Source: Candidatus Magasanikiibacteriota bacterium
GTDB lineage: Bacteria > Patescibacteriota > Patescibacteriia > Magasanikbacterales > GWA2-37-8
Assembly: GCA_016234265.1 (NCBI GenBank)
Contig: JACRFW010000027.1
Location: 1 to 46,501, forward strand
Length of the DNA: 46,501 bases
Reading direction: 5' to 3'
Part shown: one piece after another, positions 1 to 46,501 of the stretch
How the letters are laid out: each line of letters starts with the position of its first letter
Numbering within the stretch: position 1 is the stretch's first letter
Made by a program: the position numbers and the translations under genes
The notes under the pieces: generated by a model
Databases searched by the model: none
What the model was told of the DNA's origin: nothing
What the model saw: only the letters and a program-made list of their open reading frames with translations

Positions 1-75
1 ATTCACCAAAGCAACGCTCGCCACGAGCGCCAGCGCGACCACAGCAGTGCCGATAACAAAAAATTTACTCCTCAT
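1..75 (-). CDS. Partial CDS (N-terminus only): hypothetical protein with signal-peptide/TM-like start MRSKFFVIGTAVVALALVASVALVN
   Basis: ATG at 75-73 on the minus strand opens a hydrophobic N-terminus that runs off the window edge. It is not in the ORF track because it is incomplete. Confidence 0.3.
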   Translation of the reverse strand, partial: MRSKFFVIGTAVVALALVASVALVN

Positions 76-145
76 AAAACTATAGTTAAAAACAATACCT
101 TTAGTATAGCACAAAAAGTGACCAATAGTGTATACCGTAAAAATA

Positions 146-175
146 AGACAGACCCTAGTGGTCTGTCTTATTTTT
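146..175 (-). terminator. Hairpin (AGACAGACC-CTAGT-GGTCTGTCT) plus T-run; candidate intrinsic terminator ending the heat-shock/sigma operon
   Basis: A 9-bp perfect stem is followed by a U-tract on either strand. It overlaps the last codons of the 155..817 ORF. Confidence 0.45.
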
Positions 176-817
176 CCTCTTTTCCCGCCCCTCTATTTTT
201 TCCGGTCGTTGTTTACCCTGTTCTGGCTCTCGCTCTGCCTCATTCTCTTCCTCGCGTTTCACCGTCTCTTCCTTTCCCTCCAGAGTATCGGGGCGACGCT
301 CTAACCGCTCTTTCCGTTTCTCCAGCCGCTCATGCGCCCGGGCTTTTATCTCCGGGCTGGTGCTGGTAGCAATTTTTTGTTCTACTGCGGCGAGCGACCC
401 CTCATTTTTTTCTATTTCAGCTTCCACCTTTTCCACTCGTTTTTGCCGCCGCTTCAAAATATTTTTTTCCGCTTCACGACGAGTAATCTGTTTTAAATAA
501 AAGGCGGCTTTGGCTTCCGGGGTCGTTTTGATTTTTTCCTCAACCTGCTCTATCGCCCGCTTTACGGGGTATAAAATGGTTCCTTCCGTCACTTCCGGGC
601 TGGTATAGGCGTAGGCGCCGGTGGTGCCAGTCAGGACAACAATCATACCCGTGGCAAAAGCTCCGGCATAGCGTCGTATAAACCAGGGCGACGCCACTCC
701 ACCATAACGGGTTTCCCAGACCGTAAGTAACCGATTCTTGAGGGTACGCCGAAACGCGGCCCGGGGGTTGAGCTTTTGCTTGGCACGCCATAAATTCCAT
801 CTGGCCAGTAGGTTCAT
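155..817 (-). CDS. Putative anti-sigma factor-like membrane protein (single TM helix, charged coiled-coil C-terminal domain)
   Basis: Its start overlaps the stop of the ECF sigma gene. A TM segment GAFATGMIVVLTGTTGAYAY is followed by a K/E/R-rich extracytoplasmic region. There is no recognisable catalytic motif. Confidence 0.5.
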   Translation of the reverse strand: MNLLARWNLWRAKQKLNPRAAFRRTLKNRLLTVWETRYGGVASPWFIRRYAGAFATGMIVVLTGTTGAYAYTSPEVTEGTILYPVKRAIEQVEEKIKTTPEAKAAFYLKQITRREAEKNILKRRQKRVEKVEAEIEKNEGSLAAVEQKIATSTSPEIKARAHERLEKRKERLERRPDTLEGKEETVKREEENEAEREPEQGKQRPEKIEGREKRKNKTDH

Positions 818-1320
818 AAAAACTTCCGTAATTTCTTGAGCGCCCGGTGCGCCGCCACTTTTATCGCTCCCGCGGAGGCGCCTCGCCTTTCGGCTATCTC
901 TAGATAACTATACCCAATAAGATAGTGTAGAGTTACAATTTCGGCTTCGTTTGGCTCTATTTTAGCCAATAATTCATAGACAAGGGAGGTGTCTTTGGTT
1001 TTTTGCCAAGCGTTCAAAGCCTGTTTCAACCCCAGAAACTCGGCCTCCTCTTCCTCGCCGGACTCATCAACAAAGGTCAGCGGAGTGGTAACTTTTCGAT
1101 CGCGCCAGTAATTGGCCACATGGTTCTTTGCAATCGTCATGAGCCAGGCGGCTTTGCCCATGGTCTCATCAAAGTCGGCAAAATGATCCAGGGCTTTCAG
1201 AAAAATCTCGGAAACGAGATCTTCGGCCAGTTCACGGTCGCGGCAACGGAAAAAGACAAACCGATAGATTCGATCAATGTGGTCGTTGTAAAATTTGGCA
1301 AAGTCTTTTTTACTGGCCAT
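814..1320 (-). CDS. RNA polymerase sigma factor, ECF (sigma-70 regions 2 and 4)
   Basis: Region 2-like RIYRFVFFRCRDRELAEDLVSEIFLKA and a region-4 HTH at LHYLIGYSYLEIAERRGASAGAIKVAAHRALKKL. Confidence 0.85.
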   Translation of the reverse strand: MASKKDFAKFYNDHIDRIYRFVFFRCRDRELAEDLVSEIFLKALDHFADFDETMGKAAWLMTIAKNHVANYWRDRKVTTPLTFVDESGEEEEAEFLGLKQALNAWQKTKDTSLVYELLAKIEPNEAEIVTLHYLIGYSYLEIAERRGASAGAIKVAAHRALKKLRKFL

Positions 1321-1336
1321 AGGCCTGGGCCATAGA

Positions 1337-2437
1337 TTAGATCTCGCGGCCTAATTCCTCAAGAAGTTTCCGCGCCTGTTTGCTCACTTTTTTTGGCACA
1401 TTAATTTTTACTTTTACATATTGGTCGCCACGACTGGCACTACCGATTCTGGTGATGCCACGCCCCTTGAGCCGGATAAGCTGGCCGGATTCGGTGCCAT
1501 CGGGCACGACCATTTTCACCGGGCCGTCAATGGTTTCTACAGAAATAGTGTCGCCCAGAACGGCTTGCGGAAAAGTAATTGTACTTTCCGTATAAATATC
1601 AAAATCCTCGCGATGAAATATTTTTGATGGCTTAACATGCACGCGCACATATAAATCACCCGACCCGCCACCGTGCGGAGCGGCTTCGCCGTGGCTGGTG
1701 AGACGAATGGATTGACCGGTATCAATGCCAGCCGGAATCTTGACACTGATAGTAGTATTTTTGGCGACCACGCCATCGCCGCCGCAGTGTTTGCATTTTT
1801 TAGTGGCGAACTTTCCCCGGCCATGACAGGTCGGGCAAGCTGCCACCGTCTGCATCATGCCCAGAAACGTGCGCTGTTGTTGCATCACCTGACCTTGGCC
1901 CTTACAGGTACCACAGGTATCAAGTGAACTACCTGGCTCGGCCCCCTCGCCGCGGCAGACATCGCAGGCTGATTGTTTACGCAGTGACACTTCCCGCTCC
2001 ACGCCAAAAGCGGCTTCTTTGAAATCAATTTCCACGTCTACCTGAATATCTCGGCCCTGGGATTGCCCATGCCCTCCACCACCTCGGCCGGAGCCAAAAC
2101 CAAACATCCCGCCAAACAAATCTCCCAAATCAACACCGCCAAAATCAAAACCACCGCCGCCTTGCTGGCCGCGGGCTGCACGCATAAAGTCGTCCCAATT
2201 GGCTCCGCCGCCAAAGCCGCCTTGCTGTTCAAAGTCCGAGCCAAATTGATCATAGCGCTCGCGCTTGTTCTGGTCCGAGAGCACTTGATAGGCTTCGTTT
2301 ATTTCTTTGAACTTTGCCTCATTACCACCCTGTCGGTCAGGATGGTGTTGCATCGCGAGTTTTTTGAAGGCTTTTTTTATCTCGTCAGCCGAAGCGCCCT
2401 TCTCCACGCCTAGTATTTTGTAATAGTCTTTGGGCAT
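1337..2437 (-). CDS. dnaJ: Molecular chaperone DnaJ
   Basis: J domain with HPD ([30 protein letters not shown]), a G/F-rich linker, and four CxxCxGxG zinc-finger repeats. Confidence 0.95.
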
Positions 2438-2445
2438 AGCTTCCG

Positions 2446-2868
2446 TTACGGACCAAAATAAAAATTAAACTCTTGTTGCCATTCAGCTTTAATCTCATCC
2501 TTATATTGGGGATCCGAAACTGAAGATATATTGTTAATAATGACAGCTAAACGATTCTTAAGCAGAGCACAAAAAGCCCCAGCCGACTGTTCGCCCACAT
2601 TCATGTGAACACTCGCCAGCTCCTTTACCTCTTGAGCAATTTGTCGCCCCGCACTCTCAATAACAGAATAGTCCGGTCGTTCTTGCAAAGTCGCCTCGAG
2701 CAACCTTCCATACGTATCCCACAAATCCTGATGTTTTGAATTTAACTGCCCAAAGTCAACTATCGAAGCGGCATTCAGATCTTTACCGCCGGACTTTTGA
2801 ACAATTTTTTTAATTTGTTCCCGGAATACTTCTAAACGCACCTCTGGGCTTGTTTCAAGTTCTCCCAT
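2446..2868 (-). CDS. Hypothetical protein (141 aa) inserted between dnaK and dnaJ
   Basis: The ORF was trimmed to the internal ATG (MGELET...) that begins just after the dnaK stop. There are no recognisable motifs. Confidence 0.55.
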
Positions 2869-2878
2869 AGAAAAATAA

Positions 2879-4789
2879 TTATTTCTTGTCCTTATCATCA
2901 ACGACCTCACCCTCAATTGGACCTTGGTCTTTTGGCGCTTCGCCGCCTGGAGCGGCACCTGGCTGTGGGCCTTTAGCCTGTTCTTGTTGGTACATCTTCA
3001 TGCCGACAACTTGCGCGGCCTTGGAGAGCGCTTCGGAGGTGGTCTTGATCGCTTCCACATCATCTTTGTCTTTTACTTCTTTCACTTTGGTGAGCGCGTC
3101 GTTCACCGCTTTTTTCTCGTCATCGGTCACGGTGATCTTTTTCTCTTCCACGTCTTTCATCATTTTTTCCGTGGTGTAGACCATAGTGTCGGCGATATTT
3201 TTCGCTTCAATGAGCTCTTGTTTCTTTTTGTCGTCTTCGGCGTGCATCTCGGCGTCTTTCTTCATCTTTTCAATTTCATCTTTAGACAAACCAGAGGAAG
3301 ACTCAATCTTGATGGACTGTTCTTTGTTGGTGGCCTTGTCTTTGGCCTTCACATGCAAAATGCCGTTGGCATCTATATCAAAAGAAACCTCAATTTGCGG
3401 CACGCCGCGCGGGGCCGGTGGAATGCCGGACAAATCAAATTGACCGAGAAGTTTATTATCATTGAACATTGGCCGCTCCCCTTGCGCCACCCGGATAGAC
3501 ACAGCGGGCTGATTGTCGGCAGCAGTGGAGAAAGTCTGGCTCTTGGAGGTCGGGATGGTGGTGTTGCGTTCAATAAGCTTGGTCATGACAGCACCCATGG
3601 TCTCAATACCGAGCGACAGCGGAGTAACGTCCAAGAGAAGCACGTCTTTCACATCGCCCTTCAAGACACCGCCCTGCACGGCCGCGCCAACAGCGACCAC
3701 CTCATCGGGGTTCACGGTGATATTCGGCTTTTTGCCAAAATATTTTTCCACCATGTTGTACACCAGCGGCATGCGCGTCATTCCCCCCACCATCACCACT
3801 TCATTGATCTGACTAGTGGAAAGTTTGGCATCGGCGAGAGCCTGTTTCACCGGGCCCATAGTTTTATCCACTAAATCACCAACTAATTTTTCGAGGTCAG
3901 AGCGTTTCATCTTGAGCACCAAATGGCGCGGGCCATTGGCGTCGGAAGTGATGAAAGGCTGATTGATTTCGGTTTCTTGCGAAGTGGACAGTTCAATCTT
4001 GGCTTTTTCCGCCGCTTCTTTAATGCGCTGGAGCGCAAGTTTATCTTTGCCCAAGTCAACCCCGTCAGTCTTTTTAAATTCATCAATAATCCACTGCATG
4101 ATGCGCTGGTCAAAATCGTCGCCGCCGAGGTGGGTATCGCCGTTCGTGGCCAATACCTGCACGGAATCGGCGCTCACTTCCAGCACGGACACGTCAAACG
4201 TGCCGCCGCCGAGGTCGTAGACCATAATTTTTTCGTCTTTTTTCTTATCAAAGCCATATGCGAGCGCGGCGGCGGTCGGTTCATTAATAATGCGGAGCAC
4301 TTTCAAACCGGCAATTTCACCGGCGTCCTTGGTGGCCTGGCGCTGGGAGTCGTCAAAATATGCCGGCACGGTGATCACCGCTTCGGTAATTTTTTCGCCG
4401 AGGCGCTCTTCAGCATCGGCTTTCATTTTCTGCAAAATCATGGCCGAAATTTCCTGCGGTGATTTCTCTTCACCATTGAGAACCACCTTCACTCCGTCGC
4501 CCGCGCGTACAATCTTGTACGGCATCACTTTCAAATCGCGTTGCACCTCGGCATCATCCCACTTGCGGCCAATCAGGCGCTTGATGGAATAGAGCGTATT
4601 TTCCGGATTAGTAACTGACTGGCGCTTGGCCAGCTGCCCCACCAATCGCTCGCCGGTCTTGCTCACCGCGACGATGGAGGGCGTGGTGCGCGCGCCTTCT
4701 TTATTTTCCAACACCTTGGGCTGTCCGCCTTCAATGATGGCGACACAGGAATTGGTGGTTCCGAGGTCGATTCCGAGTACTTTGCTCAT
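2879..4789 (-). CDS. dnaK: Molecular chaperone DnaK (Hsp70)
   Basis: Hsp70 signatures [16 protein letters not shown] and [10 protein letters not shown] over a full-length 636 aa. Confidence 0.97.
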
Positions 4790-4980
4790 ATAATATACTT
4801 ATTTAATTCTTAAAATTTTATCTTCACTTTTTACTTCTGGACTTTCTGGGTTTGGCATACTTTATTTACAGATATTAATGGCGGAACTTGACAAATCTTT
4901 ATACTGTGCTATACTATCTTTAATCACGATGAGAGGACTACCAAAGGGTTTCGTCCCGCGGGAATGCCTCTTTAGACAAT

Positions 4981-5514
4981 TTAAAAGGTTCCATTCGGGT
5001 TCTGTCCCGTCTGGAGCCTTTTTTTATTTTTCTCCAATTTATTTCTAAACAACTGGATATTGGCAATAAAATGGCTGAATCGGCGCAGGAGCGAGGAAAA
5101 ATGCCGGTTCGGCACGATAATTTTAGCGAGCTTATCTTGATTGGCAAAATATTCCACCAAACAATGGAAATCGCCATCGCCGGTAACTATGACGGCTTTC
5201 TCATAGTGAGAATACTCAATCATTGCGTGCAAAACCAGGTCGGCGTCAACATTGCCTTTGACCGTCCGCATATCTTTATCTCTGATCTCTAAAGTCGGCT
5301 TGAAAATACAAATGTAGCCATACTTCTGCAGAGCCGCATACAAACCCTCATTCCCCACAACATACCCGATAAATAAAAAGGCTTTTTCAACCTGATATTT
5401 GTCTTTTAAAAAAATACGAAATCTCTGAAAATCCAAAAGCCAGCCCTGGCTCTTTACGCCCAGATTCAAATTCTGGCTATCAATAAACGCGTAATTGTTC
5501 TTTCTATCAATCAT
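4981..5514 (-). CDS. NYN-domain (LabA-like) putative ribonuclease
   Basis: YAFIDSQNL near the N-terminus and the TGDGDF motif. The likely ATG is at 5514, since the track start at 5532 is a GTG lying inside the upstream terminator. Confidence 0.7.
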   Translation of the reverse strand: MIDRKNNYAFIDSQNLNLGVKSQGWLLDFQRFRIFLKDKYQVEKAFLFIGYVVGNEGLYAALQKYGYICIFKPTLEIRDKDMRTVKGNVDADLVLHAMIEYSHYEKAVIVTGDGDFHCLVEYFANQDKLAKIIVPNRHFSSLLRRFSHFIANIQLFRNKLEKNKKRLQTGQNPNGTF

Positions 5515-5530
5515 AGTATCTAAAAAAACC

Positions 5531-5560
5531 ACCGGGCCCCTTACGGGGCAGGGTGGGTGG
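5531..5560 (-). terminator. Hairpin plus U7 downstream of hsp20 (minus strand)
   Basis: CCACC-CUG-CCCC GUAA GGGG-CCC-GGUGG followed by UUUUUUU on the minus strand. Confidence 0.4.
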
Positions 5561-5696
5561 TTTTAGCTACTACCAATATCCCACCCACCCCCACCCTTTG
5601 TCAAGTGTATAACTTAATGTGAAATTGTTAAGTAACCCTGCTTACTTATTTTTTTTCACTACTTTGACCCCGTCATTCGACTGGGCAAACACTAAT

Positions 5697-6143
5697 TTAT
5701 TTTCCATTCTTCTTTACTATTTTTACGTCTACTTTCTTTCCCCTATCAGCTGTTTCAGACTTCGGGCAGGTGATCTTTAGCATGCCATCTTCAAACTCGG
5801 CGCTCACTTTGTCTTCCAAAACGGCAGTCGGGAGCGGGATCTGGCGATAAAACTCGCCACTCCGCACTTCTTTGCGGTAATAATTTTTGTCTTCCACTTC
5901 GTGCTCGCTCTTGTTTTCGCCCTTCAAGGTCAAAACGCCTTTTTGCACGCTCACTTCCACATTTTCCGGCTTCACGCCCGCGAGCGGTGTTTCCACCACC
6001 ACAGCTTTGTCCGTCTCATACATATTGATGGCCGGAACAAAGGCTTGCATGCCCTTGCCGCCTATCACACTCGGCAGGCGGTTGAACATTTCATCAAAAT
6101 CTCCAAATGGATCAACCAGGGGGGACCAGCGAATGAGGGACAT
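5697..6143 (-). CDS. Hsp20/alpha-crystallin family small heat-shock protein
   Basis: Alpha-crystallin domain pattern (...ETDKAVVVETPLAGVKPENVEVSVQKGVLTLKGE...AEFEDGMLKI). Confidence 0.9.
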   Translation of the reverse strand: MSLIRWSPLVDPFGDFDEMFNRLPSVIGGKGMQAFVPAINMYETDKAVVVETPLAGVKPENVEVSVQKGVLTLKGENKSEHEVEDKNYYRKEVRSGEFYRQIPLPTAVLEDKVSAEFEDGMLKITCPKSETADRGKKVDVKIVKKNGK

Positions 6144-6174
6144 ATATTTAAAAAATTAAGAATTAAACTTTAAT

Positions 6175-6288
6175 TGTCATTCTGAACCCCTTTACGGGGT
6201 GAAGAATCTTCCGCTTATGCCATCGTGTGGTAATTGAGGCATAAAAGGAAGATCCTTCATCCCGAATACTCGGGATTCAGGATGACAG
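6175..6288. repeat. Palindromic repeat element, copy A: TGTCATTCTGA arm, CCCC-TTTAC-GGGG hairpin, GAAGAATCTTCC box, spacer, GGAAGATCCTTC box, TCCCGA-ATAC-TCGGGA hairpin, TCAGGATGACA arm
   Basis: Nested inverted repeat lying 1 nt past the grpE stop. The left 47 nt are identical to copy B. Confidence 0.8.
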
Positions 6289-6289
6289 T

Positions 6290-6817
6290 TTATTTCGCAA
6301 TTATCACCTTCGCCACCTTGATCACCCGGCCACCCATTATATATCCGCCATCCACTTCGCGTAAAATAAGCCCAGCTTCTTTCTCCGCTTTTTCTTCCCC
6401 CACCGTTTCATGAAATTTTGGGTCAAACTTTTCACCCAGCGCCTTAATCTCTTGTACATTGTGCGCTTTCAAAACCTCGCCAAACTGTTTCATAATGTGG
6501 CTGATGCCGTCTATCCAGTTGCGGAGCTGGCGCATGTCGCTCGTCACATCGTGGTGGTGGGCAAAGGCCTTTTTAAAATTGTCGTAGACGGGAATAAAAT
6601 CTTCCAGAATCTGTTGCTCACTCATCTGCGCCCACTCCGCGCGACGCGCGGCTGTTTCTTTTTGCAAATTTTGGTAATCAGCCACGGCCCGCTGCCAGCC
6701 GAGTTTGTATTCGGCGCATTGTTTTTCCAAATCGGTTGGCGGCTCGGCGCTCACCGCCTCGGAAGCGACTGCCTGTTCATCAGGTTTTATTAGTTGCTGG
6801 TTCGGTTCATCACTCAT
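6290..6817 (-). CDS. grpE: Nucleotide exchange factor GrpE
   Basis: GrpE-like length and C-terminal beta domain (GEKFDPKFHETVGEE...GGYIMGGRVIKVAKVII), sitting between hrcA and dnaK. Confidence 0.88.
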   Translation of the reverse strand: MSDEPNQQLIKPDEQAVASEAVSAEPPTDLEKQCAEYKLGWQRAVADYQNLQKETAARRAEWAQMSEQQILEDFIPVYDNFKKAFAHHHDVTSDMRQLRNWIDGISHIMKQFGEVLKAHNVQEIKALGEKFDPKFHETVGEEKAEKEAGLILREVDGGYIMGGRVIKVAKVIIAK

Positions 6818-6853
6818 AACGATTTAGCATTTATAATTTAACATTTAGCATTT

Positions 6854-7543
6854 TCAAATCAATTCTCTTACTTGCCTAAGCAAACTCCAATTATGTTTAT
6901 AGTCCATGCGTTGTGGGCCAAGTAATACAATGAGCGAGGCATCGTCCTCGCCAAAGCGCGAAGCGACCACCGAGAGCATTTCGCCAAAGGGGTGCTCGCG
7001 GCCTAAATATGGCCGGGGGTCGCCCCCGACGCGATCATAAAACCGCGGCAGGTATTCTTCACAGCGGTCAAAGACGCGCGACACGCTCGCGACCAGCTTC
7101 ATTTCGGCAAAGTCCGGCTTGCTGAAAAGATTGGAAAGGCCGGTGTAATACATTTTTTCGCTGGAGAATGCTACTATGACAGTTTCTTTGGAAAGATCAA
7201 CTAGCATCTTGGCCATATTTTTGCAACCGCTCTCATAGTCGCTCCCGCTTTTTTTCGCCGCGCCAAGCTTTTCGGTTTCACTGGCCTTGACTCCCAAAAC
7301 GGCGGGGTCAATTTTGCTCAAATAGAGTTCATACCCTTCGGTGGTCGGAATACGGCCGGCCGAGGTATGCGGGTGAGTGAGGTAACCGGCTTCCTCAAGA
7401 GCGCGCAGCTCGTTCCGCACAGTCGCTTCGCTCCAATCAAGCTCCCCTTCTTCCACCAAAAATCGCGACCCGATGGGCTCGGCGGTTTTGATGTAGCTAT
7501 CAATAACCATGGTTAAAAGCTCTTCTTGGCGTGGTTCTAGCAT
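6854..7543 (-). CDS. hrcA: Heat-inducible transcription repressor HrcA
   Basis: N-terminal winged helix EPIGSRFLVEEGELDWSEATVRNELRALEEAGYLTHPHTSAGRIPT. A CIRCE element lies immediately upstream. ATG at 7543 is preferred over the track's GTG at 7552. Confidence 0.88.
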   Translation of the reverse strand: MLEPRQEELLTMVIDSYIKTAEPIGSRFLVEEGELDWSEATVRNELRALEEAGYLTHPHTSAGRIPTTEGYELYLSKIDPAVLGVKASETEKLGAAKKSGSDYESGCKNMAKMLVDLSKETVIVAFSSEKMYYTGLSNLFSKPDFAEMKLVASVSRVFDRCEEYLPRFYDRVGGDPRPYLGREHPFGEMLSVVASRFGEDDASLIVLLGPQRMDYKHNWSLLRQVRELI

Positions 7544-7545
7544 AG

Positions 7546-7572
7546 TTATCACTCTTTACCTTTGAGTGATAA
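7546..7572. promoter_or_regulatory. CIRCE-like operator TTATCACTC-N9-GAGTGATAA
   Basis: Perfect 9-bp inverted repeat with a 9-nt spacer, matching 8 of 9 per arm to the CIRCE consensus TTAGCACTC-N9-GAGTGCTAA. It lies between the promoter -10 and the hrcA start. Confidence 0.75.
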
Positions 7573-7599
7573 TATACCGTTTCCCCTGTCCCCTGTCAA
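7571..7599 (-). promoter_or_regulatory. Sigma70-type promoter for the hrcA-grpE-dnaK operon (TTGACA, 17 nt, TATATT)
   Basis: Minus strand reads cccTTGACAggggacaggggaaacggTATATT, then CIRCE. Confidence 0.6.
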
Positions 7600-7624
7600 G
7601 GGGTCTGTTTTGTGTATAAAAAGG

Positions 7625-7724
7625 CTGTCATTCTGAACCCCTTTACGGGGTGAAGAATCTTCCGCTTATGCCCGTAGCGAATTTGGTAATCGGAAGATCC
7701 TTCGGTCGCGAGGGCTCTGGATGA
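7625..7724. repeat. Palindromic repeat element, copy B
   Basis: Same left half as copy A (47 nt identical) and the same GGAAGATCCTTC box. The right-hand hairpin differs and the right arm is TGGATGACA. Confidence 0.8.
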
Positions 7725-7735
7725 CAATTAAAACA

Positions 7736-7783
7736 ATTAAAAAACCCTGCACCAGTCCGCCAGCCGGCGGAGGTGCAGGGTTT
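7736..7783 (-). terminator. Intrinsic terminator after the SPFH gene: 12-bp stem AAACCCTGCACC...GGTGCAGGGTTT plus T-run
   Basis: Long perfect stem with an inner CCGCC/GGCGG pairing. The minus strand reads the stem followed by TTTTTAATTG. Confidence 0.6.
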
Positions 7784-7792
7784 AGTGGATTT

Positions 7793-8371
7793 TTACTCAG
7801 CTTTACTTATCTGCGAAATCTCGGTCAGAAGGACATTTTCCACGTAGATACCGCGGGCGTAGAAGATACGCTCCAGCTCGTTTTTGAGCTCCATTTCCAC
7901 CGTGTCGCGTTTAGAGCCAACAATGTCGGCGTAGTCAAACCGGCTAAAGACAATACGGATGCGGCTACGGATGGCGGGGCGGACGATTTTCGCGACGAAA
8001 TCTTCACCAATGGTCTGCCAAATGCTTGGCACCTGGTGGATATCCAAACGAAGCAAAATGGTGCCCTCAACGCCCAGGCGTTTGCTGTCTTGGGTCACGG
8101 CGGCAATGGGAATATCACCCAACGCGCGTTCGTGCTCAGGGTTGAACTGGCGAGAAATGCTGTATTCAAGTGTTTGAATGTTAAAAAGCTTGGCTTTCTG
8201 CCAGAACGGAATTTTGAGGTGCAACCCGGGAGTAAGCACTTTTTTGAGCACTCCGCGGCCCAAATCGTAGACACAGGCCACATATCCCGGCGGCACGTAG
8301 ATAAACAGGCCCTTCAAAACGTCATCAACGACAAACGAATACATTAACTTATCCAAAGATTCGGCAGACAT
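7793..8371 (-). CDS. SPFH/Band-7 (prohibitin/stomatin-like) domain protein
   Basis: Band-7 core pattern (VTQDSKRLGVEGTILLRLD...IVRPAIRSRIRIVFSRFDYADIVGSKRDTVEMELKNELE). No N-terminal TM helix is visible. Confidence 0.65.
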   Translation of the reverse strand: MSAESLDKLMYSFVVDDVLKGLFIYVPPGYVACVYDLGRGVLKKVLTPGLHLKIPFWQKAKLFNIQTLEYSISRQFNPEHERALGDIPIAAVTQDSKRLGVEGTILLRLDIHQVPSIWQTIGEDFVAKIVRPAIRSRIRIVFSRFDYADIVGSKRDTVEMELKNELERIFYARGIYVENVLLTEISQISKAE

Positions 8372-8396
8372 AGTGAAATGGTACGAAGTAAAACGT

Positions 8397-8469
8397 TGTC
8401 ATCCTGAACGAAGTGAAGGATCCCTTGCGTCTGTGTTTAAGGGATTCTTCGTTTCACTCAGAATGACAG
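8397..8469. repeat. Palindromic repeat element, copy E (TGTCATCCTGA ... TCAGAATGACA, about 73-nt imperfect palindrome)
   Basis: Arms plus an inner ACGAAGTGAAGGATCCCTT / AAGGGATTCTTCGTTTCAC inverted repeat, 8 nt past the yidC stop. Confidence 0.75.
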
Positions 8470-8477
8470 ACAAAGGT

Positions 8478-9188
8478 TTAATGATGGGTCGCGTCTTTCT
8501 TTTTATCAGGAAAAACGATGTGCCTAACGAGTGTTATGGTATCAGAGAATATCATGGTTGTCAAAATAAAGAGCGATTTTACCATGGGCAGGTACCAGAG
8601 CACAATGAATGTGAAAAGCGGGAAAAAAAGCAAATAATACATCTCCGAGCGCTCCCAGACCTTTCGCCCCCGGCTCTCCAAAAAGATGGAAACAAAGAGG
8701 TAGACCGAAGCGATGCCGGCCCAGAGCCAGTCGTGCACCCGGCCAATTTCAAAGCCGTAGAAATTAGTATTGATTTTCCCGGGAAAGTCAATGAAAGAAT
8801 AAAGAATCTTGATGACTTTATCGCCGGTGATTCCGCGAATGAAGACCTGATAAAGCAAAATCAAAACCAGAAGCTGAATAATGAGCGAGAGCACTTTGGC
8901 CCAGGGCGACATGTGGTATTTCTTCATTATCTGGCGAGCCACTTCTTTCTGCGCCACCCGGTCATTTTTATAAGACTGAAGCACTTTGCCGGCTTCATCC
9001 ACCACCTGCTGGTGGCGCACTTCATTATACTCGGAAATTATGGAGAGGGGCAGAAGCAGGATACGCAAAAATATGGTGAGCCAGATAACGGCCCAGCCCA
9101 GATTTTCGTTGGCGACATTGGAATAAATCCAGATCAGGGTGTTGAAAAGAGGCTGATACAGAACAGCAAACCAAAGGGTTGAGAGCAT
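8478..9188 (-). CDS. yidC: Membrane protein insertase YidC/Oxa1 family (short form)
   Basis: YQPLFNTLIWIY...LGWAVIWLTIFLRILLLPLS matches the first-helix motif of the YidC core, with several TM helices. The start was trimmed to MLSTLW. Confidence 0.8.
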   Translation of the reverse strand: MLSTLWFAVLYQPLFNTLIWIYSNVANENLGWAVIWLTIFLRILLLPLSIISEYNEVRHQQVVDEAGKVLQSYKNDRVAQKEVARQIMKKYHMSPWAKVLSLIIQLLVLILLYQVFIRGITGDKVIKILYSFIDFPGKINTNFYGFEIGRVHDWLWAGIASVYLFVSIFLESRGRKVWERSEMYYLLFFPLFTFIVLWYLPMVKSLFILTTMIFSDTITLVRHIVFPDKKKDATHH

Positions 9189-9251
9189 AGAAACTTCGCA
9201 AGTAATGCCGGAACTATAGCACAAAGCTGCCTGCGCCGCAACAGGTCTGCC

Positions 9252-9280
9252 TTGTAATAAAGCATTACATCATCTATAAT
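9252..9280 (+). promoter_or_regulatory. Sigma70-type promoter upstream of the znuA-like gene (TTGTAA, 17 nt, TATAAT), overlapped by a GTAAT-N5-ATTAC palindrome
   Basis: ccTTGTAAtaaagcattacatcatcTATAATcaac. The inverted repeat GTAATaaagcATTAC spans the -35 and spacer. Confidence 0.5.
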
Positions 9281-9301
9281 CAACACATTTACTGATACTT
9301 T

Positions 9302-10228
9302 ATGAAAATACGAACATTTTTAATTATAGCGGCCCTTTTGGCATTCTTGGCTATTACTTACTTTACAATGACGACCGGGACAAGAAATAGACCACCCGCA
9401 GTGGCAAACAAATTGCGTGTCGTCACCTCGTTCTACCCGCTCTACTACTTTGCTACCCAAATTGCCGGAGACAAGGCAATTGTTTATAACATTACTCCGG
9501 CCGGGGCCGAACCGCACGACTACGAGCCCACGACCCAGGATATGGCCCACATTGAAGATAGCAAGCTGTTGATACTGAACGGCGGCAAGCTGGAAGCCTG
9601 GGGAGATAAAGTAAAAAATACGCTTCAGAACACTGCCACTATTATTGTCTCTGTCGGAGACGATATCGCCAACCAGAAAGTAATTGAGGACGGAGAAACG
9701 GTGCGCGACCCGCATGTATGGCTTGACCCTGTACTCGCTAAAAAAGAGGCGACGACGATCGCCGACAGTCTGGCGGCGGTTGACCCCGCCAACGCGAACT
9801 TCTATGAAAATAACGCCACGCAACTCCTGGCCAAGCTCGATGCTTTAGACCAAAAATATCGGCAGGATTTGAGCAGCTGCAAACAAAAAAATATCGCCAC
9901 CGCGCACACCGCCTTCGGATATTTGGCCCGCGAGTATGAGTTTGAGCAGATAGCGATTTCCGGCTTGTCTCCTGATGCTGAACCCTCGGCCAAAAAACTA
10001 GCTGACGTTACTGATTATGTTAAAAAACATAACATAAAATATATTTTTTTTGAAAGTTTGGTGAGCCCGAAGCTCGCCGAGACGCTGGCGTATGAAACCG
10101 GGGCCAAGACGCTTGTTTTGAACCCTCTTGAGGGTTTGACGAATCAAGAAATTGCGCAGGGGCAGGATTATTTCACGGTAATGAGAAATAATCTCAAGAA
10201 TCTCCAAACGGCGCTTGATTGTAAGTGA
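9302..10228 (+). CDS. Metal (Zn/Mn) ABC transporter substrate-binding protein, ZnuA/TroA family
   Basis: Signal/TM start, SFYPLYYFA, GAEPHDYEP and DPHVWLDP motifs of the cluster A-I SBPs. No permease or ATPase gene is adjacent. Confidence 0.85.
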   Translation: MKIRTFLIIAALLAFLAITYFTMTTGTRNRPPAVANKLRVVTSFYPLYYFATQIAGDKAIVYNITPAGAEPHDYEPTTQDMAHIEDSKLLILNGGKLEAWGDKVKNTLQNTATIIVSVGDDIANQKVIEDGETVRDPHVWLDPVLAKKEATTIADSLAAVDPANANFYENNATQLLAKLDALDQKYRQDLSSCKQKNIATAHTAFGYLAREYEFEQIAISGLSPDAEPSAKKLADVTDYVKKHNIKYIFFESLVSPKLAETLAYETGAKTLVLNPLEGLTNQEIAQGQDYFTVMRNNLKNLQTALDCK

Positions 10229-10274
10229 AAATTGAAAATTGGTGAGAAAACTGGTATGCTAATGGGTACTACGT

Positions 10275-11597
10275 ATGAAAAAGTACCCATTATTTTTTAT
10301 AATACTCGCGCTAGTTTTCCTGGCCAGACCCATCTTCCCGGCTAAAGCAGCGCCGGACGCGGCCGTACAAGCGCAGCTGGAGCAAGACCTCAAGAGAATT
10401 GAAGCGCAAATTGCCGATTTTGAACAACAGTTGGCCGCCACCAAAGGCGAAAAACAGACGCTCGCTAACAAAATCAAACAGCTCAAGAAAGAGCAGGCTG
10501 GTCTGCAGTTAAAAATAAAGGCCACAGCGGTCAAACTCCAAGATATCCAAGTAAAATTAAAAAAGACCGAGCAAACGATTTCCGTTACCCAGCAGAAACA
10601 CGACCGGCTTAAAAATGAATTGGCCTCCCTGCTCCGCCAGCTTGAGCACAAAGATCGGGAGCTGTTTTTATTAAGTTTAACAGCGCGGGGCGGCTTGAGC
10701 GATGTGTTTGTACAGGTAAAAAATTATGAACTGCTCGCGCTGGATATCAACCGCCTGGTGAAAGAAGTCAAAGCCGCGGAACGCGCACTGGATGAACAGC
10801 ACGCGGTGTACGCGGACCAGAAAGACGACACGCAAAAACTCCTGACAGTGACAAATTTACAACAGAATGCGCTGGCCGGAAAATTAACCGAACAGAGCGA
10901 CCTGCTGAAAGTAACGCAGGGGCAAGAGACTGCCTATCAAAACATGCTTCAAGACAACCAGCGCCGGGCGGCGAATATCCGGAGCCGCATCTACGAACTC
11001 TTGGGCGTCGGCACCCAGATTAATTTTGGCCAGGCGGTGTCCATTGCCCAGTGGGTGTCGGCGCAAACCGGCGTCACGCCGGCGTTTCTCCTAGCTATTT
11101 TAACCCAAGAATCAAACCTGGGAAAAAACGTGGGCACCTGCAACCGGCCCGGCGACCCGCCGGAAAAAAGCTGGAAAGTGGTCATGAAACCAGACCGCGA
11201 TCAGGAGCCCTTTCTGGCCGTGACCAAAGATTTGGGACGCGATCCGGACATAACGCCGGTATCCTGCCCAATGCGTGACAAAAAAGGCAACCAGATCGGC
11301 TGGGGCGGGGCCATGGGGCCGGCGCAGTTTATCCCCTCCACCTGGGTGCGGCACACCAAAGAAGTGATGGCGCTGACCGGCAAAAGCCAGGCCGACCCCT
11401 GGGATATTCGTGACGCGTTTATCGCCGCGGCCGTTCTCCTCAAAGCCAACGGCGCAGACGCGACCAAAGACGGCCAATGGAAGGCCGCGATGCGCTATTT
11501 TTCCGGCGGCACTAATGCCCGCTACCGCTTCTACGGCGACAATGTGCTGACGCTCACCGCCAAGTACGAGCAGGACATAAAAGACCTGTCCGGCTAG
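10275..11597 (+). CDS. Secreted coiled-coil protein with C-terminal lytic transglycosylase (MltB/Slt-like) domain
   Basis: Signal peptide, a long heptad-rich region, and a C-terminal region carrying ...TQESN... and GAMGPAQFIPSTW. Confidence 0.8.
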   Translation: MKKYPLFFIILALVFLARPIFPAKAAPDAAVQAQLEQDLKRIEAQIADFEQQLAATKGEKQTLANKIKQLKKEQAGLQLKIKATAVKLQDIQVKLKKTEQTISVTQQKHDRLKNELASLLRQLEHKDRELFLLSLTARGGLSDVFVQVKNYELLALDINRLVKEVKAAERALDEQHAVYADQKDDTQKLLTVTNLQQNALAGKLTEQSDLLKVTQGQETAYQNMLQDNQRRAANIRSRIYELLGVGTQINFGQAVSIAQWVSAQTGVTPAFLLAILTQESNLGKNVGTCNRPGDPPEKSWKVVMKPDRDQEPFLAVTKDLGRDPDITPVSCPMRDKKGNQIGWGGAMGPAQFIPSTWVRHTKEVMALTGKSQADPWDIRDAFIAAAVLLKANGADATKDGQWKAAMRYFSGGTNARYRFYGDNVLTLTAKYEQDIKDLSG

Positions 11598-12595
11598 CCC
11601 ACCCGATTTTGTATTTTCCCCTGAGCGAAGGAAGTTATATTATCAACCGTCACATTGATAATGCGCTCCAGCGCCTCGGCGCTGTTAAACGCATTGTGCG
11701 GCGTGACAATGGTGTTCGGGTGATCAATGAGCAGGTTATTCACGAGCGTCGTTTTCAGCTTGAATTCAGTGTTGCCGTGGCGCATTACTTCTTCAAAGTT
11801 CTGTAACAAATTTTCATCTTCCAGAACATCCAGACCGGCACCGGCGAGCCGGCCGGAATTGAGCGCCGCCAAGAGCGCTTCAGCGTCCACGATGCCGCCG
11901 CGCGCGGTATTGATGAGGAGCGCCCCCGGTTTCATGAGCGCGAGGTTCTTTTTGTTGATGAGATGATAGGTAGCCGGAAAGAGCGGCGCGTGGATGGTGA
12001 CAATATCGGATTTTTTAAGCAGCGCCGGAAGCGCCACATAGGTGAAGCCAAGCGTTTGGGCGAGCGCCGGGTTTGGTTTGGCATCGTAGGCCAGTACTGC
12101 CATTTCAAAACCCTTAGCCATGCGCGCTACGTTGGCCCCGATATGGCCGGTGCCGATAACGCCGAGCGTCTTGCCTTTGATATCCATCCCGCGCAAACCG
12201 CGAAAATCATAGCGGCCCTCTTTCACACGCTTCACCGATTCAAACAGTTTGCGGGTGAGCCCTAAAATGAGCGCGAAAGCATGTTCGGCCACCGTGTTTT
12301 CGCCATAGGTAGGCACATTAGACACGGGGATCTGACGTTTTTTTGCCGCCCCCAGATCAATATGATCATAGCCCGTGCTCATGGTGGTGATATATCTGAG
12401 CTTCGGCAGGCGCGCCATAATGTCTTTTGTCGCCGCTGACTCAATAAACACCACCAATACTTCGGCGGTGGGATCGGCCGACACGGGCGTGAGAGCGCTG
12501 GTATGAATAGCGTGCGGAAAGCCGCGCAATTTAGCGCGGGCATAGTCTTTTAACTCTGGCCACAGATTATACACGACCACTTTTGGTTTTAGCAT
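11594..12595 (-). CDS. D-isomer-specific 2-hydroxyacid dehydrogenase (D-LDH / PGDH family)
   Basis: NAD-binding GxGxxG at GVIGTGHIGANVARMA, plus catalytic-region conservation. The start was trimmed to MLKPKVVVY. Confidence 0.85.
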   Translation of the reverse strand: MLKPKVVVYNLWPELKDYARAKLRGFPHAIHTSALTPVSADPTAEVLVVFIESAATKDIMARLPKLRYITTMSTGYDHIDLGAAKKRQIPVSNVPTYGENTVAEHAFALILGLTRKLFESVKRVKEGRYDFRGLRGMDIKGKTLGVIGTGHIGANVARMAKGFEMAVLAYDAKPNPALAQTLGFTYVALPALLKKSDIVTIHAPLFPATYHLINKKNLALMKPGALLINTARGGIVDAEALLAALNSGRLAGAGLDVLEDENLLQNFEEVMRHGNTEFKLKTTLVNNLLIDHPNTIVTPHNAFNSAEALERIINVTVDNITSFAQGKIQNRVG

Positions 12596-12609
12596 AAAAA
12601 AATACTTAC

Positions 12610-14475
12610 TCAATGAATAGACTGTTCCTCCGGGCGGCCAATGCTCGCGCGAAGGGCGTTTATAATAACTAGCACATCAATACCCTCCTGCATCACGGCG
12701 CCAACGAGCGGTGGAATTTGCCCGGCGGCGGCGAGCACCATCAGGAGCACGCTCAAACCGATGCCGCACCAGATGCTCTGGAGCGCCACGCGAATGGTGC
12801 GCTTGGCCGTGCGCAAAATAAAGGTAACGGAGGAAAGGTCGCCGCCCAAAAATATAACATCTGCCGCCTCGGAAGCGGCGGTGTGCTCTTCATTGCTAAA
12901 CACCATGCCGATATCGGCCGCGGCCAGAGCGGGGGCGTCGTTGATACCGTCCCCGACCATCGCGACCGTTTCCCGTTTCTGTTTCAGCTGCACCACGCCG
13001 TCTTTCTTCTGCTCCGGCGTACAATTGGCCCGAATGGTGACCAAAGACCCGACAGCGCCCAGATTTGCGATAATCTTTTTAGCGTTCTCTTCCCGGTCGC
13101 CGGTAAAAATATACAATTTGAAACCAAGCTGCTTCAGAGCTTTGATAATATCCGCCGAATCGCCTTTGAGGCGATCTTCAAACTCAAACCGGGCGATAGA
13201 TCCATCGGTATCTGTCTGTAACTCCACCGCGTTGCTGTGGTGGTAACGGCTCATCTTGGCGAGCGTATAGGCGCGCCCATGAATAGTGGCGGAGATGCCA
13301 GAGCCGAGCGACTCCACAATATTAGTCGCCATGAGCCGCTTCGCCCCGGCTTGCCGCGCCGCTTCCACAATCGCTTTCGCCAGCGGGTGCAGAGAGTTGC
13401 GTTCAATGGCTTCGGCGATACCCAGAACACTTTGCCGATCAAACTGTTTGTTTAAAATTTCCACTTTATTAACCACCGGCCGGCCCAGCGTGATGGTGCC
13501 GGTCTTATCAAGCACGACGACGGTGGCGCGCGCCAGCGCTTCAAAGCTCGTCAAGTTCTTCACTAAAATACGATTGCGGGCGGCCACATTCATGCCTCCG
13601 AACAAAGCGATGGGGGTAGCCAGAATCAGCGGGCAGGGGGTGGCTACCACCAAGACCGCCAACACCAGATTAATATCACGGCTAAAGGCATACGCTACCC
13701 CCGCGATGAACGCGGTCAACACCGTGAAAAAGATACTGTAACGATTGGCCAAGCGGAGAAGCGGCGCTTTCTCGGCCTGCGCGCGTTTTACCAATTCAAT
13801 AATTTTACGATACGTGGACTCGCGATCGGGCTTCGTTACTCTGACCACGGCCGCTTCGCCTTGATTCACGGTACCGCTCCTCACCTGGTCGCCCTCTACT
13901 TTTTCCATGATGTAGGGCTCGCCGGTCAGTGACGATTCATCAAATACCGCTTCTTTGGACAAGAGCTCGCCATCCAGCGGCACCACCTCGCCTTTCCGAA
14001 CCAGAATTTCCGTCCCGACCGCTACCCCCTCAATGGGCACGCGCACTTCAGCCCGGCCGCCTTGCCACAATACGACCTCATTCGGGATACGATTGGTGAG
14101 CGACGTGAGCGATTGTTTGGCGCGCGCGAGGCCATATTTTTCCAGCGTGGTGCCGCCCGAGAGCATAAGGACGATGACGAGACCGACCAGATACTCCCCG
14201 GTCAAAACGCTTACCAGAATAGCCGTGATGGCGATATAATCCAGCGCGAATTGTCTTTTGACGAGCGCTTTAAAGGTTTCTAAAAACAAATTAAAACTGC
14301 CGATAACGATGATGCCGATAGCAAACCAGCGGCCGGATGCGACCGAACGAAAAAATACCCCGTAGACTATCAAGCCGGCGAGCACAAAAATCGGCATCTT
14401 GAAAAATGAGAGGGTCTTGCGCGCTCCCGGTCCCGTTCCAAGGTCAAGTATTTTTGCTTCGGTCGCCTTAGTCAT
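12610..14475 (-). CDS. Heavy-metal-translocating P1B-type ATPase (no N-terminal HMA domain)
   Basis: DKTGTIT phosphorylation site, the CPx motif (ATPCPLILATP), and GDGINDAPAL. Confidence 0.9.
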   Translation of the reverse strand: MTKATEAKILDLGTGPGARKTLSFFKMPIFVLAGLIVYGVFFRSVASGRWFAIGIIVIGSFNLFLETFKALVKRQFALDYIAITAILVSVLTGEYLVGLVIVLMLSGGTTLEKYGLARAKQSLTSLTNRIPNEVVLWQGGRAEVRVPIEGVAVGTEILVRKGEVVPLDGELLSKEAVFDESSLTGEPYIMEKVEGDQVRSGTVNQGEAAVVRVTKPDRESTYRKIIELVKRAQAEKAPLLRLANRYSIFFTVLTAFIAGVAYAFSRDINLVLAVLVVATPCPLILATPIALFGGMNVAARNRILVKNLTSFEALARATVVVLDKTGTITLGRPVVNKVEILNKQFDRQSVLGIAEAIERNSLHPLAKAIVEAARQAGAKRLMATNIVESLGSGISATIHGRAYTLAKMSRYHHSNAVELQTDTDGSIARFEFEDRLKGDSADIIKALKQLGFKLYIFTGDREENAKKIIANLGAVGSLVTIRANCTPEQKKDGVVQLKQKRETVAMVGDGINDAPALAAADIGMVFSNEEHTAASEAADVIFLGGDLSSVTFILRTAKRTIRVALQSIWCGIGLSVLLMVLAAAGQIPPLVGAVMQEGIDVLVIINALRASIGRPEEQSIH

Positions 14476-14487
14476 CCGCCGTTTTTT

Positions 14488-14871
14488 CTATTGAACAAAC
14501 TCTCGGCCGTTTTTCGGCCAGCCGCGCACCAACAAAAGCGCGAGTGGCGCCCCCCAGTTAGCAAAGCGTTCTATAAAATCCCAAAATGATTCCCCGACAA
14601 TCGGCCTGACGAGAGCGGTGGCAAACCCCCAGAAAGCCGCCCAGAGAAGCACTACCCGAATCGGGCGCAACAGCATGATCAGCGCTACTACGATATCCGC
14701 CACTCCAATCACCGTCAGAATCGTAAGAGCGGTCGCATTGCCGACCCCAAATAGTTTGATCAACCAACCGGCCCACTGCGCTTTGCCCTGGAGCGCAAAC
14801 ATGGCGTGACCAAAAAACTCTCCGGCCACCGCGACACGCAGAATCCACTCTATTTTTTTGTTTGTGTCCAT
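14488..14871 (-). CDS. Small integral membrane protein (DoxX-like)
   Basis: Three to four predicted TM helices, with no catalytic motif. Confidence 0.55.
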   Translation of the reverse strand: MDTNKKIEWILRVAVAGEFFGHAMFALQGKAQWAGWLIKLFGVGNATALTILTVIGVADIVVALIMLLRPIRVVLLWAAFWGFATALVRPIVGESFWDFIERFANWGAPLALLLVRGWPKNGREFVQ

Positions 14872-14910
14872 AGATATTAAAGGTAAAAAATAACCTTAAC
14901 ATTTAACGCG

Positions 14911-15615
14911 TTACTGACGAACCGCCACCTCAAGAACGGTGGCGCGAAATTGTTCGGCAATAGCCTCCATCTCCCCCGCAGAGAATGCCCGATAACTAGC
15001 GAACGCCGGATTCAGCGTGGTGGCCGGGCGGAATTGCTGCAAAAAAACACAGCGTGCCCCCGCGAGTTCTTTCACCATCTGTTCAATCAGTATAGCAGAA
15101 TGGAGCTCTTTCACCAAGGTAACGCGAAACTCATAGCCAATGCCGCTTTGTTTAATGAGTTCCACTGTTTCCTTAATCTTCACCCGGGAAGCCAAAGCGC
15201 CCGCTAGCGCCTGGTATTCACTCAGGCTTGTTTTGTAATCCATGGCAATATAGTCAAGGCTGCCCGCGGAGAGAGCGGCGGCGACCACCTCGGGCCGGTT
15301 GCCATTGGTATCCAGCTTCACCGCAAACCCGCGCCGTTTAATTTCGCCCAAAAATGGCACCAGATCGTGGTGCATGGTCGGCTCGCCGCCGGTCACCACC
15401 ACCCCCTCCAAAAGCCCCCGCCGTTCGTCTAAAAAACGAAAAACAGCTTCAGTGGGGATAAAGCTGTCTTTCATCTTAGCCAAAAGCTCGGGCAGAACAA
15501 ACTCCGGGTTGTGGCAATAGCCGCAGCGAAAATTGCACCCGGCGGTAAAAACGATGGCGGCGCTTTTGCCCGGGTAATCAAGCATGGTGAATGGCTGGAC
15601 GCCGGAGATAAGCAT
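14911..15615 (-). CDS. nrdG: Anaerobic ribonucleoside-triphosphate reductase activating protein (radical SAM)
   Basis: CNFRCGYCHNPE radical-SAM cysteine motif. It lies next to nrdD. Confidence 0.9.
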   Translation of the reverse strand: MLISGVQPFTMLDYPGKSAAIVFTAGCNFRCGYCHNPEFVLPELLAKMKDSFIPTEAVFRFLDERRGLLEGVVVTGGEPTMHHDLVPFLGEIKRRGFAVKLDTNGNRPEVVAAALSAGSLDYIAMDYKTSLSEYQALAGALASRVKIKETVELIKQSGIGYEFRVTLVKELHSAILIEQMVKELAGARCVFLQQFRPATTLNPAFASYRAFSAGEMEAIAEQFRATVLEVAVRQ

Positions 15616-15638
15616 AAGCGGACGAAAGACGGCCGCCC

Positions 15639-15848
15639 TTACGCCGTCGCGGTGTTGGACGAAGTTGGCGTGAAAGCGGCGTAGTGTTTAATAAAGCGCG
15701 AGTTGGCAGCTTGGCACTCGGTGAAATGTTTACGGCTATAGTGTTCGCTTTTTTTACCGATATTAAAATGCGATACGGGCCGGTGGTAGCCCATCACACG
15801 CGTCCAGACTTCGCACCGAGTTCTTTGTTTTTGTTGGGTTGGTTCCAT
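15639..15848 (-). CDS. Stand-alone glycyl-radical segment of class III ribonucleotide reductase (NrdD C-terminal module)
   Basis: TRVMGYHRPVSHFNIGKKSEHYSRKHF matches the NrdD glycyl-radical consensus (RVxGY...N.GK..E...R). It is a separate ORF in a different frame, 35 nt after the nrdD stop. Confidence 0.7.
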   Translation of the reverse strand: MEPTQQKQRTRCEVWTRVMGYHRPVSHFNIGKKSEHYSRKHFTECQAANSRFIKHYAAFTPTSSNTATA

Positions 15849-15886
15849 ACAACAAAATAAAATTAAAAATTAAAAATGAATACTTC

Positions 15887-18007
15887 TTAACGGGCGGCGG
15901 CCGGGCTCGCGTGTTTTAGCCGGATAACCTGGTCGTAGCGCACGGCCCCCTCAAGGCCGAGCTCAGAATCACACTTCGGGCACCAGTCCCATTCCCCCGC
16001 CAGATACCCGTGCTTCGGGCAAATGGAAAATGTCGGGGTGATGGTGATGTAGGGCAGACGGAAATTGGAAAGAATGGTACGCACCAAGTTGCGGCAGCTC
16101 ACTCCATCGGAAACGCGCTCGTTCAAATAGCAATGCAGCACCGTGCCGCCGGTATAACGAGTCTGCAGACTGTCTTGCAGCTGAAGCGCCTCAAACACGT
16201 CGTCGGTATAGCCGACCGGCAGCTGCGAGGAATTGGTGTAGTAGGGCGCCTCCACGGTGCCAGCCTGGAGAATATCAGGGAAACGCTTCCGGTCTTCTTT
16301 GGCAAACCGGTAGGTGGTGCCCTCCGCCGGCGTCGCTTCCAGGTTGTACAGATTTTTTGTTTCTTCCTGATAGGTTTGCAGCCGCGCGCGCATGAAATCA
16401 AGTACTTCGCGCGCAAACTGCTGGCCGAAAGGCGTGGCAATGTCTTCAAGGTCGCCCGTGAAGTTACGGATCGCTTCATTAATGCCGTTCACGCCGATGG
16501 TGGAAAAATGATTTTTGAGGTAGCCGAGGTAACGCTTGGTATAGGGGAAAAGCCCGCGGTCAATCCACTTTTGAATTTCTTTGCGTTTGATCTCCAGCGA
16601 CACCTGCGCCAGATCCATGAGATACTCCAGACGTTTATAGAACCCCTCATGGTCGCCTTTGTGCTGGTAGCCAATACGCGCGGCGTTGATGGTGACCACC
16701 CCCACCGAGCCGGTCATCTCGGCCGAGCCAAAGAGCCCGCCGCCGCGCTTCTTCAGCTCTTTTAAATCCAATTGCAGACGGCAACACATGCTGCGCACGT
16801 CGCCCGGATTCAGGTCGGAATTAATAAAATTCTGAAAATAGGGCGTGCCATATTTGGCGGTCATCTCAAAGAGCGGCAGGTTTTTCGGATTGTCCCAGTC
16901 AAAATCTTTGGTGATATTGTAGGTAGGAATCGGAAACGTAAACGTGCGCCCCTTGGCGTCGCCCGCGATCATGACATCAATGAACGCTTTATTAATCACA
17001 TCCATTTCCGACTGCAGCTCGCCGAAGGTGAACGCAAATTCCTTTCCGCCCAGCAGGAGACGTTTATCTTTCAAATCTTCAGGTACTATCCAATCCAGGG
17101 TGATGTTGGTGAAGGGCGTCTGCGTGCCCCAGCGAGACGGAATGTTCAAATTGAAAACGAACGATTGCATGTTCTGGTAGACATACCCGTACACTTTGCG
17201 CGCGATATAGTCTTCCTTCTGCTCTGCGCTTCCAAATGTTATGCCCTCGGTAGCGATATCAGCCCGGAGCTCCAGTTCAAACTTTTTTACGAACGGCGCC
17301 AAGTAGGTATCAAAACTGGAAAAGGCCTGGGCGCCGGCCCATTCGTTCTGGAGTGTGCCTAAAAAATTCACCATCTGCGCCACGGCGCTGGACAGATGTT
17401 TCGGAGCTCCGGACTCAATTTTATCCGGCACGCCATTAAACCCTTCTTCCAGAAGCGCGCGCAGACTCCAACCGGCGCAATAGCCGGAAAACACGTCCAG
17501 GTCGTGAATATGCACATCAGCGTTGCGGTGCGCGTCGCCGACATATTTGGGGTAGGCCTGCTCCAGCCAGTAGTTGGCTATCACCTTGCCGGAGGTGTTC
17601 AAAATCATGCCGCCGAGCGAATAACCCTGGTTGGAGTTGGCATTCACCCGCCAATCCATCTGATAGAGATACTCGGCAATGGTTTTTTGCACTTCCACCA
17701 CGATATTTTTGCCGGTGCGGGACTCGGCGCGTTTCGCCCGGTAGAGAATATAAGCCTTGGCGGCCTCGGCCAAACCGCGCTTGATCAGGGTCTTCTCCAC
17801 AATATCCTGAATACTCTCCACGTTCGGCACGGCATCGGAAAACTGCGCGTCCACCGCCGCTATGACATCGCTGGTAACTGAACGCGCCAGCGCCACATGG
17901 CCCTCCTGCCCCACCGCCGAGAGCGCGCTCTCTATCGCCTGTTCAATTCGGAACGGAGTAAAATCAACCACGGCGCCGGTACGTTTTTGCACCTTTGCGA
18001 TAGGCAT
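15887..18007 (-). CDS. nrdD: Anaerobic ribonucleoside-triphosphate reductase NrdD (catalytic body, lacking the glycyl-radical tail)
   Basis: N-terminal ATP-cone, the class III active-site region (CCRLQLD...), and a C-terminal zinc ribbon CPKHG...CPKCD. There is no RVxGY motif before the stop. Confidence 0.93.
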   Translation of the reverse strand: MPIAKVQKRTGAVVDFTPFRIEQAIESALSAVGQEGHVALARSVTSDVIAAVDAQFSDAVPNVESIQDIVEKTLIKRGLAEAAKAYILYRAKRAESRTGKNIVVEVQKTIAEYLYQMDWRVNANSNQGYSLGGMILNTSGKVIANYWLEQAYPKYVGDAHRNADVHIHDLDVFSGYCAGWSLRALLEEGFNGVPDKIESGAPKHLSSAVAQMVNFLGTLQNEWAGAQAFSSFDTYLAPFVKKFELELRADIATEGITFGSAEQKEDYIARKVYGYVYQNMQSFVFNLNIPSRWGTQTPFTNITLDWIVPEDLKDKRLLLGGKEFAFTFGELQSEMDVINKAFIDVMIAGDAKGRTFTFPIPTYNITKDFDWDNPKNLPLFEMTAKYGTPYFQNFINSDLNPGDVRSMCCRLQLDLKELKKRGGGLFGSAEMTGSVGVVTINAARIGYQHKGDHEGFYKRLEYLMDLAQVSLEIKRKEIQKWIDRGLFPYTKRYLGYLKNHFSTIGVNGINEAIRNFTGDLEDIATPFGQQFAREVLDFMRARLQTYQEETKNLYNLEATPAEGTTYRFAKEDRKRFPDILQAGTVEAPYYTNSSQLPVGYTDDVFEALQLQDSLQTRYTGGTVLHCYLNERVSDGVSCRNLVRTILSNFRLPYITITPTFSICPKHGYLAGEWDWCPKCDSELGLEGAVRYDQVIRLKHASPAAAR

Positions 18008-18045
18008 ACTCGTACTTTTTTAAAAAATGAATAAAGACCTGCTGA

Positions 18046-18093
18046 TACTATACCTAGTGATATAAAAGTATCCTATTCCACTAGGTATAGTGT
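18046..18093. promoter_or_regulatory. Tandem NrdR-box-like operators (two 16-bp palindromic boxes, centres about 32 bp apart) in the nrdD promoter
   Basis: On the minus strand the boxes read ACACTATACCTAGTGG and TCACTAGGTATAGTAT, against the consensus acaCwAtATaTwGtgt. The arms form a perfect 13-bp inverted repeat with each other. They overlap the TGgTATACT extended -10. Confidence 0.5.
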
Positions 18094-18193
18094 TATAGAT
18101 AGTATACCACAAAATGAAAAAAAGAGTTATCCACAAGGTCATTCAACCTTGCGGGCAGCTCATCTGACCAGGCGAGTGGCCCGCGCGGACGGA

Positions 18194-18589
18194 CTACATG
18201 AAAAAATGATAGACCACCCGATAGGCGGCAATAAGCAAGAGCCAGTAGATAGAATGCTCCAGATCAATAAGGCCGCGGTAATTAAACCGGCCACCACGAT
18301 ATCTCCATAGGCGCCGCTTCAAAACGGCCAGCATAACCAGGCCGGAAACCAGCTCCAAAAGAACGGCCAGGATGGCGCCAAACAGCACCTGCAGAACGGC
18401 CGGCAGTGGAGTATACACAAAGACCACGTCCAGCACCACCGCGCCCACGCCATAAATAATTGAAAAGAATGGGATGAGCGTGCCGGGCGCGTAGCGCTTG
18501 TCCGCATAAAACCGAAAGCCGGTATCCAAAATCCAGCCTAAAAAACCACCAAAGATAAAGATATAAAGATAATAGAACGGGGTAGTCAT
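18194..18589 (-). CDS. Hypothetical integral membrane protein (131 aa, 4 TM)
   Basis: Hydrophobic helices only. It is the first gene of the nrd operon on the minus strand. Confidence 0.55.
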   Translation of the reverse strand: MTTPFYYLYIFIFGGFLGWILDTGFRFYADKRYAPGTLIPFFSIIYGVGAVVLDVVFVYTPLPAVLQVLFGAILAVLLELVSGLVMLAVLKRRLWRYRGGRFNYRGLIDLEHSIYWLLLIAAYRVVYHFFM

Positions 18590-18763
18590 AAGTGAGCGGT
18601 ACTATACCAGCTCTTTAAACAAAAAACCAGCCCCGATCTATCGGGACTGGCTACAGGGATACGCGTTGGAAGAAGTAGCGTATCACAAATTGAGATTAGT
18701 ATATCAGATGGGGTAGTTCTTGTCAAAGTTTGCCGGCCGAATTAAATGTGGATAACTTTATTT

Positions 18764-18792
18764 TTGATTTTCGGGAAATTTTCGGGTATAAT
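18764..18792 (+). promoter_or_regulatory. Sigma70 promoter (TTGATT, 17 nt, TATAAT) for the LexA-methyltransferase gene, with a 9-bp direct repeat ATTTTCGGG x2 in the spacer
   Basis: tTTGATTttcgggaaattttcgggTATAAT lies about 40 nt upstream of the ATG. Confidence 0.6.
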
Positions 18793-18832
18793 ATAACTAC
18801 CTAAAATCACCCCAAAATAAGTTCAACGAAAT

Positions 18833-20359
18833 ATGCAATCGCCAACCAGAAAACAGAAGGAGGTTTTGGATTTTATAACTTCTTACATAAATAAGCACAG
18901 CATATCCCCCACCATTGAGGAAGTGGCGAGGCGCCTTAAACGCGCGATTGGCACAATACACGAACATATGGAAGAACTGGCGGAAAAGGGATTAATCAAA
19001 AAAAATAATTCTGCTCGTGGTGTTGAAGTTGTGCAAAATGATAGTTTAATCAAAATACCATTACTCGGAACCATAGCGGCGGGTCAGCCCATAGAAGCAA
19101 TTAAAGAAAGAGAGGCCATAGCCGTACCCCAAAGTAAACTGCCTAACTCCGGTAATTTCTATGCCCTGAAAGTAGTCGGTAATAGCATGACTGAAGAGAA
19201 TATCAACGATGGCGACGTTGTGCTAGTCAAACAGCAGAGCGCAGCTGATAACGGACAAAGGGTTGTGGCCTTAATTGATAATTACGAAACTACATTAAAA
19301 AAAATGTACAAAGAAAAAAGGCATATCAGGCTGCAACCGGCCAACAAAACAATGAGCCCCATAATTATTTCTAGACAAACTCCGTTCGCGATACAAGGCA
19401 TCGTGATTGATGTGATAAAAAATGATGAGAATGCCTTTTTAGAAGAACCAATTACATCAAGAAAAATCAAAAGAAATACTGCGCTGCCTTTAAACCAAAT
19501 TATTTTAAATGATGCAACTGAAGAGCTACGGAAGCTTCCGAATGAAAGTTGCGATGTCGTCATAATTGATCCACCATATAATATCGGCAAGGATTTTGGA
19601 AACAACATTGATAAACGAGAGCTGAACGAATACATCGCATGGTGCAAAGAATGGATCGGCGAAAGTATCCGAACAATGAAACCGACGGGGACAATGTTTA
19701 TTTACGGTTTCAGTGAAATTCTTGCTCATCTTTCTGTTGAAATCCCCATAAACAAACGCTGGCTTATCTGGCACTACACAAATAAAAATGTCGCCTCTCT
19801 TAATTTTTGGCAGAGAAGCCATGAAGCAATTATCTGTGCCTGGAAAGATAAGCCGGTTTTCAATAGAGACGAGGTCAGAGAGCCATACACGGAAGGATTT
19901 TTGAACGGGGCGGCTGGTAAAATAAGAAAAGGAACAGTTGGTAGATTTAGCAAGGGTGGATTAGAAACTATCTACAAGGCGCACGAGGGCGGCGCTTTGC
20001 CAAGAGATGTTATAAAAATACCAGCCCTGGCTGGAGGGGCTGGTATGAATGAAAGGTGGTTTATTTGTAAAACTTGCGGAGGAAATATTTTTGAGCCGAG
20101 AGAACTTAAAAAACACATCGACCACAAAATTATTAAACACCCGACACAAAAACCGCTGGAGCTATGTAGGAAATTGATCAGATCATCGGCGCCCAAGAAA
20201 GATGGGGTGGTTCTAGTGCCTTTTGTCGGCACAGGAGCCGAATGCGCGGCCGCAAAAGAATTAAATCAAAACTATATCGGTTTTGAGATTAATCCTGACT
20301 ATGTGAAGATCGCTGAAAAAACCATTTCTTCTGTAAAGGTGACACCAAAATTATTTTAG
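18833..20359 (+). CDS. Fusion protein: LexA-like repressor (winged HTH plus S24 self-cleaving peptidase) fused to a beta-class N6A/N4C DNA methyltransferase
   Basis: N-terminus: HTH, the Ala-Gly cleavage site GTIAAGQPIEA, the Ser in GNSM and the Lys in TLKKMY. C-terminus: DPPY (motif IV) in VVIIDPPYNIG, HPTQKP, and FxGxG (motif I) in PFVGTGAECAAAKEL. It is a single uninterrupted ORF. Confidence 0.85.
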   Translation: MQSPTRKQKEVLDFITSYINKHSISPTIEEVARRLKRAIGTIHEHMEELAEKGLIKKNNSARGVEVVQNDSLIKIPLLGTIAAGQPIEAIKEREAIAVPQSKLPNSGNFYALKVVGNSMTEENINDGDVVLVKQQSAADNGQRVVALIDNYETTLKKMYKEKRHIRLQPANKTMSPIIISRQTPFAIQGIVIDVIKNDENAFLEEPITSRKIKRNTALPLNQIILNDATEELRKLPNESCDVVIIDPPYNIGKDFGNNIDKRELNEYIAWCKEWIGESIRTMKPTGTMFIYGFSEILAHLSVEIPINKRWLIWHYTNKNVASLNFWQRSHEAIICAWKDKPVFNRDEVREPYTEGFLNGAAGKIRKGTVGRFSKGGLETIYKAHEGGALPRDVIKIPALAGGAGMNERWFICKTCGGNIFEPRELKKHIDHKIIKHPTQKPLELCRKLIRSSAPKKDGVVLVPFVGTGAECAAAKELNQNYIGFEINPDYVKIAEKTISSVKVTPKLF

Positions 20360-21046
20360 TCCGGCGTCAATCTCTTTTTTCTTGGCCTCAAAAATATGAG
20401 GAGTGAAAACAACAAAACCATTCGGAAGTCTCCTTAGCTCCTTATTATCTTGGAATCTCTTGTACGGCAATTTAAATTCCCCGTTCTTCTTCTTTGGATT
20501 TTTGAAGTAATCGCCGCTCGGAACCTCATACTTAATGTCCACAAACTCCCCTGGTAGCGGATTTTTTGATTTGGGTTTTTCCTGTCGCACCTCTCTGCCA
20601 AGAGATTTCTTCTTAACCTGATAATTTAAAATTTTACCCAGATATTTGACTTGAAAGTCAGCTCCTTTGTGATCAAGCTCACCAGACATCTCTACTGTTC
20701 CATCACCAAAAACGGATTCGGCAACGTACCCAGCGTGAATTTGCGTAATGATGCTCGCCCATGTTCTGTAAATTCTTGCAGGCAAACCTTTACCAAAACA
20801 TGTTTTGCACATCCCAGTTTTTTCTTGAAAGTTACTAATCTCTTTCTTATATTCTTGCAAATATTCCTCGTAAAACTTTTCGAAACTCAAAAATTTCTTC
20901 TTTTCCCAATATACCTTGTACAGCATATTGATAGCTTGAATCTCCTTGGGCAAGTCCATTTCCACAATTTTAATAGACCGATATTTGTCACGGTAGGCCT
21001 CCAGATCAACCGACTGTAAAAAATTCCCAAATTCACCTAATAACAT
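20351..21046 (-). CDS. Hypothetical protein, possibly a PD-(D/E)xK restriction endonuclease partner of the adjacent methyltransferase
   Basis: Convergent with the MTase, overlapping its 3' end by 9 nt. It carries a GD...x10...DHK arrangement (FGDGTVEMSGELDHK). No other homology is recognisable by eye. Confidence 0.5.
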   Translation of the reverse strand: MLLGEFGNFLQSVDLEAYRDKYRSIKIVEMDLPKEIQAINMLYKVYWEKKKFLSFEKFYEEYLQEYKKEISNFQEKTGMCKTCFGKGLPARIYRTWASIITQIHAGYVAESVFGDGTVEMSGELDHKGADFQVKYLGKILNYQVKKKSLGREVRQEKPKSKNPLPGEFVDIKYEVPSGDYFKNPKKKNGEFKLPYKRFQDNKELRRLPNGFVVFTPHIFEAKKKEIDAGLK

Positions 21047-21062
21047 AGAAGATTATAAAAAA

Positions 21063-21152
21063 TGGCGGAAGGGAGGAGATTTGAACTCCTGAAGGTTTTG
21101 ACACCTTGCGTGCTTTCCAAGCACGTGCACTAGACCGCTATGCGACCCTTCC
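21063..21152 (-). tRNA. tRNA-Ser (anticodon GGA), type II with long variable arm; CCA encoded
   Basis: Manual fold: 7-bp acceptor, 3-bp D stem, anticodon loop UU-GGA-AA, a 16-nt variable arm, and T loop TTCAAAT. Confidence 0.85.
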
Positions 21153-21177
21153 GTGCTAATACGAACAAATTAAGACA

Positions 21178-21215
21178 GGGATCCTTCTCCCGACTGAGTC
21201 GGGATCAGGATGACA
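21178..21215. repeat. Palindromic repeat element, half-copy D (GGATCCTTC box, TCCCGAC-TGA-GTCGGGA hairpin, TCAGGATGACA arm)
   Basis: It is the exact reverse complement of the hairpin in copy C. The arm overlaps the lgt stop codon. Confidence 0.7.
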
Positions 21216-21996
21216 TCGGTTTGTTTTGCCGTTTGAGTCTAACAGAAATAAGGCTCGCCGTCAACGCAACCACGATGAGAAGCATGCCCCACTGCGCCGG
21301 GGTGAGCTGCGCGTAGCGAATGTCGCTGCCGGGCAGGTCGGTGGCGCGCAAAAAATCCAGAAAAAAACGACTGACCGCATAGAGCAGGCTGGAAAGTGTC
21401 GCCACCAGACCCCAGCGCATTTTGACCAACCGCTGGAACGACAGGGCGAAGATAATGAAAAGCACGAAGCCAAGTATGGACTCGTAGAGCCCCAGGTCGT
21501 GACGAGCGCCGCCGGGATAATTTACGGACAGCAGAAAATGCGACAGCGTACCCAGGTGGTCGTGAATAAGAAAACACCCGATACGCCCAATGCCCCAACC
21601 GAGCCAGAGGCCAAGAGCCGCGATGTCGCAATACGGCACAAACTCTTTCCAACTAAATTTGCGCCGTTTGGCGAAGAGCCAGGCTCCGAGCGCGGCCCCG
21701 ATGAACCCGCCAAACGACGATGCTCCCCCGCTCCAAACGGCGAATATCTCCGCGGGGTGAAGAAGGAAATAATCCAGGTTGTAAAAAACCACGTGAAAGA
21801 GCCGGGCGAAAATAAACGCCGGAATGAGGCACCAGAGCGTGAGGTCTAAAACGACTTCGGGAGAGAGAAAATATTTTTTCGCGAGCCACTGCATAAGAAG
21901 GACGGCCGCGACAATGCCCAGCGCCACCATGAGCCCCCACACCTGAATGGGGACGGGGCCGATGAGAATGGCGTTGTATTGGAAGTACGGGATCAT
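21205..21996 (-). CDS. lgt: Prolipoprotein diacylglyceryl transferase
   Basis: Multi-TM protein with the Lgt signature region GRIGCFLIHDHLG. Confidence 0.9.
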   Translation of the reverse strand: MIPYFQYNAILIGPVPIQVWGLMVALGIVAAVLLMQWLAKKYFLSPEVVLDLTLWCLIPAFIFARLFHVVFYNLDYFLLHPAEIFAVWSGGASSFGGFIGAALGAWLFAKRRKFSWKEFVPYCDIAALGLWLGWGIGRIGCFLIHDHLGTLSHFLLSVNYPGGARHDLGLYESILGFVLFIIFALSFQRLVKMRWGLVATLSSLLYAVSRFFLDFLRATDLPGSDIRYAQLTPAQWGMLLIVVALTASLISVRLKRQNKPMSS

Positions 21997-22038
21997 ATTA
22001 CATTTTCATTTCGAACGAAGTAAAGCGTCTCTCACGGT

Positions 22039-22137
22039 TGTCATTCCCCTGAAAAGGGGAATCCATGACTCTACTTTGTTCAACAATAGATTCCCGCTGG
22101 AGTTTACACTCACGAAAGTGGGTGCGGGAATGACAGT
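22039..22137. repeat. Palindromic repeat element, copy F (TGTCATTCCC arm ... GCGGGAATGACA)
   Basis: Matching outer arms with inner GGGG/CCCC hairpins. It lies 1 nt past the LOG-gene stop. Confidence 0.7.
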
Positions 22138-22138
22138 C

Positions 22139-23506
22139 CTATTTTAAATGCGACATAATATCGTCGGGACGATCAATAAATTTCAAGAATGACTCGTCAA
22201 TCTGACTGATGGTTTTGAATTTCACATTTAAATTATGAACAATATCAATCAGCGGTTGCCAGAACTCCCGCCCGTAAAGAATAATGGGCAGCGGTTCTAT
22301 TTTTTTCGTTTCTTGGAGCGTCAGCAATTCAAAAAGCTGATGGAGCGTGCCAAAACCGCCGGGGAAAAAAACAAAGGCCTCGGACGGGGCGGTGATAATG
22401 AGCTTGCGCACAAAGGGGAAAGAGAAGCTGATTGATCTGGTCAAGTAGTTATTCACCCGTTCATGTCCTTTAAAATGCACATTGATGCCGATGCTCTCCC
22501 CCCCATTCTCAAACGCGCCTTTGTTGGCGGCCTCCATAATGCCCGGGCCGCCGCCGGTAATAACCATGTGTTTGCTCTTAGCGAGTACCGCCCCCAGTTC
22601 GTTGGCGGCTTGATAATATGCTGAACCCGGGAGCACGCTCTTGGTGCCAAGCACCGTGACATCATGTTTAACTTTCGTCAAAAATTCAAATCCTTCCACC
22701 AATTCAGCCATGATGCGGAACACCCGCCAATCGGCGGCCCCCTCAAAATACAACGGACCGTTGGCCACTCCCCAGACATCAGAGTTATCGGTCGTATCTT
22801 TTATAAAGGAGAAAGCTTCTTCAGCCGTTTCCACCATGTGCCAGTCGGCAATATCTTTCTCGGACAACGAGTGCGCGAGCGCGATTGATTTTTGCTTTAA
22901 GAAATCCACAATCGGCTGCCAATATTCCCGACCGACCAGCACAATCGGAGTTTTTTCCATGAACCCCAGCTCCATGTAGTCCACCACTTCAAAAAACTCA
23001 TCCAGCGTGCCAAAGCCGCCGGGGAAAAAAACAAAAGCGTTGCCCGGGCTGGTCAGCATCACCTTGCGCGTGAAGAAATAATAGAAAGCGGTGGCTTTTT
23101 TGACGTAAGGGTTGATGCGCTGTTCAAAGGGCAGCTGAATGTTGAGGCCCACCGACTCGCCGCCGACTTCAAACGCGCCTTTGTTGGCGGCCTCCATAAT
23201 GCCCGGGCCGCCGCCGGTAATAGTGGTGAAGCCATGTTTGCCAAGTAACCGCCCGAGTTCCACGGCGACTTTGTAATATTTTTCATTGGGCGAAATGCGG
23301 GCCGAGCCGAGGACCACCACTTCTTTTTTTAGTTCGCTCAAAAATTGATAGCCTTCCACGATTTCGGTGACGATCCGAAAAATGCGCCAGGAATCGCGAT
23401 AGTTCACGGCGGCGCCAGTGGTATGAAAATGCGAGTCCGCAAGGGTTTTACCAGAAGAAACAGCCGAGGCGGGAGTGGCTGGTTGGCGCGTGGTTTTTTT
23501 GGGCAT
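22139..23506 (-). CDS. Tandem-duplicated LOG family protein (two TIGR00730-like cytokinin riboside 5'-monophosphate phosphoribohydrolase domains)
   Basis: The GGGPGIMEAANKGA motif occurs twice, with the PGGxGTxxE motif in each half. Confidence 0.85.
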   Translation of the reverse strand: MPKKTTRQPATPASAVSSGKTLADSHFHTTGAAVNYRDSWRIFRIVTEIVEGYQFLSELKKEVVVLGSARISPNEKYYKVAVELGRLLGKHGFTTITGGGPGIMEAANKGAFEVGGESVGLNIQLPFEQRINPYVKKATAFYYFFTRKVMLTSPGNAFVFFPGGFGTLDEFFEVVDYMELGFMEKTPIVLVGREYWQPIVDFLKQKSIALAHSLSEKDIADWHMVETAEEAFSFIKDTTDNSDVWGVANGPLYFEGAADWRVFRIMAELVEGFEFLTKVKHDVTVLGTKSVLPGSAYYQAANELGAVLAKSKHMVITGGGPGIMEAANKGAFENGGESIGINVHFKGHERVNNYLTRSISFSFPFVRKLIITAPSEAFVFFPGGFGTLHQLFELLTLQETKKIEPLPIILYGREFWQPLIDIVHNLNVKFKTISQIDESFLKFIDRPDDIMSHLK

Positions 23507-23524
23507 AGATAATTATTTTACGTC

Positions 23525-23609
23525 TGTCATTCCCAACTTGATTGGGAATCCATCATTCAACATTTCTAAAACTCTTGCTATGGATTCCCGCTTTTGCGGG
23601 AATGACACA
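23525..23609. repeat. Palindromic repeat element, copy G (nested: TGTCATTCCC/GGGAATGACA arms, GGGAATCCAT/ATGGATTCCC inner repeat, two small hairpins)
   Basis: 3 nt past the gatA stop. Confidence 0.75.
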
Positions 23610-23612
23610 CGA

Positions 23613-25097
23613 TTAATTGTTTGTTTCCAACTGGTAACCAACGTTCAGTACCTTTGCCTCTTTCAATCGAGCGCCGATTATTTGTATACCAATCGGCAAA
23701 CCGGATTTGGTCACGCCTGCTGGCACAGACAGGGCGGGCATGCCGGCGACCGCCGCCGGAGAAACCATCACGTCAGCCAGATACATGGCGATCGGGTCGT
23801 TGGCTTTTTCGCCGATGGTGAAAGCCGGGAACGGCGAAGTCGGGGTGATGAGCACGTCAACTCCACCAGATGGCGGATTGAATACTTTGTCAAAATCTTG
23901 TTTGATAAGGGTGCGGACCTGTTGCGTTTTTTTGTAGTAGGCGTCGTAGTACCCGGCGGAAAGTGCGTAGGTGCCGATGAGAATGCGGCGCTTTACTTCT
24001 TCGGGAAAACCGGTCGCGCGGCTCTTGGCGTAGAGATCATAAAGTGCGCCTTGTGACGACCCCTCACCCTCTGTCCCTCTCCCGCGGGGAGAGGGCTTAC
24101 TTCTGACACCATAGCGCACGCCATCAAGACGACCAAGATTTGAGCTGTCTTCGCTGGGTACGATGATATAGTAGACAGCGATAGCGTACTTGGTGTGTGG
24201 CAAACTGACATCCACAATTTTAGCGCCTAATTTCTTCAATTTTTCTATTTGTTTTTCCGTGGCCGCTTTTACTTCCGGGTCCATGCCGGCAATCTCGTAG
24301 TATTCCTTCGGCACGCCCACCTTCACGCCTTTCAAACTTTCTTCCAAAGCTTTTGTATAGATAGGCACCGAATCGGGCACAGTGGTGGCGTCGCGGTCAT
24401 CGCGACCGGCAATGGCTTCCATCACGATGGCTAAATCCGCGACTGTTTTGGTGATGGGCCCGACAGTATCCAGCGATGAGGCCATGGGCATGATGCCGTA
24501 GCGGGAATTGCGGCCGTAGCTGGGACGCAAACCAACGACGCCGCAAAAGCTCGCGGGCTGACGAATGGAGCCGCCGGTGTCTTCGGCAATGGCAAAAATA
24601 CATTGGTTGTCCGCGACCGCCGCGGCTGACCCGCCGCTGGAACCACCGGCGACCTTGCTGGTGTCGTGCGGATTTTTCACCGGGCCATACATGCTATTTT
24701 CATTGCTGGCGCCATGGCCAAAAGCATCGCAATTATTTTTTCCAATGAGCACCCCGCCCAGATCCCGAATTTTTTTGATGACCGTGGCATCAAACGGCGG
24801 CACATAGTTGTCCAAAATCTTGGCTGAGCCGGTGGAACGAATATCTTTTGTACAAATAGCATCTTTGACGGCAAACGGAATGCCGGTGAGGGCTTTGCCA
24901 TTCCCTGCCGCGAGTAGTTTGTCGGCGGCTTTCGCTTCCTCCAAAGCGGACTTTTCGGACACGGTGATGAACGCATTGATCTCTTGGTTGCGTTTTTTAA
25001 TAAGGTCTAGGCACGCGCGGGTCAGCTCCACAGCGGTAAATTTTTTCTTCTTCAGGCCCTCAGCGGCTTCGGTAATGGTGAGTTCGTTTAGCTTCAT
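23613..25097 (-). CDS. gatA: Asp-tRNA(Asn)/Glu-tRNA(Gln) amidotransferase subunit A
   Basis: Amidase signature GGSSGGSAAAVA...GSIRQPA. The start was trimmed to MKLNELTITEA, overlapping the gatC stop (ATGA). Confidence 0.92.
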   Translation of the reverse strand: MKLNELTITEAAEGLKKKKFTAVELTRACLDLIKKRNQEINAFITVSEKSALEEAKAADKLLAAGNGKALTGIPFAVKDAICTKDIRSTGSAKILDNYVPPFDATVIKKIRDLGGVLIGKNNCDAFGHGASNENSMYGPVKNPHDTSKVAGGSSGGSAAAVADNQCIFAIAEDTGGSIRQPASFCGVVGLRPSYGRNSRYGIMPMASSLDTVGPITKTVADLAIVMEAIAGRDDRDATTVPDSVPIYTKALEESLKGVKVGVPKEYYEIAGMDPEVKAATEKQIEKLKKLGAKIVDVSLPHTKYAIAVYYIIVPSEDSSNLGRLDGVRYGVRSKPSPRGRGTEGEGSSQGALYDLYAKSRATGFPEEVKRRILIGTYALSAGYYDAYYKKTQQVRTLIKQDFDKVFNPPSGGVDVLITPTSPFPAFTIGEKANDPIAMYLADVMVSPAAVAGMPALSVPAGVTKSGLPIGIQIIGARLKEAKVLNVGYQLETNN

Positions 25098-25098
25098 A

Positions 25099-25389
25099 TT
25101 AGTCTTCAAAAACTTCTGGCACCACCAGTTCATCGCCTTCGGTCTGAGGCATCTGAGCAATGATTTCTTTGGTGATGACACATGGTTCAACCTCGTCTTT
25201 GCGAAATACGTTGACGAGGCCCGTGACCTGAAAAGTAGGCTCCACACCCTTCGTGTCTACCTCATTCAAAATTTTCATGTAGTCTAAAACCGCCGAAATA
25301 GTTTCGGCGTGCCGCTTTTCTTCCGCTGGCGTGAGCTCTATGCGGGCTAGCTCGGCAATCTTTTTGACCTCCGCGATGGTGATAGACAT
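25099..25389 (-). CDS. gatC: Asp-tRNA(Asn)/Glu-tRNA(Gln) amidotransferase subunit C
   Basis: 96 aa with the GatC pattern (ITIAEVKKIAELARIEL...EPT), immediately upstream of gatA. Confidence 0.85.
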   Translation of the reverse strand: MSITIAEVKKIAELARIELTPAEEKRHAETISAVLDYMKILNEVDTKGVEPTFQVTGLVNVFRKDEVEPCVITKEIIAQMPQTEGDELVVPEVFED

Positions 25390-25461
25390 AGGTACAGTAT
25401 ATAAAAAAAACTATAAAAACGCAACTTTACAGGGCGCGTTAGATATGATACATAAGGAGCT

Positions 25462-25974
25462 ATGACAATTCACTCTCCACTTTTAAAAATAACATCTCAC
25501 TCGGAAGACGAAACAAAAAAGACGGCCGCGGCCTTGGCCAAAACACTCGCCGGCGGCATGGTGGTGTGCCTTCATGGTGAGCTGGGCGCTGGAAAAACGA
25601 CCTTTGTAAAAGGTCTGGCCGGAGGATTGGGAATAACAGAAAATATCACCTCCCCTACTTTCACACTGATGAATGTGTATAAAATACAGCCAACCCACCC
25701 CTACTCAATACCGCCTCCCGCAGCGAGCGGAATCCGCGATCTTTCGAAATCGGGACAAGCGGGGATTTTGACATTGGTGCACATTGACACCTATCGCCTC
25801 AAAAATGAACAGGAGCTTGTTGCTATCGGCGTGGAAGATTACTTGGGAGAGTTCGGCGTTGTGACCGTTATTGAATGGCCGGAAAAAATCGCGGGGCTTT
25901 TAAAAGGAAAAAAAGTGACCAATGTTACCATTGATCACCGCGGAGAAACTTCCCGCTCAATTGTTATTGACTAA
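25462..25974 (+). CDS. tsaE: tRNA threonylcarbamoyladenosine biosynthesis protein TsaE (P-loop ATPase) with a roughly 30-aa internal insertion
   Basis: GELGAGKTTFVKG Walker A, SPTFTLMNVY, then ...HIDTYRL. An AAGGAG SD lies 7 nt before the ATG. Confidence 0.85.
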   Translation: MTIHSPLLKITSHSEDETKKTAAALAKTLAGGMVVCLHGELGAGKTTFVKGLAGGLGITENITSPTFTLMNVYKIQPTHPYSIPPPAASGIRDLSKSGQAGILTLVHIDTYRLKNEQELVAIGVEDYLGEFGVVTVIEWPEKIAGLLKGKKVTNVTIDHRGETSRSIVID

Positions 25975-26395
25975 CCGCCGGGCACAGCGCCAACGCTTCT
26001 TGCTGCTCGGCCTCGCACTGTTCGTTAGCGGCAACGCATTTTTCAGTTTTACTCTGGGAAGAACAGCCGCGCGCAATCTTGCCGCAAAACGTGTTCGCTT
26101 TCTTAATCGCCCGCAGGCAGGTGGCGGTGGGATTCGTGGCGGCGCCACTGGAAACACTCGCCGCCGCGGCCCCGTCGCTGTCAGTTGCTTCCGCCGCTGT
26201 GATGACTACCGGAGCGGCTTCCTTTTTTGTCTTGGGCTTGATTACCAATCTCTTACTGACTGGTTTGGCTTTGGTATTCTTGGTTTTCACGACCTGTTTC
26301 ACTATCGGGGCGGGAGCCTTGGCCTCAACAAAGGCCGTGACTAATGGGGCAAGAAGCAAGGCCGCCATGATGACAGAAATGATAGTTTTTTTCAT
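25964..26395 (-). CDS. Hypothetical secreted protein (signal peptide, K/A-rich linker, Cys-rich C-terminus)
   Basis: N-terminal MKKTIISVIMAALLLAPLVTAFVEA, a low-complexity middle, and 6 Cys in the last 50 aa. Confidence 0.5.
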   Translation of the reverse strand: MKKTIISVIMAALLLAPLVTAFVEAKAPAPIVKQVVKTKNTKAKPVSKRLVIKPKTKKEAAPVVITAAEATDSDGAAAASVSSGAATNPTATCLRAIKKANTFCGKIARGCSSQSKTEKCVAANEQCEAEQQEALALCPAVSQ

Positions 26396-26511
26396 AGTGT
26401 CTGAACGGATAATTACTTAAAAATTCATCACTGCAACGAAAGGAAGCATGCCATAAACCAGAGATTTTGTCAAGATGGCAGGGCCTATTTTTATCTGAAA
26501 TAAGCGAAAAA

Positions 26512-27756
26512 TTACTTTTTGATTTTCTTGGAAACAAGGTACTTCTTCCCCTTCAGTTCAGCCGGCAGGTACTCCTGCTCCACCGGGATCGCGAAGTCGG
26601 GCGGGTATTTGTAGCCCTTCCCGTAACCAATGTCTTTCATAAACTCGGTGGACGCATTCCGGAGGTGAAGAGGCGCGCCGAGGTGCGAAGTGGCGCGGGC
26701 GTCTTCGGCCGCCGCAGAATAAGCGGTGTAAAGTAGATTTGATTTAGCAGACTTGGCGCAGTAGACCACGGCCTGGGCCAGGTGCACGGCGCACTCCGGC
26801 ATGCCGAGCTGATGGCAAGCTTGAAACGCCGCCGTGGCCTGGATGAGGGCTTCGCTGTTCGCCATGCCGATATCTTCACTCGCGAAACGCACCACCCGGC
26901 GAGCCACGTAGAGCGGGTCGGCCCCGCCCTCCAGCATCCGCGCCAGCCAGTAGAGAGCGGCGTCGGGGTCGGAGCCGCGCATAGATTTATGGAGCGCGGA
27001 AATGAGATTGTAAAACTCTTCCCCATTTTTATCAAACACAAAATGTGTTCGTTGCAATGCTTCTTTAATATCGTCGGCGGTGATGGCCGTCTTTTTCTTT
27101 TTTGCCGGCGACTTGGCCGCGGCTACGACAGCGAGCTCCAGGCCATTCAAAGCTACGCGCGCATCGCCGCCCGCGAGCTCGGCGAGGAGGCGCAGCGTCT
27201 TGTCCTCCACAGTGACGGGGTAGTTCCCGAGGCCGTGCTCGGAATCAGTAAGGGCGCGCTGCAAAACCCGGATGATATCTTCAGCCGACAAACGCTGTAA
27301 AATAAACACGCGCGAACGCGACAAAAGGGCGCCAATAATTTCAAACGAGGGATTTTCGGTGGTGGCGCCGATGAAAATAATATGCCCCTTTTCCACATGG
27401 GGCAGGAGCGCGTCCTGCTGGGCCTTGTTCCAGCGGTGGATTTCATCTATAAACAAAACAGTACGTTCACCGAGGCGACGCGACATGGTCGCTTGCTCAA
27501 TGACTTGGCGCAGATCCTCTTTGCCGCTCCCCGTGGCGGACAAACTGATAAAACGTGACTTAGTGTGCTCGGCAATGATGTGCGCCAGAGTCGTCTTTCC
27601 CACTCCGGGCGGGCCCCAAAAAATGAGCGACGAGAGTTGGTCGCCTTCAATGAGCTTGCGGAGCAGTTTGCCCTGGCCCACAATATCCATTTGTCCGACA
27701 AACTCAGCAAAGGTGCGCGGCCGTAAACGTTCGGCCAAAGGGGCGCTAGTGAGCAT
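26512..27756 (-). CDS. rarA: Replication-associated recombination protein A (AAA+ ATPase)
   Basis: GPPGVGKTTLAHIIA Walker A, DEIHRWNKAQQDALL, and the MgsA C-terminal domain. Confidence 0.92.
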   Translation of the reverse strand: MLTSAPLAERLRPRTFAEFVGQMDIVGQGKLLRKLIEGDQLSSLIFWGPPGVGKTTLAHIIAEHTKSRFISLSATGSGKEDLRQVIEQATMSRRLGERTVLFIDEIHRWNKAQQDALLPHVEKGHIIFIGATTENPSFEIIGALLSRSRVFILQRLSAEDIIRVLQRALTDSEHGLGNYPVTVEDKTLRLLAELAGGDARVALNGLELAVVAAAKSPAKKKKTAITADDIKEALQRTHFVFDKNGEEFYNLISALHKSMRGSDPDAALYWLARMLEGGADPLYVARRVVRFASEDIGMANSEALIQATAAFQACHQLGMPECAVHLAQAVVYCAKSAKSNLLYTAYSAAAEDARATSHLGAPLHLRNASTEFMKDIGYGKGYKYPPDFAIPVEQEYLPAELKGKKYLVSKKIKK

Positions 27757-27762
27757 ATGTAT

Positions 27763-28869
27763 TTACAAAAAATTTTCTACGCGGCGAACCCACCATTCTT
27801 TTATTTTGCTCCACACTCCCCTTTTTTTCCAGCGCTCCTCATCAAACGGCTGGGCGATTTTTTTCCATTCGTTAAAAAGCACGTTCAGATCATTCACCAT
27901 GCGCTCATCACTAAAAGAAACCCCGCTCTCCTCGTTAAAATAAAAGCTGCGCGGCGTGATGTTAATTGACCCGACATGCCCCAGCGTGTTGTCCACACTC
28001 ATGGCCTTGCCGTGGTTCATAGTCGGCAAAAAATAAATATTCGCCCCGGCTTTAAGAGTATGACCATAATACGTCAGGGCCAGCAGTTCCAGCAATTTAC
28101 TGTCGGTGCGCAGGGGCAAAAAAATATTCACCTTTACCCCGCGGCGGCGGGCGAGGGCCACCGCCTGCAAAAACTGCTTGTCCGGGACAAAATACGGCGT
28201 CAGAAAATTGACGCTTTCCTTGGCGACCGTGAGCGCCTGCACAAAGAGCCGGCGGGTTTTAGAGATTTTTTTGAAGCGCGGTGAATGGACAATAAACTTA
28301 AACTTCTCTTTCCACAACTTCAAATCATCCGACAATTTTGTTCCGAGTAATTTCCGGACGTTGCGCTTCTCACCGCCAGCCGAGATATAGCTTTTGGCAA
28401 AACCGCGCAAGAGCGGACGGGCCAGCGGGCCGGCGAGCTTCAGATACATATCATCCCAGCTCTGATAGGCCGCGTGGATATTAACGCCGCCCAGAAATAC
28501 CACCCATTCGTCAACGATCAGCACCTTGCGATGATTGCGAAACCACAACCGCGCCAACCATCTGGCCAGGCGAAGCTCGGGGTGCAAGCGATTGAAACGC
28601 AGCACCTCTACCCCGGCATCCCGCAGGCGCCTCTCCGCCGCCCAAGAAAAAGAAAAACTGCCATAGGCGTCTATAATGATTTTGACTTCCAGCCCGGAGC
28701 GGGCTTTCTCGCAGAGCGCGTCCACAAAACGTGAACCGGCGATGTCGTCAACGAAAATAAAAATTTCCCAAAAAATTGATTTTTGAGCGGACAAAAGAGC
28801 CTGGTACATAGCGTCCCAGGCTTCACTGGTCGTTTTGTAGAACTGATAGGAAAAATCCTTTTGTTCCAT
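27763..28869 (-). CDS. Phospholipase D family / cardiolipin synthase-like protein (two HKD motifs)
   Basis: HRKVLIVDEWVVFLGGVNI and NHGKAMSVDNTLGHVGSINI. Confidence 0.88.
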   Translation of the reverse strand: MEQKDFSYQFYKTTSEAWDAMYQALLSAQKSIFWEIFIFVDDIAGSRFVDALCEKARSGLEVKIIIDAYGSFSFSWAAERRLRDAGVEVLRFNRLHPELRLARWLARLWFRNHRKVLIVDEWVVFLGGVNIHAAYQSWDDMYLKLAGPLARPLLRGFAKSYISAGGEKRNVRKLLGTKLSDDLKLWKEKFKFIVHSPRFKKISKTRRLFVQALTVAKESVNFLTPYFVPDKQFLQAVALARRRGVKVNIFLPLRTDSKLLELLALTYYGHTLKAGANIYFLPTMNHGKAMSVDNTLGHVGSINITPRSFYFNEESGVSFSDERMVNDLNVLFNEWKKIAQPFDEERWKKRGVWSKIKEWWVRRVENFL

Positions 28870-28897
28870 ACGATGAGGCTGGGGTCAGCCTATTTCC

Positions 28898-28926
28898 AGT
28901 ATGGCACTTTCCCTCTCTACAGTCAA
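28898..28926 (-). promoter_or_regulatory. Candidate sigma70 promoter for cls (TTGACT, 17 nt, CATACT)
   Basis: Minus strand reads TTGACTgtagagagggaaagtgcCATACT, followed by a 5'-UTR hairpin AGGCTG-ACCCC-AGCCT and the ATG. Confidence 0.4.
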
Positions 28927-28995
28927 AATTAAAAAACATCGTTCGCCTGCTATATTTCCTTTTAAGAAACATGGCAGGGCAGTACGAACGATGTT
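28924..28995 (-). terminator. Long-range stem (AACATCGTTCG ... CGAACGATGTT, 11 bp perfect) followed by UUUUUUAAUUUU on the minus strand
   Basis: It closes the GC-rich island transcript, and is immediately followed by the cls promoter. Confidence 0.4.
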
Positions 28996-29430
28996 CTTTT
29001 CGTGGCCGCCCCCTTTACTCCCTCTTTTCTGATGGGCACTTCCCATCTTTCAGATGTGACTCCGACCGGATGCAGCCGTAGGCCGTCATCCGACTCCGGA
29101 TTTTCGCCAGGTGCCTCCCATCTACGGGCACATGAACATGCGAGAGGCGAGCGATCTAAAGACCGTCCGCCTCCCGTCCGGTTTGGGGCTGGGTGGCTAC
29201 GGTGCGTGTGGGGTGTCTCCTTCCTAAGGGTCCTCAACCTCCCACGGAGGGGGACGGAAGAACTTCTCCTTCCGACTCCTCATCCGCGTTCTGCTTCTGG
29301 CTCATGTGCCGCTCCTTGCCTGGCGCCATCTCCCCTGGGATGGCTTCGTGGGTAAAGCTGGAGAGAAGAAAAGCTGCGACGAAGAGTCGCTTACTTTCTT
29401 CCACCCATTTCTTTGGAAAGAACTAATGGA
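28925..29430 (-). ncRNA. Candidate structured non-coding RNA of unknown class (GC-rich island of about 500 nt)
   Basis: No plausible ORF (only R/P/S/G-rich reading frames), many local hairpins, and its own downstream terminator. It does not match the RNase P P4, tmRNA or SRP consensus by eye. Confidence 0.25.
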
Positions 29431-29466
29431 ACAAATTACCTTAAAATTTATTCCAGGTTTCACTAA

Positions 29467-30441
29467 TTAAACCTCACTAATCACATCAAATCCTTTAAAA
29501 CTACCCGTTAGTGCCAGGCCGATAATCTTTCCCTGGCAAATACTTTTTTCTCTAATTTTTTTAGCAGTTTCGTTTAGTGTTGACCCCGATCCAACGGCAT
29601 CATCTATAAGAAGGATATTGTTAAAGACAATGTTTTCGTCCACGACGAGAGTGTTTTTGGCATTCTCAACTCGGTCAGCCAATTTACTTAGAGTTTTCTG
29701 AGGTACAGCCACCGGGGTTTTAATTTTGATTATGGAAATTTTTTTGATGTTTCCGCCCAAACCCTTCTCCAAGCTTCGCATCAGCTGATGTTCGCGTTTA
29801 ACAGTTGGCGGTATAAAACCAATCCCATCAATTTTGTATTTTTTAATGAGCTTATCGACACTCGGTTTTATATTATTGATAATTTCTTTCATCAAATTTA
29901 CGTTTTGGCTTTGTTTGGCATAAAGCAACAGCTGGCCGAGCTTAGTTTTTCCGAAACGTTCAATGCTGTAGAAATCAAGATAAAAAACGTGATCCAAATA
30001 AACCTGATCAAATGTACTTTTCATTTTGATAAGTCCATCAATTAGCCCGCCTTTTTTATAGGCCTGATATTTGGCCAGAGTTTTTACATATTCTTGGGCT
30101 GTTTTTTGATGAGGCAGATTATTCTTGTCACACCAATAAACAAAACCGTTCACCCCTTCCTTTTTCTCTCCCGCGGGGGTAATTATTAGATAATTATCTT
30201 TGATTGGTTGCGCCAGCTTGGCGGTTATGTCGATCTTTATCGTAGTGTTAGGGGGCGCTTTAATAAAATAATATACCCGCGGAGGTTTGCCGGTTTTATC
30301 AATAGTTCCCGAGGCCATCAGTCTTGGCAGATGCTTAAACAAGGCCTGTCTGCTAATGCCAAGATGTTCGGCAATGTCGGCTCCCGAAACATGTTTTTTT
30401 TGCCTAATAAATTCTACTATTTTTTCTGTGGTTGTCAGCAT
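29467..30441 (-). CDS. Winged-HTH plus phosphoribosyltransferase-domain protein (PurR-like architecture)
   Basis: N-terminal HTH (HVSGADIAEHLGISRQALFKHL) and a C-terminal PRTase motif (ILLIDDAVGSGSTLNETAKKI). Confidence 0.8.
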   Translation of the reverse strand: MLTTTEKIVEFIRQKKHVSGADIAEHLGISRQALFKHLPRLMASGTIDKTGKPPRVYYFIKAPPNTTIKIDITAKLAQPIKDNYLIITPAGEKKEGVNGFVYWCDKNNLPHQKTAQEYVKTLAKYQAYKKGGLIDGLIKMKSTFDQVYLDHVFYLDFYSIERFGKTKLGQLLLYAKQSQNVNLMKEIINNIKPSVDKLIKKYKIDGIGFIPPTVKREHQLMRSLEKGLGGNIKKISIIKIKTPVAVPQKTLSKLADRVENAKNTLVVDENIVFNNILLIDDAVGSGSTLNETAKKIREKSICQGKIIGLALTGSFKGFDVISEV

Positions 30442-30541
30442 ATGTAATAACTATACCAGGTTGACAGTTAACTGTCAACTGTCAACATAGCAATTTTCGC
30501 AGTTTGTGAAGTTCTCTTTACCTCTCATTAGATAAACAAAA

Positions 30542-30580
30542 GACTTCGCCTCTCAACAAAGCTCGAGGCGAAGTCTTTTT
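30542..30580. terminator. Perfect 12-bp hairpin AGACTTCGCCTC...GAGGCGAAGTCT flanked by T-runs on both strands (bidirectional terminator downstream of tRNA-Glu)
   Basis: The plus strand shows the stem followed by TTTTTT. The minus strand shows the stem followed by TTTGTTT. Confidence 0.6.
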
Positions 30581-30582
30581 TA

Positions 30583-30657
30583 TGGTAGCCTCAAGGGGAA
30601 TCGAACCCCTATTCTCGCCTTGAGAAGGCGATGTCCTAACCGTTAGACGATGGGGCC
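30583..30657 (-). tRNA. tRNA-Glu (anticodon CTC), CCA encoded
   Basis: Manual fold: D stem GTCT/GGAC, anticodon stem TCGCC/GGCGA, loop TT-CTC-AA, T arm AGGGG-TTCGATT-CCCCT. The acceptor stem shows one C-A mismatch in my reading. Confidence 0.75.
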
Positions 30658-30703
30658 AAAATTATTTTTTGCCCCATTAAACTAACAAAAAAAATTGCTT
30701 TTG

Positions 30704-31204
30704 TCAAACCTTGTACACAAATATCCCCTGCTCTTTTTTAATCGGCGTGTGGCCGGGAATAGAGAACGCATAGGAAATAATGGTGGCGCCTGGCTTCATT
30801 TCCGTGAAAAGCTTGGGCGCAAGTTTGGCCATGGGTTTGGGGAAGAGAAAAGCGAAGACCACGTCGGCTCCGGAGAGGTCGGCCTGATAGAGCGATTGAC
30901 AACGCACTGACACGCGTCCAGAGAGGCCCTTGAGTTTTATGACAAGAAGCGTCCAGAAATATAAGACCGGGTTTAGCTCATAGCCAACGGCGTCGGCGCC
31001 ACGCTCGGCGGCGAGGAAAAGCAGGCGGCCGGCGCCGGAACCCAGATCAACCACGCGCAGACCTGGGCGAAGCGCCGCAAATTCCATCATTGCCCGCGCC
31101 TGTTTGTGATGGGTGGGTAAAAAAGGTACACCAATGATAGATGAGAGAGTAACAGTGAACAGCGCCACTCCCAAAATAAACAAAAGTACTTCTAAAAAAA
31201 TCAC
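30704..31204 (-). CDS. Class I SAM-dependent methyltransferase with N-terminal TM anchor
   Basis: Motif I VVDLGSGAGRL preceded by a hydrophobic helix. Confidence 0.75.
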   Translation of the reverse strand: MIFLEVLLFILGVALFTVTLSSIIGVPFLPTHHKQARAMMEFAALRPGLRVVDLGSGAGRLLFLAAERGADAVGYELNPVLYFWTLLVIKLKGLSGRVSVRCQSLYQADLSGADVVFAFLFPKPMAKLAPKLFTEMKPGATIISYAFSIPGHTPIKKEQGIFVYKV

Positions 31205-31291
31205 AGGAATAATATTGAATACTAAATGCTAAACATCAAATACCGAATGGCACAATGCATTGTTCGGTATTTAACATTTGATGTTCGGTGT

Positions 31292-32590
31292 TTATGGCTT
31301 GTTCATCCAGCTTTCTTCCTGCCGCACCAGAAGAGTAGCTGCTTCCAGCGGCTCGGCCATCACCTCTTTGACAATTTTCTCCATGCGCGAACCTTGGGAG
31401 CCTTTCACCAAAATAATATCGCCCGTGTTTAATTGTTCCTGTAAAAATTTTCCGGCGGCAGCCGAGTTATCAAAACGGGCAATGCGGTGTTCCTCAAATC
31501 CGGCCTCGCGGGCCGCGGCGGCCGTAATTTTTGAGGCCTCCCCGACCGTAATGAGAAAATCAATGCCAAGCTCGGCTACTTTGAAACCAATTTCGCGGTG
31601 CGCGGTTTCGGTTTCCGGGCCCAGCTCCAGCATATCGCCCAAGACAGCGTAGCGCTCGGAGCCCGCGGGCACGGGAATGCTCGCGAGCGTATCCAGGGCC
31701 GCCTTGGCCGCGACCGGGCTGGAATTGTAGGTATCATCAATGAGGAGGGTATTTTTAATGCCAGAGAGCAGGCGCAGGTGCCCCGGCAAAGAAACAAACT
31801 GCCGCAAAGACTCCGCAGCTTCAACCAAATTTATACCAAAAATACTTCCGACCGCGATGGCGGCGAGAGCTGACGGAATAAGGCTCTCACTCAAAGCGCC
31901 GGGTAAAAATACCGGCACAATATTTCCTTTGTAGTGAACTTTAAAATTCAAGCCCGTTGGTCGGAAGCCCGAAGCGTCGCATAGCACGTTCACGTCAGTC
32001 GCCCGAATGGCCGCGCCTTCCTTCAATCCATAGGTTAAAACTTCCGCCTTGGTAGCGCCCGCCTCCTCCATCACCAACTCATTATCAAAATTCAAAACGG
32101 CAAAACCATCGCGCCGGAGATGCGAGATGATAATTCTTTTTTCCTGGGCGATTTTTTTAATGGTTTTAAAAAATTCAGTATGCGCGTGCGAAATGGCGGT
32201 GAGCACTCCCACGGTGCACGGCGCCATTTCGGTGAGATATTGAATGTCCCCGGGTCGGTCGGCGCCCATTTCTAACACGAGCGTTTTTGGATAGTTGGCA
32301 TCGCGAACAATGAGTAAACGCAAAGCTTGGGCAAAAACCATAAACCAACCGAGAATTGAATGGCCGGGAGTTTTGGCCACGCCAATAATGGTCAGCGGCA
32401 CGCCGACCTGGTTGTTATAATTTTTGGCGCTGGCGCGAACGTCAAAACGTGATTCCAACACCATACGAATAGCCTCTTTGGCCGAGGTCTTCCCCACCGA
32501 CCCGGTAATGCCAATCACATCAGGATGATATTTTCTAATAATGGCCGAAGAGAACTTTTTAAGAAAATAGTGCAATATAGAAATAAGCAT
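31292..32590 (-). CDS. murF: UDP-N-acetylmuramoyl-tripeptide--D-alanyl-D-alanine ligase
   Basis: Mur ligase P-loop GITGSVGKTSAKE and the MurF-type LIDDTYNSSP motif. Confidence 0.85.
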   Translation of the reverse strand: MLISILHYFLKKFSSAIIRKYHPDVIGITGSVGKTSAKEAIRMVLESRFDVRASAKNYNNQVGVPLTIIGVAKTPGHSILGWFMVFAQALRLLIVRDANYPKTLVLEMGADRPGDIQYLTEMAPCTVGVLTAISHAHTEFFKTIKKIAQEKRIIISHLRRDGFAVLNFDNELVMEEAGATKAEVLTYGLKEGAAIRATDVNVLCDASGFRPTGLNFKVHYKGNIVPVFLPGALSESLIPSALAAIAVGSIFGINLVEAAESLRQFVSLPGHLRLLSGIKNTLLIDDTYNSSPVAAKAALDTLASIPVPAGSERYAVLGDMLELGPETETAHREIGFKVAELGIDFLITVGEASKITAAAAREAGFEEHRIARFDNSAAAGKFLQEQLNTGDIILVKGSQGSRMEKIVKEVMAEPLEAATLLVRQEESWMNKP

Positions 32591-32591
32591 A

Positions 32592-34388
32592 TTAGCGGTC
32601 GCCGGGTATGGCGTAATAATTTAAAGCAAATTGCATCACATCTTTAAAAACTGGCAAAGCGGTCTGTTCCGCCCACTTGCGCTCGGGCTCTTCGTATTTT
32701 ACCACCAAAACGAGCGCCGGGTCAGCGGCCGGAGCAAAACCGGCAAAGGTGTGGTTGGTGCGATTATCGCTATAGACACCGCGTTCGGCGATCTGCGCCG
32801 TGCCAGTTTTTCCGACGACATAATAGGTATTAATTTTGGCTGCCTTATAGTGATTTTCCACCACCGAAACGAGCATGGCGCCAAGGAGTTTGGCGGCATG
32901 CTCGGAGATAACCTGCTCCACCACCATGGGCGTCGCGGTTTCTTTTTCGCCGCCCGGATAGCGCACCTGATCAACGACATACGGCTTCATGAGTTTCCCG
33001 CCATTCGCAATGGCGGCATAACCGGCCGCCACCTGGAGTGCGGTGGCGGTGAGACCCTGTCCAAATGAACCGTTAGCGCCGAAAATTTCCCCTTTCTTTT
33101 TGAGCGAACTCACGTCGCCGCTCACTTCGGTGTTGAGAGCAATGCCGGTCTTATCGCCAAATCCAAATTTTTCAATGTACTGACGAAATTTGTCGGCTCC
33201 CACCTTTTCTTCCACCCACACGGCACCGGTATTGATGGATTTCTCCAGCACTTCCGTCATCGTTTGCTCGCCATAGCAGGACTGCATGGCGTTGCGCACA
33301 TGAAAACCATTGATTATCCGCTCACAGGGATCAGTATAGGTGGTATTGGGAGTAACCAAGCCGAGATCAAGCCCGGCACCCATGGTAAAGGCTTTAAAAA
33401 CCGATCCCGGTTCATAGGCGGTAAAAATGGCAGTATTGTTATAGACCGAGAGATCGTCTGCTTTGGAATAATTATTCGGGTCGTAATCCGGCAGGCTGCA
33501 CATAGCGAGAATCGCCCCGGTCTTCGGGTTCATCAGCACCAGAGCGGCGCTTTTCGCGTTATAATCTTTCAGACCCTGGCGTAAACGCTCACAGGCCGCG
33601 CTTTCCACCGCGCGGTCAATCGTTAAAACCAGGTCAGCGCCATTTTCCGAGGGCACCGTCGTGCGATCAGCGAGCGAAATCCAACTGCCGAGCGCGCCCT
33701 TTTCACCCATCGTGAACCCGCCCTTGCCGGCCAACTTCTTTTCCCAATACCCTTCAATGCCGTAGCGGCCGACAATATTGCCGGCTGAGTCGGAACCAGT
33801 AAAACCGAGCACGGCTCCGGCCAGCGCGCCTTCCGGGTAGTAGCGCATACTCACGCCGGTGGCATAGATCCCTTTCAAAGTGGCGGCCGTGAGACGGTCG
33901 GCAACGTCTGAGGGAACTTTTTTAGCGATCACCGCATATGAATCTGAGTGGTTGGAGAGTTTTGCTAGTGTGGTCTTCTGCTCCTCGGGTGTCTGGCCAA
34001 GCAGCGCTCCCACCTGCACGCTCGTGGTGGCTGTTTCCTCCGGAGAAATTTCCCGCGGATTCGCGTAGACAATGAAAAATTCTTTATTCACTGCCGCCGG
34101 GTATTCAATTTTCGTACGGGAGTCCTTAAAATAAATTCGCCCGCGGTCAGGGTGCAGCCTTTGATAAATTTCGTGGGAATTGAGGGCGAACAAGGCATAA
34201 TAGTCGTGCTGAACAATCTGGAGCATGAACAACCGAACGACAATCCAGATGGCGAGCACTAAAAAAAAGATGGCCACCACGCGCACGCGCGAGCGGTCAT
34301 CAATGGCCTGTGTTGACTTGTGATACATTCTCATACTTCTGCCGCTAGTATACCTTTTTTTCGCTCTCCGAGCAACAAAAAAGCCCAC
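32592..34388 (-). CDS. ftsI: Penicillin-binding protein 2 / FtsI-type transpeptidase
   Basis: N-terminal TM, SxxK (EPGSVFK), SxN (KSINTGA) and KTG (VVGKTGTAQ). Confidence 0.9.
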   Translation of the reverse strand: MGFFVARRAKKRYTSGRSMRMYHKSTQAIDDRSRVRVVAIFFLVLAIWIVVRLFMLQIVQHDYYALFALNSHEIYQRLHPDRGRIYFKDSRTKIEYPAAVNKEFFIVYANPREISPEETATTSVQVGALLGQTPEEQKTTLAKLSNHSDSYAVIAKKVPSDVADRLTAATLKGIYATGVSMRYYPEGALAGAVLGFTGSDSAGNIVGRYGIEGYWEKKLAGKGGFTMGEKGALGSWISLADRTTVPSENGADLVLTIDRAVESAACERLRQGLKDYNAKSAALVLMNPKTGAILAMCSLPDYDPNNYSKADDLSVYNNTAIFTAYEPGSVFKAFTMGAGLDLGLVTPNTTYTDPCERIINGFHVRNAMQSCYGEQTMTEVLEKSINTGAVWVEEKVGADKFRQYIEKFGFGDKTGIALNTEVSGDVSSLKKKGEIFGANGSFGQGLTATALQVAAGYAAIANGGKLMKPYVVDQVRYPGGEKETATPMVVEQVISEHAAKLLGAMLVSVVENHYKAAKINTYYVVGKTGTAQIAERGVYSDNRTNHTFAGFAPAADPALVLVVKYEEPERKWAEQTALPVFKDVMQFALNYYAIPGDR

Positions 34389-34417
34389 GGTTCCCCTGGG
34401 GCCTTAACTGACAATTA

Positions 34418-36283
34418 TTACCCCCCGCTCTTGGCTTGGCGGCGGGCCTCGTTTTCGTCCAATATCATTTTACGGATGCGGATACTGGCCGGCGTTACTT
34501 CCACAAGCTCATCAGGACCGATATATTCCAGCGCGTCTTCCAAATCCATCGTTCTCGGCGTATTGAAATGTTCGGCCTTGCCATCGCCTTTGCTGCGCAT
34601 ATTGGATAACTGTTTGGCTTTACAGATGTTCACTCGGATATCTTCGCCGCGCGCGTTCTGGCCCACCACCTGACCCTTGTACACTGCCACGCCCGGGCCG
34701 ATGAACATGATGCCTCGGTCCTGCACATTCAAAAGACCATAGAGGTTTGAAATGCCGGTTTCATGCGCCACGAGCGACCCTTGGTCGCGCTCGTGCCAGC
34801 CGCCCGGGTCGGTGTCATACCCCCAAAAAATAGTGTTGATAATGCCGAGGCCCCGCGTATCGGTCAAAAATTCCGTGCGGTAGCCAAAGAGCCCTTTGGT
34901 CGGAATAATAAACTCCAGCGAAGTGATGCCATTGTTCGCGTGCATATTCTGCAAAAGTCCGCGGCGCGTACCCATCTTTTGAATCACAATGCCGGCATAA
35001 TCATCCGGGACTTCAATGAAGACTTGCTCGTGCGGGGTTAAGGTTTTCCCATTCTCCTCTTTGTTAATTACCTGCGGCTGGGAAACCTGGAACTCGTAGC
35101 CCTCGCGGCGCATACGCTCAATGAGAATCGCCAGGTGCAATTCACCGCGCCCGGACACGATCCAACCCGCTCCGCCCGAAGCGGCGGGATCGCTATCATT
35201 ATCAATGACGCGGAGCGCCACATCAGTTTCCAATTCTTTAAACAACCGCTCGCGAATTTGGCGCGAGGTGCTGAACTTCCCTTCTTTACCGGCGAACGGA
35301 GAATCGTTGACAACGAACGTCATCTTCACGGTTGGTTCATCAATCGTAATGGTCGGGAGCGCGACTGGGTGTTCAATATCGGCAATAGTTTCGCCAATGG
35401 TCACCTCCGGAATGCCGGCAATGGTGACGATGTCCCCGGCTTTGATCGCTTCTTTTGTCTCTACTTTTTCCAAACCAAAAAAAGTCATGACCGAGGTTAA
35501 CCGATATTTTTTCATGACACCGGCGCGATCAATATGCATTATTTCCTGGTTGGCTTGGAGCGAGCCGTTATAGATGCGGCCGGTCGCCAAGCGCCCCTTA
35601 AAATTATCGGGAGCAATCGTGACTGTCAGCATCTGGAGCGGCGCCGTCGGGTCACCGGTAGGCTCGGGAACATATTTTATAATAGTTTCAAACAGCGGAG
35701 TAATATCCGTCATAGCCGAGAGGTCAGGGGTGAGGCCGGCCTTACCTTGTTTCGCGGCGGCATAAATAACCGGGAAATTGGCAACATCGTCGGAGGCGCC
35801 CAGTTCCAAAAACAGCTCAAAGGTTTTATCAAGCGCAAATTGCGGGCGAGCATCGGATTTATCTATCTTGTTGATGACGACAATAATGCGATGGCCCATG
35901 GCGAGCGCCTTTTTGAGCACGAAGCGCGTCTGTGGCATAGGCCCTTCTTTGGCGTCAACCAACAGCAAACAGCCATCAGCCATTTTTAAAACCCGTTCTA
36001 CCTCACCGCCAAAGTCGGCGTGGCCGGGGGTGTCAATGATATTGATCTTGGTGGGTTCACCCGCCGTAGCTTTGGCGGAGGCCGGGTCATTCCAGACAAC
36101 GGAAGCATTTTTAGAAAAAATGGTAATGCCGCGCTCGCGCTCCAGATCGTTGCTGTCCATGATGGCGGCCTGGCCAATCTGCTCTTTGGAGAGCTTGGTG
36201 TTGCTTTGGCGCAACAAGGCATCCACGAGCGTGGTTTTACCGTGGTCAACGTGAGCGATAATGGCGATGTTGCGAATTTTCAT
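34418..36283 (-). CDS. typA: Translational GTPase TypA/BipA
   Basis: G1 AHVDHGKTT, G3 DTPGHADF, and the BipA-specific C-terminal domain. Confidence 0.95.
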   Translation of the reverse strand: MKIRNIAIIAHVDHGKTTLVDALLRQSNTKLSKEQIGQAAIMDSNDLERERGITIFSKNASVVWNDPASAKATAGEPTKINIIDTPGHADFGGEVERVLKMADGCLLLVDAKEGPMPQTRFVLKKALAMGHRIIVVINKIDKSDARPQFALDKTFELFLELGASDDVANFPVIYAAAKQGKAGLTPDLSAMTDITPLFETIIKYVPEPTGDPTAPLQMLTVTIAPDNFKGRLATGRIYNGSLQANQEIMHIDRAGVMKKYRLTSVMTFFGLEKVETKEAIKAGDIVTIAGIPEVTIGETIADIEHPVALPTITIDEPTVKMTFVVNDSPFAGKEGKFSTSRQIRERLFKELETDVALRVIDNDSDPAASGGAGWIVSGRGELHLAILIERMRREGYEFQVSQPQVINKEENGKTLTPHEQVFIEVPDDYAGIVIQKMGTRRGLLQNMHANNGITSLEFIIPTKGLFGYRTEFLTDTRGLGIINTIFWGYDTDPGGWHERDQGSLVAHETGISNLYGLLNVQDRGIMFIGPGVAVYKGQVVGQNARGEDIRVNICKAKQLSNMRSKGDGKAEHFNTPRTMDLEDALEYIGPDELVEVTPASIRIRKMILDENEARRQAKSGG

Positions 36284-36407
36284 ACCTAGATTAGAAAATC
36301 CGCCAGGGGCGGATTCTTATTACGCTACGGCTCCAGTATACTACAGACTCGGGAAAAAATCAAGGGACTTCCGCCCGCTCTCTCCTTTGGCTCATTCTCA
36401 GCTATGT

Positions 36408-37106
36408 TTAAAAAATTTCTATATGAATACTTTTTGTGTTCAAGCCTTTGGCGAGGATAATGGCACGGACTTCTTTCACCATCTCCACGCTCCCACAGAT
36501 ATAGTACTCCCCTGCCGGGTCGCCCGCAATGTGGCTCGTTACCCGTCCACGCAGATTGCCCCACGGTTCTTCCGGCTGTGACAAGGTCACCTGGTAGGTA
36601 AAACCAGAAAATTTTTCGGCGTAGCGCTCCAGTCGCTCCAACCAAAAGAGGTCGGCCTGGTTGCGAACCCCAAACAAAAGTTCAGCCTGACCAGCTTTTT
36701 GTTCGGCAATGGCGCCAACCATACTGATGATGGGAGCGAGGCCGGTGCCGGTCGCGATAAAATATTTTTTTGGCTGATGCGTAGGCTGGCAGACAAACAT
36801 GCCCTTGGCGGCGCTCATAAAACCGTTGCCTCCGGGAGCGATCTCGGCAAAAAATTTAGATGCTTTGCCATCGGGGAGAACTTTCACACAAAACTCCAAA
36901 TAGTCTTCCGAAGGCAACGAAGAAATGGAATAACTGCGCCACACGTAGACCGCGCCATCCGGGATCTTGAACTGCACGAATTGCCCGGGTGCAAAACTAA
37001 AGCCATGCGGTCGCGCAAAACGCAGTTCCAGAATATCTTGGGCGATCATTTTTTTGGATTGGAGTAGTGCGGTATAGACTCGCGGTTCGGACATACTGGT
37101 TGACAA
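36408..37106 (-). CDS. FAD/NAD(P)-binding oxidoreductase (ferredoxin-NADP reductase-like fold)
   Basis: FAD site RSYSISS and NAD(P) site GTGLAPIISM. Confidence 0.8.
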   Translation of the reverse strand: MSTSMSEPRVYTALLQSKKMIAQDILELRFARPHGFSFAPGQFVQFKIPDGAVYVWRSYSISSLPSEDYLEFCVKVLPDGKASKFFAEIAPGGNGFMSAAKGMFVCQPTHQPKKYFIATGTGLAPIISMVGAIAEQKAGQAELLFGVRNQADLFWLERLERYAEKFSGFTYQVTLSQPEEPWGNLRGRVTSHIAGDPAGEYYICGSVEMVKEVRAIILAKGLNTKSIHIEIF

Positions 37107-37314
37107 AATAGCGATTTTCTAGTATATTTTACCTATCATTTAGCCAAATTTGCTTAAATAACTCTAGCATAGAGCGACCGATTTGGCAACGAAAATCATC
37201 GCATTTATATACTTTCTCTTTCTTAGGAAGAGAAAACCCCTCGCCCATCTGTACACCCCGACCCACGGCTTCCGCAATCGGGGTGTACAACAGGGCACTA
37301 AGCAGGGACACTCT

Positions 37315-38733
37315 ATGAAAAAAACCACTCAAAATTTTAAGACTCTGACCGCTGAAAAGCGCGAGCTTTACGACGGCCACAATAAAGAACAAACACGTTT
37401 TAAGGCTACTCCTGGCATCACTGAAAAATTGGTGCGCGAGATAAGCAAGCAAAAAAACGAGCCGGAGTGGATGCGGAAAATTCGGCTTCAAGGATTAGAT
37501 TTCTTCCGGAAAACCCCCCTCCCCGCCTGGGGGCCTGACTTGTCAAAACTTAATTTTGACAAGCTGGTTTATTTTGTTCGCCCGGATACGCAGGAAACGA
37601 CCTCGTGGGAAGACGTGCCAGCGGATATTAAAAAAACGTTTGATAGACTTGGTATCCCCGAAGCCGAAAAGAAAGCTTTGGCGGGCGTGGGTGCGCAATA
37701 CGACTCGGATATTGTCTACCACAACCTGAAGGCCGCTTGGGAAAAGCAAGGCGTGATTTTTGAAAACATGGACGTGGCGGTGCAAAAGTACCCGGAACTC
37801 GTCAAAAAATATTTCATGACCCAGTGCGTGCCGATCAACGACCACAAATTTGTGATGTTGCACGCCGCGGTCTGGAGCGGCGGCACCTTTATCTATGTGC
37901 CGAAAAATATCACCATTGACCTGCCGCTCCAAGCCTACTTCCGCATGAACGCCAAGTCCAGTGGACAATTTGAGCATACGCTCATAATCACCGATGAGGG
38001 CTCAAGCGTGCACTATATTGAAGGCTGCAGCGCCCCCCGCTATGGCACCAGCTCACTCCATGCCGGGTGCGTGGAAGTTTTCGTGCACAAAGGGGCGCGG
38101 GTGCGCTACTCGTCTATTGAGAACTGGTCCAAAGACACGTATAATTTGAATACCAAACGCTCGCTCGTGGACGAGGACGCGACGATGGAGTGGGTCAACG
38201 GCAATATGGGAAGCGGCGTCACCATGCTCTACCCGTCGTCCATCTTGCGCGGTCGCGGCGCGCGCTCGGACTCTTTGGGCATTGCGTTTGCGGGCCCCGG
38301 CCAAAACCAGGACACGGGTGCGAAAGCCATTCATGCCGCGCCAAACACTAGCTCGCATATTGTCTCAAAATCTATTTCGGTGAACGGAGGCATCAACACA
38401 TTCCGGGGTCTGATTAAAATTATGCCGATCGCGGAAAACGTCAACGCCTCCATGGTGTGCGATGCGTTGCTTATCGGAAAAAAATCAGTGGCGAACACGA
38501 TTCCGGAATTGAAAATCAAAAATGAACAAGTGAACGTGGCGCACGAAGCCCGTGTAGGTAAGATCGGCGAAGAAGAAATTTTCTTTTTGCAGTCGCGCGG
38601 ATTTAGTGAAACTGAAGCGACGCGTTTGGTCGTGTCCGGCTTTATTGAGCCCATCATCAAAGCCATGCCGGTGGAGTACGCGCTGGAATTGAATAAATTG
38701 ATTGAGATGGAAATGGAAGGGGCGGTTGGATAA
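37315..38733 (+). CDS. sufB: Fe-S cluster assembly protein SufB
   Basis: The SufB/SufD beta-helix core is conserved throughout. The start was trimmed to MKKTTQNF. Confidence 0.92.
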   Translation: MKKTTQNFKTLTAEKRELYDGHNKEQTRFKATPGITEKLVREISKQKNEPEWMRKIRLQGLDFFRKTPLPAWGPDLSKLNFDKLVYFVRPDTQETTSWEDVPADIKKTFDRLGIPEAEKKALAGVGAQYDSDIVYHNLKAAWEKQGVIFENMDVAVQKYPELVKKYFMTQCVPINDHKFVMLHAAVWSGGTFIYVPKNITIDLPLQAYFRMNAKSSGQFEHTLIITDEGSSVHYIEGCSAPRYGTSSLHAGCVEVFVHKGARVRYSSIENWSKDTYNLNTKRSLVDEDATMEWVNGNMGSGVTMLYPSSILRGRGARSDSLGIAFAGPGQNQDTGAKAIHAAPNTSSHIVSKSISVNGGINTFRGLIKIMPIAENVNASMVCDALLIGKKSVANTIPELKIKNEQVNVAHEARVGKIGEEEIFFLQSRGFSETEATRLVVSGFIEPIIKAMPVEYALELNKLIEMEMEGAVG

Positions 38734-38738
38734 AAACT

Positions 38739-39971
38739 ATGCAAAACATCAAAAAACAATTCCCTATTTTTTCCCGCCCCGAGGCGGGATCCCGCTACGG
38801 CGGGACAAACCACCCTAACATGATCTATCTTGATAGCGCCGCGACGACGCAAACGCCGAGTGTGGTGATTGACGCGATGAACGATTACTACACAAAAACC
38901 CGCTCCAATGTTCATCGGGGAATTTATGATTTGAGCGAACAGGCTACTGCCGCCTACGAAGCCGCCCGCGCGAGCATCGCCAAGTTTCTCAACGCCGAGC
39001 GCGAAGAAATTATTTTTACTTCCGGCACCACACATGGGCTAAATCTGCTTGCCTATTCCCTGACCCCCAAACTCTCGCACCGCGACAATGTGGTGCTCAC
39101 GCGCCTGGAGCACCACGCCAACCTGGTGCCGTGGCAACAGATGGCCAAGCACTATGGCTTTACTATTCGCTACATTGAATTAACACCTGAAGACGAGCTT
39201 GATCTGGCCTCGGCTGAAAAAGTGATTGACGCCAACACCAAAATCGTGAGCTTTGCGCTGGTATCAAATGTGCTTGGCACGGTGGCTCAGGCGAAAAAAA
39301 TTAGTGAGTTCGCCCACGCCCGCCGGGCGCTCACAATTGTGGACGCCGCTCAAGCGGTGGCACACTTGCCAATTGACGTAGAAAATCTTGATTGTGACTT
39401 TCTCGTCTTTTCCGGCCACAAACTCTATGGCCCGACCGGCATTGGCGTGCTCTATAGTAAAAAAGCGCTTTTGGAAGAATCGCTGGAGCCATTTTTCTTT
39501 GGCGGAGATATGATCAAGAGTGTTTCGTATACCGATGCCACATGGGCGGAGTTGCCAGAGCGTTTTGAGGCTGGCACCCAAAATATCTCTGGCGTCATCG
39601 GCCTCGGCGCGGCTGTGGAGTGGCTCGCGAGCCTCGGCTGGGACAAAATTGTGGCGCATGAACGAGAGATGATGGCCTACGCTTTAGATAAATTAAAAAA
39701 TGAGGTCACGATAATTGGTCCAGCCATCGGCCACATTCACCGCGTTGGCGTCATTGCTTTTACAATTCCCAGCATTCATCCGCACGACATCGCCGAAATA
39801 TTGAACCAGGACAACATTTGTATCCGCGTCGGTTTTCACTGCGCCGAACCGCTCCATCGTCACCTCGGAGCCGGGCCAACCGCTCGGGCATCGTTTGGAG
39901 TGTACACGACCAAAGAAGATATTGATAAATTGGTGAAAGGAATTGAAAAAGTGAAAAAAATATTTGCCTAA
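38739..39971 (+). CDS. sufS: Cysteine desulfurase SufS (class II aminotransferase V)
   Basis: PLP-binding SGHKLYGPTGIGVLY and the catalytic-Cys loop GFHCAEP. Confidence 0.93.
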   Translation: MQNIKKQFPIFSRPEAGSRYGGTNHPNMIYLDSAATTQTPSVVIDAMNDYYTKTRSNVHRGIYDLSEQATAAYEAARASIAKFLNAEREEIIFTSGTTHGLNLLAYSLTPKLSHRDNVVLTRLEHHANLVPWQQMAKHYGFTIRYIELTPEDELDLASAEKVIDANTKIVSFALVSNVLGTVAQAKKISEFAHARRALTIVDAAQAVAHLPIDVENLDCDFLVFSGHKLYGPTGIGVLYSKKALLEESLEPFFFGGDMIKSVSYTDATWAELPERFEAGTQNISGVIGLGAAVEWLASLGWDKIVAHEREMMAYALDKLKNEVTIIGPAIGHIHRVGVIAFTIPSIHPHDIAEILNQDNICIRVGFHCAEPLHRHLGAGPTARASFGVYTTKEDIDKLVKGIEKVKKIFA

Positions 39972-40335
39972 TATGTCTGGCACTCTGTACCACGAAGCAC
40001 TATTGGAGATCTACAAGCACCCCCTGAACAAGCAGGTGCCGTCTGATTTTTCTATTCAGCACAAAGAAATTAACTCTACCTGCGGTGACGAGGTAGAAAT
40101 TTTTATAAAACTGGAAAATGACCGCGTAGCAACAATTGGCTGGCAGGGTTCGGGCTGCGCTATTTCCCAAGCCAGCGCCTCGCTCACCACTGACGCCGTG
40201 AAAGGAAAAACCGCGGCTGTAATAAAAACGCTGACTCCAGAATCTGTGCTACACCTGCTTGGTCTCCCGAAATTGAACCCGACGCGCTTACGCTGTGCGC
40301 TCCTCGCTCTTGAAGCCTTAAAGAAAGCGCTGTAG
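39964..40335 (+). CDS. sufU: SufU/IscU-like sulfur acceptor (NifU N-terminal fold)
   Basis: Conserved CGD...GCAIS pattern. Confidence 0.85.
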   Translation: MPNMSGTLYHEALLEIYKHPLNKQVPSDFSIQHKEINSTCGDEVEIFIKLENDRVATIGWQGSGCAISQASASLTTDAVKGKTAAVIKTLTPESVLHLLGLPKLNPTRLRCALLALEALKKAL

Positions 40336-40338
40336 ACT

Positions 40339-41070
40339 ATGTCCCTGGAACTAAAAAATCTACACATCAACGTTGAAAAAAAGGAGATCGTGCGCGGTCT
40401 CTCACTTATTGTGCTCCCGGGCGAGGTGCATGTGATCATGGGGCCGAATGGCAGCGGCAAGTCTACGTTCGCGAATACACTCCTCGGCCACCCGAAATAT
40501 ACCATCACGAAGGGTATGATCGAATTAAACAAATTGAATATAACGAAATTGCCCCCCGAAGAACGAGCTAAGCATGGACTTTTTCTCGCTATGCAACATA
40601 CACCAGAGATCCCGGGTGTGAGTGTGGCCAACTTTTTGCGCCTGGCCATTGCTGCCCGCACGGGCGAGCGCAAGAACCCAATCGCCTTCCGCAAGGATCT
40701 TCTGGAAATGCTGGCCAAAGTCGGCCTGGCGCCCGACTTTGCCGCTCGTTCACTGAACGCCGGCTTCTCCGGCGGTGAACGCAAGCGCTTGGAGATGTTG
40801 CAGCTGCTCACTTTTGAACCAGCCTACAGTATATTAGATGAAACGGACTCTGGACTGGACGTGGATGCGCTCAAAATTGTTGTTGCCACCATTCAGACAC
40901 TGAAAAAAAGGGGGAAGGGCTTTCTCGTCATCACCCACTACCCGCGCCTGCTCTCGCACCTGAAGGTTGATACCGTGCATATTATGGCTCAAGGGAAAAT
41001 TGTCAAAACCGGCGGAGCGGAGCTGGCCGCGGAAATTGAAAAAGAAGGGTTTAAAAAATATGAAGAATAA
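40339..41070 (+). CDS. sufC: Fe-S cluster assembly ATPase SufC
   Basis: Walker A GPNGSGKST, ABC signature FSGGERKRLEM, Walker B ILDETDSGLD. Confidence 0.93.
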   Translation: MSLELKNLHINVEKKEIVRGLSLIVLPGEVHVIMGPNGSGKSTFANTLLGHPKYTITKGMIELNKLNITKLPPEERAKHGLFLAMQHTPEIPGVSVANFLRLAIAARTGERKNPIAFRKDLLEMLAKVGLAPDFAARSLNAGFSGGERKRLEMLQLLTFEPAYSILDETDSGLDVDALKIVVATIQTLKKRGKGFLVITHYPRLLSHLKVDTVHIMAQGKIVKTGGAELAAEIEKEGFKKYEE

Positions 41071-41362
41071 AAAAGAAATAACAAAGGACCAAGTTATTGA
41101 GGTGCTCAAAACCGTGCTTGACCCGGAGGTACATTTGGATATCTGGACGATGGGTTTGATTTATAATATTGAAATAAAAGACAAGGGTGTTGATATTCTC
41201 ATGACCTACACTACTCCCTTTTGCCCGTGGGGGCCGCAGCTCAATGATGAATTGACAACAGCACTAAAAGAACAACTCGGTATTAAAAATGTTAATCTGA
41301 CGATCACCTTTGACCCGCCGTACACCATGCCGCCGGAAATGCGGGCGATGTTTGGGATATGA
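41060..41362 (+). CDS. DUF59/MIP18-family Fe-S assembly protein (SufT-like)
   Basis: About 100 aa carrying the conserved TPFCPWG motif. Its start overlaps the sufC stop (ATGAAGAATAA). Confidence 0.75.
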   Translation: MKNKKEITKDQVIEVLKTVLDPEVHLDIWTMGLIYNIEIKDKGVDILMTYTTPFCPWGPQLNDELTTALKEQLGIKNVNLTITFDPPYTMPPEMRAMFGI

Positions 41363-41405
41363 CGGCTTGTCAAAAAAAGCCCCTAACCACTATACTAGTC
41401 GCGCT

Positions 41406-41693
41406 ATGGAAGAAATAAAAATACCGGCTGACCTGCCGAAACAAATCTCACAAAAAATAAGAGACGGCGGGCATATCCGCCGCATTGCGGTTGACCGCGC
41501 CAAGTGTATCGGCGCGAACTCGTGTGTCGCGGTCGCGCCCGGCGTGTTTCAGCTTGACGAAGAAAACCTAGCCTACGTCGTTGACCCGGGCTCTACCGAC
41601 GACGATACTATCCTTATGGCCGCGCAGTCCTGCCCGGTGTTGGCGGTACTTTTGTACGATGAAAACGGAAAGAAAATCTTTCCGGAGGAGTAA
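41406..41693 (+). CDS. Small ferredoxin (single-cluster type)
   Basis: Cys pattern DRAKCIGANSCVAVAP...AAQSCPV. Confidence 0.75.
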   Translation: MEEIKIPADLPKQISQKIRDGGHIRRIAVDRAKCIGANSCVAVAPGVFQLDEENLAYVVDPGSTDDDTILMAAQSCPVLAVLLYDENGKKIFPEE

Positions 41694-42047
41694 CTAACCG
41701 CGGTATTCTTTATTATTACGCGACGCTATCTGGCGTCGCTTTTTTGTATTTTGAAGTTTTACCTTATGCTTTTTCAGTTCGCGCTCCAGTTGATCTTTGA
41801 GCAGATCAATGGCAGCATAGACGTCTTTGGCGGTTTTTTTGGCAAAAATATCGTTGCCAGAAATTTCTACTTTGCATTCAGCGTAGAATATCTTCCCTTT
41901 CAGATGGTGCTTGGTCTCCACACCCACCACCACCGTTGCCCGGATAATGCCCGGAGAAAATTTATCCAGACCATTTATTTTTCGGCTGACGTAATTTTCT
42001 ATCGCATCTGTCAAATCTACTCCTTTCCCAGAAATTATAATCTGCAT
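41694..42047 (-). CDS. hpf: Ribosome hibernation-promoting factor (HPF/RaiA short form)
   Basis: MQIIISGKGVDLTDAIENYV... is typical of the YfiA/HPF N-terminal domain. Confidence 0.88.
   Translation of the reverse strand: MQIIISGKGVDLTDAIENYVSRKINGLDKFSPGIIRATVVVGVETKHHLKGKIFYAECKVEISGNDIFAKKTAKDVYAAIDLLKDQLERELKKHKVKLQNTKKRRQIASRNNKEYRG
41720..41746 (+). terminator. Intrinsic terminator of the suf-ferredoxin operon (GCGACGC-TATCTG-GCGTCGC plus TTTTTT), embedded in the C-terminal codons of convergent hpf
   Basis: A 7-bp GC-rich stem followed by a T6 run. Confidence 0.7.
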
Positions 42048-42077
42048 AGAGGTCGGGGTACGAATTAAAAATTAAAA

Positions 42078-43016
42078 TTACTTAACTATTTGGACCTCCT
42101 CCTCCAGCTCAACTCCACTAGTATTATACACCTTGGCCTTTATCTCTTCAACTAGGGCCAAGACATCGGCCTGGGTGGCGTCTTTATGGTTAATAAGAAA
42201 ATTGCCGTGCTCACGGGATACCATGGCCCCGCCGACGGCTAGGCCTTTGAGGCCTGCTTGCTCCGTTATCCAACCGGCAGGCACGCGGCCGGCCTCTACA
42301 AACGCTGCCGGTAACTCTGACGTCGGGTGCGGCCAGTCTTTGAGCGGAATATTTTTAAAAAAACTGCCAGCGGACGGGTAGGACGGATAATGCCCAGCGC
42401 GTTTTTTGAGAATTTCCTGCATGACAGCCAGGCTCTCGCGCGGGTTGCCGGGAGAGAGCGTAAACCAGGCCGCGAGCACAACCGTGGTGGAGCGTTTGAA
42501 CATACTGTCCCGATAACCAAAAGCACAATCGTCTGGCGTGAGCTCAACGATTTCGCTGTCCTGCCAAATTTTTATTTTTGAAACCGAGTGAGCAATATCA
42601 CCACCCACCGCTCCGGCGTTGCCGCGCACGGCGCCGCCAACAGTGCCGGGCAAGCCTGTTGCCCACTCCAAACCGGTGAGCGACTGCTGAACCGCTTTGG
42701 TTACGACGGCGCCAAACGAGACTCCGGCTTCGGCCATAATCATGTTCCCGTCCACCGTCATTTTGTTGGTCTTCACGCGGATAACCACACCGCGGAGACC
42801 GTTGTCCGGCAGGAGCACGTTTGACCCACCACCGAGCAAAAAATAATCTACGCCTCGACCGGAGAGAAAATTAAGCAGGTCGGTGAACTTTTTTGTGTCT
42901 GTTACTTCAACATAACGATCGGCTGGGCCGCCGATTTTAAATGTCGTAAACTTAGCCAAAAATTTGCGTAGGCTAACATCACCAAATTGCTGTAATTCCT
43001 TATACAAACTGTCCAT
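42078..43016 (-). CDS. murB: UDP-N-acetylenolpyruvoylglucosamine reductase
   Basis: FAD-binding TFKIGGPADRYVEV...LLGGGSNVLL. Confidence 0.9.
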   Translation of the reverse strand: MDSLYKELQQFGDVSLRKFLAKFTTFKIGGPADRYVEVTDTKKFTDLLNFLSGRGVDYFLLGGGSNVLLPDNGLRGVVIRVKTNKMTVDGNMIMAEAGVSFGAVVTKAVQQSLTGLEWATGLPGTVGGAVRGNAGAVGGDIAHSVSKIKIWQDSEIVELTPDDCAFGYRDSMFKRSTTVVLAAWFTLSPGNPRESLAVMQEILKKRAGHYPSYPSAGSFFKNIPLKDWPHPTSELPAAFVEAGRVPAGWITEQAGLKGLAVGGAMVSREHGNFLINHKDATQADVLALVEEIKAKVYNTSGVELEEEVQIVK

Positions 43017-43026
43017 ACAAGTAACC

Positions 43027-43055
43027 TTGTCAAAATGAGATTTTTTTAGTATACT
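43027..43055 (+). promoter_or_regulatory. Sigma70 promoter (TTGTCA, 17 nt, TATACT) giving a near-leaderless ATP-grasp transcript
   Basis: cTTGTCAaaatgagatttttttagTATACTttgtcaatATG. Confidence 0.5.
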
Positions 43056-43063
43056 TTGTCAAT

Positions 43064-44377
43064 ATGACTGGCAATTCTTTAACCTTTCTTCGGGGGCCTG
43101 TAGTGTACGTCTGCCGGGACATGGAACGAGCCCTGGGCCTACCACTTTCCACACAGAATTACTTCATCATAACAAACTCCAGCGCTTTTGCGAAGAGTGT
43201 AGCCGCGAAGAACAGAAACATCCTCCTGATCGTTGAAAACGCGCCTCTGGATACGCGCGACCTCTTGGCTCACCCCAAAACAGCCGCGTGGCTGAATAGG
43301 TTGCCCAATCCAAAAATTTTGGTCTTTAAAAATACTACTCAAATAGAAAAACTGTGCCGAGATAAAGGGTGGCAGCTCCTGAACCCGCCCGCGGAACTGG
43401 CCAAACGAGTGGAGGAAAAGATTTCCCAGCTCACTTGGCTCGGCCCCCTCCAAAAATATTTACCGCCACATAAAGTTATGCTCTGCAAAGATCTGGAATG
43501 GTCCAAAAAAAAACTTGCCCGGCACCGAACCGGAGGTTCCGGTGCTGGGTATATCGTGCAATTCAACCATGCGCACACGGGGCTTGGCACCATACTCATC
43601 AATTCGGCTCAATCGCTGGTTGAACTGAAGAAAAAATTTCCTAAGCGCAGTGTCCGCGTCACGGATTTTGTCAGCGGGCCGGCATTGACCAACAACAACG
43701 TCGTGTGGGGAAAACACGTGCTGATTGGAAACATCAATTACCAAATAACTGGATTAGCACCATTCACTAAGAGCCCATTTACTACCGTTGGTAATGATTG
43801 GGCACTGCCGAAGCACCTTATGCAGAGTAAACAAATTAGGCGGTTTAAGCAGATAGCTACCAACGTCGGGAAAAAGCTAGCCAAAGACGGCTGGCGCGGA
43901 CTATTTGGCATTGATACTATTTTGGATGAAAAAACCGACAAGCTGTACCTCATTGAGATCAATGCGCGACAGCCAGCATCAACGACGTTTGAATCACAAT
44001 TACAAGAAAACAAAAAAACAATAAAGCAAAAAAATAACGCAACGACGTTTGAAGCGCATTTGGCGGCATTACTGGGCCTTCCTTACAAAAAACAAAAACT
44101 AATTGCCATAACAGACGGAGCGCAGATTATACAGAGAATACCGAATACCGAACAACAAATATTAAATACCGAATACCGAATACCGAATCACAAACGACTA
44201 GCAAAAAGAATTAACGGATTAAAAGATTGCAAGATTATTGAATACGAAAATACCACCCCGGGGAGTGACTGGCTACGCATTCAGAGTAAAGCGGGTATTA
44301 TGGCCGGGCATAACAAGTTTAATAAGTTGGGAAAAAATATTCAAAATGACACCTACTATGTTATCACCAAAAGCTGA
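43064..44377 (+). CDS. ATP-grasp domain protein (D-Ala-D-Ala ligase-like C-terminal fold) with a repeat-containing C-terminal extension
   Basis: Gly-rich TGGSGAGYIV and GLFGIDTILDEKTDKLYLIEINARQPAST (compare the Ddl region RVDF..edg..YlnEvNT.PG.T). The C-terminus contains a TTFE duplication and a heptanucleotide SSR. Confidence 0.75.
   Translation: MTGNSLTFLRGPVVYVCRDMERALGLPLSTQNYFIITNSSAFAKSVAAKNRNILLIVENAPLDTRDLLAHPKTAAWLNRLPNPKILVFKNTTQIEKLCRDKGWQLLNPPAELAKRVEEKISQLTWLGPLQKYLPPHKVMLCKDLEWSKKKLARHRTGGSGAGYIVQFNHAHTGLGTILINSAQSLVELKKKFPKRSVRVTDFVSGPALTNNNVVWGKHVLIGNINYQITGLAPFTKSPFTTVGNDWALPKHLMQSKQIRRFKQIATNVGKKLAKDGWRGLFGIDTILDEKTDKLYLIEINARQPASTTFESQLQENKKTIKQKNNATTFEAHLAALLGLPYKKQKLIAITDGAQIIQRIPNTEQQILNTEYRIPNHKRLAKRINGLKDCKIIEYENTTPGSDWLRIQSKAGIMAGHNKFNKLGKNIQNDTYYVITKS
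44138..44186 (+). repeat. Heptanucleotide tandem repeat (ATACCGA)2, 14 nt degenerate, then (ATACCGA)3, inside the ATP-grasp coding region
   Basis: Read directly from the sequence. It encodes ...RIPNTEQQILNTEYRIPNH. Confidence 0.85.
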
Positions 44378-45164
44378 ACAAGTTATCCACGATTATCTCA
44401 ACCTTCCTTTCAAGGGAATCCCGGGCGCGCGAGCCCCCTATTTTAACAATGCCCGGCAAAGAGAGCGCGGGCAGCTGCGTGTACTCGTGGGCAAAGGCAC
44501 CCCCCAAGAAATTGTGGAAGAAGCAAAAATCATTTCCATCCAATACCACGCCGGCCTGTTTGATAAACAGGGTGACTGTTGCCTGCACAATGCCCATACC
44601 GGCAAACCGGTGACCCCCGACGACCTGCGCCGGTTCCTCATTGACCATAGTTTAGGCATTGAATGCTCAGGATTTGTCACCCAGGTGCTCCGAGCTCATT
44701 ACCGGGAAACGAAGGGCTTTGACTTTGTGAAAAAAATTACCGCCACTCCTCGGGCCGAAATTGTCCGTCGCCTGATTGCCTGGCTTCGGCCGGTGGAAAA
44801 TATCAATGTTGCCACCTACGCGAATGATGAGAACAGCACGCTCGTTCGAGGCTATGAGGAAATCAAGCCGGGCGACCTTGTTATCATGCTCAAGACGGGG
44901 CCACGCCAGGAACACGACCATATTCTGCTGATAACAGACGTACAGGGGAAAACGATTCACTACGCCCAGGCCCGGGCCTGGAGCCGCGAGGGAAAATACG
45001 ACCACGGCGTGGCGCGCGGCACCATTTCTATTACCCACCCCACCGAGAGCCTCTTGAAACAGGATTGGCAAGAATTGGGATACAATGGGGATGGTAATGA
45101 GACCTACATTGAAGCGAAACAGGCCAACACCCTGTGCATCAAACGATTACGCCTCAACACATGA
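44346..45164 (+). CDS. Cytoplasmic NlpC/P60-family cysteine peptidase/amidase
   Basis: Nucleophile motif ECSGFV, then PGDLVIML...EHDHILLITDV...TIHYAQA (His/His). There is no signal peptide. Its start overlaps the ATP-grasp 3' end. Confidence 0.75.
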   Translation: MTPTMLSPKAEQVIHDYLNLPFKGIPGARAPYFNNARQRERGQLRVLVGKGTPQEIVEEAKIISIQYHAGLFDKQGDCCLHNAHTGKPVTPDDLRRFLIDHSLGIECSGFVTQVLRAHYRETKGFDFVKKITATPRAEIVRRLIAWLRPVENINVATYANDENSTLVRGYEEIKPGDLVIMLKTGPRQEHDHILLITDVQGKTIHYAQARAWSREGKYDHGVARGTISITHPTESLLKQDWQELGYNGDGNETYIEAKQANTLCIKRLRLNT

Positions 45165-46273
45165 ACTTCCAACCGCTCCAACAATCACTCGTCTACTTGA
45201 TCGGATCAACAATCGCCGCTTTTTTGTGGGCACCGCTCCTCACGAAGTTTTTATATAAATATAACATCACCCGCCGGGGTGAGTTTGACCCGACGTTGCA
45301 GGGAGAGCGCCGGCATAAAGCCGGCACCCCCACCATGGGCGGGCTTTTGGTTATCGTGACGGTCACTGTCATTACCGTACTTTTCAATTGGCAACGTCGC
45401 TACACCTATGTACCGATTGGCGCTATGGGCATTGCGGCGCTCTTGGGGGCGGCGGACGATCTCTTGAATATCTTCGGCACCAAACGCCGCTTGCGCAATG
45501 TGCGCCACACCATCATCCTCATGAAAGTGCACAAACGTTGGTATATGAAACTGTGGTACGCGCTTACCATTCCCTGGATAGGGTTTCGTGATTTGGTAAG
45601 TATGTTTGGGTCTAAACAAGGGCGGGGCATTCAGGTACATGAAAAATTACTACTCCAATTTGGAGCGGGAGCGGTGACGGCCTGGTGGGTGTACGTGAAG
45701 CTCGGCGCCAGCTGGCAGACGATCAACTTTCCTTTTGACGGCAGTCTATACTTGGGGTGGTTTATCATTCCGGTGATTATTTTCTTTGTGATGTTTACGG
45801 CCAACGCGGTGAATGTGGCCGATGGCATGGACGGCCTGGCGGGCGGGTCGCTCATCGCGGCTTTCCTTGGCCTCACGGTCGTGAGCTGGGTGGAGGGACG
45901 CACGGCCTTTGCCCCACTGAACGCGACGGTGGTCGGGGCGCTCCTCGCCTACACCTACTTTAACGTCAAACCGGCCCGCTTCCAGATGGGGGACGTTGGC
46001 TCCCTTGGTCTCGGCACGCTGCTCGCTATCAACGCTATCGCTCTCAACAAAACATTGCTTATCCCCTTCTTCGGTTTTATTTTTTATGTGGAAATATTTT
46101 CCGTTATCCTGCAAGTTTTGAGCCGCCGCTTGTTTGGCCGACGGCTGTTCAAAATGTCCCCGCTGCACCATCACTTTGAAATTATGGGCTGGAACGAAGA
46201 AAAAGTCGTGATGCGTTTCTGGATTATTCAGGCTTTTATGGTGATGGTCGGCGTGTGGCTGGCGCTAAATTAA
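45161..46273 (+). CDS. mraY: Phospho-N-acetylmuramoyl-pentapeptide transferase
   Basis: NAVNVADGMDGLAGG and a multi-TM topology. Its start overlaps the preceding stop (ATGA). Confidence 0.93.
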   Translation: MNFQPLQQSLVYLIGSTIAAFLWAPLLTKFLYKYNITRRGEFDPTLQGERRHKAGTPTMGGLLVIVTVTVITVLFNWQRRYTYVPIGAMGIAALLGAADDLLNIFGTKRRLRNVRHTIILMKVHKRWYMKLWYALTIPWIGFRDLVSMFGSKQGRGIQVHEKLLLQFGAGAVTAWWVYVKLGASWQTINFPFDGSLYLGWFIIPVIIFFVMFTANAVNVADGMDGLAGGSLIAAFLGLTVVSWVEGRTAFAPLNATVVGALLAYTYFNVKPARFQMGDVGSLGLGTLLAINAIALNKTLLIPFFGFIFYVEIFSVILQVLSRRLFGRRLFKMSPLHHHFEIMGWNEEKVVMRFWIIQAFMVMVGVWLALN

Positions 46274-46275
46274 AC

Positions 46276-46330
46276 TGTCATTCAGATCCCGACTCAGTCG
46301 GGAGAAGAATCTTCCGCTTATGCACTCGTA
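46276..46330. repeat. Palindromic repeat element, copy C, left half only (TGTCATTCAGA arm, TCCCGAC-TCA-GTCGGGA hairpin, GAAGAATCTTCCGCTTATGC box), followed directly by a GIY-YIG gene
   Basis: It shares the 20-nt GAAGAATCTTCCGCTTATGC with copies A and B. Its hairpin is the reverse complement of the one in copy D. Confidence 0.75.
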
Positions 46331-46343
46331 TTACGTTTACATC

Positions 46344-46501
46344 ATGGCGAGTGCTAGCGAAGTGATATATATTGGTGTAACCAATGATATCCAGAGGAGA
46401 ATCTCGGAGCACAAGCAAAAGTTGGTTGAGGGGTTTACCCAACAATACAATTGTACTAAGCTAATCTACTACGAAGATTTTTCTGACATTAACGAGGCAA
46501 T
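46344..46501 (+). CDS. GIY-YIG nuclease family protein (partial, N-terminal 52 aa)
   Basis: VIYIGVTNDIQRRISEHKQK...LIYYEDFSDINEA is the typical small stand-alone GIY-YIG domain. It runs off the window edge. Confidence 0.75.
   Translation, partial: MASASEVIYIGVTNDIQRRISEHKQKLVEGFTQQYNCTKLIYYEDFSDINEA

Follow-up and report, generated by a model that had tools for sequence, protein, structure and literature searches.

Inverted hairpin repeats in a Candidatus Magasanikbacteria genome segment are very probably the ends and derivatives of units carrying an Ssn-family nuclease gene

Nested palindromes of similar build recur between the genes of a Candidatus Magasanikbacteria DNA segment of 46,501 nt (JACRFW010000027.1, analyzed over its whole length and called the window here), and several of them begin just behind a stop codon. 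This raises the question of what the repeats are, how they spread and why they lie where they do. The seven repeat loci of the first-pass annotation were found to be real, and their coordinates were refined. In the 46.5-kb window TGTCATYC occurs 12 times against 2.25 expected from shuffles (maximum 6; 0 of 100 shuffles reached 12), and all 12 occurrences are inverted termini of these seven loci. A search of the whole window with profile HMMs of the arms gave no additional copies, and no Rfam family matched the repeats. The 12 arms are all intergenic except that of element D, which overlaps the last lgt codons. With about 1.6% of the window taken up by the elements, their earlier description as a major structural component of the genome was roughly right. 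The arms resemble the Ssn-related motif (SRM); Ssn proteins are single-domain GIY-YIG nucleases that bind SRM/NTS hairpins as ssDNA and cleave site-specifically, on ssDNA but not on dsDNA or RNA, at a distance of a few nucleotides on the 5' side (Chenal et al., Nat Commun 2025, PMC11893778). Two hairpin classes of arm can be distinguished, class I, which is longer and has a tandem G·A internal loop, and class II. The features are as follows.

A, 6175-6287 (113 nt), no strand assigned: two inverted class-I SRM arms (6175-6221 and 6238-6287) with a 16-nt spacer
B, 7626-7726 (101 nt), no strand assigned: left arm the same as that of A over 47 nt, right arm degenerate
C, 8397-8468 (72 nt), no strand assigned: short class-I MITE, TGTCATCCTGAACGAAGTGAAGGATCCC ... 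GGGATTCTTCGTTTCACTCAGAATGACA
D, 21176-21215, minus strand: solo class-I SRM right arm, TGTCATCCTGATCCCGACTCAGTCGGGAGAAGGATCCCTG
22004-22031, plus strand: possible relic of an older class-I arm, TTTCATTTCGAACGAAGTAAAGCGTCTC, 20/28 matches to the left arm of C
E, 22039-22135 (97 nt), no strand assigned: class II, left arm TGTCATTCCCCTGAAAAGGGGAATCCAT fits the published SRM pattern
F, 23525-23607 (83 nt), no strand assigned: class II, right arm TGTCATTCCCGCAAAAGCGGGAATCCAT (minus strand) fits the published SRM pattern
22039-22066 (plus strand, left arm of E) and 23580-23607 (minus strand, right arm of F): arms matching the SRM pattern
G left arm, 46276-46319, plus strand: SRM arm TGTCATTCAGATCCCGACTCAGTCGGGAGAAGAATCTTCCGCTT, 2 nt past the mraY stop
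ssn, 5' part (60 codons), 46320-46501, plus strand: single-domain GIY-YIG nuclease, MHSYYVYIMASASEVIYIGVTNDIQRRISEHKQKLVEGFTQQYN…

Each arm in the window (12/12) consists of TGTC, a hairpin (ATYC…GRAT) and a final C, and the published form of SRM/NTS (dRS3-type) repeats is (T)GTC-ATYC-[stem-loop]-GRAT-C (PMC11893778). The T or C at position 7 covaries perfectly with the A or G in GRATC (8 T-A, 4 C-G, 0 discordant; Fisher P = 0.002), and this covariation is also kept in about 40 arms from related loci. The stems vary and yet remain paired (CCCC/GGGG, TCCCGAC/GTCGGGA, CCCAA/TTGGG, CCCGC/GCGGG). Folded alone, 8 of the 12 arms give TGTC plus a hairpin, and A folds as ssDNA into a four-way structure (-30 kcal/mol, z = -7.2), so the nested-palindrome shape noticed earlier is real; the two conserved boxes named with it, GAAGAATCTTCC and GGAAGATCCTTC, are likewise present in the window. 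In the mutagenesis of the N. meningitidis system, the TGTC on the 5' side and the C on the 3' side of the palindrome were the positions most critical for cleavage and binding (PMC11893778). The published degenerate SRM pattern, HGTCWYN(0-2)YYVSBRHN(0-5)WNVSBRGN(0-2)RNCYNB, is matched by 2/12 arms against 0.16 matches per shuffled window, and eight of the ten arms that do not match it are of class I, with a hairpin longer than the pattern allows.

The link to a nuclease gene comes from G. It had been taken for a half-copy, which was wrong: G is the 5' end of a full-length unit of about 355-381 bp that starts at 46276 and carries a GIY-YIG gene (ATG at 46320), within which the contig ends. The product of the ORF from 46320 in the window matches PF01541 (GIY-YIG) at E = 1e-10, and its full-length relatives (86-95 aa) showed no second domain. 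The complete gene, ssn, codes for 95 aa, is the only gene in the unit and has its start codon within the conserved box of the left arm. The fragment in the window is annotated as partial at NCBI (MBI5729048.1). An identical ssn fragment stands at the end of another contig of this MAG, so the MAG carries at least two ssn copies. In a tblastn search of the N. gonorrhoeae chromosome the SsnA orthologue (94 aa) was matched at 44% identity over 93% of the query (E = 4e-14). Pairwise alignment with this orthologue gave E = 2e-23, and the window fragment alone reached 44% identity to it (pairwise E = 2e-15), where the published criterion for homology in the Ssn family (cd10448, SsnA-like) is E < 1e-10 to Neisseria SsnA. 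At E <= 1e-10 the family comprises 3,422 cluster representatives. Counterparts of the residues mutated in the published work (Nm Y6, Y17 and E64, the two Tyr of GIY/YIG and the metal-binding Glu) are kept as Y7 (= Nm Y6), Y17 and E64; Y17, R27 and H31 are invariant, and E64 belongs to an REK motif present in all full-length sequences, which for G lies past the window end. The gonococcal gene is itself flanked by canonical NTS repeats. Homology to Neisseria SsnA thus shows the window gene to be a member of the Ssn nuclease family, and cleavage of ssDNA is predicted for its product, provided that the gene, truncated in the window, is intact.

The SRM-ssn-SRM architecture was found in five independent loci. 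Units with ssn between terminal inverted repeats (TIRs) are present in the related loci L003/L010, L020, L112 and L114 and in a Planktothrix plasmid, and the motif stands on both sides of ssn in L003/L010, L020, L112, L114 and L111, while G shows the left side only. A full unit lies after mraY, the same locus as that of G, in L003/L010, and the arms of the Planktothrix plasmid are 27/28 identical to the right arm of C. Every full-length copy encodes ssn alone, with its start codon inside the conserved arm. The earlier observation that A and B share 47 identical nucleotides was borne out (6175-6221 = 7626-7672). Both have the left arm and start-codon box of ssn that are common to G and L003 (CCGCTTATGCC in A) and carry remnants of only 6 and 18 codons, and because they retain this box they look like MITE-like derivatives that arose by internal deletion. 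C, E and F look like shorter two-arm derivatives, the right arm of E having a 26-nt loop insertion, and D is a solo arm; its stem-loop matches the arm of G and is 92% complementary to 46276-46311. A, B and G have no consistent orientation relative to host genes. The stretch at 22004-22031, between E and the lgt start, is only tentatively assigned as a relic of an older class-I arm and was not picked up by nhmmer; a similar stretch (8368-8396) adjoins C.

The comparison of orthologous junctions that the first-pass annotation had called for was carried out, and the sites of A, B, C, E and F are empty in related Magasanikbacteria with the same gene order. In L119 the sites of A, B and C are all empty, the C site being a 9-nt spacer, and in L116 those of B and C are empty and a different MITE occupies the A site. 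E and F are both missing from L031, L032 and L034, where LOG and lgt overlap or are 2 nt apart, and the gatA/LOG spacer of L031 is 5 nt long. In addition, the ssn units of L112 and L114 occupy different junctions of one prfA-sua5-ksgA block. Presence or absence is therefore lineage-specific, and these empty sites and differing junctions indicate that the elements are probably lineage-specific insertions at conserved gene junctions, with the qualification that nucleotide identity between the compared genomes is only 65-83%. Insertion is formally indistinguishable from exact loss, and neither a precise target site nor a duplication could be defined. No direct repeats that would represent a target-site duplication flank any copy examined. 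Copies also occur in frame in relatives: in L010 a Mur ligase contains a 98-nt element that is translated with it, and in L005 one arm is translated as part of CysS. The MITE/REP-like character proposed earlier is thus supported by the paired inverted hairpins, the start-codon box in A and B and the empty sites in syntenic relatives.

Taken together, the repeats are very probably inverted SRM pairs that end ssn units in Candidatus Magasanikbacteria (CPR), plus derivatives of such units. We propose that Ssn may act on hairpins in DNA that becomes single-stranded during replication or uptake, and that this action might drive or assist the spread of the units, by analogy with REP/RAYT or IS200/IS605 systems. 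Copies would then survive mainly in harmless places: the short non-coding stretch behind a stop codon, or a site at which the TGA of an arm restores the stop. The GTCAT ends are outermost in the SRM pairs of the window, which predicts that one strand is cut at one end and the other strand at the other end, a difference from IS200/IS605; the NTS in one examined Neisseria locus point the opposite way. Ssn is known as a nuclease only and is not known to have strand-transfer or ligation activity. Mobility has been raised as a hypothesis (PMC11893778).

It is possible, although on balance doubtful, that the repeats are mainly a domesticated host system, in which SRMs bracket genes (grpE-hrcA, Band7, lgt, LOG) and Ssn cuts incoming homologous ssDNA and so modulates natural transformation and recombination. 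The elements of the window do lie at consecutive junctions and bracket single genes (7 of about 46 junctions are occupied, with three adjacent pairs, P ≈ 0.04), and a dependence on DNA uptake has been suggested for CPR bacteria. Such a role has precedents, as NTS-gene-NTS arrangements modulate natural transformation and recombination in experiments with N. meningitidis and symbionts are enriched among SRM-rich genomes (PMC11893778). However, no competence genes are present in the window, the in-frame insertions in the Mur ligase gene and cysS of relatives resemble parasitic spread, and the sites are not conserved among relatives, which argues against a locus-specific host role. A host system and mobile ssn units are not mutually exclusive.

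The position of the elements relative to stop codons had been described as six copies starting 1-8 nt after a stop, with strong targeting of gene 3' ends. The gaps after grpE (2 nt), LOG (3 nt), gatA (5 nt) and mraY (2 nt) agree with this, as does D, whose TGA provides the lgt stop (21205-21207; …P M S S *), but the gap after yidC is 9 nt, and B, an exception, lies 66 nt from the Band7 stop. As a pattern, the closeness to gene ends holds: 6/13 elements lie within 5 nt of a stop against 1.8 expected (P = 0.005), only 1/13 lies within 5 nt of a start, and three host ORFs end at the TGA of an arm. On the start side A is 31 nt upstream of hsp20, C 25 nt before Band7, E 42 nt before lgt and F 18 nt before LOG. 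If integration as such were directed to stop codons or to the 3' ends of genes, for example by recognition of TAA/TAG with 1-5 further nt, or of ssDNA exposed at points where translation or transcription stops, this would account for the excess on the stop side and for its absence on the start side. The same grpE stop is followed by two MITE subfamilies, 2 and 5 nt past it, in two genomes, and the junctions before TGTCAT read TAA-AC, TAA-AC, TAG-GAC, TAG-GT, TAG-C and TAA-ATAG. We nevertheless consider targeting unlikely. The junctions have no common target sequence beyond the stop codon itself, B and an element of L010 lie 66 and 24 nt from a stop, the Mur ligase and CysS copies sit inside coding sequences, and in several relatives elements precede start codons by 4-9 nt (4 and 8 nt in L033, 5 nt before cysS in L005). 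Moreover, since ancestral spacers are only 1-19 nt long or the genes overlap, an insertion that is tolerated can hardly fall anywhere but next to a stop. AT-rich leaders before start codons plausibly need freedom from structure. Purifying selection, given a very compact genome, accounts for the stop proximity at least as well, and the two causes are inseparable in these data.

The remaining readings fare worse. Co-option of the hairpins as transcription terminators or mRNA 3' stabilizers, suggested by the first-pass annotation, would fit strong hairpins directly after stop codons and elements that must be transcribed within operon mRNAs, but it is not supported and appears quite improbable. 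In a terminator scan no element coincided with a terminator-like site and none was followed by a T-tract; E and F lie inside the gatA-LOG-lgt block, which is tightly packed or overlapping in relatives, so that ending transcription there would do harm; Band7 has a genuine intrinsic terminator hairpin of its own, and B lies downstream, between this hairpin and the hrcA promoter/CIRCE operator; and the elements are missing at orthologous sites of relatives. The elements are not terminators. That they are ordinary DDE-transposon MITEs, or REP/BIME repeats moved by a RAYT or an IS200/IS605 Y1 transposase encoded elsewhere, with the GIY-YIG gene as a passenger, is extremely improbable despite the TIRs, hairpins and small size that give them the general look of such repeats, given the lack of target-site duplications, of any transposase, RAYT or HUH/Y1 domain in the ORFs of the window and of any gene but ssn in the full-length copies, and the recurrence of the arm/ssn pairing in Cyanobacteria and Neisseria.

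Compared with known systems, the ssn units share a GIY-YIG catalytic fold within a selfish unit with homing endonucleases of the I-TevI type; the latter differ in having a separate DNA-binding domain, cutting dsDNA at one cognate allele, spreading by gene conversion and lacking hairpin TIRs. Rickettsia palindromic elements (RPE) are, by description, also palindromic repeats of about 100 nt and can sit in frame in coding genes, whereas the window copies are intergenic; to our knowledge, no nuclease goes with RPEs. The Correia/NEMIS elements of Neisseria, classical bacterial MITEs, are likewise intergenic and built of inverted repeats, measure about 100-150 bp and are transcribed together with the genes next to them. 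They are characterized by 26-nt TIRs, a TA duplication and an IHF site, while the window elements have no duplication, other termini and a dedicated GIY-YIG gene. Like classical MITEs, A and B share termini with an autonomous element and lack its gene, but there is no target-site duplication and the parent codes for a nuclease for which DNA transposition is not known. IS200/IS605 elements (TnpA, "peel-and-paste") are similar in their subterminal hairpins recognized as ssDNA, absence of target-site duplications and very small size; in them both hairpins are on the same strand and the target is a fixed tetra- or pentanucleotide, whereas the window arms are inverted and no fixed target is visible. 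REPIN-RAYT systems likewise have short intergenic hairpins, often in inverted pairs, tied to a repeat-flanked single- or low-copy nuclease gene, and within-genome homogenization, as for the arms of A and B (47/47 identical), but here the nuclease is of the GIY-YIG type and not an HUH/Y1 tyrosine transposase, and there is no conserved tetranucleotide of the GTAG type.

The closest likeness is to the Ssn/SRM system, in the single-domain GIY-YIG protein of about 95 aa with 44% identity to the SsnA orthologue and conserved catalytic residues, the (Y)GTC-ATTC…GAAT-C frame, the gene flanked on both sides and the many, almost all intergenic copies. The window repeats are a member of this recently described kind with variant hairpins. 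They differ in the host, CPR/Patescibacteria, a group absent from the text of PMC11893778, in that most arms belong to the longer class with the tandem G·A internal loop, outside the published pattern, and in the defined inverted pairs, GTCAT outward, that form a unit of about 355-381 bp and its deletion derivatives. The published description does not use the term MITE, demonstrate mobility or report stop-codon adjacency (PMC11893778). The comparative evidence presented here that Ssn/SRM units are mobile is a useful addition to it.

The window holds 12 occurrences of the motif TGTCATYC, where dinucleotide shuffles give an expectation of 2.25 (shuffle maximum 6; 12 reached in 0 of 100), and all 12 matches are the inverted termini of the seven loci proposed in the first-pass annotation, confirming that the nested repeat family is real. 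The refined limits of the elements are given below with the neighbouring ORFs, which were named by Pfam annotation and are on the minus strand apart from that of G.

Palindromic elements of the window and their gene neighbours
Element A, 6175-6287: downstream of grpE, upstream of hsp20 (minus strand genes)
Element B, 7626-7726: downstream of Band7, upstream of hrcA (minus strand genes)
Element C, 8397-8468: downstream of yidC, upstream of Band7 (minus strand genes)
Element D, one arm only, 21176-21215: downstream of lgt, upstream of tRNA-Ser (minus strand genes)
Element E, 22039-22135: downstream of LOG, upstream of lgt (minus strand genes)
Element F, 23525-23607: downstream of gatA, upstream of LOG (minus strand genes)
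Element G, 46276 to window end: downstream of mraY (plus strand)

Profile HMMs built from the arms recovered the same 12 arms and no others in the window, and nhmmer searches with the arm profiles detected no decayed copies there, so the candidate relics beside C and E are tentative. Repeat comparison within the window bore out the 47 identical nucleotides noted for A and B; this identity of the left arms (47/47) points to copying or gene conversion in the recent past. Between arms D and G, complementarity is 92%. As single-stranded DNA (ssDNA), 8 of the 12 arms fold alone as TGTC plus a hairpin (z -2.6 to -5.2), and the entire element A folds as a four-way nested palindrome of -30 kcal/mol (z = -7.2), so the earlier description of their shape was accurate. 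A second intergenic repeat class comprises AT-rich heptamer tandem arrays at 6822-6853 (ATTTAGC x4.6, between grpE and hrcA), 31205-31292 (similar heptamers in palindromic arrangement) and 44136-44188 (GAATACC x7.6). Similar arrays are found in spacers of two relatives (L116 and L009), and those of the window recall the cyanobacterial STRR heptamer repeats.

The Ssn/SRM pair was described only in 2025 (Chenal et al., PMC11893778). N. meningitidis SsnA, a single-domain GIY-YIG protein of 94 aa (cd10448), binds the hairpin repeat NTS (CGTCATTCCCGCGMAVGCGGGAATCYRG), the longer form accounting for about half of dRS3 copies, as ssDNA only and cuts a few nt 5' of it; cutting depends most on the bases immediately 5' of the palindrome, and binding on the C immediately 3' of it (PMC11893778). 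In many phyla, SsnA homologues have Ssn-related motifs (SRMs) on their flanks. The authors likened NTS-ssnA-NTS to an insertion sequence, without demonstrating mobility, and left open both its mobile nature and its role outside Neisseria (PMC11893778).

In a tblastn search of PLSDB, the CPR protein matched two N. gonorrhoeae chromosomes, mis-filed as plasmids, at a 94-aa ORF with canonical NTS repeats on its flanks (44% identical, E = 4e-14; pairwise 2e-23). Residues Y7 (the counterpart of Y6), Y17, R27, H31, and E64 are conserved in CPR Ssn. The arms are oriented SRM hairpins: all 12 read TGTC-ATYC…GRAT-C, and T/C in ATYC covaries perfectly with A/G in GRAT (8 T-A, 4 C-G, 0 discordant; Fisher P = 0.002), a rule that some 40 arms of related loci follow as well. 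Apart from one chance hit, only E-left and F-right fit the published degenerate SRM pattern, for which shuffled windows give 0.16 matches each. Eight other arms, belonging to A, B, C, D, and G, form a second hairpin class (class I), GTCATYC-T-GA-(stem-loop)-GA-A-GRATC, whose tandem G·A internal loop makes the hairpin longer than that pattern allows. Because this class is missed, published SRM counts may be underestimates. It is not confined to CPR bacteria, since the arms flanking an ssn gene (56% identical) on a Planktothrix agardhii plasmid are 27/28 identical to C-right. The Ssn family has 3,422 representatives of 50%-identity clusters at E ≤ 1e-10. No solved Ssn structure was found in the PDB, where the sole match was marginal (UPF0213 BH0048), and no Ssn model in NCBIfam; the literature search found nothing relevant tying GIY-YIG to MITE or REP/RAYT, or on YhbQ/COG2827/UPF0213 or the arm sequences. 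Judged by sequence, the window repeats are of the Ssn/SRM kind, and their host would be a new phylum-level group for the system, with variant hairpins and a clean TIR-like unit.

On the Planktothrix plasmid (NZ_LR882964.1, 18271-19716), the ssn homologue has an MmeI-type R-M gene on one side and DISARM drmA on the other. Around it are two-arm elements of class I, together with partial arm ends repeated in tandem (TGTCATTCTGAGT… x3, 23-nt period; …CATTCAGGATGACA x3, 32-nt period); these look like scars of repeated end processing.

Copy G is not the half-copy that it had been taken for. After its left arm, an ATG at 46320, within the conserved box CCGCTT-ATG-C, opens an ORF (MHSYYVYIMASASEVIYIGVTNDIQRRISEHKQK…) that matches Pfam GIY-YIG and runs off the window. 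An exact 20-mer from this start-codon box retrieved copies in two other MAGs; two matches inside coding sequences (L006 and L007) were discarded as chance. One related locus (L003, also L010) holds a complete 370-nt unit at the same place, after mraY, in the order TGTCATTC, hairpin, GAAGAATCTTCCGCTT, ATG, 95-codon ORF, TAA TAG, GGAAGATCCTTC, hairpin, CTGGATAACA. Its layout is SRM→ssn←SRM, and the GTCAT ends point outwards. Other full units, of 355-381 nt, are located at a carA/carB junction (L020), at a prfA/sua5 junction (L112), and before ksgA (L114). The short copies derive from this unit, and A and B look like internal-deletion derivatives, as their left arm, start codon, and a few further codons are followed directly by the right-arm box. 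The window is one contig (46,501 bp) of a Candidatus Magasanikbacteria MAG with locus tags HY983_…; another contig of this MAG, 32.8 kb long, ends in an identical ssn fragment at the same residue. The two contig ends indicate that the source genome has at least two ssn copies and that the assembler broke there. GrpE is recorded only on a 1.4-kb contig, itself broken inside repeat A. Such repeats break MAG assemblies, the window contig being one that ends in a repeat, and they create spurious or extended ORFs (peptides ending in …LSS before the stop, or of VILSEAK type).

Two related loci have unusual arrangements. In L009 (1930-2320, a CAZHFX01 contig), an A-type left arm and the ssn start-codon box are followed by a yggU/DUF167-like gene without ssn, and then by a GGAAGATCC box; a host gene could have been captured between element halves, or two elements could have rearranged. 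In the Magasanikbacteria RIFOXYD2_FULL_39_9 population, L028 and L020 share the carA flank and an identical ssn gene, and their right arm and downstream context differ, which reflects either recombination between elements or chimeric assembly at the repeat. Within the window, mraY (45800-45826) also shares a perfect 27-nt inverted match, GCCATCGGCCACATTCACCGCGTTGGC, with a sufS-like gene (39723-39749). Its limits are sharp, and each gene reads through it in frame (as AIGHIHRVG, and as the MraY motif ANAVNVADG). Chance is very unlikely at such length in 46 kb, and gene conversion, an assembly artefact, or coincidence are possible sources.

Copies come and go at gene junctions, as seen in three independent comparisons of conserved junctions. 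Three metagenome contigs carry LOG orthologues (53-68% identical) with tightly packed neighbours and no element: gatA-LOG-lgt with a 5-nt spacer and then an overlap (L031), these three genes again, spaced by 20 nt and then overlapping (L034), and LOG-lgt 2 nt apart (L032). The corresponding spacers of the window are 106 nt (holding F) and 142 nt (holding E). In the prfA-sua5-…-ksgA block common to L112 and L114, the ssn unit of L112 precisely fills the gap from the prfA stop to the sua5 start (CAATAG GT, unit, TT ATG), while this site is empty in L114 (GAATAG T ATG), which has its own unit before ksgA. The third comparison concerns the yidC-Band7-hrcA-grpE-hsp20 block. L119, whose Band7 has 99.5% protein and 83% DNA identity to that of the window, is empty at the A, B, and C sites, with a yidC-Band7 spacer of 9 nt, an uninterrupted terminator-to-promoter stretch, and a grpE-hsp20 spacer of 19 nt. 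In L116, the B and C sites are empty, and a different 79-nt MITE lies 5 nt after the grpE stop; in the window, A lies 2 nt after the corresponding stop. Since the compared genomes are only 65-83% identical in DNA, these comparisons show lineage-specific gain (or loss) and not recent events.

Elements are also found inside genes. In L010, a complete 98-nt two-arm element (4697-4794) lies in frame inside a Mur ligase gene ("IVILHPPEADEESLSQSANGEGSFGRLRRPQDDS"), and it resembles in this respect, like a single arm in L005, the Rickettsia palindromic elements. The host ORF (3987-5513, MAG CAZHFX01) codes for a MurC/Mpl-like ligase with a 33-34-residue insert, IVILHPPEADEE…RRPQDDS. MurC PDB chains match residues 5-230 or so, several with a second separate stretch, and MurE chains match only 269-484, leaving the element-coded residues 237-270 uncovered. 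The L005 arm (6260-6300) is translated inside cysS (ORF 5235-6626) as TVILTPPSRGKNPS.

Measured from the stop codon, the terminus lies 2 nt away at grpE, 9 at yidC, 3 at LOG, 5 at gatA, and 2 at mraY. As had been noted, an arm supplies the lgt stop: the ORF enters arm D and ends at its TGA (…CCG ATG TCA TCC TGA). In three cases additional to the pooled counts below, the host ORF ends at the TGA of TGTCATC(C/T)TGA, giving …(M/L)SS before the stop (lgt itself, a DUF4015 gene in L114, and an ORF in L009). Element B is the exception: the distance to its stop is 66 nt, and it is bordered by the intrinsic terminator of Band7 and the promoter of hrcA (TTGACA-17-TATATT, 11/12 matches, then a CIRCE operator). 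The bias was tested on window and related-locus elements between co-directional genes with both neighbours called (n = 13), the expectation being that each is placed uniformly within its own spacer (Poisson-binomial). The stop-side gap was ≤5 nt in 6/13 against 1.8 expected (P = 0.005), and the start-side gap in 1/13 (P = 0.86); a looser element set gave 8/15 on the stop side (P = 0.0025). The pattern noted earlier is therefore real and not confined to the window, yet it has exceptions in B, the in-frame copies, and elements of L033, L005, and L010 that precede a start codon by 4-9 nt; what had been suggested as targeting of gene 3' ends is an unexplained, statistically supported bias. Ancestral spacers measure no more than 1-19 nt, or the genes overlap, and start codons are preceded by AT-rich leaders, so purifying selection could yield the bias without targeting. 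Stop-codon adjacency offers a concrete, testable handle on insertion versus filtering by selection.

On the minus strand at 7541-7604, hrcA is preceded by a textbook arrangement of a sigma-70-like promoter and then a CIRCE-type operator (TTATCACTC-N9-GAGTGATAA), both conserved in L119 and L116, and B is inserted just upstream of the -35 box, which is undisturbed. The LOG gene (22139-23506, minus strand, 455 aa) has an internal tandem duplication with two LOG/SLOG-type domains; its DNA repeats are 660 nt apart (22322-22562 and 22982-23222, 74-85% identical), and the fused form is conserved in relatives L030-L034. In the ORF at 18833-20359, an N6/N4 DNA methyltransferase is joined to a LexA DNA-binding domain and an S24 peptidase, and a TaqI-family restriction endonuclease gene (20351-21046) converges on this ORF with a 9-nt overlap. 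The pair would form an R-M system in which a self-cleaving, LexA-like repressor module is part of the methylase.

By analogy with Neisseria biochemistry, Ssn would bind every arm that becomes single-stranded, whether at a replication fork or in the course of DNA uptake, and would nick about 3 nt outside the terminus on the strand reading 5'-TGTCAT, so that the two unit ends would be nicked on opposite strands. The step from nick to new copy could be strand displacement from the flanking 3'-OH, template switching, or arm recombination. The mosaic arms (A-left = B-left; D ≈ G) and the tandem partial-arm arrays of Planktothrix suggest free recombination among arms. We tentatively propose, as a possibility somewhat short of even, that the ~360-bp SRM-ssn-SRM unit is an autonomous mobile element, among the smallest known, mobilised via ssDNA by a 95-aa GIY-YIG nuclease and spawning MITE-like derivatives that settle right after stop codons, can supply stops, and occasionally insert in frame. 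This enzyme class is not known to drive bacterial transposition.

A host-level role, in which Ssn would restrict incoming SRM-bearing ssDNA as shown in Neisseria, would fit the gene-bracketing layout with its three adjacent occupied junctions (P ≈ 0.04). The MITE/REP-like reading of the first-pass annotation was right in spirit, as there is a unit with deletion derivatives and varying presence, but these are not DDE-type MITEs or REP/RAYT repeats: no target-site duplication was found at the 12 window termini and about 10 related-locus termini, no transposase in the window, and every full unit encodes ssn only. A target motif was likewise sought at these termini and not found. The proposed use as terminators does not hold, because no element is followed by a T-tract or called by the promoter/terminator scan, and E and F lie within an operon-like block. 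A known RNA family is dismissed, as Rfam scans at the gathering threshold (whole window) and with a permissive E-value (6100-8600) gave just two tRNAs and some meaningless miRNA-like hairpin matches.

The main value of the window and its relatives is comparative evidence for the still-open idea of Ssn/SRM units as mobile elements, bearing on both mobility and function outside Neisseria: a compact unit with defined inverted termini, deletion derivatives in which the ssn start codon survives, conserved junctions that are empty in some genomes and filled independently in others, several ssn copies (at least two) in one genome, and in-frame copies within genes of relatives. They also extend the system to ultra-small, episymbiotic CPR bacteria. 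If the unit is indeed an autonomous mobile element, the widespread dRS3/NTS/SRM repeats known from Neisseria, Wolbachia, Rickettsia, cyanobacteria, and CPR bacteria would be traces left by a new ssDNA transposon class. At the one Neisseria ssnA locus examined, the flanking NTS have their GTCAT ends facing the gene, whereas those of the CPR unit are outermost, so the CPR arrangement is a distinct geometry.

Follow-up and report, generated by a model that had tools for sequence, protein, structure and literature searches.

A class III ribonucleotide reductase with its glycyl-radical motif encoded by a separate small gene

Can a class III ribonucleotide reductase work with its radical glycine on a polypeptide other than the one that forms its catalytic barrel? 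In glycyl-radical enzymes the loop bearing the glycine lies deep in the barrel beside the catalytic cysteine and, to our knowledge, in every one described this glycine belongs to the catalytic chain. The question is raised by a class III reductase operon on the minus strand of the window, by which we mean the whole stretch of 46,501 nucleotides analysed, where three genes follow one another in the order nrdD body, 69-aa small ORF, nrdG. The window comes from a Candidatus Magasanikbacteria MAG, of which it is one contig; the annotation there calls the small ORF a 'hypothetical protein'. The features of the locus are, in window coordinates:

15887..18007, minus strand: nrdD body, 706 aa, without glycyl-radical loop (Pfam NRDD and PRK08270 matches; no R[VIT]xGY)
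17726..17995, minus strand: N-terminal ATP-cone, residues 5-94, allosteric activity domain (PF03477, E 2.5e-17)
16778..16789, minus strand: MCCR finger-loop motif, residues 407-410, catalytic cysteines (from the translation; motif definition in PMC4493059)
15971..16021, minus strand: zinc ribbon CPKH...CPKC, residues 663-679, the last conserved element of the body (8p23 alignment)
15890..15967, minus strand: C-terminal tail of the body, 26 aa, SELGLEGAVRYDQVIRLKHASPAAAR (alignable in most Patescibacteria loci)
15849..15886, minus strand: intergenic spacer, 38 nt, 87% A+T, with stops in all frames
15639..15848, minus strand: small subunit gene, putative 69-aa stand-alone glycyl-radical protein (Pfam NRDD 532-562 of 562)
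15723..15824, minus strand: conserved core of the small ORF, RTRCEVWTRVMGYHRPVSHFNIGKKSEHYSRKHF, residues 9-42 (27-sequence alignment)
15786..15800, minus strand: RVMGY glycyl-radical motif, Gly20 being the predicted radical site (G20 and Y21 invariant)
14911..15615, minus strand: nrdG, radical-SAM activase, 234 aa (TIGR02495 NrdG2, 183 bits against a cut-off of 131)

By every sequence criterion but one the body would be classed as a class III reductase, the exception being that the radical motif lies off the catalytic chain. Its match to Pfam NRDD (PF13597) spans positions 2-530 of 562 (E 9.7e-171), and it scores 1065 bits against the NCBIfam equivalog PRK08270 (cut-off 548; best stretch 243-651 of 684) and 444 bits against TIGR02487 (cut-off 326). 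The ATP-cone, the barrel, the MCCR finger loop and the zinc ribbon are all retained, with C408, C409 and R410 of the MCCR motif and C663 and C676 of the ribbon invariant. The SCCR/MCCR motif between strands E and F defines the NrdDh group, MCCR marking its NrdDh4 variant; the group, as described by Aurelius et al., includes the thioredoxin-using N. bacilliformis enzyme, an NrdDh3 (PMC4493059). On this motif the body is assigned to NrdDh4, its reductant being untested. The sequence-only reading had the 706-aa NrdD ending 26 aa past its zinc ribbon without an RVxGY motif, and both the translation and the profile matches bear this out. Indeed, the C-terminal end consists of CPKHGYLAGEWDWCPKCD and the 26 residues of the tail, the alignment to the P. 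copri NrdD (8p23) stops exactly at the CPKCGS of the latter, and R[VIT]xGY, looked for in the whole 706-aa body, is absent. Tails measure 25-29 aa in most Patescibacteria loci, where the motif ELGxxGERYDxxYRKxYxS is conserved; those of Proteobacteria are shorter and different. The tail is possibly a docking element.

The missing part of the family model is matched by the small ORF. It aligns with Pfam NRDD over 532-562 of 562 only (E 1.5e-7, above the gathering score) and with PRK08270 over 649-682 of 684 only, so that body and small ORF match consecutive parts of the profiles and form collinear halves of one family model. NRDD is its only Pfam match at E <=0.01, a scan in which the Gly_radical family of GrcA (PF01228, IPR011140) gave no match, and its only NCBIfam matches are NrdD equivalogs. 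Homologues were found in 5122 protein clusters at E <=0.001, the best 120 of these 5122 all being 55-80 aa long. The profile E-values and these thousands of stand-alone homologues put the split observation far beyond chance.

An alignment of 27 of these homologues contains 27 invariant columns, the core being almost invariant and both the Met-initiated N-terminal leader and the tail variable, and RVMGY is collinear with the RVMGY of L080, a fused homologue described below. Over the 34 codons of the core, pN is ~0.05-0.26 (mean 0.17) against a saturated pS of ~0.9; with pN so far under pS, we observe strong purifying selection on the small ORF. Patescibacteria versions carry a C-terminal extension, ECxAANxxFxxxY, and those of Proteobacteria are short; the lengths of body tail and small-protein extension correlate (Spearman 0.49), a relation confounded by shared ancestry. 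An AlphaFold2 model of the small protein alone, built on the 27-sequence alignment, was of low confidence (mean pLDDT 61, pTM 0.28; glycine loop <50), and neither the protein nor its profile found a sequence match in the PDB, even at E 1-10. The mapping onto solved structures therefore rests on the body alignment, which ends at the 8p23 ribbon, and on the profile coordinates.

Split genes are a common artefact in MAGs, from one of which the window comes, and the real nrdD might be continuous, interrupted here by a sequencing or assembly error or by a recent inactivating mutation. The junction itself speaks against this. The sequence-only reading had described a glycyl-radical ORF of 69 aa in another frame, 35 nt downstream of the body; the ORF, its frame and its motif are as stated, but the distance is 38 nt. 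It had also described the spacer as AT-rich and holding stops, and had argued that no single indel could join the two ORFs without replacing conserved residues. We found the spacer to be 87% A+T with stops in all three frames across the junction, and the frame of the small ORF to be stopped 8 codons before its ATG; consequently no single indel can fuse body and small ORF.

More decisive is the comparison with related loci, a check that the sequence-only reading had itself named. Scanning one genome per species for the small ORF yielded at least 588 loci, and in 79 of the best 80 of these the separate ORFs are observed in the order body, small ORF, nrdG, the body stopping just past the zinc ribbon and the glycyl-radical segment lying in a short stop-to-stop ORF. 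Among these independent genomes are some with Patescibacteria labels (Magasanik-, Uhr-, Moran-, Nomura-, Gracili- and Peribacteria) and others from Pseudomonas, Stutzerimonas, Billgrantia/Halomonas (Halomonadaceae), Alloalcanivorax, Thiobacillus, Thiothrix, Thiocapsa, Omnitrophota and Thermoflexus. Some Patescibacteria-like loci bear other record labels. The only fused locus among the best 80 of the at least 588 is L080, from the actinobacterium Occultella, which reads CPRC-AAADPDAPPVV-CEVWTRVMGYHRPV; its 11-residue linker occupies the place that tail, stop, spacer and leader take in the split forms. In 86 of 87 split loci the small ORF starts with its own ATG, under the selection noted above. 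The split is moreover present on complete chromosomes of cultured Pseudomonas: the exact small proteins of Pseudomonas, Alloalcanivorax and Billgrantia are RefSeq entries of 49-63 aa from complete chromosomes of cultured strains, named 'anaerobic ribonucleoside-triphosphate reductase' or 'oxidoreductase'. The earlier conclusion that the break is no obvious one-nucleotide sequencing error thus stands, and an error of any kind is by now virtually impossible to maintain: the comparative data already refute it, and even if the raw reads of this one genome showed an uninterrupted ORF, the family-wide picture would be unaltered. Judged from these loci, the nrdD split is common to hundreds of bacteria, P. 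aeruginosa included, and occurs also in phages.

A real break at the DNA level could still be repaired during expression, by recoding (frameshift, readthrough or a bypass like that of T4 gene 60), by removal of a small intron from the RNA or by trans-splicing of the protein. Intervening elements are indeed common in nrdD, that of T4 containing a group I intron and many others inteins. However, the junctions are not built alike. Among 87 split loci the body stops with TGA in 37, TAA in 36 and TAG in 14, the small ORF lies in relative frame 0, 1 or 2 in 24, 27 and 36 loci, roughly equal shares, and the spacer ranges from -29 to 394 nt (median 32). Even at a permissive threshold Rfam gave no match to the junction of the window, and the predicted folding of the junction RNA is no stronger than that of shuffled sequence (z 0.22). 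Neither a group I nor a group II intron would come near to fitting into the 38-nt spacer, and the 26 aa of body tail with the ~9 aa of leader make ~35 residues, too short for a split intein. Proteobacterial small ORFs, finally, have a canonical Shine-Dalgarno sequence, AAGGAG, 6-8 nt before the ATG. The variable frame, stop and spacer, the ATG and AAGGAG starts, and the lack of an Rfam match or of excess structure together argue against frameshifting, readthrough, bypass, intron and split intein alike, and a joined product is very hard to credit.

What we observe instead are signals for separate translation. Of 30 long genes in the window, only 6 show a Shine-Dalgarno match even by lenient criteria, and AT-rich tracts usually precede the starts, that of the body gene included; an AT-rich leader like that of the small ORF is thus the usual condition in this organism. 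The small ORF is thus predicted to be translated independently from its own ATG, the 38-nt spacer serving as its untranslated leader. A scan of the operon for promoters and terminators detected nothing promoter-like, nor anything terminator-like in the spacer that separates the body from the small ORF.

The closest partner of the small ORF in the operon is the activase gene. Its stop lies a median of 15.5 nt from the nrdG start, and the two genes overlap in 23 of 76 loci, mostly as ATGA; in the window, nrdG starts 23 nt downstream. The small ORF is thus tied more tightly to nrdG than to the body.

Such a locus could conceivably encode a class III reductase that is in decay or already without function, the small ORF being kept for some other purpose, for instance as a decoy or a regulator of NrdG. 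There are no activity data for any split enzyme, and the stand-alone AlphaFold model is poor. Nevertheless, the score of the body against the equivalog model and its wholly intact catalytic motifs do not suggest decay, nor does the keeping of the three-gene order across phyla around a small core that is nearly invariant. Genetic data point the same way. In P. aeruginosa PAO1, deletion of nrdD strongly reduces anaerobic growth unless B12 is given, and cloned nrdDG complements the defect (PMC4860495). The locus needed under these conditions is split in the P. aeruginosa assembly that we examined, GCA_002136435.1: its NrdD of 675 aa ends in ...CPKCDEELLQRSTPKSCCGGCGG without a glycine motif, and a 43-nt spacer with AAGGAG leads to a 48-aa ORF (WP_086340034.1) that overlaps nrdG by 4 nt. 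The split is found as well in P. stutzeri and in strains of the P. fluorescens group. This is indirect evidence that a split-type locus works in vivo, the split having been seen in one P. aeruginosa assembly and the link to PAO1 being made by inference. The same study singles out the class II enzyme as exceptionally 'splitted' and treats class III simply as nrdDG (PMC4860495). Taken with the rest, decay is very unlikely.

How often did the break arise? In a neighbour-joining tree of the barrel columns of 97 dereplicated loci with DNA-verified state (59 split, 38 fused), two state changes suffice and all split loci fall within one clade, whose members are Patescibacteria, Proteobacteria, Omnitrophota and some phages; the tree is crude. 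One fused group, made of Occultella and phage loci that keep the CEVWTRVMGY signature, is nested in the split clade, and it probably represents a re-fusion, with the same caution as to the tree. When 150 body cluster representatives are added whose state is unverified, parsimony requires 22 changes. No glycine motif occurs within 90 residues of the C-terminus in 102 of these best 150 representatives (50%-identity clusters); some of the 102 are products of truncation or frameshift, and in about nine the motif is present after all, followed by a C-terminal thioredoxin-like domain. Many body representatives are 800-1900 aa long and match in several separate stretches, which we take to indicate putative inteins.

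We consider it highly probable that these loci encode a heteromeric class III reductase in which a separate small subunit supplies the radical site in trans; its assembly, activation and activity are inferred. The small ORF would contribute the ~35-residue glycyl-radical loop with Gly20. NrdG would take the hydrogen from the glycine of the free small protein, which would then dock in the barrel of the body beside Cys408/409, in the place held by the C-terminal loop in single-chain enzymes. The result would be a heteromeric enzyme with its radical on a separate subunit. Even in single-chain enzymes the glycyl-radical domain must leave the barrel for activation (PMC13450708).

Whether the two chains then stay together is a separate matter. 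The small protein may be a diffusible and exchangeable radical cartridge, replaced after cleavage by oxygen; this proposal is tentative and stops somewhat short of probable. NrdG would in that case charge the small protein off the enzyme, with no tethered domain to be pulled from the barrel, and the charged protein would plug into the body. Oxygen cleaves the chain of such enzymes at the glycyl radical, and a split enzyme would accordingly lose only a small peptide that can be made again. A small protein cut by oxygen would be discarded and replaced, at a loss of ~50-70 residues against ~700. Any benefit of this kind, such as cheap replacement after oxygen cleavage, is inferred, as are assembly in trans and activation of the free peptide. 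A gain under oxygen damage plausibly fits the facultative lifestyle of many hosts and the orphan genes of phages, without being demonstrated.

These orphans are the only indication of exchange, and an indirect one. Phage NrdD bodies are fused in 58 of 80 and split in 15 of 80. Separately, 275 viral loci in IMG/VR encode a relative of the small protein, and in the best 80 of these 275 it is always a short stand-alone ORF; neither body nor nrdG was detected within 4 kb of the small gene in 78 of the 80. The neighbours are genuine phage genes: portal and prohead protease genes flank it in L108, a Mu-type portal gene adjoins it in L146 and an SU10-type portal gene in L117, a family A DNA polymerase gene lies near it in L116, and in L129 it stands between a predicted lysis-type module (from ORF reading, with no family scan) and a predicted integrase. 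The integrase of L129 prompted the idea that the orphans are attachment-site duplications of the host gene, which we rejected as a general explanation, since other copies adjoin portal/prohead-protease or DNA polymerase genes. The phage proteins match phrog_4132, a family of unknown function. The INPHARED collection of cultured phages holds no close relative of the small protein, and the orphans are consequently known only from IMG/VR contigs and phrog_4132. Orphans are the pattern expected if the small protein serves bodies not made with it, and they indirectly suggest exchangeability.

It is also conceivable that the fission is real and functional yet neutral, having produced a permanent two-chain complex equivalent to the single-chain enzyme and with no role in exchange, repair or regulation. 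The gene is split within a variable linker, which measures 11 aa in the fused L080, and the one nested fused group suggests that re-fusion is tolerated. P. aeruginosa NrdJa/NrdJb, moreover, is an accepted working split with no established extra role (PMC9669993). A neutral fission does not readily account for the retention of the split state across a large and old clade, nor for the coupling of the small gene to the activase gene and not to the body. In phages, at least 78 of the 80 loci examined have the small gene on its own, a finding difficult to account for if the small protein did not act on a body with which it is not co-translated. We regard a neutral fission as possible, though clearly short of probable.

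The heteromeric enzyme proposed here resembles several known systems in part. With the single-chain NrdD/NrdG pairs of phage T4, E. coli, Thermotoga maritima and Prevotella copri it shares the family (PF13597, TIGR02487, PRK08270), the ATP-cone, the barrel, the cysteine finger loop, the zinc ribbon, the RVxGY motif and an adjacent radical-SAM activase. However, in those enzymes the loop is the C-terminus of the same chain, whereas here it is a separate gene product, the break falling after the second CxxC of the zinc ribbon and before the loop.

The nearest functional parallel is with E. coli GrcA/YfiD and phage T4 Y06I, which are likewise small stand-alone glycyl-radical proteins, phage copies being found in both cases (PMC13450708). 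Like GrcA/YfiD, the small protein would presumably receive its radical from the cognate activase and work in trans with a large barrel protein, and the functional analogy is a reasonable and plausible one, which is only inferred. The differences are substantial. There is no family-level homology (PF13597 here, not PF01228); the partner is a reductase instead of pyruvate formate-lyase; and GrcA contains a whole domain in 127 aa, whereas here the core measures ~35 aa and the body retains the zinc ribbon. Furthermore, GrcA is a spare for a pyruvate formate-lyase that has a domain of its own, whereas the present small protein would be obligatory, the body having no glycyl-radical loop.

Other reductases are also made in pieces. 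In class II NrdJa/NrdJb of P. aeruginosa the chain is similarly cut near its C-terminus into two adjacent genes (PMC4860495, PMC9669993), and in the same organisms as the split nrdD. But class II uses adenosylcobalamin, and NrdJb carries zinc-finger and IscU-like domains, not the radical site (PMC9669993). Class I reductases (alpha + beta) also keep a stable radical on a separate, smaller docking subunit. There, however, a tyrosyl radical/metal cofactor sits in a ferritin-like protein and acts by long-range transfer, whereas the glycyl radical of the split enzyme would be borne by a short peptide placed within the barrel, and the two are not homologous. The 'genes in pieces' NrdA-a/NrdA-b of phage Aeh1 and the phage nrdD genes interrupted by introns or inteins provide further cases of a broken gene with a working enzyme (PMC3653736). 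Those breaks are sporadic and come from a homing endonuclease, an intron or an intein; here there is no mobile element, and one break is fixed throughout the clade.

We found no description of the nrdD split in open-access full text, and an earlier account elsewhere is not excluded. The literature covered comprised reductase phylogeny and extensions, RNRdb, the T. maritima and P. copri NrdD structures, a survey of phage reductases, P. aeruginosa reductase genetics, and reviews of GrcA and of glycyl-radical enzymes. According to a June 2026 review, stand-alone glycyl-radical proteins are known only for pyruvate formate-lyase, others remaining undetermined (PMC13450708), and a 2021 paper on spare-part proteins likewise knows them only for that enzyme. 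The pieces of the split reductase are already in databases as separate proteins, apparently without the two-subunit enzyme having been recognised. The small gene is called 'hypothetical protein', 'oxidoreductase' or a full-length reductase, and the function of phrog_4132 is given as unknown. Heterologous expression of 'nrdD plus nrdG' from an organism with the split would fail if the small ORF were omitted.

In conclusion, a split reductase with a radical peptide of 48-80 residues offers a direct test of whether stand-alone glycyl-radical proteins exist beyond pyruvate formate-lyase, and its presence in P. aeruginosa, P. stutzeri and the P. fluorescens group makes it genetically testable at once. 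The small protein would be a minimal natural substrate for radical installation by an activase, without a large tethered 'flip-out'. The split could also explain how facultative anaerobes can afford an oxygen-sensitive reductase. If the small protein is indeed an exchangeable cartridge, it would belong to the first spare-part-like system among glycyl-radical enzymes outside pyruvate formate-lyase, one that Pseudomonas and other facultative anaerobes, as well as Patescibacteria, would have built into the enzyme as its normal state. Phages would then bring only the cartridge gene, and would thereby boost the dNTP synthesis of their host at low oxygen.

The 69-aa glycyl-radical ORF is separated by 23 nt from the activase gene nrdG in the window. 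Translation of the small ORF is often coupled to that of nrdG: among the 76 bacterial loci compared, the two genes overlap in 23, mostly as ATGA, and lie 0-30 nt apart in another 20. The window genome, with a G+C content of about 50%, rarely uses Shine-Dalgarno sequences: under a lenient test over the whole window only 6 of 30 long genes had a match, and AT-rich tracts usually precede the start codons.

The same split of nrdD was observed in Pseudomonas aeruginosa (GCA_002136435.1), where the 675-aa NrdD lacks the glycine motif and the 48-aa small ORF is provided with an AAGGAG and shares 4 nt with nrdG. In the open-access papers on P. aeruginosa reductases that were consulted, class III is presented as nrdDG only.

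L244 1430-4342: split locus of P. aeruginosa GCA_002136435.1
L241-L243: P. citronellolis group, listed together with L244 under the P. aeruginosa split

Many of the closest NrdD bodies (cluster representatives P0196-P0345) are 800-1900 aa long and align to the query in 3-6 separate stretches, a pattern that, on alignment alone, we read as a sign that inteins have often inserted in this NrdD clade. Some fused NrdDs carry, C-terminal to the glycyl-radical loop, an additional thioredoxin/glutaredoxin-like domain with a CPNC-type motif, which may act as a built-in source of reductant for this group of enzymes. In several split partners the chain finishes with a cysteine-rich tail, reminiscent of the cysteine shuttles at the C-terminus of class I and class II reductases; neither the body nor the small protein of the window has one. 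Finally, in a subgroup of bodies CPYPHTEE(E/D)LxxFG stands in place of the zinc ribbon's second CxxC. These bodies likewise lack the glycine motif at their end, and in one locus of this type (L225) a glycine motif is found about 1.4 kb downstream.

Variant NrdD and small proteins
Fused NrdDs with the thioredoxin/glutaredoxin-like domain: P0203, P0214, P0244, P0260
Phage loci whose NrdD has this domain: L215, L220, L222, L226, L229, L231, L234, L240
P. aeruginosa body (L244): C-terminus SCCGGCGG
Omnitrophota small proteins (L060, L062, L074): tail GCGCSK
Phage orphans (among L104-L140): tail KKCCCRK
CPYPHTEE(E/D)LxxFG-type bodies: P0213, P0215, P0226, P0227, P0240, P0246, P0252; L225

Apart from the split genes, we also noticed a gene pair that looks like a restriction-modification system, its methylase bearing a LexA-like self-cleaving repressor module. 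In the 508-aa product of the first gene, an N6/N4 DNA methylase is combined in one chain with a LexA DNA-binding domain and an S24 peptidase; the two genes are convergent and overlap by 9 nt.

18833-20359, + strand: LexA/S24/methylase fusion gene
20351-21046, - strand: TaqI-family restriction endonuclease gene

Relatives of the small gene were found at 275 viral loci (IMG/VR viral contigs). In 78 of the best 80 of these, neither an NrdD body nor NrdG lies within 4 kb. The surroundings of these orphans are genuine phage genes according to Pfam (portal, prohead protease, DNA polymerase), and the L129 copy is near a predicted lysis module and a predicted integrase. In this respect they are like Y06I of phage T4, which serves pyruvate formate-lyase.

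L081-L160: IMG/VR contigs with orphan small genes (for example L108, L129, L146, L116, L117)
L108 about 3950-4165: orphan small gene
L129 3971-4144: orphan small gene

The small proteins of the window and of P. aeruginosa, and three phage orphans, all match phrog_4132, a family listed in PHROG as 'unknown function', for which 'NrdD-type glycyl-radical peptide' could now serve as the annotation.

Follow-up and report, generated by a model that had tools for sequence, protein, structure and literature searches.

A LexA-methyltransferase fusion and its endonuclease partner

The stretch of DNA analysed here (the window) comprises 46,501 nt of contig JACRFW010000027.1 (GCA_016234265.1) from Candidatus Magasanikiibacteriota bacterium. 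It carries a gene that starts at an ATG, has no internal stop codons and encodes, in one reading frame, a LexA winged-helix DNA-binding domain (wHTH), an S24 peptidase domain, a linker and a beta-class N6/N4 DNA methyltransferase (MTase). An endonuclease gene and a tRNA gene follow on the opposite strand (Table 1). Pfam matched LexA_DNA_bind (PF01726) to residues 1-60 (E 1.4e-11), Peptidase_S24 (PF00717) to residues 76-192 (E 4e-29) and N6_N4_Mtase (PF01555) to residues 241-496 (E 1.1e-37), and the fusion scored 165.9 bits against the NCBIfam lexA equivalog TIGR00498, for which the curated cut-off is 110.95. The proposal of a first-pass annotation, that all three domains lie in a single open reading frame (ORF) of 508 aa, was thus confirmed.

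Table 1. Features of the fusion locus, with positions in the window.
Feature	Position (nt)	Strand	Residues or sequence	Basis
DnaA-box-like site	18747..18755	+	TGTGGATAA	reverse complement of consensus DnaA box TTATCCACA
Sigma-70-type promoter	18764..18792	+	TTGATT, 17 nt, TATAAT	promoter scan, 10/12 matches
Predicted operator, tandem direct repeat	18767..18786	+	ATTTTCGGG-AA-ATTTTCGGG	repeat search, comparative
Fusion gene (LexA wHTH, S24 peptidase, linker, beta-class N6/N4 MTase)	18833..20359	+	508 aa	
LexA winged-helix DNA-binding domain	18833..19027	+	aa 1-65	Pfam LexA_DNA_bind
S24 peptidase and dimerisation domain	19058..19423	+	aa 76-197	Pfam Peptidase_S24
Predicted scissile bond, codons	19079..19084	+	Ala83-Gly84	sequence and family alignment
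Ser118	19184-19186	+	in GNSM	sequence and family alignment
Lys156	19298-19300	+	in TLKKMY	sequence and family alignment
Flexible inter-domain linker	19424..19492	+	aa 198-220	conservation and AlphaFold
Beta-class DNA methyltransferase	19493..20356	+	aa 221-508	Pfam N6_N4_Mtase, PADLOC MTase_II
DPPY (motif IV)	19568-19579	+	aa 246-249	sequence and family alignment
HPTQKP		+	aa 436-441	sequence and family alignment
FVGTG (motif I)	20222-20236	+	aa 464-468	sequence and family alignment
TaqI-family Type II restriction endonuclease gene	20351..21046	-	231 aa	Pfam RE_TaqI, PADLOC REase_II
tRNA-Ser(GGA)	21063..21152	-		ARAGORN, Rfam

The LexA part aligned end to end with Escherichia coli LexA (query 2-198 versus 1jhf 2-199). 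It shares with LexA proteins (TIGR00498; PDB 1jhf, 3jso, 3k2z) full-length collinearity, the Ala-Gly site and the Ser/Lys dyad, and differs from them in carrying 310 aa of C-terminal linker and MTase; at 508 aa, the protein falls outside the definition of a stand-alone LexA of ~200 aa. Its predicted scissile bond sits within LLGTIAAGQPIEA and corresponds in the alignment to Ala84-Gly85 of E. coli LexA. In an AlphaFold model, the wHTH helices spanned residues 6-22, 28-35 and 39-51 (pLDDT 81-93), with the recognition helix around GTIHEHMEEL (residues 40-49).

The MTase follows the S24 domain, as the first-pass annotation had it, but after a gap of ~20 aa (197 to ~220) rather than 15. Conservation is lower in this linker than anywhere else in the protein (mean top-residue frequency 0.63), and residues 198-211 form the segment modelled with least confidence (pLDDT below 50). 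The domain folds were modelled confidently, while the arrangement of the domains relative to each other was not fixed (pTM 0.50). In the MTase part, DPPY, HPTQKP and the FxGxG motif were all found as annotated, and motif IV lies ahead of motif I, which is the order of beta-class enzymes, where the target-recognition region falls between the two. Its relatives in the PDB include M.MboIIA and M.RsrI. The best NCBIfam MTase match was the adenine-specific PRK11524, at 133.5 bits and so under that model's own cut-off of 292 bits; on this match an N6-adenine target is predicted.

The adjacent endonuclease noted by the first-pass annotation belongs to the RE_TaqI family (E 2.7e-37), and PADLOC called the two genes as MTase_II plus REase_II. 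They are convergent, with a 9-nt overlap of their 3' ends, and a search of the + strand gave no terminator-like site either between the genes or beyond them. The same convergent RE_TaqI partner was present in ~35 related loci, the other flanks being different. M.TaqI belongs to the gamma class of MTases and carries a TaqI_C domain. The window cassette resembles the TaqI restriction-modification (R-M) system, which acts at TCGA, in its RE_TaqI-family endonuclease and in the strong avoidance of TCGA in host DNA, and departs from M.TaqI in that its MTase is of the beta class (N6_N4). In the 46.5-kb window, TCGA occurred 20 times against 128.7 expected (ratio 0.155, a 6.4-fold depletion), the strongest depletion among the 16 four-base palindromes; with the related loci pooled, the ratio was 0.44. 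Because of the TaqI-family partner and this depletion, the MTase is probably TCGA-specific as well as N6-adenine-directed, and the two genes probably constitute a TaqI-like, TCGA-specific Type II R-M cassette.

In 14 of 35 related loci, the endonuclease gene is directly preceded by a 72-aa Xre-type gene. This gene matches HTH_3 and, in the PDB, C.BclI, and is a classical C-protein gene; together with the endonuclease gene it forms a unit convergent with the MTase gene. These 14 loci are similar in layout to Esp1396I-type systems (C.BclI, C.PvuII-like), except that the MTase stands under its own fused repressor instead of C. The window cassette has no C gene, and its endonuclease gene starts 16 nt after tRNA-Ser(GGA). 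This tRNA gene marks the right edge of a low-GC island (GC ~0.40 across 18-21 kb versus ~0.53 in the flanks). In eight of 35 loci, there is a tRNA gene no more than 400 nt away on the endonuclease side; all eight have a tRNA-Ser, and two carry a second tRNA gene, for Arg or Glu. An Rfam scan of the window found nothing beyond two tRNAs, and neither the window nor the retrieved flanks of the loci gave a recA in a Walker-A signature search.

Promoter, operator and DnaA-box-like site

Ahead of the gene, the first-pass annotation had described a promoter with a 9-bp repeat in its spacer. The promoter was recovered, with an equivalent -10 hexamer at the same place in related loci, and the repeat consists of two exact copies of ATTTTCGGG that fill the -35/-10 spacer with a period of 11 bp (TTTC-N7-TTTC). 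These copies, at 18767 and 18778, are the only two in the 46.5-kb window. A repeat of the same period lies between -35 and -10 in essentially all fusion loci, and the sequence of its half-site changes in step with the recognition helix of the wHTH: helices with HEH, HQH or SEH go with TTCGG(G/T), those with AHFH go with TTTCTAT and those with DFY go with TTCTAGT. Copies with at most one mismatch were confined to the gene's own promoter, in the window and in every locus examined (flanks of 6-10 kb per side were requested, and were often shorter at contig ends). The covariation, the fixed position and the restriction to a single promoter indicate that the repeat behaves as the predicted operator of the N-terminal domain, as the first-pass annotation had suggested. 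At the comparative level, the fusion is predicted to autorepress through this operator in the MTase promoter. Within these sequences, we also rejected further operator copies, whether as signs of a regulon or as a means of controlling the promoter of the endonuclease or C gene, as only noise appeared at two mismatches.

The layout matches the LexA box of Alphaproteobacteria, a direct repeat GTTC-N7-GTTC (PMC4951493, PMC8565304); that of Verrucomicrobia is palindromic. The fusion also resembles the MTases with an N-terminal HTH that regulate their own synthesis, which the first-pass annotation had rightly cited as known from R-M systems. In M.SsoII, M.Ecl18kI, M.EcoRII, M.MspI and M.ScrFIA, the N-terminal HTH represses the gene that encodes it by binding to an operator in the promoter (PMC12707154, PMC3874152), and regulatory MTases of this HTH-fused kind form an established category (EcoSal Plus 2025 review, PMC12707154). 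The fusion has the same plan of an N-terminal DNA-binding domain with a predicted operator in the MTase promoter. It differs from these enzymes in that its regulator is a full LexA, wHTH plus S24 with intact catalytic residues, and its operator a direct repeat with an 11-bp period that lies within the promoter spacer. The genes of its cassette are convergent whereas those of regulatory Type II MTase systems are divergent, and its family draws on MTases of all classes whereas regulatory Type II MTases are C5 only. An inducible (cleavable) regulatory MTase was not described in the searchable reviews.

A second element of the promoter region, TGTGGATAA, ends ~31 nt upstream of the -10 hexamer. 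Of 40 fusion loci, 32 have the exact sequence 47-86 nt ahead of the start codon, in differing flanks, and 48 exact copies occurred in 477 kb against 3.6 expected. The element also stands before genes in which LexA is fused to a C5, gamma or Dam-like MTase, and is a conserved part of the cassette promoter. We infer from its match to the DnaA box that it is a putative DnaA-binding site; any role assigned to it is speculative. Its use as a -35-like promoter element is less likely, given that it is inverted in locus L131 and replaced by a relaxed DnaA-box variant, TGTGAATAA, in L136 and L018.

A LexA clade tied to restriction-modification genes

A database search for further S24-MTase fusions returned full-length proteins of the same architecture in at least 120 protein clusters (69-79% identity) and at ~40 independent genome loci, nearly all of them in Patescibacteria. 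These recurring in-frame fusions of 501-520 aa come from many independent projects and are labelled either 'transcriptional repressor LexA' or 'site-specific DNA-methyltransferase'. That a sequencing or assembly frameshift joined adjacent lexA and MTase genes is ruled out by this recurrence, and the probability of such an artefact is negligible: linker length is conserved across the family, and purifying selection acts on the entire ORF. Sanchez-Osuna and colleagues reportedly described the Patescibacteria SOS network in Environ Microbiol in 2017. The first-pass annotation held that the arrangement was not a described one; the searchable literature, whose coverage excludes that 2017 paper, indeed gave no description of a LexA-MTase fusion, although a large family from Patescibacteria is already present in databases.

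The predicted self-cleavage apparatus is intact, as the first-pass annotation had read it. Ala83-Gly84, Ser118 and Lys156 are invariant in 155 of 155 family members, and the same Ala-Gly, Ser and Lys are invariant in 47 of 47 distant LexA-MTase fusions. Across loci, identity is 50-69% in the LexA part and 79-88% in the MTase part, and the LexA part, with a dN/dS of 0.03-0.13, is under strong purifying selection.

Variants of the design bear on whether cleavage matters. The wHTH-only forms in L038, L040 and L042 lack S24, keep the direct-repeat operator and essentially represent the M.SsoII-type design, while L039 and L041 carry the same MTase without LexA. Retention of the operator by the wHTH-only forms indicates that autoregulation is the base function and S24 an added layer; the presence of a C protein in 14 of 35 relatives, together with the loss of S24 or of the whole LexA part in a few, indicates that the LexA layer is dispensable. 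Such loci show that the system works without S24, and the operator data can be explained by autoregulation alone, as would be expected if the LexA part only bound DNA and dimerised in the manner of M.SsoII-type enzymes and its cleavage had no physiological role. We regard such a non-inducible autoregulator as unlikely. It leaves unexplained the invariance of the cleavage site and catalytic dyad in surroundings that fall to 45-50% identity, as well as the fact that the LexA part is under strong purifying selection.

The nearest relatives of the LexA module are nearly all fusions, of 390-890 aa, and the fused modules cluster apart from stand-alone LexAs. The fusion partners are beta, gamma, Dam-like and C5 MTases, and the fusions occur in TaqI-, AlwI- and Alw26I-type systems; within the latter two types, the same promoter and LexA module are found on C5, gamma and Dam-like MTases. 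L136, a near relative, and L017 have LexA fused to a gamma-class MTase bearing TaqI_C. The module was found as a stand-alone gene once, ahead of a DpnI-family gene. The LexA module forms its own clade, almost entirely MTase-fused or linked to restriction genes. A different LexA fusion, with a LexA part 47% identical, occupies the same site in a near relative, and nucleotide synteny with this relative stops ~20 nt before the cassette promoter; the two findings rule out an in-situ swap of the MTase behind a resident LexA.

This distribution also bears on whether the fusion might be the host's SOS master repressor, controlling recA, uvr and other genes, with the MTase as a passenger or effector domain. 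The score above the lexA equivalog cut-off, the NCBI name LexA, the lack of a visible second lexA in the window and the small size of Patescibacteria genomes are in keeping with such a role. We nevertheless judge it improbable, even more so than a regulator that is not inducible. Unlike LexA, the fusion appears to regulate only itself, its operator copies being limited to its own promoter in every locus examined, and closely related MTases carry LexA modules of differing operator specificity. Two different LexA-MTase fusions lie ~3 kb apart in L030, and the gene, itself in a low-GC island, varies in genomic position among relatives. The different fusion at the same site in the near relative and the separate clustering of fused and stand-alone LexAs likewise argue against it.

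A phage origin was considered and rejected. A single-sequence scan of viral contigs gave no match to the fusion; a viral profile scan yielded MTase-only homologues (48-57% identity), many in contigs labelled GVMAG, which we take to be giant-virus bins, and the LexA part was absent from all of the best 80 matches.

We tentatively propose, at somewhat less than even confidence, that a LexA clade of Patescibacteria has been captured by R-M systems as a portable sensor module. The module would comprise a DnaA-box-like promoter, a private operator and a self-cleaving LexA, and would couple R-M dosage to the RecA damage signal and possibly to replication status.

Proposed damage-inducible control of the methyltransferase

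The reading we favour, at slightly better than an even chance on the sequence evidence, is that the fusion is a regulatory MTase that represses its own synthesis and is induced by damage, with a complete LexA as its N-terminal regulator. The LexA part would dimerise through S24 and bind the direct repeat in its own promoter spacer, keeping MTase expression low. When RecA-ssDNA filaments form, whether through DNA damage, repair synthesis or breaks made by the cell's own endonuclease at unmethylated sites, the S24 domain would cut Ala83-Gly84. Cleavage would free the wHTH from the dimer and derepress the promoter, so that more MTase would be made. Since the two genes face each other and no terminator separates them, antisense transcription into the endonuclease gene might also increase. 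In sum, the chromosome would gain protection in response to damage, and this would be a Type II equivalent of restriction alleviation. Dimer binding, RecA-stimulated cleavage and derepression are inferred for the fusion by analogy with established LexA biology; the physiological outcome, more protective methylation during repair, is speculative.

The outcome would be the opposite of protection if the S24-MTase fragment were degraded after cleavage. Once E. coli LexA has been cleaved, both fragments are substrates of proteases (ClpXP/Lon). The predicted N-terminal fragment of the fusion would end in ...IAA, resembling the VAA and LAA degrons. Cleavage could then mark the MTase for proteolysis, methylation would drop and the stable endonuclease would kill the damaged or infected cell, in the manner of abortive infection or addiction; Type II R-M systems do behave as addiction modules (PMC3874152). 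Such damage-triggered suicide seems to us rather unlikely, ranking between the non-inducible autoregulator and the SOS master repressor. Cleavage would also derepress synthesis of new, active full-length MTase, and the MTase fold is seemingly untouched by the cut, with the linker and domains independent in the AlphaFold model. Moreover, the strong long-term avoidance of TCGA points to a stably maintained defence system.

Damage-inducible protection by the fusion would have a partial precedent in Type I systems, in which restriction is alleviated after DNA damage by ClpXP-dependent degradation of HsdR (PMC12707154). The proposed outcome is similar, namely less restriction pressure on the cell's own damaged chromosome, but the Type I route is host proteolysis of the restriction subunit whereas that proposed here is self-cleavage of an MTase-fused repressor. 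No comparable mechanism for Type II systems is given in that review (PMC12707154). A further likeness, to the repressors of mobile elements, is limited by the joining of regulator and enzyme: the repressor of the fusion is LexA-type and covalently attached to the enzyme that it regulates, unlike lambda CI and SetR. Lambda CI and the ICE repressor SetR are S24-family repressors in which RecA-activated self-cleavage senses host DNA damage on behalf of the mobile element; both are stand-alone proteins with an Xre-type HTH and control lysogeny or transfer.

The current labels of these proteins, 'LexA' or 'adenine methyltransferase', do not convey the nature of the fusion. The family supplies a natural set of LexA variants with matched operators (TTCGGG, TTCGGT, TTCTAT, TTCTAGT and TTCACC) that would be useful for studies of how LexA recognition evolves and of direct-repeat binding, and cleavage and EMSA assays on the fusion would give a simple way to test, in vitro, proteins of unculturable organisms. 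If a LexA clade has indeed been captured by R-M systems, selfish or defence elements would have diversified LexA specificity to avoid cross-talk.

In Type II systems, methylase must be low enough not to protect phage DNA and high enough to protect the cell's own chromosome. To our knowledge, none of the known solutions (C proteins, HTH-fused methylases, antisense RNAs) senses DNA damage. The LexA-MTase fusion looks like an undescribed wiring of restriction systems to the DNA-damage signal: a RecA-cleavable repressor on the methylase would close the loop, in that damage, self-inflicted or external, would directly raise modification. If this is true, Type II systems would have their first example of a 'restriction alleviation' circuit that responds to damage. 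Patescibacteria (CPR) have been reported to be poor in CRISPR systems and to rely strongly on restriction-modification. Since the family is large and almost confined to these organisms, the fusion may constitute a major mode of regulation across a large share of bacterial diversity.

The fusion protein and its family

The reading frame of the fusion gene is continuous, and its product matches LexA_DNA_bind, Peptidase_S24 and N6_N4_Mtase in that order. Every LexA and methyltransferase (MTase) motif named in the first-pass annotation was found in the sequence, the S24 Ser/Lys dyad included. The protein scored 165.9 bits against the NCBIfam lexA equivalog TIGR00498, above the cut-off of 110.95, and residues 1–198 were collinear in alignment with LexA crystal structures of E. 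coli and Thermotoga. A true master LexA with the MTase as a passenger remains an alternative reading. In an AlphaFold model (31 homologues; pTM 0.50) the wHTH, S24 and MTase cores were confident; the cleavage loop (83–92), the inter-domain linker (198–211) and the target-recognition region were of low confidence. This is how three independently folded modules with flexible tethers between them would look.

Features of the window and of related genome loci (L-numbers); residue numbers refer to the fusion protein
Feature	Position	Strand	Remarks
Fusion ORF	18833–20359	+	508 aa, single uninterrupted ORF, 0 internal stops
LexA_DNA_bind	residues 1–60		Pfam
Peptidase_S24	residues 76–192		Pfam
N6_N4_Mtase	residues 241–496		Pfam
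LexA motifs	Ala83-Gly84; Ser118; Lys156		GNSM (Ser), TLKKMY (Lys)
MTase motifs	246–249; 436–441; 464–468		DPPY, HPTQKP, FVGTG; beta-class order
Fusion-gene promoter	18764–18792		TTGATT-17-TATAAT
DnaA-box sequence	18747–18755	+	TTATCCACA (TGTGGATAA on the gene's strand)
Second exact DnaA box	18127–18135	-	~120 nt upstream of nrdD
Endonuclease gene	20351–21046	-	TaqI family (Pfam), PADLOC REase_II; convergent, 9-nt overlap with MTase gene
tRNA-Ser(GGA)	21063–21152	-	endonuclease start codon 16 nt past tRNA 3' end
Two imperfect palindromes	18040–18105	-	aACACTATACCTAGTGg, ATCACTAGGTATAGTAt; between -10 and nrdD start
Promoter-like site and hairpin	18625–18726	-	TTGACA-17-TATACT with TG
cmpB-like membrane gene	18194–18589
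L003 C gene	8212–8430	-	equivalent position in 13 further loci
L017	5995–9381	+	1129-aa triple fusion: LexA, beta-MTase, gamma-MTase/TaqI_C
L030	2937–4799	+	second, different LexA-MTase fusion, ~3 kb upstream of first
L126			LexA-C5 MTase
L128			LexA-Eco57I-type MTase, second MTase, Alw26I-family endonuclease
L129			LexA-Dam-like MTase, AlwI-family endonuclease
L131	1125–2551	+	stand-alone 213-aa LexA of same clade, 15 nt upstream of DpnI-family methyl-dependent endonuclease gene
L136	854–3520	-	888-aa LexA + gamma-class MTase/TaqI_C fusion; syntenic with window 18833–20359
L038, L040, L042			LexA wHTH + MTase, no S24 domain
L039, L041			MTase alone

The suggested database search for further S24-MTase fusions found them in number. 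Among 5.8 billion proteins there were at least 120 clusters with 69–79% identity to the fusion, their members 501–520 aa long and all with the three domains; 43 loci emerged when a single genome of each GTDB species was scanned. Recurrence of the in-frame architecture in these clusters and loci excludes an assembly artefact. Patescibacteria/CPR bins (Kuenenbacteria, Moranbacteria, Paceibacterota, Minisyncoccales and others) account for nearly all clusters, and public databases already listed the proteins, labelled generically as 'transcriptional repressor LexA' or 'site-specific DNA-methyltransferase'. Identity across loci was 79–88% in the MTase part, 55–77% in the endonuclease and 50–69% in the LexA part. 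Despite this divergence, Ala83, Gly84, Ser118 and Lys156 were unchanged in all 155 aligned family members, and the dN/dS of the LexA part was 0.03–0.13 in nine closely related pairs, at or below the MTase-part value in most of them. These sequence comparisons indicate that the LexA half is a functional, constrained domain whose proteolytic machinery has been specifically kept.

The LexA part alone was searched against 1.84 billion 50%-identity cluster representatives. The best ~55 matches were 45–67% identical, about three-quarters being proteins of 390–890 aa with an N-terminal LexA; the shorter ones were partial gene calls (P0150) or stood alone, like P0122. Only at ~45% identity did LexAs of the ordinary 200-aa kind begin to appear. 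A neighbour-joining tree was built from 138 LexA domains. Its ladderised leaf order placed the fusions almost contiguously at one end and stand-alone LexAs at the other, and 37 of the 49 fusions fell in the largest clade below the root that includes the window (46 leaves). LexA_DNA_bind and Peptidase_S24 were present in all 47 long representatives scanned, with invariant Ala-Gly, Ser and Lys columns. Their C-terminal parts matched N6_N4_Mtase (32), gamma-class Eco57I or N6_Mtase (7), D12/Dam-like (5) and C5 DNA_methylase (2), overlapping counts since one protein can match several models. Loci L126, L128, L129 and L131 share the promoter design of the window, and three of the four adjoin recognisable restriction genes. 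The L131 LexA is 60% identical to the window LexA part and has a perfect TGTTCGGT-N3-TGTTCGGT predicted operator; because it precedes a DpnI-family gene, the LexA module is linked to restriction enzymes generally, beyond MTases.

In the natural variants that retain only the wHTH (L038, L040, L042), a direct-repeat operator is still present. These variants indicate that the base design is an autoregulated MTase fused to a DNA-binding domain, a known category (PMC12707154). The S24 domain is an added layer, usually retained and with its catalytic residues always intact; a non-inducible autoregulator remains a rival explanation. No TaqI-like endonuclease was found beside the triple fusion of L017. 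MTase-only homologues (residues 165/222 onward to ~505, 48–57% identity) were common on IMG/VR viral contigs (L046–L125), and none of the 80 viral-contig homologues retained had the LexA part. Many of these contigs carry the label GVMAG, which we take to denote giant-virus bins.

Promoter and predicted operator

The promoter described in the first-pass annotation was recovered together with its 9-bp spacer repeat: the whole window contains two exact copies of ATTTTCGGG and no more, 11 bp apart and within the spacer. Alignment of the 130 nt preceding the start codon in 40 loci revealed a fixed layout in flanks that are otherwise unrelated. TGTGGATAA, nearly invariant, comes first; ~13 nt on lies a tandem direct repeat of 11-bp period that takes up the promoter spacer as far as the TATAAT-like -10 hexamer. 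Half-sites vary by subfamily and covary with the wHTH recognition helix: TTCGG(G/T) with ...HEH, HQH, SEH... (TTCGGG in the window), TTTCTAT with ...AHFH..., TTCTAGT with ...DFY... and TTCAC(T/C)T with ...AHKH.... When each locus was searched for its own half-site pair, matches with at most one mismatch were found only at the fusion's own promoter. Alphaproteobacterial LexA binds a direct repeat of like layout, GTTC-N7-GTTC (PMC4951493, PMC8565304), and several operators of the fusion loci are literally (G/T)TTC-N7-(G/T)TTC. Fixed position, helix covariation and own-promoter-only matches provide strong comparative evidence that the repeat is, as had been proposed, an operator to which the N-terminal domain would bind to repress its own promoter.

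The DnaA-box sequence is perfect and ends ~30–31 nt upstream of the LexA-MTase -10. Upstream regions of L001–L044, L126, L128, L129, L131 and L136 were surveyed, and it was kept in 32/40 loci. The same box also precedes LexA fusions to other MTase classes; L131 has two inverted copies and L136 a TGTGAATAA variant. Only one other exact copy exists in the window. Through the box, DnaA and replication status may act on the cassette and on nrdD; another conserved host factor might instead recognise this element. A Shine-Dalgarno sequence is absent at 18815–18832 and in matching 5' UTRs (L001–L035, L128), and GTCAA(T/C) is conserved ~5–10 nt before the ATG of most fusion genes (GTTCAAC in the window).

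The restriction cassette and its surroundings

The adjacent endonuclease noted earlier proved to be of the TaqI family. GC content is ~0.40 over 18–21 kb as compared with ~0.53 on either side. The host of the window belongs to the Patescibacteria as well: the NrdD encoded in the window is 74–91% identical to Magasanikbacteria and Moranbacteria proteins. On the left side, the window stops resembling a close relative (L136; NrdD 91% identical) in nucleotide sequence at ~18727, which leaves 20 nt to the start of TGTGGATAA. This relative has a different fusion at the same site, and its LexA part is only 47% identical to that of the window. Domain swapping at this shared site was rejected given that low identity and the end of synteny before the promoter; the two cassettes look like independent insertions, and the intergenic site beside nrdD and the cmpB-like gene looks like a hot spot for LexA-MTase cassettes. 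The L136 fusion adjoins both of these genes, as in the window, and after it comes a 235-aa ORF in convergent orientation that matched nothing in Pfam.

The palindromes ahead of nrdD are ~40 nt apart and are candidates for a pair of NrdR boxes. Two elements lie upstream of the cmpB-like gene: the strong promoter-like site and, ~45 nt further on, a GC-rich hairpin of 12 bp with a T-run; this stretch had no Rfam match and could be an attenuator, riboswitch or small RNA.

In 8/35 loci the endonuclease gene has a tRNA no more than 400 nt away, in each case including tRNA-Ser and with otherwise different flanks (the window, L004, L006, L010, L012, L028, L029 and L042). In the window, TATAAT lies 5 nt ahead of the endonuclease ATG. 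This suggests cassette integration beside tRNA-Ser, with the endonuclease expressed by read-through or leaderless. Directly upstream of the endonuclease gene, 14/35 relatives carry a 72-aa Xre-type controller (C) gene matching HTH_3 and PDB C.BclI. The window copy has no C gene, and its endonuclease gene has therefore lost or never had C control.

TCGA, the TaqI site, occurs 20 times in the window against 129 expected (ratio 0.155, 6.4-fold under-represented), and is the most avoided four-base palindrome, far beyond others; it ranks first for avoidance in the pooled relatives too (0.44). Such depletion is characteristic of a TCGA-specific system that is active and has long been resident and, with the TaqI-family partner, leads us to infer TCGA specificity for the window MTase. 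TCGA is also depleted in the close relatives L135 and L136, whose LexA-MTase differs and has a TaqI_C domain.

Proposed regulation and novelty

An autorepressed, RecA-cleavable MTase is the best-supported model, its steps from dimer binding onward being drawn from established LexA biology. As an S24-mediated dimer, the fusion would sit on the spacer repeat and hold down its own expression. RecA filaments would induce cleavage at Ala83-Gly84, the promoter would open and MTase would rise. As no terminator-like site was found on the + strand between the convergent genes, antisense transcription across the endonuclease gene would also increase. Newly synthesised or under-methylated DNA would thus be protected, placing self-restriction under negative feedback. 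In a rival model, cleavage would destabilise the MTase and act as a suicide switch triggered by damage; this model differs from the protective one solely in the fate of the 84–508 fragment.

The arrangement had been thought undescribed, and no mention of it was found in the sources consulted. 'LexA' has 0 occurrences in a 2025 restriction-modification review of 270,000 characters (PMC12707154), and the fusion is not mentioned in a 2013 review of R-M regulation (PMC3874152), a 2026 CPR methyltransferase preprint or an MTase classification preprint. It was also absent from full-text searches by domain and taxon names, a scope outside the 2017 Patescibacteria SOS-network paper. HTH-fused regulatory MTases, LexA, C proteins and TaqI-type systems are already known separately. 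What is new is their combination: a complete LexA with predicted self-cleavage fused to an MTase, in a large, Patescibacteria-centred family that, as judged from sequence, spans all MTase classes and whose members each have a predicted operator of their own. The fusion is directly testable in vitro.

What the first reader, a model, noticed from the sequence alone, without database searches (positions are those of the whole stretch)
28925..29430. About 500-nt GC-rich non-coding island between the PRTase-domain gene and cls: candidate large structured RNA of unknown class
- The block is markedly more GC-rich than its surroundings.
- Its reading frames contain only R/P/S/G-rich non-protein-like translations on both strands.
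- It contains at least eight well-formed local hairpins, for example GATGGG-CACTTC-CCCATC, CCGGATG...CATCCG, GTGCC...GGCAC, CCTCC-CAC-GGAGG and GCGAC-GAAGA-GTCGC.
- It is bounded downstream on the minus strand by an 11-bp long-range stem plus U-tract, then a fresh promoter for cls.
- This implies it is an independent transcription unit.
- I could not find the universal RNase P P4 sequences (GGAAAGUCCGG / ACAGAAcCCGGCUUA), a tmRNA tRNA-like end or tag ORF, or the SRP domain IV motif.
Basis: seen in the sequence. Interest (0 to 1): 0.55.

Follow-up and report, generated by a model that had tools for sequence, protein, structure and literature searches.

The report
Orphan GC-rich hairpin-rich non-coding spacer
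A roughly 450-base GC-rich, hairpin-rich stretch with no convincing gene sits between two genes of an uncultured Magasanikbacteria genome; it matches no known RNA family or protein and is missing from every relative examined, so it is an unconfirmed, lineage-specific RNA candidate and not a new RNA class.

Summary
Window 28870-29466 is the longest intergenic gap in the window. Its core, about 29000-29400, is 0.59-0.61 GC, against 0.32-0.54 for other gaps and at most 0.57 for genes. It shows no codon periodicity. Its six-frame translations hit nothing in 5.8 billion or 1.84 billion proteins. No Rfam family matches. Local hairpins are modestly enriched: 9 against 5.5±1.5 expected, and 6 stems of at least 6 bp against 1.8±1.2. 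A strong intrinsic terminator (28931-28999, minus strand) abuts a cls promoter that is conserved in three relatives.

Most of the folding signal (z about -5) comes from the terminator. The core alone gives z = -2.4 to -3.0, equal on both strands. No promoter-like site precedes the island on the minus strand, so an independent transcription unit is not shown. No homologue was found: not in 37 related loci, not next to either flanking gene in relatives, and not in two metagenome or two viral scans. Covariation therefore cannot be tested.

The island lies in a variable slot between tRNA-Glu and cls that holds different content in each relative. My best reading (about 0.42) is a lineage-specific structured 3' tail of the HTH-PRTase transcript. 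Interest is low to moderate.

The parts
29003..29425 (-). GC-rich, hairpin-rich non-coding core of the island. The strand is not resolved. Minus is preferred because of the terminator, the co-orientation with both neighbouring genes and the purine richness on that strand.
   Evidence: GC 0.59-0.61. Period-3 ratio 1.27. MFE -168.9 kcal/mol, z = -2.42 on minus; -171.2 kcal/mol, z = -2.96 on plus. 9 perfect hairpins against 5.5 expected. Minus-strand composition G 0.31, A 0.25, C 0.27, U 0.17. No Rfam hit.
28923..28999 (-). Strong intrinsic terminator: a long interrupted hairpin at 28931-28999 followed by UUUUUUAAUUUU. It closes the island on the minus strand.
   Evidence: Inverted repeat I1, 15-nt arms, 93% complementary. 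Hairpin -33 kcal/mol, z = -7.67.
28898..28926 (-). cls promoter: -35 TTGACT, 17-nt spacer, TG-extended -10 CATACT. It is conserved in relatives that lack the island.
   Evidence: Promoter scan. Alignment A1 shows TTTTGACT...TGCCATACTG shared by three of the four loci (window, L034, L035), and the TGCCATACTG -10 block invariant in all four. In L006 the -35-like TTGACA is offset by about 7 nt. Nothing is conserved upstream.
29365..29401 (-). Extended hairpin (GAAGAAA.../...TTTCTTC with inner GCGAC-loop-GTCGC) about 66 nt after the PRTase stop codon. It is a weak terminator-like site on both strands.
   Evidence: Terminator scan flags 29390-29376 on minus and 29376-29390 on plus: 5 pairs, U-rich tail. 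Inverted repeat I2.
29234..29404 (-). 56-aa ORF with a GTG start and a signal-peptide-like N-terminus (MEESKRLFVAAFLLSSFTHEA...). Its coding status is undecided.
   Evidence: Markov score +0.017 to +0.029 bits/nt, which is the 5th-10th percentile of real genes and within the antisense tail. Sliding windows give +6.4 and +3.5 bits per 90 nt. No hits in Pfam, NCBIfam or PADLOC. No homologue in 5.8 billion or 1.84 billion proteins.
28929..28956 (+). Promoter-like site on the plus strand (TTAAAA-16-TGcTATATT) that would drive a divergent transcript into the island.
   Evidence: Promoter scan, 9 of 12 matches with a TG extension. This is a consensus match only.
29467..30441 (-). HTH-PRTase gene directly upstream on the minus strand. 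It is the likely source of transcription through the island. Its GC of 0.39 is anomalous for this genome.
   Evidence: Pfam HTH_11, HTH_24 and weak PRTase matches. PADLOC PsyrT 6e-15, PRTase_III-A 3e-6, ShosT 2e-5. GC. Homologues at 60-76% identity are widespread in Patescibacteria.
30583..30657 (-). tRNA-Glu(CUC). It marks the far boundary of the variable slot that contains the PRTase gene and the island.
   Evidence: ARAGORN and Rfam tRNA at 59.6 bits. The same tRNA sits at the equivalent position in L035.

Best explanation
The island is a lineage-specific, non-coding, hairpin-rich segment of about 450 nt. It is most likely transcribed on the minus strand as the long 3' tail of the HTH-PRTase mRNA, or as an RNA processed from that tail.

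Inferred route of transcription: transcription leaves the PRTase gene, passes a weak hairpin at 29365-29401, runs through a string of about nine short GC-rich stem-loops, and stops at the strong intrinsic terminator at 28931-28999. That terminator insulates the conserved cls promoter immediately downstream.

The likeliest role of such a tail is to protect the upstream mRNA from 3'-to-5' exonucleases and to prevent read-through into cls. It could also be a protein-binding or sponge-like RNA.

Shown: the anatomy, the lack of coding signal and the absence from relatives. Inferred: transcription, strand and function.

The island occupies a variable slot between tRNA-Glu and cls and is not a member of any described RNA family.
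For: **Composition.** GC of 0.59-0.61 is far above the 0.32-0.54 of other intergenic DNA in this genome. That argues for selection or recent arrival and against old junk.

**No coding signal.**
- No codon periodicity, and negative coding scores for all long ORFs.
- The same model scores the GC-rich ORF of relative L035 as a normal gene, +0.047 bits/nt.
- No protein or spurious-ORF homologue.

**Structure.**
- Hairpin enrichment and z = -2.4 to -3.0 for the core.
- A coding ORF of the same GC (0.60) and length at the same locus in L035 folds 40 kcal/mol worse, with z = +2.8.

**Transcription context.**
- The strong minus-strand terminator is followed at once by the conserved cls promoter.
- PRTase homologues elsewhere have an ordinary terminator directly after their stop codon. 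Here the first strong terminator is about 470 nt downstream.
- No promoter-like site lies between the PRTase stop and the island on the minus strand.
- The minus strand is purine-rich, G+A 0.56.
Against: - No homologue was found anywhere, so there is no conservation or covariation evidence.
- The core folding z-score is only about 1 to 1.4 sd beyond the window background.
- Plus and minus strands fold equally well.
- No GNRA or UUCG tetraloops are present among the nine counted hairpins.
- There are no expression data.
- The weak terminator-like hairpin at 29376-29390 might stop most PRTase transcripts before they reach the island.
Confidence: 0.42

Rival explanations
1. Non-functional filler. 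The island would be a recently acquired or rearranged piece of DNA left in a recombination-prone slot next to tRNA-Glu, with hairpins that are only modestly above chance and no function of its own.
For: **The slot is variable.**
- L035 keeps MurF-MTase-tRNA-Glu-[X]-cls-RarA, but X is an unrelated 202-aa ORF.
- L006 and L034 have a divergent gene upstream of cls.
- L037 has two small ORFs there.

**Other points.**
- The adjacent PRTase gene has an anomalous GC of 0.39, which suggests a mosaic origin.
- No homologue of the island exists anywhere I searched.
- The core z-score is modest.
Against: - GC of 0.61 is higher than any gene in the window and about 0.2 above typical intergenic DNA. Old junk should have drifted towards low GC.
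- A young gene fragment should keep codon periodicity and find protein homologues. Neither is seen.
- Hairpins are enriched.
- 600 nt of junk is unusual in a window with very high coding density.
Confidence: 0.3
2. A small protein gene plus its untranslated region. The 56-aa minus-strand ORF (29234-29404) would encode a small secreted or membrane peptide, possibly the truncated remnant of a secreted cassette gene like the one in L035. The rest of the island would be its 3' UTR or decayed remainder.
For: - The ORF has a signal-peptide-like N-terminus.
- Its coding score in 29240-29375 is comparable to real genes, +3.5 to +6.4 bits per 90 nt.
- GC is lowest at its codon position 2, as in genuine genes.
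- The equivalent slot in L035 holds a co-oriented, 0.60-GC ORF for a signal-peptide protein.
Against: - The score lies within the upper tail of antisense sequence, and six frames were tested.
- The start is GTG with no clear Shine-Dalgarno sequence.
- There is no homologue in any protein database or family library.
- There is no similarity to the L035 protein.
- It would explain only 170 of the roughly 420 GC-rich bases.
Confidence: 0.13
3. A plus-strand RNA of about 440 nt, transcribed divergently from cls. It would start at the promoter-like site 28929-28956 and end near the hairpin at 29365-29401, antisense to the PRTase 3' region.
For: - A plus-strand promoter-like site with an extended -10 (TGcTATATT) and a plus-strand terminator-like hairpin bracket the island.
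- The plus-strand core folds slightly better, z = -2.96.
- In L006 and L034 the slot upstream of cls is also transcribed divergently.
Against: - These are consensus matches only; the scan expects 0.8 promoter-like and 1.2 terminator-like sites by chance in this stretch.
- The plus strand is pyrimidine-rich (C+U 0.56), which is unusual for structured RNAs.
- The plus-strand terminator lacks a proper U-tract directly after the full stem.
Confidence: 0.1
4. A divergent member of a known RNA family that the models missed, or the RNA partner of the defence-like PRTase protein. Candidate families are RNase P, tmRNA, SRP, 6S, OLE, GOLLD, ROOL, HEARO and retron msr-msd.
For: The PRTase protein resembles retron type III-A PRTase effectors and the PsyrT and ShosT toxins, and retrons carry a structured ncRNA.
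Against: - No Rfam hit even at E<=10 with relaxed filters on short sub-segments.
- No tmRNA.
- No reverse transcriptase is among the immediate neighbours, which are tRNA-Glu, a methyltransferase, MurF, cls and RarA.
- None of nine contigs carrying PRTase homologues has a similar element.
Confidence: 0.03

Closest known systems
Long structured 3' UTRs, 3'-UTR-derived RNAs and stabilising hairpin arrays downstream of bacterial genes
   Same: The island lies directly after a stop codon and is co-oriented with the gene. It consists of several independent GC-rich stem-loops and ends in a strong intrinsic terminator just before the next promoter.
   Different: Transcription has not been shown. About 450 nt is long for a genome this compact. 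No relative of the upstream gene carries such a tail.
REP/BIME clusters (repetitive extragenic palindromes)
   Same: Both are clusters of short GC-rich palindromic hairpins in an intergenic region after a gene. Both are species-specific and non-coding.
   Different: REP units resemble each other and recur many times in a genome. Here the hairpins share only short motifs (GGAGTCGGA twice, GATGG/CCATC), and no copy exists elsewhere in the 46.5-kb window.
Large ornate bacterial ncRNAs found as GC-rich intergenic regions (OLE, GOLLD, ROOL, HEARO, raiA)
   Same: This is a long GC-rich intergenic region in a genome with GC-poorer spacers, with no coding signal. That is the same signature used to discover those classes.
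   Different: No Rfam match. No homologues, so no covariation. Only a modest folding z-score. No tetraloop or receptor-type motifs. The predicted fold is a string of local hairpins and not a multi-domain architecture.
Retron type III-A (RT + msr-msd ncRNA + PRTase + wHTH)
   Same: An HTH-PRTase protein with PADLOC similarity to PRTase_III-A lies next to a structured non-coding segment.
   Different: There is no reverse transcriptase in the neighbourhood, and no flanking a1/a2 repeats were seen in the repeat scan. Homologues of the protein are widespread in Patescibacteria and never accompanied by this element.
CsrB/RsmZ-type GGA-rich sponge RNAs
   Same: The minus strand has 20 GGA motifs against 13.7 expected, and 11 GGAG against 5.5 expected.
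   Different: The enrichment was noticed after the fact and is modest (P about 0.01). Where the GGA motifs sit relative to hairpin loops was not examined. No CsrA gene was identified. There is no Rfam match.

Membership tests
Any Rfam 15 family (including RNase P, tmRNA, SRP, 6S, OLE, GOLLD, ROOL, HEARO, raiA, riboswitches, ribozymes, group I/II introns) | A covariance-model match at or near the family's gathering score. | tested here: not met
   No hit in the region at gathering threshold. At E<=10 there are only chance hits to eukaryotic miRNA, snoRNA and lncRNA models, at 9-16 bits against gathering scores of 38-82.
tmRNA | A tRNA-like domain and a tag-peptide ORF. | tested here: not met
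   ARAGORN finds only tRNA-Ser and tRNA-Glu in the window.
Conserved structured ncRNA class (generic) | Homologues in other genomes with covarying base pairs. | tested here: not met
   No homologue was found in any of these searches:
- 37 related loci, 245 kb, by blastn and nhmmer;
- two JGI metagenome scans;
- two viral scans;
- phage and plasmid blastn;
- translated searches of 5.8 billion and 1.84 billion proteins.

Covariation is therefore untestable. Sensitivity for RNA homologues below about 85% identity outside the syntenic loci is low.
Protein-coding gene or recent pseudogene | Codon periodicity, coding potential and protein homologues. | tested here: not met
   Period-3 ratio 1.27 against 4.7-7.1 for genes. 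Long ORFs score -0.10 bits/nt. No Pfam hit. No homologue. No similarity to the genes that occupy the slot in relatives. The 56-aa ORF remains inconclusive.
Intrinsic (Rho-independent) terminator, for 28923-28999 on the minus strand | A stable GC-containing hairpin immediately followed by a U-tract. | tested here: met
   Hairpin of -33 kcal/mol, z = -7.7, followed by UUUUUUAAUUUU. Termination itself has not been measured.
Independent transcription unit | Its own promoter upstream on the transcribed strand. | tested here: not met
   No sigma-70-like site on the minus strand between the PRTase stop codon and the island. The only sites found are the cls promoter and one plus-strand site. The scan covers sigma-70-type promoters only.
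REP/BIME or MITE-type repeat | Multiple similar copies in the genome. For MITEs, also terminal inverted repeats and target-site duplications. | tested here: inconclusive
   No other copy in the 46.5-kb window. No terminal inverted repeats beyond a 10-nt match of ATGGAACAAA at 28860-69 and 29426-35. The rest of the genome was not available. A Logan contig of the same organism ends at the island edge, window 29429, which may or may not reflect a repeat.
Retron (type III-A) | A reverse transcriptase gene adjacent to the ncRNA and the effector. | tested here: not met
   The neighbours are tRNA-Glu, a methyltransferase, MurF, cls and RarA. No RT is among them. Only the effector-like PRTase similarity is present.

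The most novel reading that the evidence does not exclude
The island would be a genuinely new, lineage-restricted structured RNA of about 450 nt that works together with the defence-like HTH-PRTase protein. It could act as an RNA antitoxin or regulator, or as a protein-binding scaffold carrying the repeated GGAGUCGGA and GGGAGG motifs. It would have been acquired with that gene into a tRNA-Glu-adjacent hotspot.
Probability: 0.08. Interest if true: 0.55.

Novelty: new member of a known kind. Interest (0 to 1): 0.24.

Why it matters
If it is transcribed and functional, it would be one more species-specific non-coding RNA or long 3' UTR in a Patescibacteria genome. Almost no RNA biology is known for that group, and their genomes are so compact that 600 non-coding bases call for an explanation. 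As it stands it is a single-genome orphan. It cannot be placed in a family, cannot be tested by covariation, and does not open a long-standing question.

The more general point is a caution for GC-rich-spacer screens. Here most of the folding signal came from an ordinary terminator, and the same genomic slot in a relative holds an equally GC-rich, real protein gene.

Tried and rejected
- **Known RNA family.** Rfam at gathering threshold over the whole window, and at E<=10 on the region and on two halves, plus ARAGORN. Nothing found.
- **Protein or pseudogene.**
  - Pfam, NCBIfam and PADLOC on the ORFs.
  - A concatenated six-frame query against 5.8 billion proteins and a four-frame query against 1.84 billion representatives. 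Zero hits.
  - tblastn of 17 proteins encoded upstream of cls in relatives against the island, and of the L035 202-aa protein. Nothing significant.
- **Synteny through the PRTase gene.** Nine contigs carrying homologues at 65-76% identity or the self protein. The downstream neighbours all differ and no island is present.
- **Synteny through cls.** 25 GTDB loci and four further contigs. The cls promoter and the cls-RarA pair are conserved, and the island is absent.
- **Direct search for the island.** Back-translated patterns from two frames in JGI metagenomes and viral contigs, and blastn against phages and plasmids. Nothing found.
- **tRNA-Glu att-like direct repeats flanking an insertion.** None of 10 nt or more.
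- **Internal tandem duplication.** The repeat spacings are inconsistent.
- **Literature.** Two searches for CPR/Patescibacteria structured ncRNAs returned nothing relevant.
- **Exact look-up of the cls protein.** Not on record.

Full report
**Source and setting.** The window is a 46.5-kb contig of a Candidatus Magasanikbacteria (Patescibacteria) metagenome-assembled genome. The HTH-PRTase protein at 29467-30441 is 100% identical to an NCBI protein from a 46,501-bp contig of that name.

On the minus strand the local gene order is:
- MurF (31292-32590)
- a methyltransferase (30704-31204)
- tRNA-Glu(CUC) (30583-30657)
- HTH-PRTase (29467-30441)
- the island
- a cardiolipin-synthase-like PLD protein, cls (27763-28869)
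- RarA (26512-27756)

- The gap 28870-29466 (597 nt) is the longest in the window. Its core is 0.59-0.61 GC, against a window mean of 0.50, other gaps at 0.32-0.54 and genes at no more than 0.57.
- Counting perfect stems objectively gives 9 non-overlapping hairpins with stems of at least 5 bp, against 5.5±1.5 in dinucleotide shuffles (P about 0.02). Stems of at least 6 bp give 6, against 1.8±1.2 (P about 0.004).
- The 11-bp stem plus U-tract is a long interrupted hairpin at 28931-28999: -33 kcal/mol, z = -7.7, followed by UUUUUUAAUUUU on the minus strand.
- Directly after it comes a promoter-like TTGACT-17-CATACT.
- Aligning this stretch with three relatives shows the cls promoter core TTTTGACT...TGCCATACTG in three of the four loci (window, L034, L035). 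The -10 block is invariant in all four; in L006 the -35-like TTGACA is offset. Conservation stops at the -35 box. The left edge of the island is therefore sharply defined by an independently conserved promoter.

**Is it coding?** Almost certainly not, with one small caveat.
- The period-3 signal is 1.27, against 4.7-7.1 for equal-length gene pieces.
- In a 3-periodic Markov model trained on the window's genes, the long ORFs on both strands score about -0.10 bits/nt, like antisense sequence.
- The same model gives +0.047 bits/nt to a GC-rich, alanine-rich ORF of a relative, so high GC does not defeat it.
- Pfam finds nothing.
- A concatenated six-frame query found nothing at E<=0.01 among 5.8 billion proteins. 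A four-frame query found nothing among 1.84 billion representatives read in full by HMMER. Neither a real protein nor a spurious ORF over a homologous region exists in those collections.
- The caveat is a 56-aa minus-strand ORF (29234-29404) with a signal-peptide-like start. Its local coding score is like that of genuine genes, but it also lies within the tail of antisense scores once six frames are considered. It has no homologue.

**Is it a structured RNA?** The evidence is weaker than the headline number suggests.
- The full 506-nt region has z = -5.15 on minus and -5.24 on plus, but the terminator hairpin contributes most of that.
- The core 29003-29425 gives z = -2.42 on minus and -2.96 on plus.
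- 400-nt windows tiled across the whole contig average z = -0.83±1.5, and several ordinary stretches reach -5.
- A useful control is the 0.60-GC coding ORF that occupies the same slot in relative L035. It folds at -128 kcal/mol with z = +2.8, 40 kcal/mol worse than the island at equal length and GC.
- The island is therefore truly more self-complementary than coding DNA of the same composition, but only moderately unusual.
- The two strands cannot be told apart by energy.
- The loops of the nine counted hairpins are 3-23 nt, and none is a four-base GNRA or UUCG loop.
- The predicted fold is mainly a string of local stem-loops.
- On the minus strand GGA (20 against 13.7 expected) and GGAG (11 against 5.5) are mildly enriched. 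GGAGUCGGA occurs twice, and GGAGUC occurs a third time. I noticed these after the fact and give them little weight.

**Known families.** Rfam 15 gives nothing at gathering threshold. At E<=10 it gives only chance hits, even when short sub-segments are searched to relax the filters. ARAGORN finds no tmRNA.

**Conservation.** This is the decisive weakness.
- The nearest homologues of either flanking protein in 5.8 billion sequences are only 76-80% identical, so no close relative has been sequenced.
- Downstream of nine PRTase homologues the neighbours all differ. The gene is followed at once by an ordinary terminator or another gene, and no island is present.
- Upstream of cls in 25 GTDB genomes and four further contigs, the island is absent.
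- The most informative relative is L035 (cls 76% identical). It keeps MurF-methyltransferase-tRNA-Glu(CUC)-[X]-cls-RarA. There X is a 202-aa ORF for a signal-peptide, alanine-rich, coiled-coil-like protein with GC 0.60, unrelated in sequence to either the PRTase gene or the island.
- L006 and L034 have a divergently oriented gene instead, and L037 has two small co-directional ORFs.
- The interval between tRNA-Glu and the cls promoter is therefore a variable slot, and the window's content (a 0.39-GC PRTase gene plus a 0.61-GC island) is one of at least four alternatives.
- Pattern-based scans for the island in JGI metagenomes (two frames), in viral contigs (two frames), and by blastn in phages and plasmids all failed.
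- blastn and nhmmer against all 37 fetched loci (245 kb) find only the self-overlap with L001.
- These searches would miss RNA homologues below about 85% identity located elsewhere in other genomes. I could not scan whole genomes with the island itself.

**How it most likely works.** Both neighbours are on the minus strand. No promoter-like site separates the PRTase stop codon from the island. The first strong terminator after the PRTase gene is the one at 28931-28999. The simplest reading is that the island is transcribed as a long 3' tail of the PRTase mRNA, possibly processed to a separate RNA. Its stem-loops and terminator would protect the message and block read-through into the cls promoter.
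- Shown: the anatomy, the non-coding nature and the lineage restriction.
- Inferred: transcription, strand and any function.
- I give this reading about 0.42.

The rivals are:
- non-functional filler in a recombination-prone slot (0.30). Its weak point is that a GC this high, without any coding periodicity or protein homology, is hard to reconcile with either old junk or a young gene fragment;
- a small secreted peptide gene plus UTR (0.13);
- a plus-strand divergent transcript bracketed by the plus-strand promoter-like and terminator-like sites (0.10);
- a missed known family or retron-like partner RNA (0.03).

**Comparison and novelty.** It works most like a structured 3' UTR or hairpin array. 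It shares the discovery signature of the large ornate ncRNAs found in GC-rich intergenic regions, but fails their defining test, which is conserved covarying structure. It is not REP-like, because the hairpins are dissimilar and no other copy was seen. The PRTase protein's similarity to PsyrT, ShosT and retron III-A effectors is suggestive, but no reverse transcriptase is nearby and no homologue of the protein carries the element. I file it as another instance of an unclassified, species-specific non-coding segment, and not as a new class. Interest is 0.24.

Noticed in passing
window 28926-30583; L035:3095-3890; L006:1-2346; L034:1-1130; L037:1-708: The interval between tRNA-Glu(CUC) and the conserved cls promoter is a variable slot, while the flanks (MurF-MTase-tRNA-Glu and cls-RarA) are syntenic. 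Its content differs by genome:
- window: HTH-PRTase gene plus the island;
- L035: a 202-aa ORF for a signal-peptide, alanine-rich protein (GC 0.60);
- L006 and L034: a divergently oriented gene;
- L037: two small ORFs.
   Followed up: yes
window 29467-30441 (-): The HTH-PRTase gene is 0.39 GC in a genome whose genes are mostly 0.50-0.57 GC. In PADLOC it matches defence-type PRTase domains: PsyrT 6e-15, retron PRTase_III-A 3e-6, ShosT 2e-5. Homologues at 60-76% identity are very widespread in Patescibacteria, each with different neighbours. It may be a mobile or defence-related single gene.
   Followed up: partly
window 6144-6289 (-), especially 6172-6290: A very long, almost perfect hairpin of about 110 nt in the gap after the gene at 6290-6817: -61.5 kcal/mol, z = -9.6. 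Its only Rfam echo is a plant miRNA-precursor model (32 bits, E = 0.004), which simply reflects a long hairpin. It could be an unusually long terminator or a palindromic element.
   Followed up: partly
window 5533-5696 (-): This intergenic gap contains a GGGUGGGUGGG/CCACCCACCC hairpin and a second GC hairpin (z = -4.1). 400-nt windows at 5401 and 6001 were among the most structured in the window (z about -5).
   Followed up: no
window 28860-28869 and 29426-29435: A perfect 10-nt inverted repeat, TTTGTTCCAT / ATGGAACAAA, brackets the whole intergenic region. One arm is the cls start codon region. About 0.2 such repeats are expected by chance, so it may be coincidence or a trace of a rearrangement.
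   Followed up: partly
L001 (Logan contig of run SRR12113407) = window about 29429-30612: The only other assembly of this organism's PRTase gene is a 1184-nt contig. One end lies 38 nt past the stop codon, which is the island's edge, and the other end lies inside tRNA-Glu. The break could reflect low coverage, a repeat, or strain variation at the island boundary.
   Followed up: no
window 18833-21046 and tRNA-Ser 21063-21152: Two further low-GC genes (0.41 and 0.38) lie directly next to tRNA-Ser(GGA). This is a second GC-anomalous patch beside a tRNA gene in the same window.
   Followed up: no
window 2438-2878 and 44378-44666: Two other sizeable gaps in the long-ORF map: 441 nt at GC 0.42, partly covered by a 170-aa ORF at 2446-2958, and 289 nt at GC 0.54. 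Neither has an Rfam hit at gathering threshold. Neither was examined further.
   Followed up: no

What the first reader, a model, noticed from the sequence alone, without database searches (positions are those of the whole stretch)
43064..45164. Overlapping ATP-grasp (Ddl-like) ligase and cytoplasmic NlpC/P60 amidase wedged between murB and mraY: candidate amide-bond making and breaking pair acting on peptidoglycan precursors
- The 437-aa protein has an ATP-grasp C-terminal signature close to that of D-Ala-D-Ala ligase (GIDTILDEKTDKLYLIEINARQPAST).
- Its N-terminal half is unrelated to Ddl, and it has a repeat-containing tail.
- The downstream gene overlaps its 3' end. It encodes an NlpC/P60 enzyme with an intact Cys (ECSGFV) and His/His (EHDHILL...TIHYAQA) and no export signal.
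- The combination of an ATP-grasp ligase with a papain-fold amidase mirrors glutathionylspermidine synthetase/amidase and the peptide-ligase/peptidase pairs described by comparative genomics.
- Its position inside the murein precursor gene neighbourhood suggests synthesis and trimming of a non-canonical stem-peptide or cytoplasmic peptide conjugate.
Basis: partly seen in the sequence, partly recalled or inferred. Interest (0 to 1): 0.6.

Follow-up and report, generated by a model that had tools for sequence, protein, structure and literature searches.

The report
Ligase–amidase pair in murein operon
An ATP-dependent enzyme that makes amide bonds and a cysteine enzyme that breaks them sit tightly coupled in the core cell-wall-precursor operon of a whole order of ultra-small (CPR) bacteria, travel with a small carrier-like protein, and probably form an undescribed route that supplies or edits a cell-wall building block.

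Summary
Bases 43064-44377 encode a 437-aa ATP-grasp enzyme. Bases 44358-45164 (true start, 20-nt overlap) encode a 268-aa cytoplasmic NlpC/P60 cysteine hydrolase. Both lie between murB and mraY on a Candidatus Magasanikbacteria contig.

The two genes are coupled:
- The hydrolase follows the ligase in 76 of 77 species genomes.
- 321 species genomes carry the ligase.
- 26 of the 150 best P60 cluster representatives are full ligase-P60 fusions.

New here: the pair travels with a threonine-synthase-like PLP enzyme and a 54-aa LysW-like zinc-ribbon protein whose acidic C-terminus always ends E-x-K. In divergent lineages the order becomes LysW-like | PLP enzyme - ligase - P60 - mraY. Some ligases carry a NUDIX or an SbnI-like domain.

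Best reading (0.4): the ligase loads and P60 unloads an amino acid on this carrier, feeding murein-precursor synthesis. Main rival (0.25): direct make/break on UDP-MurNAc-peptide. I could not test whether a canonical ddl exists elsewhere in the genome. Novelty: new variant of a known kind. Interest 0.62.

The parts
41694..42047 (-). Ribosome hibernation factor (HPF/S30AE) gene, the conserved upstream neighbour of murB. It is context, not part of the module.
   Evidence: ORF. PF02482 at the same position in L001, L003 and L004. Present in 64 of 80 loci.
42078..43016 (-). murB (UDP-N-acetylmuramate dehydrogenase), transcribed divergently from the ligase gene.
   Evidence: NF010480 at 273.5 bits (cut-off 259), plus MurB_C and FAD_binding_4. 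Divergent neighbour in 68 of 73 loci that have room for it.
43027..43055 (+). Promoter-like site TTGTCA-17-TATACT, ending 8 nt before the ligase ATG. If used, the mRNA would be nearly leaderless.
   Evidence: Best + strand match in the region (10 of 12 positions); sequence. This is a consensus match only. The number of such sites in the region does not exceed the shuffled controls.
43064..44377 (+). ATP-grasp carboxylate-amine ligase, 437 aa, with a four-domain PurK / biotin carboxylase / L-amino-acid-ligase-like architecture.
43955..43969 (+). Codons for E298-I-N300-A-R302, the Mg/acyl-phosphate motif of the ligase (E-x-N-x-R, the biotin carboxylase/PurK/Lal type).
   Evidence: E298, N300 and R302 are invariant in 38 sequences. 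In the homologue-to-DdlB alignment, the position of the Ddl-specific Arg (GRID) is Gly (G282, 'FGID' in this protein).
44358..45164 (+). Cytoplasmic NlpC/P60-fold cysteine amidohydrolase, 268 aa: a novel, highly conserved N-terminal helical domain of about 95 aa followed by the P60 core. It overlaps the ligase gene by 20 nt.
44664..44666 (+). Codon of the catalytic Cys103, in the G-I-E-C-S-G-F motif.
   Evidence: Invariant C103, S104, G105 and F106 in 33 sequences. The (D/E)CSGF motif is also kept in the divergent fusion protein of L116.
44919..44969 (+). Codons from His188 (catalytic His, DHILL) to residue 204, the third triad position (Gln here, His in at least 90% of homologues).
   Evidence: H188 invariant and H204 nearly invariant in alignment A2.
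45161..46273 (+). mraY. Its likely ATG overlaps the P60 stop codon (ATGA), which suggests translational coupling.
   Evidence: TIGR00445 at 192.5 bits. Junction sequence. mraY lies within 120 bp of the P60 gene in 29 of 54 loci and within 3 kb in 46 of 54.

Best explanation
The two genes are the ligase and the hydrolase of a lineage-specific, four-part cytoplasmic module attached to the murein-precursor operon. The parts are:
- the ATP-grasp ligase;
- the NlpC/P60 amidohydrolase;
- a 54-aa LysW-like zinc-ribbon carrier protein with an acidic tail that always ends E-x-K-COOH;
- a threonine-synthase-like PLP enzyme.

The last two are encoded just beyond the end of this contig in relatives.

Proposed mechanism. 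This follows the logic of the LysW/LysX/LysK amino-group-carrier pathway and of CysO/CysM/Mec+.
1. The ATP-grasp enzyme spends ATP to form an acyl phosphate and joins an amino-acid substrate to the carrier's C-terminal tail by an amide bond.
2. The PLP enzyme modifies the tethered substrate, probably with a phospho-amino acid such as O-phosphoserine.
3. The NlpC/P60 enzyme hydrolyses the amide, releasing the product and regenerating the carrier.
4. The product is a building block of the murein stem peptide or its cross-bridge, used by the neighbouring MurC and Mur ligases before MraY acts.

Shown: the folds, the catalytic motifs, the cytoplasmic location, the coupling and fusion of the ligase and P60, and the co-travel of the four genes with mraY through rearrangements.

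Inferred: that the carrier is the common substrate, the order of the steps, the nature of the product, and its use in murein.
For: 1. Physical and functional coupling of ligase and P60.
- The genes overlap by 20 nt here.
- The gap is 10 nt or less, or an overlap, in 46 of 72 relatives. P60 is present in 76 of 77 loci.
- Full-length ligase-P60 fusions occur in 5 of 80 species genomes and in 26 of the 150 best cluster representatives found by an exhaustive profile search.

2. A LysW-like protein belongs to the same conserved cluster.
- It is about 54 aa, with a CPEC...ECxxCG zinc ribbon, a PF21344 match, and the LysW carriers 5k2m_E and 3wwl_A as its two best PDB matches.
- Its tail is invariant: DEGK in 43 of 43 loci and in 117 of 120 database hits.
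- It has 1565 database hits, against 1669 for the ligase.

3. The association survives rearrangement.
- Main type: murB | ligase - P60 - mraY - X - murC | LysW-like | PLP enzyme.
- Two divergent lineages, about 30-33% identical to the window proteins: LysW-like | PLP enzyme - ligase - P60 - mraY. In L116/L117 the ligase and P60 are fused and start 9 bp after the PLP gene. In L119 they are separate.
- The tails there are EEDK and EEEK, so Glu at -2 and the terminal Lys are kept.

4. In known pathways, LysW-type carriers are loaded by an ATP-grasp ligase and unloaded by an amide hydrolase. The cluster holds exactly one of each and no RimK/LysX-type enzyme.

5. Some ligases carry a C-terminal ParB/Srx-like domain. 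Its only significant matches are to SbnI, the free serine kinase that makes O-phosphoserine for the PLP enzyme SbnA (NCBIfam E = 2e-6, PDB E = 2e-4). The cluster's PLP enzyme is closest to threonine synthase, which uses a phospho-amino acid.

7. The charges are complementary: pI 10.0 for the ligase, 8.8 for P60 and 4.3 for the carrier.

8. The murein link is conserved. mraY, murC, murB and a Fem/arginyltransferase-like gene are the constant neighbours.
Against: - There is no biochemical data. The carrier link rests on gene order within one clade and its divergent relatives.
- The carrier ends in Lys. It lacks the C-terminal Glu whose gamma-carboxyl is the attachment site in LysW.
- In the main arrangement the carrier gene lies 5-7 kb from the pair, on the other strand. 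In about 8 of 54 genomes the pair is separated from the mraY-murC-LysW-PLP block.
- The LysW matches are weak (NCBIfam 22.8 bits against a cut-off of 75; PDB E about 0.01).
- The SbnI-like domain is found in only 2 of 80 species, and the match covers only about 60 residues.
- The commoner NUDIX fusion (15 of 80) is not explained by this model.
- The Lys that contacts ATP in Ddl (K144) aligns with an invariant Gln (Q166).
- The window itself does not contain the carrier or the PLP gene, because the contig ends 228 bp after mraY.
Confidence: 0.4

Rival explanations
1. Direct make-and-break on the nucleotide precursor, with the logic of glutathionylspermidine synthetase/amidase or of the D-aspartate ligase Aslfm. 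The ligase adds a residue or cap to UDP-MurNAc-peptide, for example on the lysine epsilon-amine or the D-Glu alpha-carboxyl. The P60 enzyme removes it, or cleaves a gamma-D-Glu-diamino-acid bond. The stem peptide is thereby edited before MraY acts.
For: - The pair sits between murB and mraY, and the P60 stop overlaps the mraY start.
- NUDIX domains, which hydrolyse nucleoside-diphosphate-X compounds, are fused to the ligase in 15 of 80 species, or are encoded between the two genes or elsewhere in the cluster, with an intact NUDIX box. This would suit a UDP-linked substrate.
- Fusion of a ligase with a papain-fold amidase is known from GspSA.
Against: - It leaves the LysW-like protein, the PLP enzyme and the SbnI-like fusion unexplained, although these stay with the pair through rearrangement.
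- There is no detectable similarity to Gsp synthetase.
- No UDP-binding feature was identified.
Confidence: 0.25
2. Non-orthologous replacement of Ddl. The ATP-grasp enzyme makes the D-Ala-D-Ala (or D-Ala-D-X) dipeptide that MurF needs. The PLP enzyme could be the racemase.
For: - MurF is present in the window (31292-32590, TIGR01143 at 279 bits).
- No canonical Ddl was found in the window or within 10 kb of the cluster in any of 85 loci.
- The ligase's structural neighbours include dipeptide-forming L-amino-acid ligases.
- The pair seems near-universal in the order (321 species), as expected of a core function.
Against: - The rest of the genome could not be searched for ddl, so the premise is untested.
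- A dipeptide ligase has no obvious need for an obligately coupled or fused NlpC/P60 hydrolase or for a carrier-like protein.
- There is no Ddl-type Arg in the GRID motif, no Ddl model match and no BLASTP similarity.
Confidence: 0.1
3. Salvage of foreign murein peptides. The P60 enzyme trims imported stem peptides in the cytoplasm, as YkfC, MpaA and LdcA do. The ligase rebuilds a usable peptide, which the MurC/Mpl-like ligase then loads on UDP-MurNAc.
For: - CPR bacteria lack most amino-acid biosynthesis (general knowledge).
- The cluster's 'murC' scores below the curated cut-offs of both murC (271 against 335) and mpl (233 against 389).
- P60 resembles the cytoplasmic and recycling gamma-D-Glu-diamino-acid peptidases 3h41 and 2evr.
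Against: - No transporter is conserved in the cluster.
- It does not explain the carrier-like protein or the PLP enzyme.
- A fused ligase and peptidase is not known from any recycling pathway.
Confidence: 0.1
4. Amidotransferase. The P60 enzyme acts as a glutaminase, attacking the gamma-glutamyl amide of glutamine. It passes ammonia to the ATP-grasp enzyme, which amidates a carboxylate of the precursor. This would be a functional analogue of MurT/GatD or of carbamoyl-phosphate synthetase.
For: - Obligate pairing and frequent fusion of a Cys-His hydrolase with an ATP-grasp synthetase is the hallmark of glutamine amidotransferases.
- NlpC/P60 enzymes form gamma-glutamyl thioesters (established chemistry of the family).
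Against: - The P60 core keeps the canonical (D/E)CSGF peptidase motif and resembles peptide hydrolases.
- No NlpC/P60 glutaminase subunit is known.
- It does not explain the carrier-like protein or the PLP enzyme.
Confidence: 0.07

Closest known systems
LysW / LysX / LysK amino-group carrier protein pathway (Thermus, archaea; AmCP systems of Streptomyces)
   Same: - A zinc-ribbon protein of about 54 aa with an acidic tail; LysW carriers are its best PDB and NCBIfam matches.
- One ATP-grasp ligase and one amide hydrolase encoded alongside it.
- The logic of tethering, modifying and then releasing an amino acid.
   Different: - The carrier ends E-x-K and lacks the EDWGE ending.
- The ligase is PurK/Lal/PylC-like rather than RimK/LysX-like.
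- The hydrolase is a cysteine NlpC/P60 enzyme rather than the M20 metallopeptidase LysK.
- There are no LysZ, LysY or LysJ genes.
- The partner is a threonine-synthase-like PLP enzyme.
- The module is embedded in murein genes of a CPR order.
Glutathionylspermidine synthetase/amidase (GspSA) and trypanothione synthetase-amidase
   Same: - An ATP-dependent amide ligase and a papain-fold cysteine amidase in one polypeptide or one operon.
- Cytoplasmic location.
   Different: - The domain order is reversed: ligase at the N-terminus, amidase at the C-terminus.
- No Gsp-synthetase family was among the ligase's Pfam hits.
- The gene context is different.
- It is not shown that both enzymes act on the same bond.
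CysO / CysM / Mec+ of Mycobacterium tuberculosis, and SbnA/SbnI of staphyloferrin B synthesis
   Same: - A fold-type-II PLP enzyme that uses O-phosphoserine works with a small carrier protein's C-terminus, and a peptidase releases the product (CysO system).
- An SbnI-like ParB/Srx domain is fused to some of the ligases.
   Different: - The carrier is a zinc ribbon and not a ubiquitin-like beta-grasp protein.
- Activation would be by an ATP-grasp enzyme and not by an adenylating enzyme.
- The hydrolase is NlpC/P60 and not JAMM.
- The PLP enzyme is closest to threonine synthase, not to CysM or SbnA.
PurK / biotin carboxylase / L-amino-acid ligases / PylC (structural neighbours of the ligase)
   Same: - A four-domain ATP-grasp architecture.
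- The E-x-N-x-R motif.
   Different: - Sequence identity is only 9-16%, and there is no sequence-level match to any PDB chain even with a profile.
- NCBIfam PRK06524 scores 65 bits against a cut-off of 684.
- An invariant Gln stands at the usual ATP-binding Lys position.
- CPR bacteria generally lack purine biosynthesis, so a PurK role is unlikely (general knowledge).
Murein DL-endopeptidases and LD-carboxypeptidases of the NlpC/P60 family (MepS, CwlO, LytE, YkfC-like)
   Same: - The fold.
- The (D/E)CSGF Cys motif and the His/His triad.
   Different: - No signal peptide.
- Fused to a cytoplasmic ATP-dependent enzyme in many lineages.
- An extra, highly conserved N-terminal domain of about 95 aa with no known relative.
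- No PF00877 match at threshold.

Membership tests
ATP-grasp superfamily | Three-domain ATP-grasp fold | tested here: met
ATP-grasp superfamily | Mg/phosphate-binding acidic-Asn motif (E-x-N) in the C-domain | tested here: met
   D284, E298, N300 and R302 are invariant in 38 sequences. EINAR is kept in the divergent fusion of L116.
ATP-grasp superfamily | Conserved ATP-contacting Lys in the strand before the glycine-rich loop (K144 of DdlB) | tested here: inconclusive
   The HMMER alignment of DdlB to a homologue places an invariant Gln there (Q166 in this protein). The alignment scores low, and nearby invariant Arg residues (R195, R198) might compensate.
[quoted passage not shown] | Match to Ddl family models or to a reference Ddl | tested here: not met
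   No bacterial Ddl model appears among the Pfam or NCBIfam hits. Only the archaeal Ddl_archaea model hits, at 20.8 bits against a cut-off of 500. BLASTP against E. coli DdlB gives E = 0.38.
[quoted passage not shown] | Ddl structures are the nearest structural neighbours, and the architecture is the three-domain Ddl type | tested here: not met
[quoted passage not shown] | Arg of the G-R-I-D motif (R255 of DdlB) that stabilises the transition state | tested here: not met
   The aligned position is Gly in the homologue that was aligned to DdlB, and corresponds to the invariant G282 of 'FGID' here. This rests on alignment only.
[quoted passage not shown] | It is the organism's only source of D-Ala-D-Ala | not testable with these tools
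   Only this 46.5-kb contig and flanks of 10 kb or less in relatives could be read. No Ddl was found in them.
NlpC/P60 (MEROPS C40) | Papain-like NlpC/P60 fold | tested here: met
NlpC/P60 (MEROPS C40) | Catalytic Cys in (D/E)CSGF, a His, and a third polar residue | tested here: met
   C103 and H188 are invariant. Position 204 is His in at least 90% of homologues and Gln here.
NlpC/P60 (MEROPS C40) | Match to PF00877 at the gathering score | tested here: not met
   No PF00877 hit. PF12671 Amidase_6 scores 18.2 bits against a cut-off of 23.2. There is only a 'faint' precomputed PF00877 hit on one homologue.
Glutathionylspermidine synthetase/amidase | N-terminal CHAP amidase followed by a C-terminal Gsp-synthetase domain | tested here: not met
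Glutathionylspermidine synthetase/amidase | The ligase and the amidase act on the same amide bond | not testable with these tools
   This requires enzymology.
LysW amino-group carrier system | Small zinc-ribbon carrier with an acidic C-terminal tail, encoded with the ligase | tested here: met
   Met in relatives, not in the window itself. Evidence: PF21344, CPEC..ECxxCG, pI 4.3, the same cluster in 34 of 46 loci with room for it, and direct adjacency in L116 and L119.
LysW amino-group carrier system | C-terminal Glu (EDWGE) whose gamma-carboxyl carries the substrate | tested here: not met
   The tails are DEGK, EEDK or EEEK. The terminal residue is always Lys.
LysW amino-group carrier system | LysX/ArgX (RimK-type) ligase, LysK (M20) hydrolase, and LysZ, LysY and LysJ | tested here: not met

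The most novel reading that the evidence does not exclude
The LysW-like protein is a scaffold that is genetically pre-loaded with lysine. Its acidic tail holds the terminal lysine by the alpha-amine, so only the epsilon-amine is free. The threonine-synthase-like PLP enzyme adds an aminoacrylate unit derived from O-phosphoserine to that amine. This builds a lysinoalanine-type diamino-dicarboxylic acid, a surrogate for meso-diaminopimelate. The NlpC/P60 enzyme clips the modified residue off. The ATP-grasp enzyme re-lysylates the truncated carrier. The product goes into the stem peptide. This would be a carrier-templated route to a non-canonical murein amino acid in bacteria that cannot make diaminopimelate.
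Probability: 0.08. Interest if true: 0.9.

Novelty: new variant of a known kind. Interest (0 to 1): 0.62.

Why it matters
- Every sequenced lineage of a CPR order seems to keep a ligase, a cysteine amidase, a carrier-like protein and a PLP enzyme inside its very small core cell-wall operon. None of these can be named from sequence.
- If they supply or edit a murein building block, the textbook pathway to the murein nucleotide precursor (UDP-MurNAc-pentapeptide) has an undescribed branch in a large part of the bacterial tree.
- Amino-group carrier proteins, so far known from lysine, arginine and secondary-metabolite synthesis, would gain a role in the cell wall.
- The module is small and soluble, so it can be tested directly with recombinant proteins without culturing the organism.
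- It also gives a concrete handle on how ultra-small episymbionts with almost no amino-acid biosynthesis obtain the unusual residues of their wall.

Tried and rejected
1. Canonical Ddl: rejected on sequence, motif and fold.

2. Looking for a ddl elsewhere in the genome. This led nowhere.
- None in the window.
- None within 10 kb of the cluster in 85 loci, by phmmer with E. coli DdlB and the other dcw proteins.
- A metagenome scan anchored on a Magasanikbacteria FtsZ returned only 5 close loci, with no ddl.
- Five literature searches found nothing on Ddl or murein-precursor genes in Magasanikbacteria or Patescibacteria.

3. Sequence searches of the PDB, with single sequences and with profiles, gave nothing for either protein. 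Only fold comparison was informative.

4. The AlphaFold-database fold library (afdb50) was not available, so relatives such as Aslfm could not be compared.

5. MurL/MurD2, the alternative D-Glu route, was considered. MurL has no known domains and occurs in other phyla, so no link was found.

6. Iyer et al. 2009, on ATP-grasp amidoligases, is not held in the library.

7. A PurK or biotin carboxylase role was rejected on context (a murein operon, the P60 fusion) and on general knowledge that CPR bacteria lack purine and fatty-acid synthesis.

9. It is a variable, low-confidence loop.


Full report
**What is in the window.** The window is a whole 46,501-bp contig of a Candidatus Magasanikbacteria (CPR/Patescibacteria) MAG. 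The database copies of both proteins are 100% identical and come from a contig of that exact length. Around the finding the genes are:
- a ribosome hibernation factor, 41694-42047(-);
- murB, 42078-43016(-);
- the ATP-grasp gene, 43064-44377(+);
- the NlpC/P60-like gene, ending at 45164(+);
- mraY, running to 46273(+).

The contig ends 228 bp after mraY. MurF and a class B penicillin-binding protein lie 10 kb away (31292-34388). There is no canonical Ddl anywhere in the window.

**Checking the observation.**
- The P60 protein starts at ATG 44358 (MLSPKAEQ), as in all homologues and in the deposited annotation (268 aa). It does not start at the TTG of the mechanical ORF. The overlap with the ligase gene is therefore 20 nt.
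- Its stop codon overlaps an ATG of mraY (ATGA at 45161-45164). The three genes thus look translationally coupled.
- A TTGTCA-17-TATACT site ends 8 nt before the ligase ATG. This is a consensus match only.
- Cys103 (ECSGF) and His188 are invariant. The third triad residue is column 204, which is His in at least 90% of homologues and Gln here. It is not the His of 'TIHY'.
- Neither protein has a hydrophobic segment.

**The ligase is not a Ddl.**
- Pfam sees only a marginal ATP-grasp_3 match.
- The best NCBIfam match is 65 bits on a 'biotin carboxylase' model whose cut-off is 684. No bacterial Ddl model matches.
- BLASTP against E. coli DdlB finds nothing.
- phmmer with DdlB reaches homologues only at E about 1e-5 in a tiny database, over the generic core. 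In that alignment the Ddl-specific Arg of GRID is Gly, and the ATP-contacting Lys (K144) is an invariant Gln.
- No PDB chain matches by sequence, even with a profile.
- The 'unrelated N-terminal half' is a normal pre-ATP-grasp domain. The 'tail' is the fourth, PurK-like domain with one disordered, variable loop.

**The hydrolase is a genuine but very divergent NlpC/P60 enzyme.**
- Only about 120 of its 268 residues align. The first 95 or so residues form a highly conserved helical domain with no relative in Pfam or the PDB.

**The pair is a unit.**
- A scan of one genome per species found 321 species genomes with a relative of the ligase. Most records that name an organism say Magasanikbacteria or Patescibacteria. 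About half of the listed records are titled 'uncultured Gammaproteobacteria'; I take these titles to be placeholders on third-party assemblies.
- In the 80 best loci, the P60 gene follows the ligase in 76 of the 77 with room for it. The gap is 10 nt or less, or an overlap, in 46 of 72.
- murB is the divergent neighbour in 68 of 73.
- mraY follows within 3 kb in 46 of 54.
- Five of the 80 species have one full-length ligase-P60 fusion protein.
- An exhaustive profile search with the P60 family found 456 cluster representatives. Of the best 150, 26 are full fusions.

**What else travels with the pair.** The conserved cluster continues beyond where this contig ends: ligase - P60 - mraY - a protein of about 220 aa resembling an arginyltransferase (ATE_C) - a MurC/Mpl-like ligase - a 54-aa gene on the other strand - a PLP enzyme of about 299 aa.

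The 54-aa protein is LysW-like:
- It has a CPEC...ECxxCG zinc ribbon and matches Pfam PF21344.
- The two LysW carriers are its best PDB matches.
- It is acidic (pI 4.3).
- Its C-terminus is invariant: DEGK in 43 of 43 loci and in 117 of 120 database hits.
- It has 1565 database hits, close to the 1669 of the ligase.

The PLP enzyme is closest to threonine synthases.

**The decisive comparison** comes from divergent relatives, about 30-33% identical to the window proteins. In L116/L117 and in L119 the order is LysW-like(-) | PLP enzyme - ligase - P60 - mraY. The ligase and P60 are fused in the first case and separate in the second. murB and murC are no longer between the module's genes. The carrier tails there are EEDK and EEEK, so Glu at -2 and the terminal Lys are conserved. 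Four genes plus mraY staying together through rearrangement is the strongest evidence available here for a common function.

**Accessory domains.**
- In 15 of 80 species the ligase carries a C-terminal NUDIX domain with an intact catalytic box. In other genomes a NUDIX gene lies between the ligase and P60, or between murC and the carrier gene.
- In 2 of 80 species, and in four database clusters, the ligase instead carries a ParB/Srx-like domain. Its only significant matches are to SbnI, the free serine kinase that supplies O-phosphoserine to the PLP enzyme SbnA.
- The SbnI-like fusion ties the ligase to phospho-amino-acid PLP chemistry.
- The NUDIX association is unexplained.

**Best explanation and rivals.**

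*Carrier model (0.4).* In known pathways, LysW-type carriers are loaded by an ATP-grasp ligase and unloaded by an amide hydrolase. The cluster holds exactly one of each. I therefore take the ligase as the loader and P60 as the unloader of an amino acid tethered to the E-x-K tail, the PLP enzyme as the modifier, and the product as a building block for the stem peptide or its bridge.

What counts against it:
- The ligase is not LysX-like.
- The carrier ends in Lys, not Glu.
- The LysW matches are weak.
- The evidence is gene order within one clade.
- The NUDIX association does not fit.

*Rivals.*
- Direct action on UDP-MurNAc-peptide, with Gsp-like or Aslfm-like logic (0.25). The mraY coupling, the murein-hydrolase-like P60 core and the NUDIX association favour it.
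- Replacement of Ddl (0.10). The untested premise is that ddl is absent from the genome.
- Salvage of foreign stem peptides (0.10).
- A glutaminase-synthetase amidotransferase (0.07).

**Novelty.** I found no paper describing this pair, the K-terminal LysW-like protein, or any carrier protein in a murein operon. Both enzymes belong to known superfamilies, and ligase-amidase couples and carrier pathways are known kinds. I therefore call it a new variant of a known kind, with a small chance of something more unusual: carrier-templated synthesis of a non-canonical murein amino acid.

Noticed in passing
L003:13203-13367(-); L094:10001-10165; L116:705-872(-); L119:255-443(-); 43 loci in all: A LysW-like zinc-ribbon protein of about 54 aa. 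Its acidic tail always ends E-x-K (DEGK, EEDK or EEEK), whereas true LysW ends EDWGE. It lies divergently next to a threonine-synthase-like PLP enzyme in the same cluster as the ligase-P60 pair. It is not in the window, because the contig ends just after mraY.
   Followed up: yes
L094:14151-14570(-); C-terminus of P0091 and of 15 of 80 ligases; a family of about 185 aa in 13 loci at about +7 kb: A NUDIX hydrolase with an intact NUDIX box recurs in the cluster in three positions: fused to the ligase, between the ligase and P60, and between murC and the LysW-like gene. Its substrate and role are unknown.
   Followed up: partly
C-termini of P0039, P0044, P0045 and P0078; L016:781-2607; L021:9965-11629: Some ligases end in a ParB/Srx-like domain of about 125 aa (motif LDGLHR). 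Its only significant matches are to SbnI, the free L-serine kinase that makes O-phosphoserine.
   Followed up: partly
L003:11129-11785; a family of about 224 aa in 46 loci between mraY and murC; L116:5110-6129(-) is a FemAB protein: A protein resembling an arginyltransferase (ATE_C) sits between mraY and murC. In a divergent lineage a FemAB-family gene takes a neighbouring place. This suggests a tRNA-dependent branch on the stem peptide.
   Followed up: partly
window 45134-45164: The longest mraY ORF starts at GTG 45134. An ATG at 45161 overlaps the P60 stop codon (ATGA) and fits the N-termini of homologues, so it is probably the real start.
   Followed up: partly
window 18833-21046: One 508-aa protein combines a LexA DNA-binding domain, an S24 peptidase domain and an N6/N4 DNA methyltransferase domain. 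It is convergent with, and overlaps, a TaqI-like restriction endonuclease gene. The stretch has the lowest G+C in the window (0.427 at 18001-20000). This looks like a restriction-modification system whose methylase is fused to a LexA-type repressor.
   Followed up: no
window 22139-23506(-): A 455-aa protein with two LOG/SLOG-type domains in tandem (TIGR00730 family plus TIGR00725 / LDcluster4).
   Followed up: no
window 11594-12613(-): A D-2-hydroxyacid dehydrogenase with partial scores on VanH models (201 bits against a cut-off of 540). It is generic, but worth recalling if the ligase turned out to make a depsipeptide.
   Followed up: no
window 31292-34388(-): The penicillin-binding protein gene is followed directly by murF, with no murE between them, unlike the usual ftsI-murE-murF order. 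Where murE and murD lie in this genome is unknown.
   Followed up: no
window 43559-43561 (Q166 of the ligase): The residue aligned with the ATP-contacting Lys of Ddl (K144) is an invariant Gln in this family.
   Followed up: partly
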